This document shows, piece after piece, positions 1 to 20,000 of a stretch of 20,000 nucleotides of DNA. The notes beneath the pieces are model-generated. The model was given only the letters and a program-made list of their open reading frames with translations. It made no database searches and had not been told where the DNA came from. Position numbers and translations under genes: made by a program. Position 1 is the stretch's first letter; each line of letters opens with the position of its first letter. The stretch lies in the IMG/VR virus record IMGVR_UViG_3300047094_001965; one strand, given 5' to 3'. This DNA is from an uncultured virus (IMG/VR IMGVR_UViG_3300047094_001965) (taxonomy: Duplodnaviria > Heunggongvirae > Uroviricota > Caudoviricetes).

Positions 1-278
1 TTCAAGCCTTTCATCTGGTTTGCCAGATCGACTTCCTGCTTTGTAGGTGTGACGGGGACGGGCTTGGGCTTGGGCTTGTTGCGTTCCGAATTGATATTGA
101 ATATGGTTGGATATGCAGTTCTGGCCGCATCTTCTGAGTCTGAGGTGCGGAGATAGTTGTAGCCGCGAATTTCCTTCAGAATAGAAGGATTGCCACCCAA
201 GTTGTATTTCTTCAGGATGTCAGATTCTTTGACACCAGACTTGATATCACCAACAACATCCGTAATCCAGTCGCCCAT
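1..278 (-). CDS. N-terminal part of a CDS running off the left edge (MGDWITDVVGDIKSGVKESDILKKYNLGG...); probably a large virion/ejection protein
   Basis: Not in the ORF track. The ATG at 278-276 overlaps the TAA of the upstream gene (TAATG), and manual translation is open to position 1. Function is inferred only from its position after the ejection-like genes. Confidence 0.75.
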   Translation of the reverse strand, partial: MGDWITDVVGDIKSGVKESDILKKYNLGGNPSILKEIRGYNYLRTSDSEDAARTAYPTIFNINSERNKPKPKPVPVTPTKQEVDLANQMKGL

Positions 279-574
279 TAGTTTAAATGTATTTGGTTAA
301 AATCCGTAACCGCCAATCCAAGTATTGTTTCTCCAAAACCCCTTTCTTTAATAATCTTTACCGCTTCATCTATAGCCTGGGGCTTACTTGTGACAATACA
401 CCCGTAATAAAGGCCGTCCTGCAATTTGTGCTTCTCAAACATCGGTAGTTCAATCTCCGCCTGTTCCTTTGTCAAATACCCGCGTGTATTAAAAATCCGC
501 TGGCCCCAGATCAATTCAGAGTATTCCACCTGACTCATATACTGCGCTGGATTAAAATATGCATTCCAATTCAT
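278..574 (-). CDS. small hypothetical protein (98 aa from MNWNAYF; the ORF track extends it to 601)
   Basis: Fills the gap between two minus-strand genes, and its stop is coupled to the next ATG. The second ATG (574) is preferred because 583-599 is a copy of the repeated motif. Confidence 0.7.
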   Translation of the reverse strand: MNWNAYFNPAQYMSQVEYSELIWGQRIFNTRGYLTKEQAEIELPMFEKHKLQDGLYYGCIVTSKPQAIDEAVKIIKERGFGETILGLAVTDFNQIHLN

Positions 575-582
575 GGCAGGAA

Positions 583-599
583 AGTTACATAGTGTATCC
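583..599 (-). promoter_or_regulatory. copy 1 of the 17-bp motif (sense GGATACACTATGTAACT), overlapping TAACTTTC, a 1-mismatch Bacteroidota -7 element
   Basis: Matches RGWTAC-N5-GTAWCY. It is 18/20 identical to the sequence at 15233-15252 before the final base is counted (GGATACACTATGTAACTTT vs GGTTACACTATGTATCTTT differ at two positions). Confidence 0.7.
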
Positions 600-612
600 A
601 TGAAATTCTATT

Positions 613-2331
613 TTATTGGCCCCTCAATACTTTTTCAAACTCGTCTATCGGTAATTCCCTTTTTTCTCCGTTGATGGTGAACTTCACCTTTGTCTTACCA
701 CCCCACCAAGAAGAACTTGGTTGCACATCCCTGATCTGACCAGATGTTCCGTCTGGCAATGTGATCTCGTCATCCAGCACAGCGGATAACTTCTTCGGAT
801 CCTTTGTCTTTACAAACTCATCCACTTCTGCCGCCGCCATGTTTTTATACTTGCGGCTATTGGCTTCTGTGATCACTTCACGATCTTCAGAATTATACCA
901 CCTGTAGTTACCGGATCCGTCTTTGTGCTTTGCCATAATGCTGGGCACTTTACCAATAGGAACATTGTTGGCTTCCGAAATATTGGTCAACCACTTATCA
1001 AAGTTCTCTACCTTTTTAGGCTTGCTATTTCTCTCATCGGTATAGTAAATCTCTCCATCCTTAGGATTATACAATATGCGGCTGTAGGACTCCGGCATAG
1101 CCTTACCGTCCTGCATCTTCTTAGTCTTACCGCTATACACTGTCGCGCCTGGCAGGCGAGATGTAATGTCTACCATTCCACCCTTTGCCGTCTCACCTTG
1201 GATAAATGTGGGGTCACCGTTCTTCGCCCGGATAAGGGCATCAATAACATTCGGCTTTTCTTCTTTCTGGCCACCCCTGCCAGACATGATGGCTGCAGCC
1301 CCGAATAAGTCTGCACGTTCCCTGAGCGCACTACGATCTTCAGCGTCCTTGACCTTAAATGCATCGCCTTGGTTAAAGTTCCGATTCAGTTCTTCAAAGG
1401 CGAAGCGGCGCCGGAGTAGGTCGCCTTCCTCAGAATTTAGATCCACATCCTTAAATACGGGATTCCTTTTGATCATCTTATCCAGATATCCTTTGGTGCC
1501 ACGGTTGGCATTGATCAGGCTTTCATACATACCCTTATCCAATACCTCCATCCTGGTGCCGTCTGGAAACTCCACAGCATTGGCCTTTACACCAATGCCC
1601 ACGACCTTGCCAGACTCGTCCTTTAAGGGTTGCTGGTATGGCCGTAGATTGGCAGACCATGAACTGGTGCGTTTAATGCCACCCTTATCGGTAGTGGTTT
1701 CTTCACCTGCAGCTTCAGCCTTTTGGTTATTCACCCAGTCCTCTATACCCATATTTCCACGTACCCATAAATCAGGACGTTCCTGCATGAATTCACCAGT
1801 GTAGTCCCGGTTAAGATCGATCTGGTCAGGATCCTTCAACTTGTACTGGCCAGATTCGGGATCGAGATCAAAAAATGCTTTATTGAGGGCCCCGAGCTTT
1901 ACAGCCCGGGCGTCTACAGATTTATCGGCTTCCAGTCCTTTCGTGGCTTCTTCGATACCAGCGCGGACGGTTTTTGCATTAACGCTATACCTATTCAACT
2001 TCTCTACATCGTTCTGGATCATGTACCCCATCTCAGACATCCTGATATTGGGATTCTTCATGATCATGCCGGTATAGTTCTGCTTCATCTGCCTGAGACT
2101 GTCATTGATAACCCTGTCTGTAGGTGTGCCGGTAGCAAAGTTTTTCTCATCGAATTCCTTCCCGAGATATCCGACAAGGGCATCCTGGCGATCCGCTTCC
2201 TCGCGCATCCGCTGGGCTTCCTTTGCCTTCCTATTCTCGGACATGGCAAGGACATTGGCGGCCATATTCATTACGCCGTCCTGACTGGGTAAAATTACTG
2301 CGTGCTCTGCACCGTATGGTCCGCCTGCCAT
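613..2331 (-). CDS. putative internal virion / ejection (cargo) protein, 572 aa
   Basis: Long ORF with a charged, helical-looking N-terminus and no Cys. It lies downstream of the muzzle-like and pilot-like genes, where podoviruses keep ejection proteins. Confidence 0.6.
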   Translation of the reverse strand: MAGGPYGAEHAVILPSQDGVMNMAANVLAMSENRKAKEAQRMREEADRQDALVGYLGKEFDEKNFATGTPTDRVINDSLRQMKQNYTGMIMKNPNIRMSEMGYMIQNDVEKLNRYSVNAKTVRAGIEEATKGLEADKSVDARAVKLGALNKAFFDLDPESGQYKLKDPDQIDLNRDYTGEFMQERPDLWVRGNMGIEDWVNNQKAEAAGEETTTDKGGIKRTSSWSANLRPYQQPLKDESGKVVGIGVKANAVEFPDGTRMEVLDKGMYESLINANRGTKGYLDKMIKRNPVFKDVDLNSEEGDLLRRRFAFEELNRNFNQGDAFKVKDAEDRSALRERADLFGAAAIMSGRGGQKEEKPNVIDALIRAKNGDPTFIQGETAKGGMVDITSRLPGATVYSGKTKKMQDGKAMPESYSRILYNPKDGEIYYTDERNSKPKKVENFDKWLTNISEANNVPIGKVPSIMAKHKDGSGNYRWYNSEDREVITEANSRKYKNMAAAEVDEFVKTKDPKKLSAVLDDEITLPDGTSGQIRDVQPSSSWWGGKTKVKFTINGEKRELPIDEFEKVLRGQ

Positions 2332-2342
2332 TTATGTATAGT

Positions 2343-3113
2343 TTAGTTTCCCAAAATTGTTTTCCACCTGGCTTCCGTATTCATAGGGTTCAGGAAAGAA
2401 GGGGTGAAAGACCTTCCCGCCATAAAACCCGGCGCGATACCGCCACCGCCTACTACTGGGTTCATACCCTGCGCCGTAGCCATAGGTGTGTTGGATACAG
2501 ATGCCATCTGGCCGCCTTTACCCATCAACCCGCCAAACCTCGGCATTTTCAACCCTTGGCCTACACCAGACCCCAGCATCATCAATCCGCCCTGAGCAAG
2601 ATCACTGAACGCACCAGCCCTGTTTTGATAGCTGGCATTCATGAGGGCATTCTTCGCCTGTACGGCTTCGGTATATTTTCTCAGTTTGTCGCCAAACACT
2701 TTGTCTGTCTCGCCAATCATAGTGCCTTCCGCGCCAGTAAGAACCTGGTTCATCTGAATCTTGTTCTGCTGCTCCATCTGTGCGAGGTTTGCAGCGGACT
2801 GGTTGGCCTGTGAGTTACCAACTGCAGCCATAGCAAGGGCATCGGCTCCGGAACCCGCATTGCGCTCTACAGAAGCCTGAAAATTGGCTTGGTTGGCCTG
2901 TATGTTCTTCTCCATAGCAGTAGCGCCAGCCATACGGCCGCCATACATCTGCTGGGCACGGGCTAACCCGTCTTTGGCTTGCTGTGATACCTGGTATTCG
3001 GGATCATTAGGGTTGATATTATTGGCCAGCTTCTTTTGCTTGCGTGCGGTTACCAACTTGCTGATCAAGTTGACACCCATCCCTATCCCTGATAATATTC
3101 CGCCAATTGCCAT
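2343..3113 (-). CDS. putative ejection / DNA pilot-type protein, 256 aa
   Basis: Gly-rich hydrophobic N-terminus (MAIGGILSGIGMGVNLISKLV) followed by a basic patch, an Ala/Gln/Asn-rich helical middle and a Gly-rich tail. Lies directly after the tail stabilisation-like gene. Confidence 0.65.
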   Translation of the reverse strand: MAIGGILSGIGMGVNLISKLVTARKQKKLANNINPNDPEYQVSQQAKDGLARAQQMYGGRMAGATAMEKNIQANQANFQASVERNAGSGADALAMAAVGNSQANQSAANLAQMEQQNKIQMNQVLTGAEGTMIGETDKVFGDKLRKYTEAVQAKNALMNASYQNRAGAFSDLAQGGLMMLGSGVGQGLKMPRFGGLMGKGGQMASVSNTPMATAQGMNPVVGGGGIAPGFMAGRSFTPSFLNPMNTEARWKTILGN

Positions 3114-3130
3114 AGTTACAATTTGTATCC
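3114..3130 (-). promoter_or_regulatory. copy 2 of the 17-bp motif (sense GGATACAAATTGTAACT), immediately followed by the ATG of 2343..3113
   Basis: Direct match to the consensus. Spans the stop codon of the 1119-aa gene. Confidence 0.6.
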
Positions 3131-6100
3131 TTGTGAATCAATATATGTCAAGTTCACGAACTTAATTTGGATATTGTTTTGTGCCGTATTTACGTCCCAC
3201 TCCAACAACATCCTGATTGCCGGACCTCTCATGTTATCTCCATAGTGCAACCTCTCCACAACAGTCTTATTCATCAACGTAGGCGTCAGACGATCCCTTA
3301 AAATACCTGCATACCAAATGTTTTCCCAGCTGCGAAACTCGTCATTAACGAGATCAGAAGATTGAACATTTGGACTCTCTGTCCGCAAGTGCACATAATC
3401 TGGTACTAAGTTACATTCAATAGCGAGTGATTCCCATATTTTAACCAGACTTTGTTCCTGATTGCCAATAATTGCTATTCTGGATTTCTGCGGAACACCG
3501 TAAAAATTATTATAACCAGGGCCAGCATTGTGCTGGTGAATCTTTCCATCCTTGAAGGAATAGAGATCGTTACCGATTACAACATAGTATTCCGGAAGGA
3601 AGCCCATAGGTGCATGCCAGCTATCCATTGGGTATTTATACACCAGCGTCTTAGCCTGGCCATCCCAGATGTCGTAAGGATAATCCAATCCAACAACGTC
3701 CGTCATGCCGCGCGGGTTGTCCGCCAGCAATGTGGGCACCGTAACCAACACCTCTTTGTGGTGAGGATCTTGGCTGGCTACAATAAAGGGCCTCGATCCC
3801 AACGCTTCAATCTGGGCTTTGGTCATAGAGTTATACTGCCTGCAGAACTGCCTGAAGAACCTGGTGAGCTTGTTATCGCTTACGGGTGTGACGCCGTTCA
3901 GGGAATAGAATACATACTTTTCCTTATTCATATCCCACCAGAAAACCAGCTCAGAGTCGGTCATACATACAGATTCCGGATTGACGGAACCATATCCGCC
4001 CTTTAGCGGGTTGATGGTACCGATCACGCCATCCGCCTTGGAAAAGAACGCCGTAGCGCCATTGCTTTGGTTGATCTGGGCTTCGCCAATGTATATGCTC
4101 GATACATCGTATTTACATATAGCCAGCATGACAGAACCTTCATCCTGCGTCTTGCTGGTCAACTTCAGTTTTGTAATTGGTCCGCTTTCTATTGGGAGAT
4201 CCTGATAATCCAGTACATCGAAATTTGAAAGACCGTTGACTTGGGTGCCTTGCTGGAACACGTTGCTGAAACAGATATTCCTATCCCTCAATTCCTGACC
4301 AAGGCCCGTCCTGGCGATAGCCCTGCCGGCATCCGTATTCCAGATAGTCCACAACTTATCATTGGGGCTCATCGCCTCTACAAGGTATTGGCTGGCGGAC
4401 TTGGTGCGTTCGATCAGCCACACATCGCCTTCGATATCACCGGACATCGTGGAGTACCTACGGCTGGGTAATCCGGGATCGAGAACCGGATACCTATTGC
4501 CCACTTCAAAAAACAACTCATTCAGGTTTTCTTTGAAGGGGGTATATACTTCTACCAATGCACTGGTGCCTGAATTAAGGGTGCCCAAATTAGACAGATT
4601 TGCAATGATCCAGTCACCTGACTGATCGATCACCACAAGCTCGTAAACATTCGTTCCTATGTACACCTTCACAAAGTCGCCTTCGGAAAACACATAGCCA
4701 AGGCCCGGAGGCTTCAGTCCGGCAAGGTTGATACCTATGCCGAGATGTGTTGCCGCCCATGCAGAACTTGTAAATATATAGTTGCCTGATCCGTCTTTGG
4801 TGGCATACCCCATGTTCTCGGCCCTGATCTGGAAAAAAGACCGGGTGCGGAGACATTTTGTTGTCAGGATGCTATAGCTTGTCGCCCATTCGGGAATCTC
4901 AGACAATGCATCAATGTTGCTGACGGACCACGTAATAAACCGGGTATAAGCCACGGTCCCGTACTGCCTGTCGGGTGTGATCAGTTTCAATGCCTCTTTG
5001 GTAACGGCGCCGCCAAGCCTTCCGGCGAAATCGTAGAACGCAATAGCTACCCGCTTACCAGCCCCAGACTTGTGGACTTTCTTTCCCACCAGACTGCTTA
5101 CCGCGGGAGGGCTATTAACAATAGAAGTGCCACCCGCAAATGAAAACTCAATCAGGGTAGCATATGGAGGACCGGCAATGCCGTTATATGAAAATACATT
5201 CGTGGCGCCAGCGCCTTCAAACACAAGGTCGCCAAAGTTGACCGAGACGGGAAACACGGGCGATACTGGATCGATGTACCCGCTGGTCCAAGAATAATAC
5301 CCACTGGTTGGAATGCCTGTGATGTCAATAACATACTTTGTTGCTACGCCTAAACCCGTTGTCCACTTCAGCCTCCACCACCGGCCCGTAAGGACCCCAC
5401 CTTCATCCTGCACTGGATAAGCCACCAGGCTTGTTTCTTCTGACGCCGTGAGGCCGCGCACGTTGTTACCCAGCCAAAGCCTATTCTTAGCGACTTCCTG
5501 CGTGCGGGAATATATGGGAATAGAATGAAAGAGTTCCGCAGCATCGGCATCGCTTATTGCTATACCGTTCTGATCGTTATAAAACATAAAGGTCAAAGGA
5601 GTGCCGGCGTTATGCGCCGTGATTGCAGCCGCGTCTCCGGCCTTTCCTTTATCCCATGTCTTGATGATAAAATATTTATTGCTTTCCAGATCCTTAACCA
5701 CAAGTTCAATCTTAAGCACGTCATTGTTCACAGCCTCATCTACTGGTATCGTGAGCAGGTATGCATTACCAAGATCGGAAGGCAGCAAGAATCCAGCCGT
5801 CCTACTGTATTCACTTAAAACAGACAATTCATAGTCTCTATAAACATACCTGTATGCAAACTGAAAAGCGGAGTTCCTGATAAAGTTACCAGGGTTGCTG
5901 CCTCCGGACAAGACAAAAGTGATAGGATACGCTGGTGGCTTCCTTATAAGACTGACCTCCGCCTGTTTCAAAGGGGATGTGTAAGGAAGCACCGAGGTAA
6001 CGTATCCAGGATGGTTTAATTTGATACCGGCTTCTATATTTAACCTGCGGGGCTGATTGATATGATCATTCACCCAGTACAGGATATTATCTACCACATT

Positions 6101-6475
6101 GGCAGAATGAATGAGCCAGTCCTTTGAAAAGTTTAGGCCGCCCGTAATCTGGCTATTTAGTAGCACAGTATAAACGGTATCGGTTCCCTTGTCGTAACAG
6201 TATATTCCGTGGTTGCCGTTGCTATTCCAGTTAAAGAAGATAGCCCGGTTCTTGGCTTCGTCAGCCACGGCACCGATACAATCATTTGTCCCTGCCGGAA
6301 GGCTATGAGTGATTGCCCTGGTAGATAGTACGTTTTCCAAGCCACCCACAGCGCCTTTATCGGTTGTGGCAAACCGGAAGTTCTTCCCGTTGACATATGC
6401 ATTAGCGCCAACAAGAAAGTCTTGGGTATCGCCATCCAGGCCTTCGTTAAAATATTTCTTTTCTTCTTTCTGCAT
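3116..6475 (-). CDS. tail muzzle / stabilisation protein (crAss-like muzzle, P22 gp10-like role), 1119 aa
   Basis: N-terminus GLDGD..Y.NGKNFR..G.LEN, FQFAYRYVYRDYELS, RLWLGN and a beta-rich C-terminal part (WWDMNK, LYSFKDGKIHQHN, KIWESLAIE) resemble this family from recall. Follows a ring-like protein and precedes pilot-like genes. Confidence 0.7.
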   Translation of the reverse strand: MQKEEKKYFNEGLDGDTQDFLVGANAYVNGKNFRFATTDKGAVGGLENVLSTRAITHSLPAGTNDCIGAVADEAKNRAIFFNWNSNGNHGIYCYDKGTDTVYTVLLNSQITGGLNFSKDWLIHSANVVDNILYWVNDHINQPRRLNIEAGIKLNHPGYVTSVLPYTSPLKQAEVSLIRKPPAYPITFVLSGGSNPGNFIRNSAFQFAYRYVYRDYELSVLSEYSRTAGFLLPSDLGNAYLLTIPVDEAVNNDVLKIELVVKDLESNKYFIIKTWDKGKAGDAAAITAHNAGTPLTFMFYNDQNGIAISDADAAELFHSIPIYSRTQEVAKNRLWLGNNVRGLTASEETSLVAYPVQDEGGVLTGRWWRLKWTTGLGVATKYVIDITGIPTSGYYSWTSGYIDPVSPVFPVSVNFGDLVFEGAGATNVFSYNGIAGPPYATLIEFSFAGGTSIVNSPPAVSSLVGKKVHKSGAGKRVAIAFYDFAGRLGGAVTKEALKLITPDRQYGTVAYTRFITWSVSNIDALSEIPEWATSYSILTTKCLRTRSFFQIRAENMGYATKDGSGNYIFTSSAWAATHLGIGINLAGLKPPGLGYVFSEGDFVKVYIGTNVYELVVIDQSGDWIIANLSNLGTLNSGTSALVEVYTPFKENLNELFFEVGNRYPVLDPGLPSRRYSTMSGDIEGDVWLIERTKSASQYLVEAMSPNDKLWTIWNTDAGRAIARTGLGQELRDRNICFSNVFQQGTQVNGLSNFDVLDYQDLPIESGPITKLKLTSKTQDEGSVMLAICKYDVSSIYIGEAQINQSNGATAFFSKADGVIGTINPLKGGYGSVNPESVCMTDSELVFWWDMNKEKYVFYSLNGVTPVSDNKLTRFFRQFCRQYNSMTKAQIEALGSRPFIVASQDPHHKEVLVTVPTLLADNPRGMTDVVGLDYPYDIWDGQAKTLVYKYPMDSWHAPMGFLPEYYVVIGNDLYSFKDGKIHQHNAGPGYNNFYGVPQKSRIAIIGNQEQSLVKIWESLAIECNLVPDYVHLRTESPNVQSSDLVNDEFRSWENIWYAGILRDRLTPTLMNKTVVERLHYGDNMRGPAIRMLLEWDVNTAQNNIQIKFVNLTYIDSQGYKL

Positions 6476-7224
6476 TAGCCTTTGTATGTTCCGGTATGGT
6501 TGCGGCGGAACATCCGTTTAACATCTTCGATGGTCAATGGATCGCTGGCAGCCCTTACCTTCCTCAATTCTTTTTCTTTTTCACGCCTGGCTTCTTCCCT
6601 TTCACTCAGGCTGTATTGCCTGTTGTGAAACTTATGCCTCTCGTCTATATAAGCCTTGATGTATGCAATATGGTACGGATTAACATGAGTAGCTGCATCG
6701 CTGTCTATGCCGTCTGAAATGTAGTCCAGAACGATATACTCTACGCCTGCCAACTGAGGATTGAGCGCAATCACATTGCGTTCCTTCACAATCTGGAAGG
6801 AGTCACCATTGAAGTCGTAATTGAACATCCTACCTATACGCTCTCCATACTCATTCATGTAGTTAGTGTACCATGCTCCGTTGAAGGAACCAACATACTC
6901 CGTCTCCACCACTTCTTTCTTTACCTCTTTGCCTTGGCTGTCATAATCAGGCAGCCGGTTCATAGTGATCCCCCTCACCAATGGCTTTACATAGGCGCCA
7001 GTCGCTACACCCACACGAATGTAATCCACATAGTCGCATGGCAGTTCTGCCGTAAGAGAAGGCGAAACTTTGATCATCTTCGAGTTTACAACTCCATCGT
7101 GAAACAGGTTTAGATCCCGAACACAGTCCAAGGCGTAGGCCAAAAAGTCTACATACCAATGGATCGTGTACCGCTTATCCATAAGCGTTGACCTAACCAC
7201 CATATCGAGATTATAGAACTTCAT
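6475..7224 (-). CDS. putative tail ring / tubular adaptor protein, 249 aa
   Basis: LPCDYVDYIRVG motif, and a helix-beta-helix layout (VLDYISDG...YIKAYI) typical of ring/gatekeeper proteins. Translationally coupled to the muzzle-like gene. Confidence 0.6.
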   Translation of the reverse strand: MKFYNLDMVVRSTLMDKRYTIHWYVDFLAYALDCVRDLNLFHDGVVNSKMIKVSPSLTAELPCDYVDYIRVGVATGAYVKPLVRGITMNRLPDYDSQGKEVKKEVVETEYVGSFNGAWYTNYMNEYGERIGRMFNYDFNGDSFQIVKERNVIALNPQLAGVEYIVLDYISDGIDSDAATHVNPYHIAYIKAYIDERHKFHNRQYSLSEREEARREKEKELRKVRAASDPLTIEDVKRMFRRNHTGTYKG

Positions 7225-7225
7225 T

Positions 7226-9589
7226 TTAATCTATTAAAGTTACCCGGAACCTTGCTTTTCTTATAGTTGGTCCAACAATAATCGGAAACACCTGCAATGT
7301 ACTGGGTACATAGCCCAAAACAATAAAATCCTGCCTTTCGACCGTGATATTGAACACCTGAAGCGTACTTGCCACCGATGGCAACTGCAAGTTCACTTGC
7401 CCAGGCAATACCACCGGAGATCGTACCTGCATCGTTGAAGGCACAAAAGAAAGATTAACGTACTGCAATCCCCCCTCTGATGTAACTATTGGAGCACGCA
7501 CCTGTAAAGTGCTGGCTACCGAAGGCAGGGCAATAGTCGCGGCGCCAGGAAGCAGTGTTATAGCATTCACAGTCAATGTGCTGCCCACTGCTGGCAGCGA
7601 TACGGTTACGGATCCACGAGTGACAGTAAGAGCCCTTACAACCAATGTACTTGCAACTGCCGGAAGCTGTACGACCGAAGGTGGAACAACTATAGCGGGA
7701 GCATTAACAACCAATGTGCTGGCAACTGCTGGCAGTTGCACATTCAAGGATACTGCTGGCGCAAAAACCTGCATTGTAGATGCTACGGTATTGCACTCAA
7801 TATTCTGTTCCTGCGTTCCGGAATACGCATACTCATATATCCTTAACTCGTCATTGTTCTGATCTATAAATGCAGTTCGGTTTGCTGACAAGCCGGCCAG
7901 AGCAGGATAAAATACGTTTGAAAGCGATGCATTTATGCCCTGATCAACGAAGTTGGTTCCCACTAAATCCAGAACCTTCAGGGTATCGTCTCCATCGTTA
8001 ATATAGGCTATCCGTGAAGGCGTAAGCCTGGCTAATGCCGTAGTATTAAAGGAAAAATCGTTCTGAGCAAACAAGGTAAATGTTGACCCATCAAAATCAT
8101 ACACACTTAACCTGCCATCATCTCCATCCCAAACAACAAATCTACTGGGTGTTAACGCTACCATATCGGGCGCAAATCCACCAACATTGGCCAGCGGCGT
8201 TCCAATGGCAACCCATGTATTCCCAATCCAATCATACGCCCTAAGAGCCTTGTTGTTCTGATCTACCATAACAACGCGGCCAGAGCCAAGCCTTGCTAAT
8301 GCCGGAGAACTGATAGCCGGAGAAAGGCTGTTTAGATCAAGCTCTGACCCCATAAGGGTTATACTTGATCCATCAAACTTATATCTTCTCAGAACCCTTA
8401 GTGATCCATCAAGGTAAGCAAACTCAGAACTGTTTAATCCTGCAAGGTGACCACTGTTCGATCCTGGTACGATAAGAGATGCACCTTCAACAAAATTTGT
8501 TCCGTCATAAATCAACACACTCATCCTATCGCTGGCCTCGTCATGCAGAACAACCGTATTGGAATTTAATGCCGCAAGTGACGGCCTATTGTTGGGACCC
8601 GGAATAATGGCTGCCTTAACAAGTGCCCACGCATTATCCCTGATAACAGATGGAGTAAACACCTGCATAGTGCTGGCTACCGAAGGCAGGGCAATGACAA
8701 CGGTACCTCCGCTAACTGTAGGAGCAAACACCTGCATGGTGCTCGGTACCTTGGTCAGCGTAATGCCGTCCGACCTGCTATACTGATCATGCCACTGGTA
8801 AACATCTCTGGTGCCGTCAACAAGAAGGTAGCCGACAAAAGGCCAGTAGTACAGATCATCCCAGCAATTGTGATCATACCCCGGCATGGGGAAGAATATA
8901 GACTCGGGAGAAATTCCTATATTTTTGAGCCCCTGAGCCCAATCCCTTGATTTTTCCCAAGGCGTAAAAGGGTTGGAGTCGTTTAGGCCGTGAACAAACA
9001 ATGTAGGCATATTTGCAGCCTTGGCATTGTCAGCGCCCGGTTGATAAAATACAGAAGGAGTACATAGCATCGACATAGATGCCACATGAGTCAGCGTTCC
9101 TCCATTTAACCAGTTTGTTGCTCCATCCGATCCTAAACTTAATGCAGTTATATGTAACCGGGACTTATCAAAATCGTAGTTCGCTCTGACGTAATTTACT
9201 ATACTTTGAAGCCGCGATGCATTTAGGCTGCTACTGTTATATTGGGGAACAATAACAAGCATATCATAAGGAAACTGATCCGCAGTTCCCATCAAATTGT
9301 TTATATGCTTAGGGATTCCATTATTAAGTAACAAATTAAGTTGACCGTTTCCATCCCCCAAATCACCTATCCCATGCAAAGAAATAAGGGCGGAAGATTT
9401 TCCGGCAACATAAAAAGGAGGCTTGTATTCATAGAAGCCTCCAATATCAACACCCATAGACACGCCTGGCCTGGCCGTCCAAGTTGCCTGGCCGACTACA
9501 GGTGCATTGACAACCATCGTACTTGCAACTGCCGGAAGTTGGACCAAGGCATCTGTGGCACCTCTATTTTGCAGTAGCGTTAAAAGCAT
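7226..9589 (-). CDS. tail fibre/appendage protein: repeat scaffold with an inserted alpha/beta-hydrolase (esterase) and a six-repeat beta-propeller, 787 aa
   Basis: About 11 copies of an LPxVxSTx(Q/V)VxxPxV repeat. Hydrolase motifs LHGIG, ALSLG, HGLND and DHNCW. Six repeats of about 44 aa (PxLAxLxxxRxxxxDxxxxxLxxYxxxG). Confidence 0.75.
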   Translation of the reverse strand: MLLTLLQNRGATDALVQLPAVASTMVVNAPVVGQATWTARPGVSMGVDIGGFYEYKPPFYVAGKSSALISLHGIGDLGDGNGQLNLLLNNGIPKHINNLMGTADQFPYDMLVIVPQYNSSSLNASRLQSIVNYVRANYDFDKSRLHITALSLGSDGATNWLNGGTLTHVASMSMLCTPSVFYQPGADNAKAANMPTLFVHGLNDSNPFTPWEKSRDWAQGLKNIGISPESIFFPMPGYDHNCWDDLYYWPFVGYLLVDGTRDVYQWHDQYSRSDGITLTKVPSTMQVFAPTVSGGTVVIALPSVASTMQVFTPSVIRDNAWALVKAAIIPGPNNRPSLAALNSNTVVLHDEASDRMSVLIYDGTNFVEGASLIVPGSNSGHLAGLNSSEFAYLDGSLRVLRRYKFDGSSITLMGSELDLNSLSPAISSPALARLGSGRVVMVDQNNKALRAYDWIGNTWVAIGTPLANVGGFAPDMVALTPSRFVVWDGDDGRLSVYDFDGSTFTLFAQNDFSFNTTALARLTPSRIAYINDGDDTLKVLDLVGTNFVDQGINASLSNVFYPALAGLSANRTAFIDQNNDELRIYEYAYSGTQEQNIECNTVASTMQVFAPAVSLNVQLPAVASTLVVNAPAIVVPPSVVQLPAVASTLVVRALTVTRGSVTVSLPAVGSTLTVNAITLLPGAATIALPSVASTLQVRAPIVTSEGGLQYVNLSFVPSTMQVRSPVVLPGQVNLQLPSVASTLQVFNITVERQDFIVLGYVPSTLQVFPIIVGPTIRKARFRVTLID
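7508..7534. repeat. 27-bp perfect direct repeat, copy A1 (agtgctggctaccgaaggcagggcaat)
   Basis: Identical to 8669-8695; offset 1161 bp, which is in frame. Confidence 0.9.
7647..7666. repeat. 20-bp perfect direct repeat, copy B1 (gtacttgcaactgccggaag)
   Basis: Identical to 9519-9538; offset 1872 bp, which is in frame. Confidence 0.9.
8669..8695. repeat. 27-bp perfect direct repeat, copy A2
   Basis: Identical to 7508-7534; lies between the esterase and propeller coding regions. Confidence 0.9.
9519..9538. repeat. 20-bp perfect direct repeat, copy B2
   Basis: Identical to 7647-7666; lies just before the esterase coding region. Confidence 0.9.
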
Positions 9590-9591
9590 TG

Positions 9592-9753
9592 TTAGCTACT
9601 CTTTAACGTGTTTAGGGTTTGCTCGGTTTGAAAAATCTCTACATCCAATTTATTAATCATATCCGAATTTGCTAACTGAATGCTATGAAACTTTTGCTGT
9701 GCCAAATACTCTAACCTGATTTCGCATTGTTTAATTAAATCTTGTATTGTCAT
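9592..9753 (-). CDS. small helical/coiled-coil protein, 53 aa (MTIQDLIKQCEIRLEYLAQQKFHSIQLANSDMINKLDVEIFQTEQTLNTLKSS)
   Basis: Below the ORF-track cutoff; translated manually. Fills the gap between the 475-aa and 787-aa genes, has an A-rich leader, and its TAA lies 2 nt before the next ATG. Confidence 0.8.
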   Translation of the reverse strand: MTIQDLIKQCEIRLEYLAQQKFHSIQLANSDMINKLDVEIFQTEQTLNTLKSS

Positions 9754-9763
9754 ATTCTTTTTT

Positions 9764-11191
9764 TTAGATTATCATTTGTCGATACATCAAAGTCGATGTG
9801 TTAAGCAACATATACACATAATGAATTTGCGTTTCGCCATCGTAATATGTCGCGTCAAATGCAGTATCACCAACAACCGCTGCACCTTGCACCACTGGCA
9901 TTGTCGTCCATCCCATCATATTTGCATCCGCGATGTCAAACTCAAACCACCGGTTAGTAACATCTTTTTGTATGTAAATCTTATCATTCACATAGGTGTA
10001 CTTTGTTCCCGTGCCAAATACTTCAGCCGATGGCGCGTATGAGATAGTAGCCCAAGTGTTTCCGGCAATATCATATCGATGCAAAACACTTGAGTTTTCA
10101 CCTCTAAATGAATAGATGTACCGACCATTTAGTATGGCACTTTCATCATTCCAAGCAGCATTAGTTTCGCTATGTATCCAATGCCCACTCATACCTGCTG
10201 CCGCTACACCTGATCTTGCTGCTACTGGTGAAAGCGTTGTCCAAGTGTTTGCAGAAATTGAATATCGGTAAAGAGTTACCGCGTTGTTACCCATGTAGTA
10301 AATGAAATCATCGTTGCCTTCAATTGAATAAACAGATGTTGCGTCTGGTTGTGTTGTCCATGCTGAACCAACTGTGACAACTGTACCTGTGTTAGATGCA
10401 ATAGTCCTAATTTGTCCTGCTCCTGTTCCTGATACGATTCTGATTTGATAATTTGTCCACTGGTTAGTTGCCCAAGTTTTGACGCTATTTGTCAAAGTAG
10501 ATGCGCCACCTGCCGTTGCCGTTCCTGTTGCAAACGCTTTGTATTCTGTGTTTAACCATGAAGGCGTACTAATTAACTTGCTATCCGTTCCAATGGTAGC
10601 CGCTAATCCTGCGTGAGCCAATGTCACCCAAGTATTTGTAGCGAAGTCGTATTTTTTGAATGAACCCGATGATAAAGTTCCTGATCCTAAACAATAAAAT
10701 ACTGGCGTACATAACCTGTAAACGGTTGATGCAGTAAATGCCGATGCTTGTGTTGCCACCGTAATAGTCGCGTTTGCCCCTATTGTATTTGATAAGATCT
10801 GAAGCGTTACACCTGCGTTTGGTCCCGATAAGATATGAACCGAATAACCCGCTATTGAACGAGCCAATGTCTGATTGGTGATAATTGTCGATGTAGTTCC
10901 ACCTGTTGCCGTTAATGAAGATGCGACTGCTGCCCCTGCACCGAATGCACATGCTACACCTGCTGCCCCTGCGGCTAACGTATTGAGGCCTGGCGATGGT
11001 AGTTGAACCCAACCATCCTCCGTAGGGTTGTACATGAATGCAGTACTAGCATCTCTGACAAGTAACTGCTGTTGTCTAAAGTGTCGTGAAGACACAATGA
11101 AAGCGCCTGCCTGTGTTGATGTGGGGCATGGTGTTACTTGCTCCCATCTTTTTAGGTCTAATAATTTTCTATTTCCGTTTGTTGTTGGCAT
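9764..11191 (-). CDS. kelch-like beta-propeller virion appendage protein with two inserted Thr/Gly-rich beta domains, 475 aa
   Basis: Kelch-type blade ends YNPTEDGW, YDFATNTW, YSISANTW, YDIAGNTW and FDIADAN. Two similar inserts (ILSGPNAGVTLQILSNT and IVSGTGAGQIRTIASNT). Confidence 0.7.
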   Translation of the reverse strand: MPTTNGNRKLLDLKRWEQVTPCPTSTQAGAFIVSSRHFRQQQLLVRDASTAFMYNPTEDGWVQLPSPGLNTLAAGAAGVACAFGAGAAVASSLTATGGTTSTIITNQTLARSIAGYSVHILSGPNAGVTLQILSNTIGANATITVATQASAFTASTVYRLCTPVFYCLGSGTLSSGSFKKYDFATNTWVTLAHAGLAATIGTDSKLISTPSWLNTEYKAFATGTATAGGASTLTNSVKTWATNQWTNYQIRIVSGTGAGQIRTIASNTGTVVTVGSAWTTQPDATSVYSIEGNDDFIYYMGNNAVTLYRYSISANTWTTLSPVAARSGVAAAGMSGHWIHSETNAAWNDESAILNGRYIYSFRGENSSVLHRYDIAGNTWATISYAPSAEVFGTGTKYTYVNDKIYIQKDVTNRWFEFDIADANMMGWTTMPVVQGAAVVGDTAFDATYYDGETQIHYVYMLLNTSTLMYRQMII

Positions 11192-11201
11192 ACTATTTTT
11201 T

Positions 11202-11630
11202 TTATGTTGTGACTATATTTTTTCTTAAGTTGTCTGCTGTCATTCTTTCAAATGAAGGAACAAACGAGTTCGCATTCTGTCCCCCCACTTGTTGGGTGTT
11301 AGCAACCAAAGAAACCTGTGTTATAGCGGAAAGACTGCCGCTTACAGGCTGAGTTACACCTGACCCATCAACTAACATACGGCCTGTTAACGGGTTTACC
11401 TGTGCAAGTCCTATTGTTCTTGTAAGCGAGTGAATTGCCAGGCGCATCGCTTCAATGGCTTCCAACAATTCGCCGTATGCTGCTATCGGCATTGGGTTTT
11501 GTTGGCTTACGTCAGCGGCTTCGCCGTCTACGCCTATTACTGGTTTGACGCGCTGGTATAATACGCCCGCTATCTCATCGGCTGCTATTGTTGCACCTGC
11601 GCCCGGTGTGTACGCTACATTGTCTGCCAT
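11202..11630 (-). CDS. putative tail fibre-associated structural protein, 142 aa
   Basis: MADNVAYTPGAGATIAADEIAGVLYQRVK start, with VSQQNPMP and VDGSGVTQPVSG fibre-type motifs; lies in the tail block. Confidence 0.6.
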   Translation of the reverse strand: MADNVAYTPGAGATIAADEIAGVLYQRVKPVIGVDGEAADVSQQNPMPIAAYGELLEAIEAMRLAIHSLTRTIGLAQVNPLTGRMLVDGSGVTQPVSGSLSAITQVSLVANTQQVGGQNANSFVPSFERMTADNLRKNIVTT

Positions 11631-11707
11631 AATTATTTTTTTATGTTTTTCTGACCAGCACTGCTACCGCCGCTAATGGCGACTGCCTGAATGCTTGCCG
11701 TAATGGT

Positions 11708-12100
11708 TTAAACTTGAAAGTGACCACCTGCGTTAACCTGTACGTTGATATTGCCACCGTTTGGTGTTACGGGCAACCCTGTGGCTGTGTCATACCTCAT
11801 GATCAGTCTGCTTGTCGAAGCTGTGCCGGTATCAATAAACAAAAATACCTGCTCAATGCTGGCTCCGGAAACCGTAGGCCAAACGAAGTCATCACAATCA
11901 AACAGGCCATTTACGAATGTTTTTCCTGTCAGGTTCGCGGTGGTTGCTACCCTTGCGCCAACTGGAATGTCAGAAAGAAATTCATGAGCACTATTAAAAG
12001 TATAAAGTGCCTGATCAACAGCAACAGCTTTGATGTTTGTTGACTCCAAAAGGTTACGGATCATTTGTTCTTTGAACTTGTCCATTACAATATTTGCCAT
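11708..12100 (-). CDS. small minor tail / fibre-associated protein, 130 aa
   Basis: Recognisable phage small tail protein pattern (HEFLSDI...LTGKT...FDCDD..W...DTG.ASTSRLI..YD.ATGLPVTPNGGNI), from recall. Confidence 0.6.
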   Translation of the reverse strand: MANIVMDKFKEQMIRNLLESTNIKAVAVDQALYTFNSAHEFLSDIPVGARVATTANLTGKTFVNGLFDCDDFVWPTVSGASIEQVFLFIDTGTASTSRLIMRYDTATGLPVTPNGGNINVQVNAGGHFQV

Positions 12101-12110
12101 CTTGCTTTAT

Positions 12111-12587
12111 TTAAGATTTAAGTAATTGAAGTGATAAACTGATATTCTTTGCCCCGGTATTGGATACAACCAGAATCTTAATCAAGTCGCCTTTAGTTAC
12201 ATTTTGTAACCATGTAGACAATGCGATATCCTGCGCTTTCACGCCAGTCGTTATGGTTGGCTTCTCCGTACCTGCAATAGATGTGAATGTTGGGAAATCG
12301 ATGAAGTTTGATTTTAAGACATCGATCACGATTGTACACGTGTTGCCATCGGCTTCGAGCAACGTCCACCCGGATATTTTGGCATCATAAGGCATCTCTA
12401 CAATTGTCTCTGTGTCTGCTGCAATACTCCCATTTAGTTCCCCTTGGATCGATACCGATATAGCCCCATAGTTCACAGGCGTTTCGCCGTTGACAAAGAT
12501 GTCAATAACATCATCAACACCAGCGTCTACGACAATCACCTCTGCAGGTTGATCCAAAACCTCTATGTATAGCAGTTCTCCACTCAT
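12111..12587 (-). CDS. short tail fibre-like protein with a C-terminal beta-sandwich domain, 158 aa
   Basis: Acidic Val/Ile-rich N-terminus plus MPYDAKISGWTLL...IVIDV.K...KPT....K..D..LSTW...V..GD, a common phage fibre C-terminal pattern. Confidence 0.55.
   Translation of the reverse strand: MSGELLYIEVLDQPAEVIVVDAGVDDVIDIFVNGETPVNYGAISVSIQGELNGSIAADTETIVEMPYDAKISGWTLLEADGNTCTIVIDVLKSNFIDFPTFTSIAGTEKPTITTGVKAQDIALSTWLQNVTKGDLIKILVVSNTGAKNISLSLQLLKS
12195..12211 (-). promoter_or_regulatory. copy 3 of the 17-bp motif (sense GGTTACAAAATGTAACT), inside the 3' end of the 158-aa gene and 94 nt upstream of the 130-aa gene
   Basis: Exact GTTAC-N5-GTAAC core, in the same orientation relative to transcription as the other copies. 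Confidence 0.55.
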
Positions 12588-12949
12588 CGTTCCGCGTTTT
12601 TATCAATTACCTCGAAAGGACCGTGCAGCCTGGTGTAAGTCTTGCCTGCGGCCGTAGTTCTATACAACCCGTACTTATACACCCCCACAGGTATATTCAT
12701 TTGCAGGTCTGTTTTTTCCAGATAAAGGGTGTTGTTGAGGATTGTGGCGCCATTACCCATAGAAAAGGAAAGAACAGTTGTGCCGGCATTATCCTTAACC
12801 TCCATCAAAAAAGTATCTGTTGCAATAGGAATAATAGCCCCTGTAGATTTATCCTTGAATTGGATAGACATAGGGAAACTGTTAAGCCTCCGGCAGACAA
12901 TACTTGCCAGCTGCGATGCATCAAGATCTATGATTACGTTCTTCCCCAT
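12584..12949 (-). CDS. Ig-like fibre adaptor protein (BppU N-terminal-like), 121 aa
   Basis: All-beta pattern ending GVYKYGLY....GKTYTRLHGPFEV, typical of fibre-attachment Ig-like domains. Coupled to both neighbours. Confidence 0.55.
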   Translation of the reverse strand: MGKNVIIDLDASQLASIVCRRLNSFPMSIQFKDKSTGAIIPIATDTFLMEVKDNAGTTVLSFSMGNGATILNNTLYLEKTDLQMNIPVGVYKYGLYRTTAAGKTYTRLHGPFEVIDKNAER

Positions 12950-13584
12950 TATTTAGAAGTTTGTGAATCGACAATTTTATTCGCGTCTACCCTCGGCAAG
13001 AACATCTGCACCAGTGCTTCAATAGCCTCTGCCTCCATATCTTCGCTGATCGGAAGCTGGGCCCAGTCATCGTACTTGTCAATGTCCATTACTGCCAGGA
13101 TAATCAACAAGTCTTCATCCGACACATCCTTTGAAAAGAATAGCTCCCTCCCCACCGGCCAGTATCCTGCCTGACCCAGCAATGTGCTCATACCCACCAG
13201 TTTCTTCACCACACCGTATTGACCCGCCTGCATAGGTATATAGCCGCAATCGGGGTCGCTTAACGGACCTACATGGAAGATGCCCATGTTGCGCGGCAGG
13301 TTGATAGGCATAGCAGGAAGTGTTACCCGGCATACCTTGCCATTATTCTCGGCTTTGGCCCTGATCTTTACCGCACCCTCGCCATACCTGGCCAGCATCG
13401 TTCCGGCAGGAATAGTCTCACCTTGGCCCATGGTGATATCGAAATGAGATAACTGCAGGCGCTTGGCCAGCATTTGCCCGAGGGCAACAATGATCTCCCG
13501 GATATCCACACGAGATCCCGCGGAAGGGTCGCCCCCGCTGATCCTTCGCAATACTTGTTCCGCTATCCTGCGTTTAGTGCTCAT
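12949..13584 (-). CDS. putative tail ring / adaptor protein, 211 aa
   Basis: Helical N-terminus, VTLPAMPINLPRNMGIFHV beta region and C-terminal LPISEDMEAEAIE helix, matching a ring-protein layout. ATGA-coupled to the upstream gene. Confidence 0.55.
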   Translation of the reverse strand: MSTKRRIAEQVLRRISGGDPSAGSRVDIREIIVALGQMLAKRLQLSHFDITMGQGETIPAGTMLARYGEGAVKIRAKAENNGKVCRVTLPAMPINLPRNMGIFHVGPLSDPDCGYIPMQAGQYGVVKKLVGMSTLLGQAGYWPVGRELFFSKDVSDEDLLIILAVMDIDKYDDWAQLPISEDMEAEAIEALVQMFLPRVDANKIVDSQTSK

Positions 13585-14255
13585 CTAACCTCCATTTGTT
13601 TTTGTTGGGCCACTTGGAATACGGCATCGGCAGAAAGCGAGACGCCGAGATATTGCAAGGCCCTGGTTATAACCTGCGGGATATAGGAAACATTCCATTC
13701 CAGATCGGTGCTACGGGCTGGGGAATACTTTAGGTTCCTTCCATCTTCCAGATATCCCCACTTCGGCTTTGTTGGAAGAACCAGGTAAAACACCTTGCCG
13801 GCCTTCGGCGCCGCTGGGTAAAACTGAAGTTTTTTATTTGTCTCGAAGATTACCACCGGATCAGCCTCCGTAGGCATAACAATCTGGCTTCGTAGTCTGT
13901 GAGCCAGTTCATCGGGGTTAACCACGGGAACCGGACTATAAAGGGTAACACCGTTTGCTACATTCTGGGTCATGACAGTAAGTAGCTGCTCAGACTGCGG
14001 TATAGTCATCAACCCAGATGGCGTATTTGCGTTATTGAATTCTACAGTCCTGAGAAACGGGTTCAGCGCTTCGGCTACATATGTGCCTTGGGCATACACC
14101 GGCATCTGAGCGCCTTGCTGCGGCCGTAGACTGTTGAAATAGTCTATCTGGGCTAAATCCAAAGCCTGGTCTATTTCCTCAGGGGTAGACTTGCCCGTCT
14201 TTTCTTGGACGAGCAATTGCCGGATAATACTATGAACCTCATTGATATCTGTCAT
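13581..14255 (-). CDS. putative tail ring / tubular protein, 224 aa (start MTDINEV; the ORF track extends it to 14276)
   Basis: TPEEIDQALDLAQIDYF N-terminal motif and YL..PTKPKWGY...Y.P..STDLEW...I.RALQYLGVSL C-terminal motif, as recalled for Bacteroidota phage ring proteins. The ATG at 14255 sits 1 nt after the upstream stop. Confidence 0.6.
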   Translation of the reverse strand: MTDINEVHSIIRQLLVQEKTGKSTPEEIDQALDLAQIDYFNSLRPQQGAQMPVYAQGTYVAEALNPFLRTVEFNNANTPSGLMTIPQSEQLLTVMTQNVANGVTLYSPVPVVNPDELAHRLRSQIVMPTEADPVVIFETNKKLQFYPAAPKAGKVFYLVLPTKPKWGYLEDGRNLKYSPARSTDLEWNVSYIPQVITRALQYLGVSLSADAVFQVAQQKQMEVR

Positions 14256-14256
14256 T

Positions 14257-15156
14257 TCACACCAGTTTTCCCTCAATATATTTGTGCTGGATTACCAGCC
14301 ATAGTTGACCCAAAATCTCGTACTGCTCCACGTATTTCTCATCGTACACCACAAACTCATCTTTCTGTAGGCTCAGGTTCCTGTCTCCCTTTCTCGGTTT
14401 CCCCACGTGCCTGGCTATACCCATCCTCCGGCTTTTCTGCTTCTGCATATACTCCGGGATGATGATACCGCCTTCGGTCATATCTCCGAGATCGATTTCA
14501 AAAGGCTCCACAAACACATACCCACGGGCAGGGTGGATAACCGGCACCTTCTTGCCGTCTTGTTCTTCCTGCCTGATCACGCCCATAACAAGGCTGTAGT
14601 CCACCCTCCAATACATCACACCCTCATGGATCATCAAGTTCTTAAACGACACCTCCCCGTCTCCGAGGAATTTAAACTGCATCATGAACTTCTCCGCGTC
14701 TGCTCGTGTTCCGTTTACGCCGCCAAGAATGTTCCCTTCTCTATCCTGCAAGCTGGCTGCGTACCAGTTTTTTCCCAATGTGAAGATGCGCAGCAACTCC
14801 CCCCTGTGATTCTTAAACTCTTTTTCCTTGTCCTCAGTCTGGGGATCGCCATTCAGCCAAAATCCATCCTCACTATCCACATGGTCCTTATCCTCTACGA
14901 CCATGTACTTAAAAATTACCTCATCGCCTGGGCGGACATCCTCTACATCCAGACCCCTCCGTTCATAGTTCACGATATCTTGGGTCAGCTTCACCGGGGT
15001 GGATACCACGTGGCCGGTAATTGTAGCGTTCCATTCGGGCTTAAAACTTGAATCCATGAACAGCTTTACGCCTGTTCCGGCTTTGATTTCATCGACATAC
15101 ATCTTGTCTATGAGTACGAATAAATGGTTGTTTGGTGCGGTTGGTACTGTTGTCAT
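14257..15156 (-). CDS. tandem double GroES (Cpn10)-like co-chaperonin with a large insertion in domain 1, 299 aa
   Basis: Domain 2: IHPARGYVFVEP...TEGGIIIP...GIARHVG...LQKDEFVVY...EILGQLWLVIQHKYIEG. Domain 1: PNNHLFV...GHVVSTP...VRPGDEVIF [about 85-aa insert] HEGVMYWRVDYSLVMGVI. Confidence 0.75.
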   Translation of the reverse strand: MTTVPTAPNNHLFVLIDKMYVDEIKAGTGVKLFMDSSFKPEWNATITGHVVSTPVKLTQDIVNYERRGLDVEDVRPGDEVIFKYMVVEDKDHVDSEDGFWLNGDPQTEDKEKEFKNHRGELLRIFTLGKNWYAASLQDREGNILGGVNGTRADAEKFMMQFKFLGDGEVSFKNLMIHEGVMYWRVDYSLVMGVIRQEEQDGKKVPVIHPARGYVFVEPFEIDLGDMTEGGIIIPEYMQKQKSRRMGIARHVGKPRKGDRNLSLQKDEFVVYDEKYVEQYEILGQLWLVIQHKYIEGKLV

Positions 15157-15163
15157 GGTGCCA

Positions 15164-15180
15164 AGTTACATTCAGTAACC
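15164..15180 (-). promoter_or_regulatory. copy 4 of the 17-bp motif (sense GGTTACTGAATGTAACT), overlapping TAACTTGG (1-mismatch -7 element), 7 nt before the first ATG of the structural operon
   Basis: Exact GTTAC-N5-GTAAC core in the divergent intergenic region. Confidence 0.7.
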
Positions 15181-15220
15181 TTGTTTTGACATTTTTTTCC
15201 CAATTCATGCTAAAAAACAA

Positions 15221-15252
15221 TTTATTCACTGGGGTTACACTATGTATCTTTG
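15221..15252 (+). promoter_or_regulatory. Bacteroidota housekeeping-type promoter (-33-like TTTA at 15221-15224; -7 TATCTTTG at 15245-15252) overlapped by copy 5 of the motif (15233-15249, GGTTACACTATGTATCT)
   Basis: Exact TAnnTTTG match with a TTTG-like element 20 nt upstream, at the head of the plus-strand arm. Confidence 0.7.
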
Positions 15253-15282
15253 GAAACAAGTTAGGGTCAGTAAACAGAATGC

Positions 15283-15312
15283 GGGCCGGGGTTTCTACCC
15301 CAGCCTCTTTTT
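15283..15312 (+). terminator. GC-rich hairpin followed by a T-tract (intrinsic terminator / attenuator-like)
   Basis: GGGCCGGGGT-TTCT-ACCCCAGCCT forms a 10-bp stem with one mismatch, followed by CTTTTT. Confidence 0.55.
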
Positions 15313-15326
15313 AAAAACCATGAAGT

Positions 15327-15704
15327 ATGAAGGAGCTTGAAAACGGACATCCTGAATTCGCCAAAGAAAAGACAGAGATCCACGCTGTCGCTCAGGTCAA
15401 CACTGAGAAGAAACACGAAGGCAGGATGACGATAAAGAGAGGGCAAAAAGTGTGGGAGATCGATCCTAAAACCCGAGAGTGCACGGAGGTAATTGCAAAA
15501 AATGCAAGTTACGAATCCAGAGAGAGAAGCATAGGCATAATTGTTCGCCAAGCCGAAGCCAAACAAGGCATGGTTTACATAGTAGCAATCAACAAAGCCA
15601 ATGCCCTGAGGAAGATGGATAAGATGTTCAGCGATTACCGGCAAGCATTATTAAACCACATAAAACAAACCACAACCGATGACATTCAACCTGGTGAGGC
15701 ATGA
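15327..15704 (+). CDS. hypothetical protein, 125 aa
   Basis: First ORF of the plus-strand arm; no family recognised. Confidence 0.75.
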   Translation: MKELENGHPEFAKEKTEIHAVAQVNTEKKHEGRMTIKRGQKVWEIDPKTRECTEVIAKNASYESRERSIGIIVRQAEAKQGMVYIVAINKANALRKMDKMFSDYRQALLNHIKQTTTDDIQPGEA

Positions 15705-16002
15705 GCCAACTCAGATGTACTACTGGAAAGAAAGCACGTATGACAGACTTGTTGACGCTGAATTCATATCCTTCCAAGGCGATGTTGACGGATTTGAACT
15801 AAAAGACGGAAAGACCTACGTGACAACGATGCCGGGCGCCTGCTTTGTCTACAGGAGACAGGGCACCTACAGACCCTTAGAGATTATTACCCGAGAATCC
15901 CACCTTATCGAAATACTTGGAGACGATGTAATCACCATTGGCATCAATGTCGTGATCAACACCCTCAATCCAAACCCTATCGAAGTTTCTAAAATTCTTT
16001 AA
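15679..16002 (+). CDS. hypothetical protein, 107 aa
   Basis: Co-directional ORF with an AC-rich leader, overlapping the previous gene by 26 nt; start is uncertain. Confidence 0.65.
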   Translation: MTFNLVRHEPTQMYYWKESTYDRLVDAEFISFQGDVDGFELKDGKTYVTTMPGACFVYRRQGTYRPLEIITRESHLIEILGDDVITIGINVVINTLNPNPIEVSKIL

Positions 16003-16013
16003 GAACCGGAGTT

Positions 16014-16646
16014 ATGAAACCAATTCTTTTTTCAACACCAATGGTGCAGGCAATATTGGCCGGAAGAAAAACGCAGACGAGGCGGCTGGTAAAATTTCCA
16101 GATGATTTTGATGGAAGAGAAGTTTATAAAAATGGTCAGTTTGGAGTTAAATACAGCCGTGAAGATGGGACCCTTTACCGACATTATCCAAAGTACCAAC
16201 CCGGCGACATCCTGTATGTGCGGGAGACGTGGCAAGTTGTAAGATATGCGCCGCCCGGATCTTCACAGCTTCAGGATTTGTATGTTTTTAAGGCCGATAC
16301 CACCGATGTTGGCGAGTACGAGATAACCAAATGGAAGCCATCCCTATTCATGCCAAAAGAAGCCGCCCGGATATTCCTTCAGGTTACAGATGTAAGGGCT
16401 GAACGGTTGCAGGATATCACCGAGGAAGATGCTATTGCGGAGGGGGTTGAATCATTTCTTGAACACAATGGAAGGCTTTACAGAGACTATTCAATCGATC
16501 CCGAAGATAACGAGGGTCACAACTACTTCAGAAATCAAATTCATTCTTTTAAATCACTCTGGGACAGTATCAACAAAAAGACCAGCCCATGGGAAAAGAA
16601 CGATTGGGTTTGGGTTTATACATTCAAAACAATACAGAAGCCATGA
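16014..16646 (+). CDS. ASCH/PUA-like domain phage protein, 210 aa
   Basis: MKPILFSTPMVQAILAGRKTQTRR, PGDILYVRETW, WKPSLFMPKEAARIFLQVTDVRAERLQDITEEDAIAEG and F..LWDSIN..W..N.WVWV.F are hallmark blocks of this widespread phage family. Confidence 0.85.
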   Translation: MKPILFSTPMVQAILAGRKTQTRRLVKFPDDFDGREVYKNGQFGVKYSREDGTLYRHYPKYQPGDILYVRETWQVVRYAPPGSSQLQDLYVFKADTTDVGEYEITKWKPSLFMPKEAARIFLQVTDVRAERLQDITEEDAIAEGVESFLEHNGRLYRDYSIDPEDNEGHNYFRNQIHSFKSLWDSINKKTSPWEKNDWVWVYTFKTIQKP

Positions 16647-17011
16647 TGATCGACACACACCTTAACACATGGGAAGCAAATAATCTAATGCACCAGTCAT
16701 TGGAAGATGACAAAGAATTACAATTGCTGGCGTCTCTCGCTAATGCAAAATTTGCAAGTTTGGGTAAATCAGTGAGGATCCTCCTAAAACCTAAAGGGCT
16801 GCAATACGCTACTGGGTATTTATGGTGGCGCAAAGTACGCAATGTAACCAGGTATGAGCTTATTCACTTGTACACCTTTAAAGACAAGCAGCCCATGTTC
16901 AAATCTTACAACTGGCCTTCTATTCCCGGCGATGAAAACAAAGGTTCGTTTCGCCCGTATGGAACACCTGGTCAAGTAAAAACCTATCTCGAAGCAATAA
17001 CTAACATCTAA
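16643..17011 (+). CDS. hypothetical protein, about 122 aa (start MMIDTH; the ORF track extends it to 16589)
   Basis: ATGA overlap with the upstream stop at 16643-16646; its stop lies 1 nt before the GroES start. Confidence 0.7.
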   Translation: MMIDTHLNTWEANNLMHQSLEDDKELQLLASLANAKFASLGKSVRILLKPKGLQYATGYLWWRKVRNVTRYELIHLYTFKDKQPMFKSYNWPSIPGDENKGSFRPYGTPGQVKTYLEAITNI

Positions 17012-17012
17012 T

Positions 17013-17282
17013 ATGAATTATGTACCTATCGGCGGCAGGGTCTGCATCCTGCCAGAGAAACGAAAAGAAAAGACAGAAGGCGGCCTGATCATCCCCGACA
17101 AGGCCCAAAAGGACGAAGGCCGCGGGATTATCCAGTCCGTATCTGCAGACATCGAAAACCCGCAGATCAAGACAGGGGATAAAGTGATCTACAACCTTGG
17201 CCGGGTATTCGCACTGGAACAGGAAGGCGTACTGTACCACGTGGTTAACTACGAAGAAGTGTATGCCGTTTTACCACAATAA
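17013..17282 (+). CDS. groES: single-domain GroES (Cpn10) co-chaperonin, 89 aa
   Basis: PIGGRVCI...EKTEGGLIIPDKAQK...G.I..V...IKTGDKVIY...EGVLYHVVNYEEVYAVL matches the Cpn10 pattern and length. Confidence 0.85.
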   Translation: MNYVPIGGRVCILPEKRKEKTEGGLIIPDKAQKDEGRGIIQSVSADIENPQIKTGDKVIYNLGRVFALEQEGVLYHVVNYEEVYAVLPQ

Positions 17283-17293
17283 AAACAACAACG

Positions 17294-17893
17294 ATGGCAA
17301 AGGTTACCATTAGCGAGAAATACTTTTTGGAACTGGTTAACAAAAAGTCCAAAGAAATAGAAAGTCTAAGGGCATCGGAAGAAAGGGCTTGGAACTTTCT
17401 CCACGAATCCAATGATGAAAAAAAGGAGTTTTGGCAAGAGCTTCAAACCCTCAGAGCAGTTCAAAAGGAATACGATGAATTGAAATCAAAGCCAACCCTT
17501 TTCTCCAACGTAAGCGTTGAGGAAATTATTAGCAACTATCTGGAAGAAAAGTTTGATGGATCTGTTAAGATTGACGGAATAAGACACCCTATCCTGAAGT
17601 TTCAGAACGTGTCATCGGTAAATTCCGAAGGCGGACGTGATAGTTTTAGGATGGCATTGGTTGTTTTCCCTGGTGATTGGCCGGACAATTACAATGCGCT
17701 TACTGCTGATACAGAGCCAAACAATGCGCCAAAATTTACTGAAGATGAATACAAAGCAGGCCACTTTGTAAATGAGGAAGTTTATTTTGGCAAGACACCC
17801 ACCCAAGACACAGACGGAGCAGACGACATCCCTTCCACTGTAGGTGGCCGCCCTGCTACGGATATCCAGCCTTACGAAAACCACGACTGGTAA
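17294..17893 (+). CDS. hypothetical protein with N-terminal coiled coil and acidic C-terminal tail, 199 aa
   Basis: Composition of the ORF; TAATG-coupled to the HD gene. Confidence 0.7.
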   Translation: MAKVTISEKYFLELVNKKSKEIESLRASEERAWNFLHESNDEKKEFWQELQTLRAVQKEYDELKSKPTLFSNVSVEEIISNYLEEKFDGSVKIDGIRHPILKFQNVSSVNSEGGRDSFRMALVVFPGDWPDNYNALTADTEPNNAPKFTEDEYKAGHFVNEEVYFGKTPTQDTDGADDIPSTVGGRPATDIQPYENHDW

Positions 17894-18399
17894 TGGAAAA
17901 CCTATATACACCCAACAGCATCCGCACCTACTCAGGGCTGTACTTCAATTACCTTAATCCCACCACAGAGATGGTGAAGATCGAGGACATTGCGCACGCC
18001 CTGAGCCGTATCCCCCGTTTCCTTGGCCATACAGAACACCCAGTACCCGTTGCCGTACACTGCTTGGCCATGGCCGCCACCCTTCATGAGGTGGGATCTC
18101 CATACGCCTTGGAGGCCTTGCTACATGACGCCGCCGAAGCATACCTATGCGACATTCCTAAGCCTTTGAAAACGCTATTGCCGGACTACCAGAAGTTGGA
18201 GGAAATCGTTAACCGCGTCATCGCCACCAAATTCAAACTTATGTACCCATTCCGGAAATCGGTTCGAGACCAGGACAAGGAAATGCTGGAACTTGAATGG
18301 GAGATCAACGTACTGGGTAAAAAGCCGGCGATGATGAATTTGACACCTGGTGAATACAAGGCTAAATTTTTGGAGTATTACGAACTTTTGAAACGGTAG
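17893..18399 (+). CDS. HD-domain phosphohydrolase (YfbR/YfdR-like 5'-deoxynucleotidase family), 168 aa
   Basis: IEDIAHALSRIPRFLGH, VAVHC, ALLHDAAEAYLCDIPKPLK and a downstream D (DQDKEML). Confidence 0.85.
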   Translation: MENLYTPNSIRTYSGLYFNYLNPTTEMVKIEDIAHALSRIPRFLGHTEHPVPVAVHCLAMAATLHEVGSPYALEALLHDAAEAYLCDIPKPLKTLLPDYQKLEEIVNRVIATKFKLMYPFRKSVRDQDKEMLELEWEINVLGKKPAMMNLTPGEYKAKFLEYYELLKR

Positions 18400-18415
18400 T
18401 TACTATTTGTAACTA
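18397..18415 (+). promoter_or_regulatory. copy 6 of the motif: perfect inverted repeat TAGTTAC-TATTT-GTAACTA in the intergenic gap after the HD gene
   Basis: 7-bp arms with a 5-nt spacer; overlaps the TAG stop and lies about 43 nt upstream of the next ATG. Confidence 0.7.
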
Positions 18416-18457
18416 TACGATAGAGAAAATTATTCTGGACTACATAAGCAAAAAGCC

Positions 18458-18799
18458 ATGACAGCAGAAGAAAAAGCAAAGGAATTGTACCATAAGCCGT
18501 ATCCTGAGAAATCAGACGACTATGTCCCAAATATGTTTGCCATGCAATCAAGAAAAGACTTCATCGCAGGCGCAAACTGGCAAGCATCCCAACACGAGTG
18601 GGTGAAGTGTTCGGAGCGATTGCCTAAATTTTCTGATGGTGATGCCGATGATCTTGTTGATGTTGCCAGATGGTCATCCTACGAAAAAAGATGGGTAAGG
18701 TGTGCTGCAATGCATTGGGCAAACTTACAAATGTACCCAGACTTTATCTGGTGCAAGCGAAATGTTAACTTTCCTGAACCTCCAAAAACAGAGATATGA
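18458..18799 (+). CDS. DUF551-like phage protein, 113 aa
   Basis: FIAGANWQ, WVKCSERLP and a C-terminal W...FPEPP pattern. Confidence 0.6.
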   Translation: MTAEEKAKELYHKPYPEKSDDYVPNMFAMQSRKDFIAGANWQASQHEWVKCSERLPKFSDGDADDLVDVARWSSYEKRWVRCAAMHWANLQMYPDFIWCKRNVNFPEPPKTEI

Positions 18800-19137
18800 C
18801 CACACAACAGATAGAAGTACTTGCCCGGTTTGACGGGTGGAAGAAGATGCAAGGCGGTTACAGAAAAATGAAAACTGTTTTCAACAAGGCTTTAGACGAA
18901 GAAATAGAGGTGCCGGAAGACAGAAGGGATGAAACAATTTGGAAGTATTTCACATCCCCTGGCGTGTTGATTGAAATGCGAATAATGCTGGGTAAAAAAA
19001 TACTTGTCTTGCCTGAACCATTTAAAAGAAGGCAATTAATGGAAATGATTATGAGCATTGGAGAAGATATACTTCTTAAAGACTACACCGCAGCCGCGAT
19101 AAAGACAAGTGAAATAATACAAAAATTGGAAGCATGA
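18796..19137 (+). CDS. hypothetical protein, 113 aa
   Basis: ATGA overlaps at both ends. Confidence 0.75.
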   Translation: MTTQQIEVLARFDGWKKMQGGYRKMKTVFNKALDEEIEVPEDRRDETIWKYFTSPGVLIEMRIMLGKKILVLPEPFKRRQLMEMIMSIGEDILLKDYTAAAIKTSEIIQKLEA

Positions 19138-19382
19138 AGACAGCAATGAAAAATCTAATCGAAAAGATAGCATACGAAAACGAGTTTGGAACATGGATGA
19201 CTGGGCTTGTTGAAGATTCTAATATTTCAGATATGGTTGAAAAAGCCTTAAAAGAAGAACGCCAGCAGATAGAGGATGCTTGGGATACAGCATACCAAGC
19301 TGGTAGGTTTGAAGGGAAAGGAATAGCAAAGGAAAACTGGCAGACATTTGATAATTACTTCACCGAAAAATTTGAACAATGA
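19134..19382 (+). CDS. small phage hypothetical protein, 82 aa
   Basis: ATGA overlaps. MKTAM..LIE...A...E.QQIEDAW...YF.E.F resembles small Bacteroidota-phage proteins (recall). Confidence 0.75.
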   Translation: MKTAMKNLIEKIAYENEFGTWMTGLVEDSNISDMVEKALKEERQQIEDAWDTAYQAGRFEGKGIAKENWQTFDNYFTEKFEQ

Positions 19383-19969
19383 ACAACTGGATTAAAAAAC
19401 ATAGAGTATGTTATTCAACAGGAACGCCAATAGGCGAATGGGCCATCCCTGTCTCAGCCCTTGAGGAACTATTCTCAAAGTCCGGCGAGCAGTTAGCTAG
19501 GGATTATGCTGTTTCTATGGGTTTTAAATTAGAATTAGTGAGTGGAGGAGATATAATGCGATCCTTCATCGAAGCATACAACATTCAAGAAGTGAAGATA
19601 GCAAGCAGTATGCTCGATATTGATTCATTGCTGTCTGAATTTAAGCGTCAAGGCTTCAATGTTGATAATTGGGATGGTGAACAAGGGGCAGAAAAGGCAA
19701 TCGTTGATGGGGTAAGTGTTGTTGTATCAGAGTTGAAGAAAGAACGAGATGCTTATTACGATGAACTTCATGCCAAAAGAATAGAGGTGGAGAGGTTGAA
19801 GTCGGTTATTCAAGGCTATGCGCCAAATATTACAGACCCTAATGCCTGTAAACAATGCGGAGGCGAAGGAGGATGGTATGAAGATGTAGCAGGAGATGGA
19901 TTAGGCAGTATGTGGATCAGTTGCGATGAGTGCGGAGAAGATGATGAACCATTAAACCCACAACCATGA
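19379..19969 (+). CDS. hypothetical protein with coiled coil and C-terminal Zn-finger (CKQCGGEG...CDEC), 196 aa
   Basis: Two CxxC pairs, the first in a DnaJ-type CxxCxGxG context; ATGA overlaps. Confidence 0.7.
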   Translation: MNNWIKKHRVCYSTGTPIGEWAIPVSALEELFSKSGEQLARDYAVSMGFKLELVSGGDIMRSFIEAYNIQEVKIASSMLDIDSLLSEFKRQGFNVDNWDGEQGAEKAIVDGVSVVVSELKKERDAYYDELHAKRIEVERLKSVIQGYAPNITDPNACKQCGGEGGWYEDVAGDGLGSMWISCDECGEDDEPLNPQP

Positions 19970-20000
19970 GAGAATTAAAATACCCCTGCACGTGCAGCAG
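19966..20000 (+). CDS. start of a CDS running off the right edge (MRELKYPCTCS...)
   Basis: ATGA overlap with the previous stop; open to the window end, but only 11 codons are visible. Confidence 0.5.
   Translation, partial: MRELKYPCTCS

Follow-up and report, generated by a model that had tools for sequence, protein, structure and literature searches.

A promoter-associated 17-bp palindrome on both arms of a crAss-like phage genome as a candidate operator for a dimeric regulator

Introduction

What is a 17-bp quasi-palindrome, RGWTAC-N5-GTAWCY, doing at six places in one stretch of phage DNA, ahead of genes on both of its arms? The stretch in question, called the window here and analysed over its full 20,000 nt, comes from an uncultured freshwater (lake-water) crAss-like podophage of Bacteroidota. 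Its gene model has 27 ORFs and leaves 445 of the 20,000 nt (2.2%) non-coding; the window sequence is present in no RNA run. The timing of gene expression in crAss-like phages, and the persistence or lysogeny of some of them, are poorly understood. For phi14:2, the available part of the published account describes only host-type middle promoters (bioRxiv 10.1101/2020.03.07.982082). Control by repeated operators is familiar in phages, and this is most likely what the copies reflect, with a regulator that is so far unnamed.

Distribution of the palindrome

The initial annotation had reported six copies, more than chance would produce, and a re-scan of the window returned all of them with the same positions and sequences. 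Dinucleotide shuffling gives an expectation of 0.01 copies; none of 200 shuffles contained six, the maximum being one. Four copies belong to minus-strand genes: site 1 (583..599, GGATACACTATGTAACT in the sense direction), site 2 (3114..3130, GGATACAAATTGTAACT), site 3 (12195..12211, GGTTACAAAATGTAACT) and site 4 (15164..15180, GGTTACTGAATGTAACT). The other two, site 5 (15233..15249, GGTTACACTATGTATCT) and site 6 (18398..18414, AGTTACTATTTGTAACT), are on the plus strand.

The copies are placed as first described, with five in gaps or at gene junctions and all of them 0–94 nt before a start codon. The gap between the motif and the next sense-strand ATG is 8, 0, 94, 7, 77 and 43 nt at sites 1 to 6, respectively, where the 8 nt at site 1 refer to the in-frame ATG at 574 (if the ATG at 601 is used, the motif corresponds to codons 1–7). 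Four copies have 15–17 of their 17 nt in the non-coding fraction of the 27-ORF model (binomial P ~3e-6 for at least four of six being mostly non-coding). The fifth, site 2, sits on a gene junction, overlapping the TAA stop of the muzzle gene (3116–3118) and adjoining the ATG of the gene at 2343–3113. Site 6 begins within the TAG stop of the gene at 17893–18399 and precedes the ATG at 18458. Site 3 lies wholly within an ORF (12111–12587), ahead of the ATG at 12100, and has the weakest promoter context of the six, with a poor box. Sites 4 and 5, whose starts are 69 bp apart, share the divergent control region between the arms (15157..15326). A possible degenerate seventh copy, with two mismatches, is found on the minus strand at 295..311 (GGTTACGGATTTTAACC), 16 nt upstream of the ATG at 278; between the two is a -7-like box, TACATTTA, and then 5 nt to the ATG.

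These data support the 17-mer as a non-random, promoter-associated DNA element on both arms, and the regulon behind its copies is real. As a side observation, the gene that opens at the ATG at 18458 is DUF551-like, which is a lead only.

Recurrence in distant relatives

The scan of relatives suggested in the initial annotation gave a divided result. Two distant relatives, G004 (47,419 bp, an incomplete genome) and G005 (74,050 bp), share the core GNTACA-N3-TGTANC with the window. In G004 there are 13 exact copies of GATACA-N3-TGTATC, against none for a reversed-pattern control, and G005 has 11 copies of the core, nine exact and two with one mismatch. The core was absent from the other 78 of the 80 loci of IMG/VR relatives, with a single match in L041, and from all six GTDB loci; the GTDB matches are contigs of phage size that had been assigned to MAGs of conflicting taxonomy.

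Where the palindrome does recur, it recurs at corresponding places. All three phages have copies before the gene that follows the muzzle gene, site 2 being syntenic with the G004 site at 9909 and the G005 site at 38812. All three also have copies in the divergent region beside the first structural gene and the GroES arm; the control region of the window is syntenic with G004 1839–1960 and G005 44.9–45.9 kb.

In G004 and G005 the palindrome is part of a repeated cassette of 65–110 bp, arranged as CCAAATWTTTCTCCCC, a T-run, the palindrome, N8 and TAAYTTTG, and often next to small reverse-strand accessory genes. Might the copies then be remnants or boundaries of mobile promoter cassettes, or recombination sites for module shuffling, with no dedicated regulator at all? 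The muzzle gene beside one cassette is indeed mosaic, with 38% identity compared with 54–77% for neighboring genes. Against this, the flanks of the six window copies have no sequence in common outside the 17-mer, so selection acts on the palindrome itself. Furthermore, its arms are conserved and its spacers variable, which is the pattern expected of a protein site. A purely mobile origin is thus very unlikely.

Symmetry and half-sites

Each copy consists of two GNTACA half-sites in inverted orientation, separated by 3 nt. In the window the half-sites are GTTACA (seven), GATACA (three) and GTTACT (two), and the A and T variants are mixed within three of the six copies. G004 uses GATACA in 26 of 26 half-sites, and G005 has 12 GATACA, eight GGTACA and two others, with four of its 11 copies mixed.

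Inverted arms of 7 bp, with the 3 nt between them as a loop, could also describe a hairpin. This might be an RNA stem-loop acting in processing or stability or as a translational operator, or else a promoter of the N4 type, formed by an extruded DNA hairpin. The initial annotation had raised the RNA version on the grounds that the outer G...T would pair on the sense strand only. The stems do not support this idea: three of the six window copies have A/A or T/T at positions 3 and 15, and the predicted sense-strand energies at sites 1 to 6 are -0.1, -0.1, -4.4, -4.6, -0.5 and -4.6 kcal/mol, the clashing stems being those at -0.1 to -0.5 kcal/mol. Compensatory changes are absent, the two half-sites of a copy assort independently of each other in the window and in G005 alike, and no Rfam family matches. 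In addition, most copies in the relatives are upstream of the predicted transcription start and hence outside that transcript. N4-type hairpin promoters have a stable 5–7 bp stem and a 3-nt loop and occur before early genes only; the window copies, with half of their stems mismatched and with positions before structural genes, differ from these. Any form of hairpin is therefore the least probable of the explanations considered here.

Independent variation of the half-sites together with mismatched arms speaks for a dimeric DNA-binding protein rather than for a hairpin, be it of RNA or of DNA. Symmetric half-sites that vary independently and are found again at syntenic positions in two relatives make a site for a dimeric regulator the best reading of the palindrome.

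Relation to host-type promoters

Why, then, does a symmetric site appear to point in the direction of transcription? Read on the plus strand, copies among minus-strand genes have the form AG...CC and site 5 has GG...CT, while the outermost position of site 6 is symmetric; the reported flip at the strand switch thus holds. The right half-site would contribute the opening bases of a -7-like box, TAWCT+TTG, which would explain why the motif looks oriented with transcription. On this reading the trailing T that sets the orientation is best taken as T-8 of a -7 box overlapping the palindrome. The three nucleotides after TAWCT match TTG perfectly at site 5, with one mismatch at sites 1, 2 and 4, two at site 6 and three at site 3; the fusion is a post hoc reading that is perfect at this one window site of six. 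TAnnTTTG itself shows no enrichment in the window, with 12 boxes against an expected 15.6, and the G at position 1 in five of the six window copies is not accounted for by an operator on the promoter.

At site 5 the right arm merges with the perfect box TATCTTTG (15245–15252). At site 1 it continues into the -7-like box TAACTTTC (580–587), which leaves 5 nt before the ATG at 574. At site 4 the -7-like box TAACTTGG (15161–15168) and the ATG at 15156 are 4 nt apart, a leaderless geometry. These gaps match the 4–5 nt between the -7 box and the transcription start given for Flavobacterium johnsoniae in the accessible part of the source (PMC6847099), as well as phi14:2 P070, where the -7 box is 5 nt from the ATG. 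In this register site 2 is excluded as a promoter for the gene that follows it: transcription would be predicted to begin within the part that encodes the conserved N-terminus.

In the relatives the spacing is different. Twelve copies (seven in G004 and five in G005) lie exactly 8 nt before TAnnTTTG, so that the box starts at +16 from the palindrome center; in one case it starts at +17. The overlapping register, with the box at +4, is found at window site 5, at G004 19316 and at one doubtful G005 match. Six cassettes have a second palindrome about 48 bp upstream. With two registers and this second copy, the palindrome behaves as a separate protein site and not as a sigma contact.

This also bears on the possibility of a phage-specific promoter, in which a polymerase or sigma factor encoded or modified by the phage would recognize the 17-mer directly. 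Its orientation tracks transcription, its copies head both arms, and crAss-like phages have a virion RNA polymerase according to the phi14:2 report, as far as its available text goes (bioRxiv 10.1101/2020.03.07.982082). However, perfect dyad symmetry, with all 26 G004 half-sites identical, is not what an asymmetric promoter contact would lead one to expect, and the motif stands in two registers relative to host-type -7 boxes. Moreover, in the same portion of that report no motif is shared upstream of the early transcripts of the virion polymerase, and the middle and late genes are transcribed by the host polymerase. The window copies stand before structural genes. A dedicated phage promoter is accordingly improbable.

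A more serious contender is a dimeric site that acts positively, replacing a missing -33 element, which is TTTG in the Bacteroidota sigma-A core promoter with TAnnTTTG at -7, and recruiting host RNA polymerase to middle or late promoters. The T4 MotA box at -30 and the Mu Mor and C dyads are precedents for activator sites. The 12 copies 8 nt before a strong TAAYTTTG would place the palindrome at about -35 to -21, where it takes the place of a TTG, and the cassettes precede structural gene blocks. Such a position, at promoters without a TTG at -33, would suit an activator and a repressor equally. By contrast, the phi14:2 middle promoters P070, P075 and P092, in the published account as available, have TTG-N20-TAnnTTTG and no palindrome (bioRxiv 10.1101/2020.03.07.982082), although they too are conserved multi-block cassettes before middle and late genes that use the host polymerase. 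The window, like the relatives, departs from the phi14:2 type: no TTG was seen by eye at N19–21 before its boxes, and it has no TTG-N20-TAnnTTTG with an A-rich upstream block. Yet activation fits the window poorly. No window copy has a box at the 8-nt distance (register scan and inspection by eye), and at the three copies 0–8 nt from an ATG a bound protein would extend over the -7 box or the transcription start. The center near -16 is also atypical, since activator sites are not usually found there. Activation is therefore unlikely, but less so than a phage-specific promoter.

Comparison with known operators

Lambdoid CI and Cro operators are 15–17 bp dyads bound by helix-turn-helix dimers, often paired and overlapping core promoter elements in a divergent region. 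The sites described here are likewise dyads of this length, on putative core promoter elements in a divergent control region. However, lambdoid operators are confined to one or two such regions, whereas the window copies are also scattered over both arms, at putative promoters of the Bacteroidota -7 type.

A stoperator is an asymmetric site for the monomeric immunity repressor of a temperate phage, whereas the window sites are dyads. In their spread the two are alike: the stoperators of cluster A mycobacteriophages (PMC9283540) occur in many copies genome-wide, mostly in short intergenic gaps and oriented with transcription, and here six copies in 20 kb cover both arms, flip at the strand switch and have 13 counterparts in G004 and 11 in G005.

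A close match is with the CI-type/S24 repressors of Bacteroidota known as ‘non-canonical LexA’. The accessible portion of the source describes dyad-N5-dyad sites with AT-rich spacers, namely CTAA-N5-TTAG, GGA-N5-TCC and TTAC-AAATT-GTAA, the last belonging to a diverged paralogue and confirmed by EMSA (PMC8565304). All six window copies fit WTAC-N5-GTAW, with the TTAC variant in nine of 12 half-sites. The window motif thus has the same layout, with a 4-bp dyad on each side of an AT-rich 5-nt spacer, and its T-variant contains the published TTAC-AAATT-GTAA letter for letter. The initial annotation had not recognized the motif; its TTAC-N5-GTAA core now has a counterpart, by sequence likeness only, which bears on the possibility, named there, of an already described host regulator site. 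The family derives from phage repressors, and its specificity shifts between paralogues according to the same partial source, resembling the change from GWTAC to GATAC to GRTAC between the window, G004 and G005. There are differences, too. Conservation in the window exceeds the 4-bp dyad, including the outer G and the inner A/T. The published sites, as far as that source extends, are chromosomal and stand before the gene of the repressor itself and before SOS genes (umuD, dinB/umuC, recA) of bacteria, whereas these are at promoters of phage structural and accessory genes.

A candidate regulator and its consequences

The original alternative of a dimeric regulator or a promoter element is thereby narrowed: a candidate dimeric site on both arms stands, and the orientation once taken to suggest a promoter would be accounted for by T-8 of the -7 box. 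On balance, the copies are probably operators for one dimeric HTH-type regulator, on or beside host-type phage promoters, most likely repressing and encoded outside the window. One dimeric helix-turn-helix-type protein would bind the 17-mers next to or over sigma-A (TAnnTTTG) promoters, and the bound dimer would span about -24 to -8, blocking RNA polymerase; it is for this reason that repression is favored. The result would be temporal or immunity-type repression of up to six transcription units, on both arms, by a single protein.

Which protein might this be? As the initial annotation had noted, no regulator gene is detectable in the window, itself an incomplete genome: its ORFs gave no match to a DNA-binding protein in Pfam, PHROGs or NCBIfam, including HTH and Peptidase_S24 domains across all 27. 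Nor was a cognate S24 repressor found among 47 of the 56 ORFs of the incomplete G004 genome or 87 of the 100 ORFs of G005 that were scanned, and the scanned G004 ORFs gave no HTH match either. The regulator would be a CI/Xre-type protein of the phage, with its gene in another part of the genome, or else a repressor supplied by the host, from the CI-type/S24 ‘non-canonical LexA’ family.

A bolder version, for which the odds are rather poor, is that a single CI-type/S24 repressor, whether carried by the phage or an SOS-type paralogue of the host, silences the whole genome of environmental crAss-like phages, with operators fused to the -7 elements of nearly every promoter. This would amount to a stoperator-like immunity network tying a temperate or persistent lifestyle to DNA damage. 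In the relatives, this repressor might also stand in for the -33 element of late promoters, giving a two-way temporal switch.

An operator that recurs at syntenic promoters of three divergent phages provides a 15–17 bp bait for the regulator, along with a list of the transcription units it would control. By analogy, the likeness to operators of phage-derived Bacteroidota SOS repressors suggests that phage gene control may be linked to DNA damage in the host. G005, the only relative in which integrases were seen, has two integrase genes and two HTH_3 (Xre-type HTH) genes. No relative of either HTH protein turned up in G004 or in the window; in G005, a pair of palindromes directly follows a 66-aa HTH gene.

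The palindromes and their placement

Six matches to the 17-bp palindrome RGWTAC-N5-GTAWCY (RGWTACNNNNNGTAWCY) are found in the window, all at the positions and with the sense-strand sequences reported in the initial annotation: 583-599, 3114-3130, 12195-12211 and 15164-15180 on the minus strand (sites 1 to 4), and 15233-15249 and 18398-18414 on the plus strand (sites 5 and 6). The expected number is 0.01, and the highest count in 200 dinucleotide-preserving shuffles was 1. Under a gene model of 27 ORFs, in which the gene following site 1 opens with an in-frame ATG (574), non-coding DNA makes up 445 of the 20,000 nt; in four of the six copies, this fraction takes in 15-17 of the 17 nt (P ~3e-6 for at least four mostly non-coding copies). 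Site 2 covers the stop codon of the gene for a 1119-aa protein and touches the next ATG, while site 3 lies within an ORF. The distances to the sense ATG are 8, 0, 94, 7, 77 and 43 nt for sites 1 to 6, just as the 0-94 nt range first proposed would have it. On balance, we lean towards reading these sequences as predicted sites for a single dimeric HTH regulator, most likely acting by repression. Such a regulator would control as many as six or seven units of transcription in both arms of the phage.

A relaxed search added a plausible degenerate copy at 295-311, with an ATG 16 nt downstream, at 278. The ORF that contains site 3 also has, 17 nt downstream of the site, a degenerate half copy with two mismatches (12162-12178, sense AGATTCTGGTTGTATCC). 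When contigs from four lake and freshwater runs were compared with the window, none of the 40 differences listed, out of 1,223, fell in a site.

The phage

The gene for the 1119-aa protein is at 3116-6475 on the minus strand. The protein matches the crAss muzzle families PF25731 and PF25729 as well as PHROG virion proteins, and its best cultured relatives by tblastn, at ~25% identity, are the Flavobacterium "elemo" phages and the Cellulophaga phages phi38:1 and phi40:1. The window DNA is present in lake and freshwater metagenome runs; no RNA runs are among the sequencing runs listed. Together, the muzzle matches, the cultured relatives and the source of the runs assign the window to a distantly crAss-like, uncultured Bacteroidota podophage from fresh water. 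No near-identical phages were found in INPHARED, and a distant blastn search with positions 12000-19000 gave just two short, unrelated matches.

The minus arm carries structural genes; besides small ORFs, the plus arm has genes for a GroES and for ASCH-like and dNMP-phosphatase-like proteins. Cpn10/GroES-like domains occur twice, once as a free 89-aa protein in the plus arm (17013-17282, plus strand) and once as the C-terminal part of a 299-aa protein encoded by the first gene of the structural arm (14257-15156, minus strand). (A GroES-like pair on either side of the divergent control region is also found in G004 and G005, the two distant relatives described below.) Around a Kelch-repeat protein gene (9764-11191), positions 9300-11700 look like a hypervariable module, probably a receptor-binding one: joints, indels, loose ends and jumps in depth are numerous here in the contigs of other lake runs.

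Relatives carrying the motif

Muzzle homologues at 60-63% identity are known (P0002-P0004), and their loci were found neither by single-protein scans of IMG/VR nor by two JGI metagenome scans or, for P0003, a GTDB scan. With an alignment as query, IMG/VR yielded 80 loci (32-43% identity), of which three have a single match each to the exact 17-mer pattern and 77 have none. Counting short palindromes picked out one locus with eight copies of GATACA-N3-TGTATC, and its whole contig, G004 (47,419 bp), contains 13, compared with none for the reversed control. A scan with the promoter signature of G004 led to one more contig, G005 (74,050 bp, with direct terminal repeats), which has nine exact and two one-mismatch copies of the more general core GNTACA-N3-TGTANC, 10 of the 11 lying between called ORFs. 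This core has one match in locus L041, none in the remaining 78 IMG/VR loci and none in the six GTDB loci from the alignment scan. The latter, on short or phage-sized contigs that had been binned into taxonomically discordant MAGs, give no information on host identity.

By tblastn, the window has seven to eight proteins in common with G004 and G005, mostly structural, in the same order and at 25-45% identity. All three phages have a copy before the gene that follows the muzzle gene (site 2; G004 9909; G005 38812), the muzzle gene itself being at 6320-9694 in G004 and 38848-42252 in G005. All three also have at least two copies in the divergent region that separates the GroES-side arm from the first structural gene (15164 and 15233 in the window; 1865 and 1923 in G004; 44900, 44948 and 45916 in G005). 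G004 and G005 are fairly close, with 54-77% identity in 14 proteins, so the comparison covers two lineages rather than three. Their muzzle proteins are only 38% identical, from which the muzzle gene appears to have been exchanged or to evolve fast. In a quick muzzle-protein tree, the three motif-bearing phages do not form one clade, but given this mosaicism the tree says little about how the motif spread.

Hairpin or protein site?

Does the palindrome act as RNA or as DNA? The initial annotation had allowed for an RNA stem-loop. However, the stem partners at positions 3 and 15 (A/A, A/A, T/A, T/A, T/T and T/A in sites 1 to 6) clash in three of the six copies. The sense-strand RNA energies are -0.1, -0.1, -4.4, -4.6, -0.5 and -4.6 kcal/mol, respectively. 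In G005, GATACA and GGTACA half-sites are mixed in four of the 11 copies. Covariation is absent, each half-site being conserved separately around a variable, A/T-rich 3-nt centre, and no Rfam family matches the motif. A hairpin, which fits this evidence less well, is thus highly improbable. Such a pattern is what a dimeric DNA-binding protein on two successive major grooves would give, and does not suit a structured nucleic acid. (A restriction-modification target was also considered and rejected, since such sites are avoided in genomes, not concentrated at promoters.)

Promoter context

How would such a protein act? Transcription in Flavobacterium johnsoniae starts 4-5 nt after the -7 element, TAnnTTTG at -12 to -5, and the -33 element is weak (PMC6847099, available sections). 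At the sites of the three phages, we determined how far an exact TAnnTTTG starts from the centre of the palindrome. The offset is +16 in 12 cases (seven in G004, five in G005) and +17 in one. At +16, 8 nt separate the end of the palindrome, which covers about -35 to -21, from the box downstream; these cassettes have an upstream CCAAATWTTTCTCCCC and a T-run in common, and six of them have a second palindrome 47-58 bp farther upstream. A mobile cassette or recombination site is a less good fit to the evidence, and we think it very unlikely. The middle promoters of phage phi14:2 have the form TTG-N20-TAnnTTTG in the available part of a preprint, whereas the +16 cassettes have no TTG there.

No window copy has a box at +16. 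The offset is instead +4 at site 5 and at G004 19316, as well as in one doubtful G005 match, so placed that box and right arm overlap. The right arm and flank read TAACTTTC, TAACTATG, TAACTAAA, TAACTTGG, TATCTTTG and TAACTATA in sites 1 to 6; taken as a -7 box, one is perfect, three have one mismatch, one has two and one has three. The gap from box to ATG is 5 nt at site 1 and 4 nt at site 4, a leaderless geometry that recurs at G004 19316 (TATCTTTG-GGTT-ATG), at P070 of phi14:2 (TATATTTG-TATAA-ATG) and downstream of the muzzle gene in several relatives. On a post hoc reading, the constant T at position 17 would be T-8 of the -7 box, and fusion of the right arm to the box would be a simple reason for the "transcription-oriented" asymmetry. 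This reading fails at site 2, where the predicted start falls inside an N-terminus that aligns with homologues, and at site 3, where the box is poor.

In the window register of about -24 to -8, binding would be expected to occlude the promoter, which is why repression is rated most likely. The main rival, that the same dimeric site serves an activator, draws on the -35 to -21 register of the relatives, at promoters that have no -33 element; it is a less probable reading but one to be taken seriously. A single protein could possibly both repress and activate. That the element is instead a phage promoter read directly fits the evidence less well and is unlikely.

A terminator-like hairpin (15283-15312, plus strand; GGGGTTTCTACCCC within GGGCCGGGG...CCCCAGCCTC, then TTTTT) separates the perfect -7 box (15245-15252) from the first ATG of the plus arm (15327). 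A transcript from this box would reach the hairpin, which may serve as an attenuator or mark where a small RNA ends, after ~30-50 nt. Small accessory genes also lie beside copies of the palindrome: a DUF551-like gene (18458-18799) in the window, and in G004 cREC_REC receiver-like and DUF551 genes (2537-2902 and 29713-29964), which, on the reverse strand between structural blocks, resemble morons with a promoter of their own.

The putative regulator

Searches of Pfam, PHROGs, NCBIfam and the ESM Atlas with the window ORFs yielded no DNA-binding lead, in keeping with the earlier remark that no obvious regulator gene lies in the window; two ESM Atlas look-ups gave a DUF551 lead for 18458-18799 alone. 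Since the window and the complete genome G005 have only structural genes and a GroES in common, a homologous phage-encoded regulator cannot lie in the window. G005, a muzzle-bearing, crAss-like phage, has two tyrosine integrases and two Xre-type HTH_3 proteins (genes at 4675-5910, 58902-59957, 60614-60931 and 61797-61997), which suggests that this member of the group is temperate. ERF, MT-A70 and a glycosyltransferase block are present as well. One G005 palindrome pair starts at the stop codon of the gene for the 66-aa HTH_3 protein, and neither HTH protein has relatives in the 47 kb of G004 or in the window. The sole non-structural protein common to G004 and G005 looks, by eye, like a PD-(D/E)XK-type endonuclease.

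BlaI/CopY operators are of the form TACA-TGTA, with a spacing that differs from that of the window motif. Non-canonical LexA repressors of Bacteroidota, which have CI-type HTH and S24 domains and descend from phage repressors, recognise CTAA-N5-TTAG or GGA-N5-TCC, and their diverged paralogues have other dyad-N5-dyad palindromes, TTAC-AAATT-GTAA being confirmed by EMSA (PMC8565304, available sections); the sites found listed in the available part of its supplement are CTAA-N5-TTAG alone. WTAC-N5-GTAW, the core of the window motif, is built in the same way, with TTAC-AAATT-GTAA as its T-variant. By this analogy, non-canonical LexA operators are the closest known kind, with membership of the window motif putative. 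No S24 gene was found among the phage ORFs scanned.

Multi-copy phage operators are already known; what is new is this instance, with a putative regulator, in a poorly studied phage group. The half-site fused to a Bacteroidota -7 element and the likeness to SOS-type repressor operators are of some interest. The palindrome is not described in the available parts of the literature on crAss-like and Flavobacteriia phages, including the crAss001 paper, this coverage being exclusive of the phi14:2 promoter file (126 promoters) and the diverged palindromes in Table S10 of PMC8565304.

Other palindromes

Exact GGTTACANNNTGTAACT occurs in at least 127 IMG/VR stretches, mostly as single chance matches. 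The sole multi-copy contig among the matches listed (L216, 7.7 kb) was rejected as an unrelated phage with Shine-Dalgarno sites and with a longer palindrome that is oppositely oriented to the genes. It has four copies of CTCAGTTACA-N3-TGTAACYGAG at gene junctions (2990, 3474, 4218 and 5558), with a TTACA-N3-TGTAA core in common with the window motif. A repeat search found no equivalent of the cassette in L008, the muzzle-nearest relative of G004. Another relative (L028 and L030) has three copies of a different palindrome, GTCAAAC-N-GTTTGAC (5323-5337, 5632-5646 and 13421-13435), one immediately 3' of the muzzle stop and another adjoining TAAATTTG, which has an ATG 5 nt beyond it. The arrangement is a hint that lineages differ in the operator present at equivalent promoter positions. 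At the contig end of another distant relative (L058, 2-141), TGTAGCTACA is repeated five times in a 33-bp tandem array.
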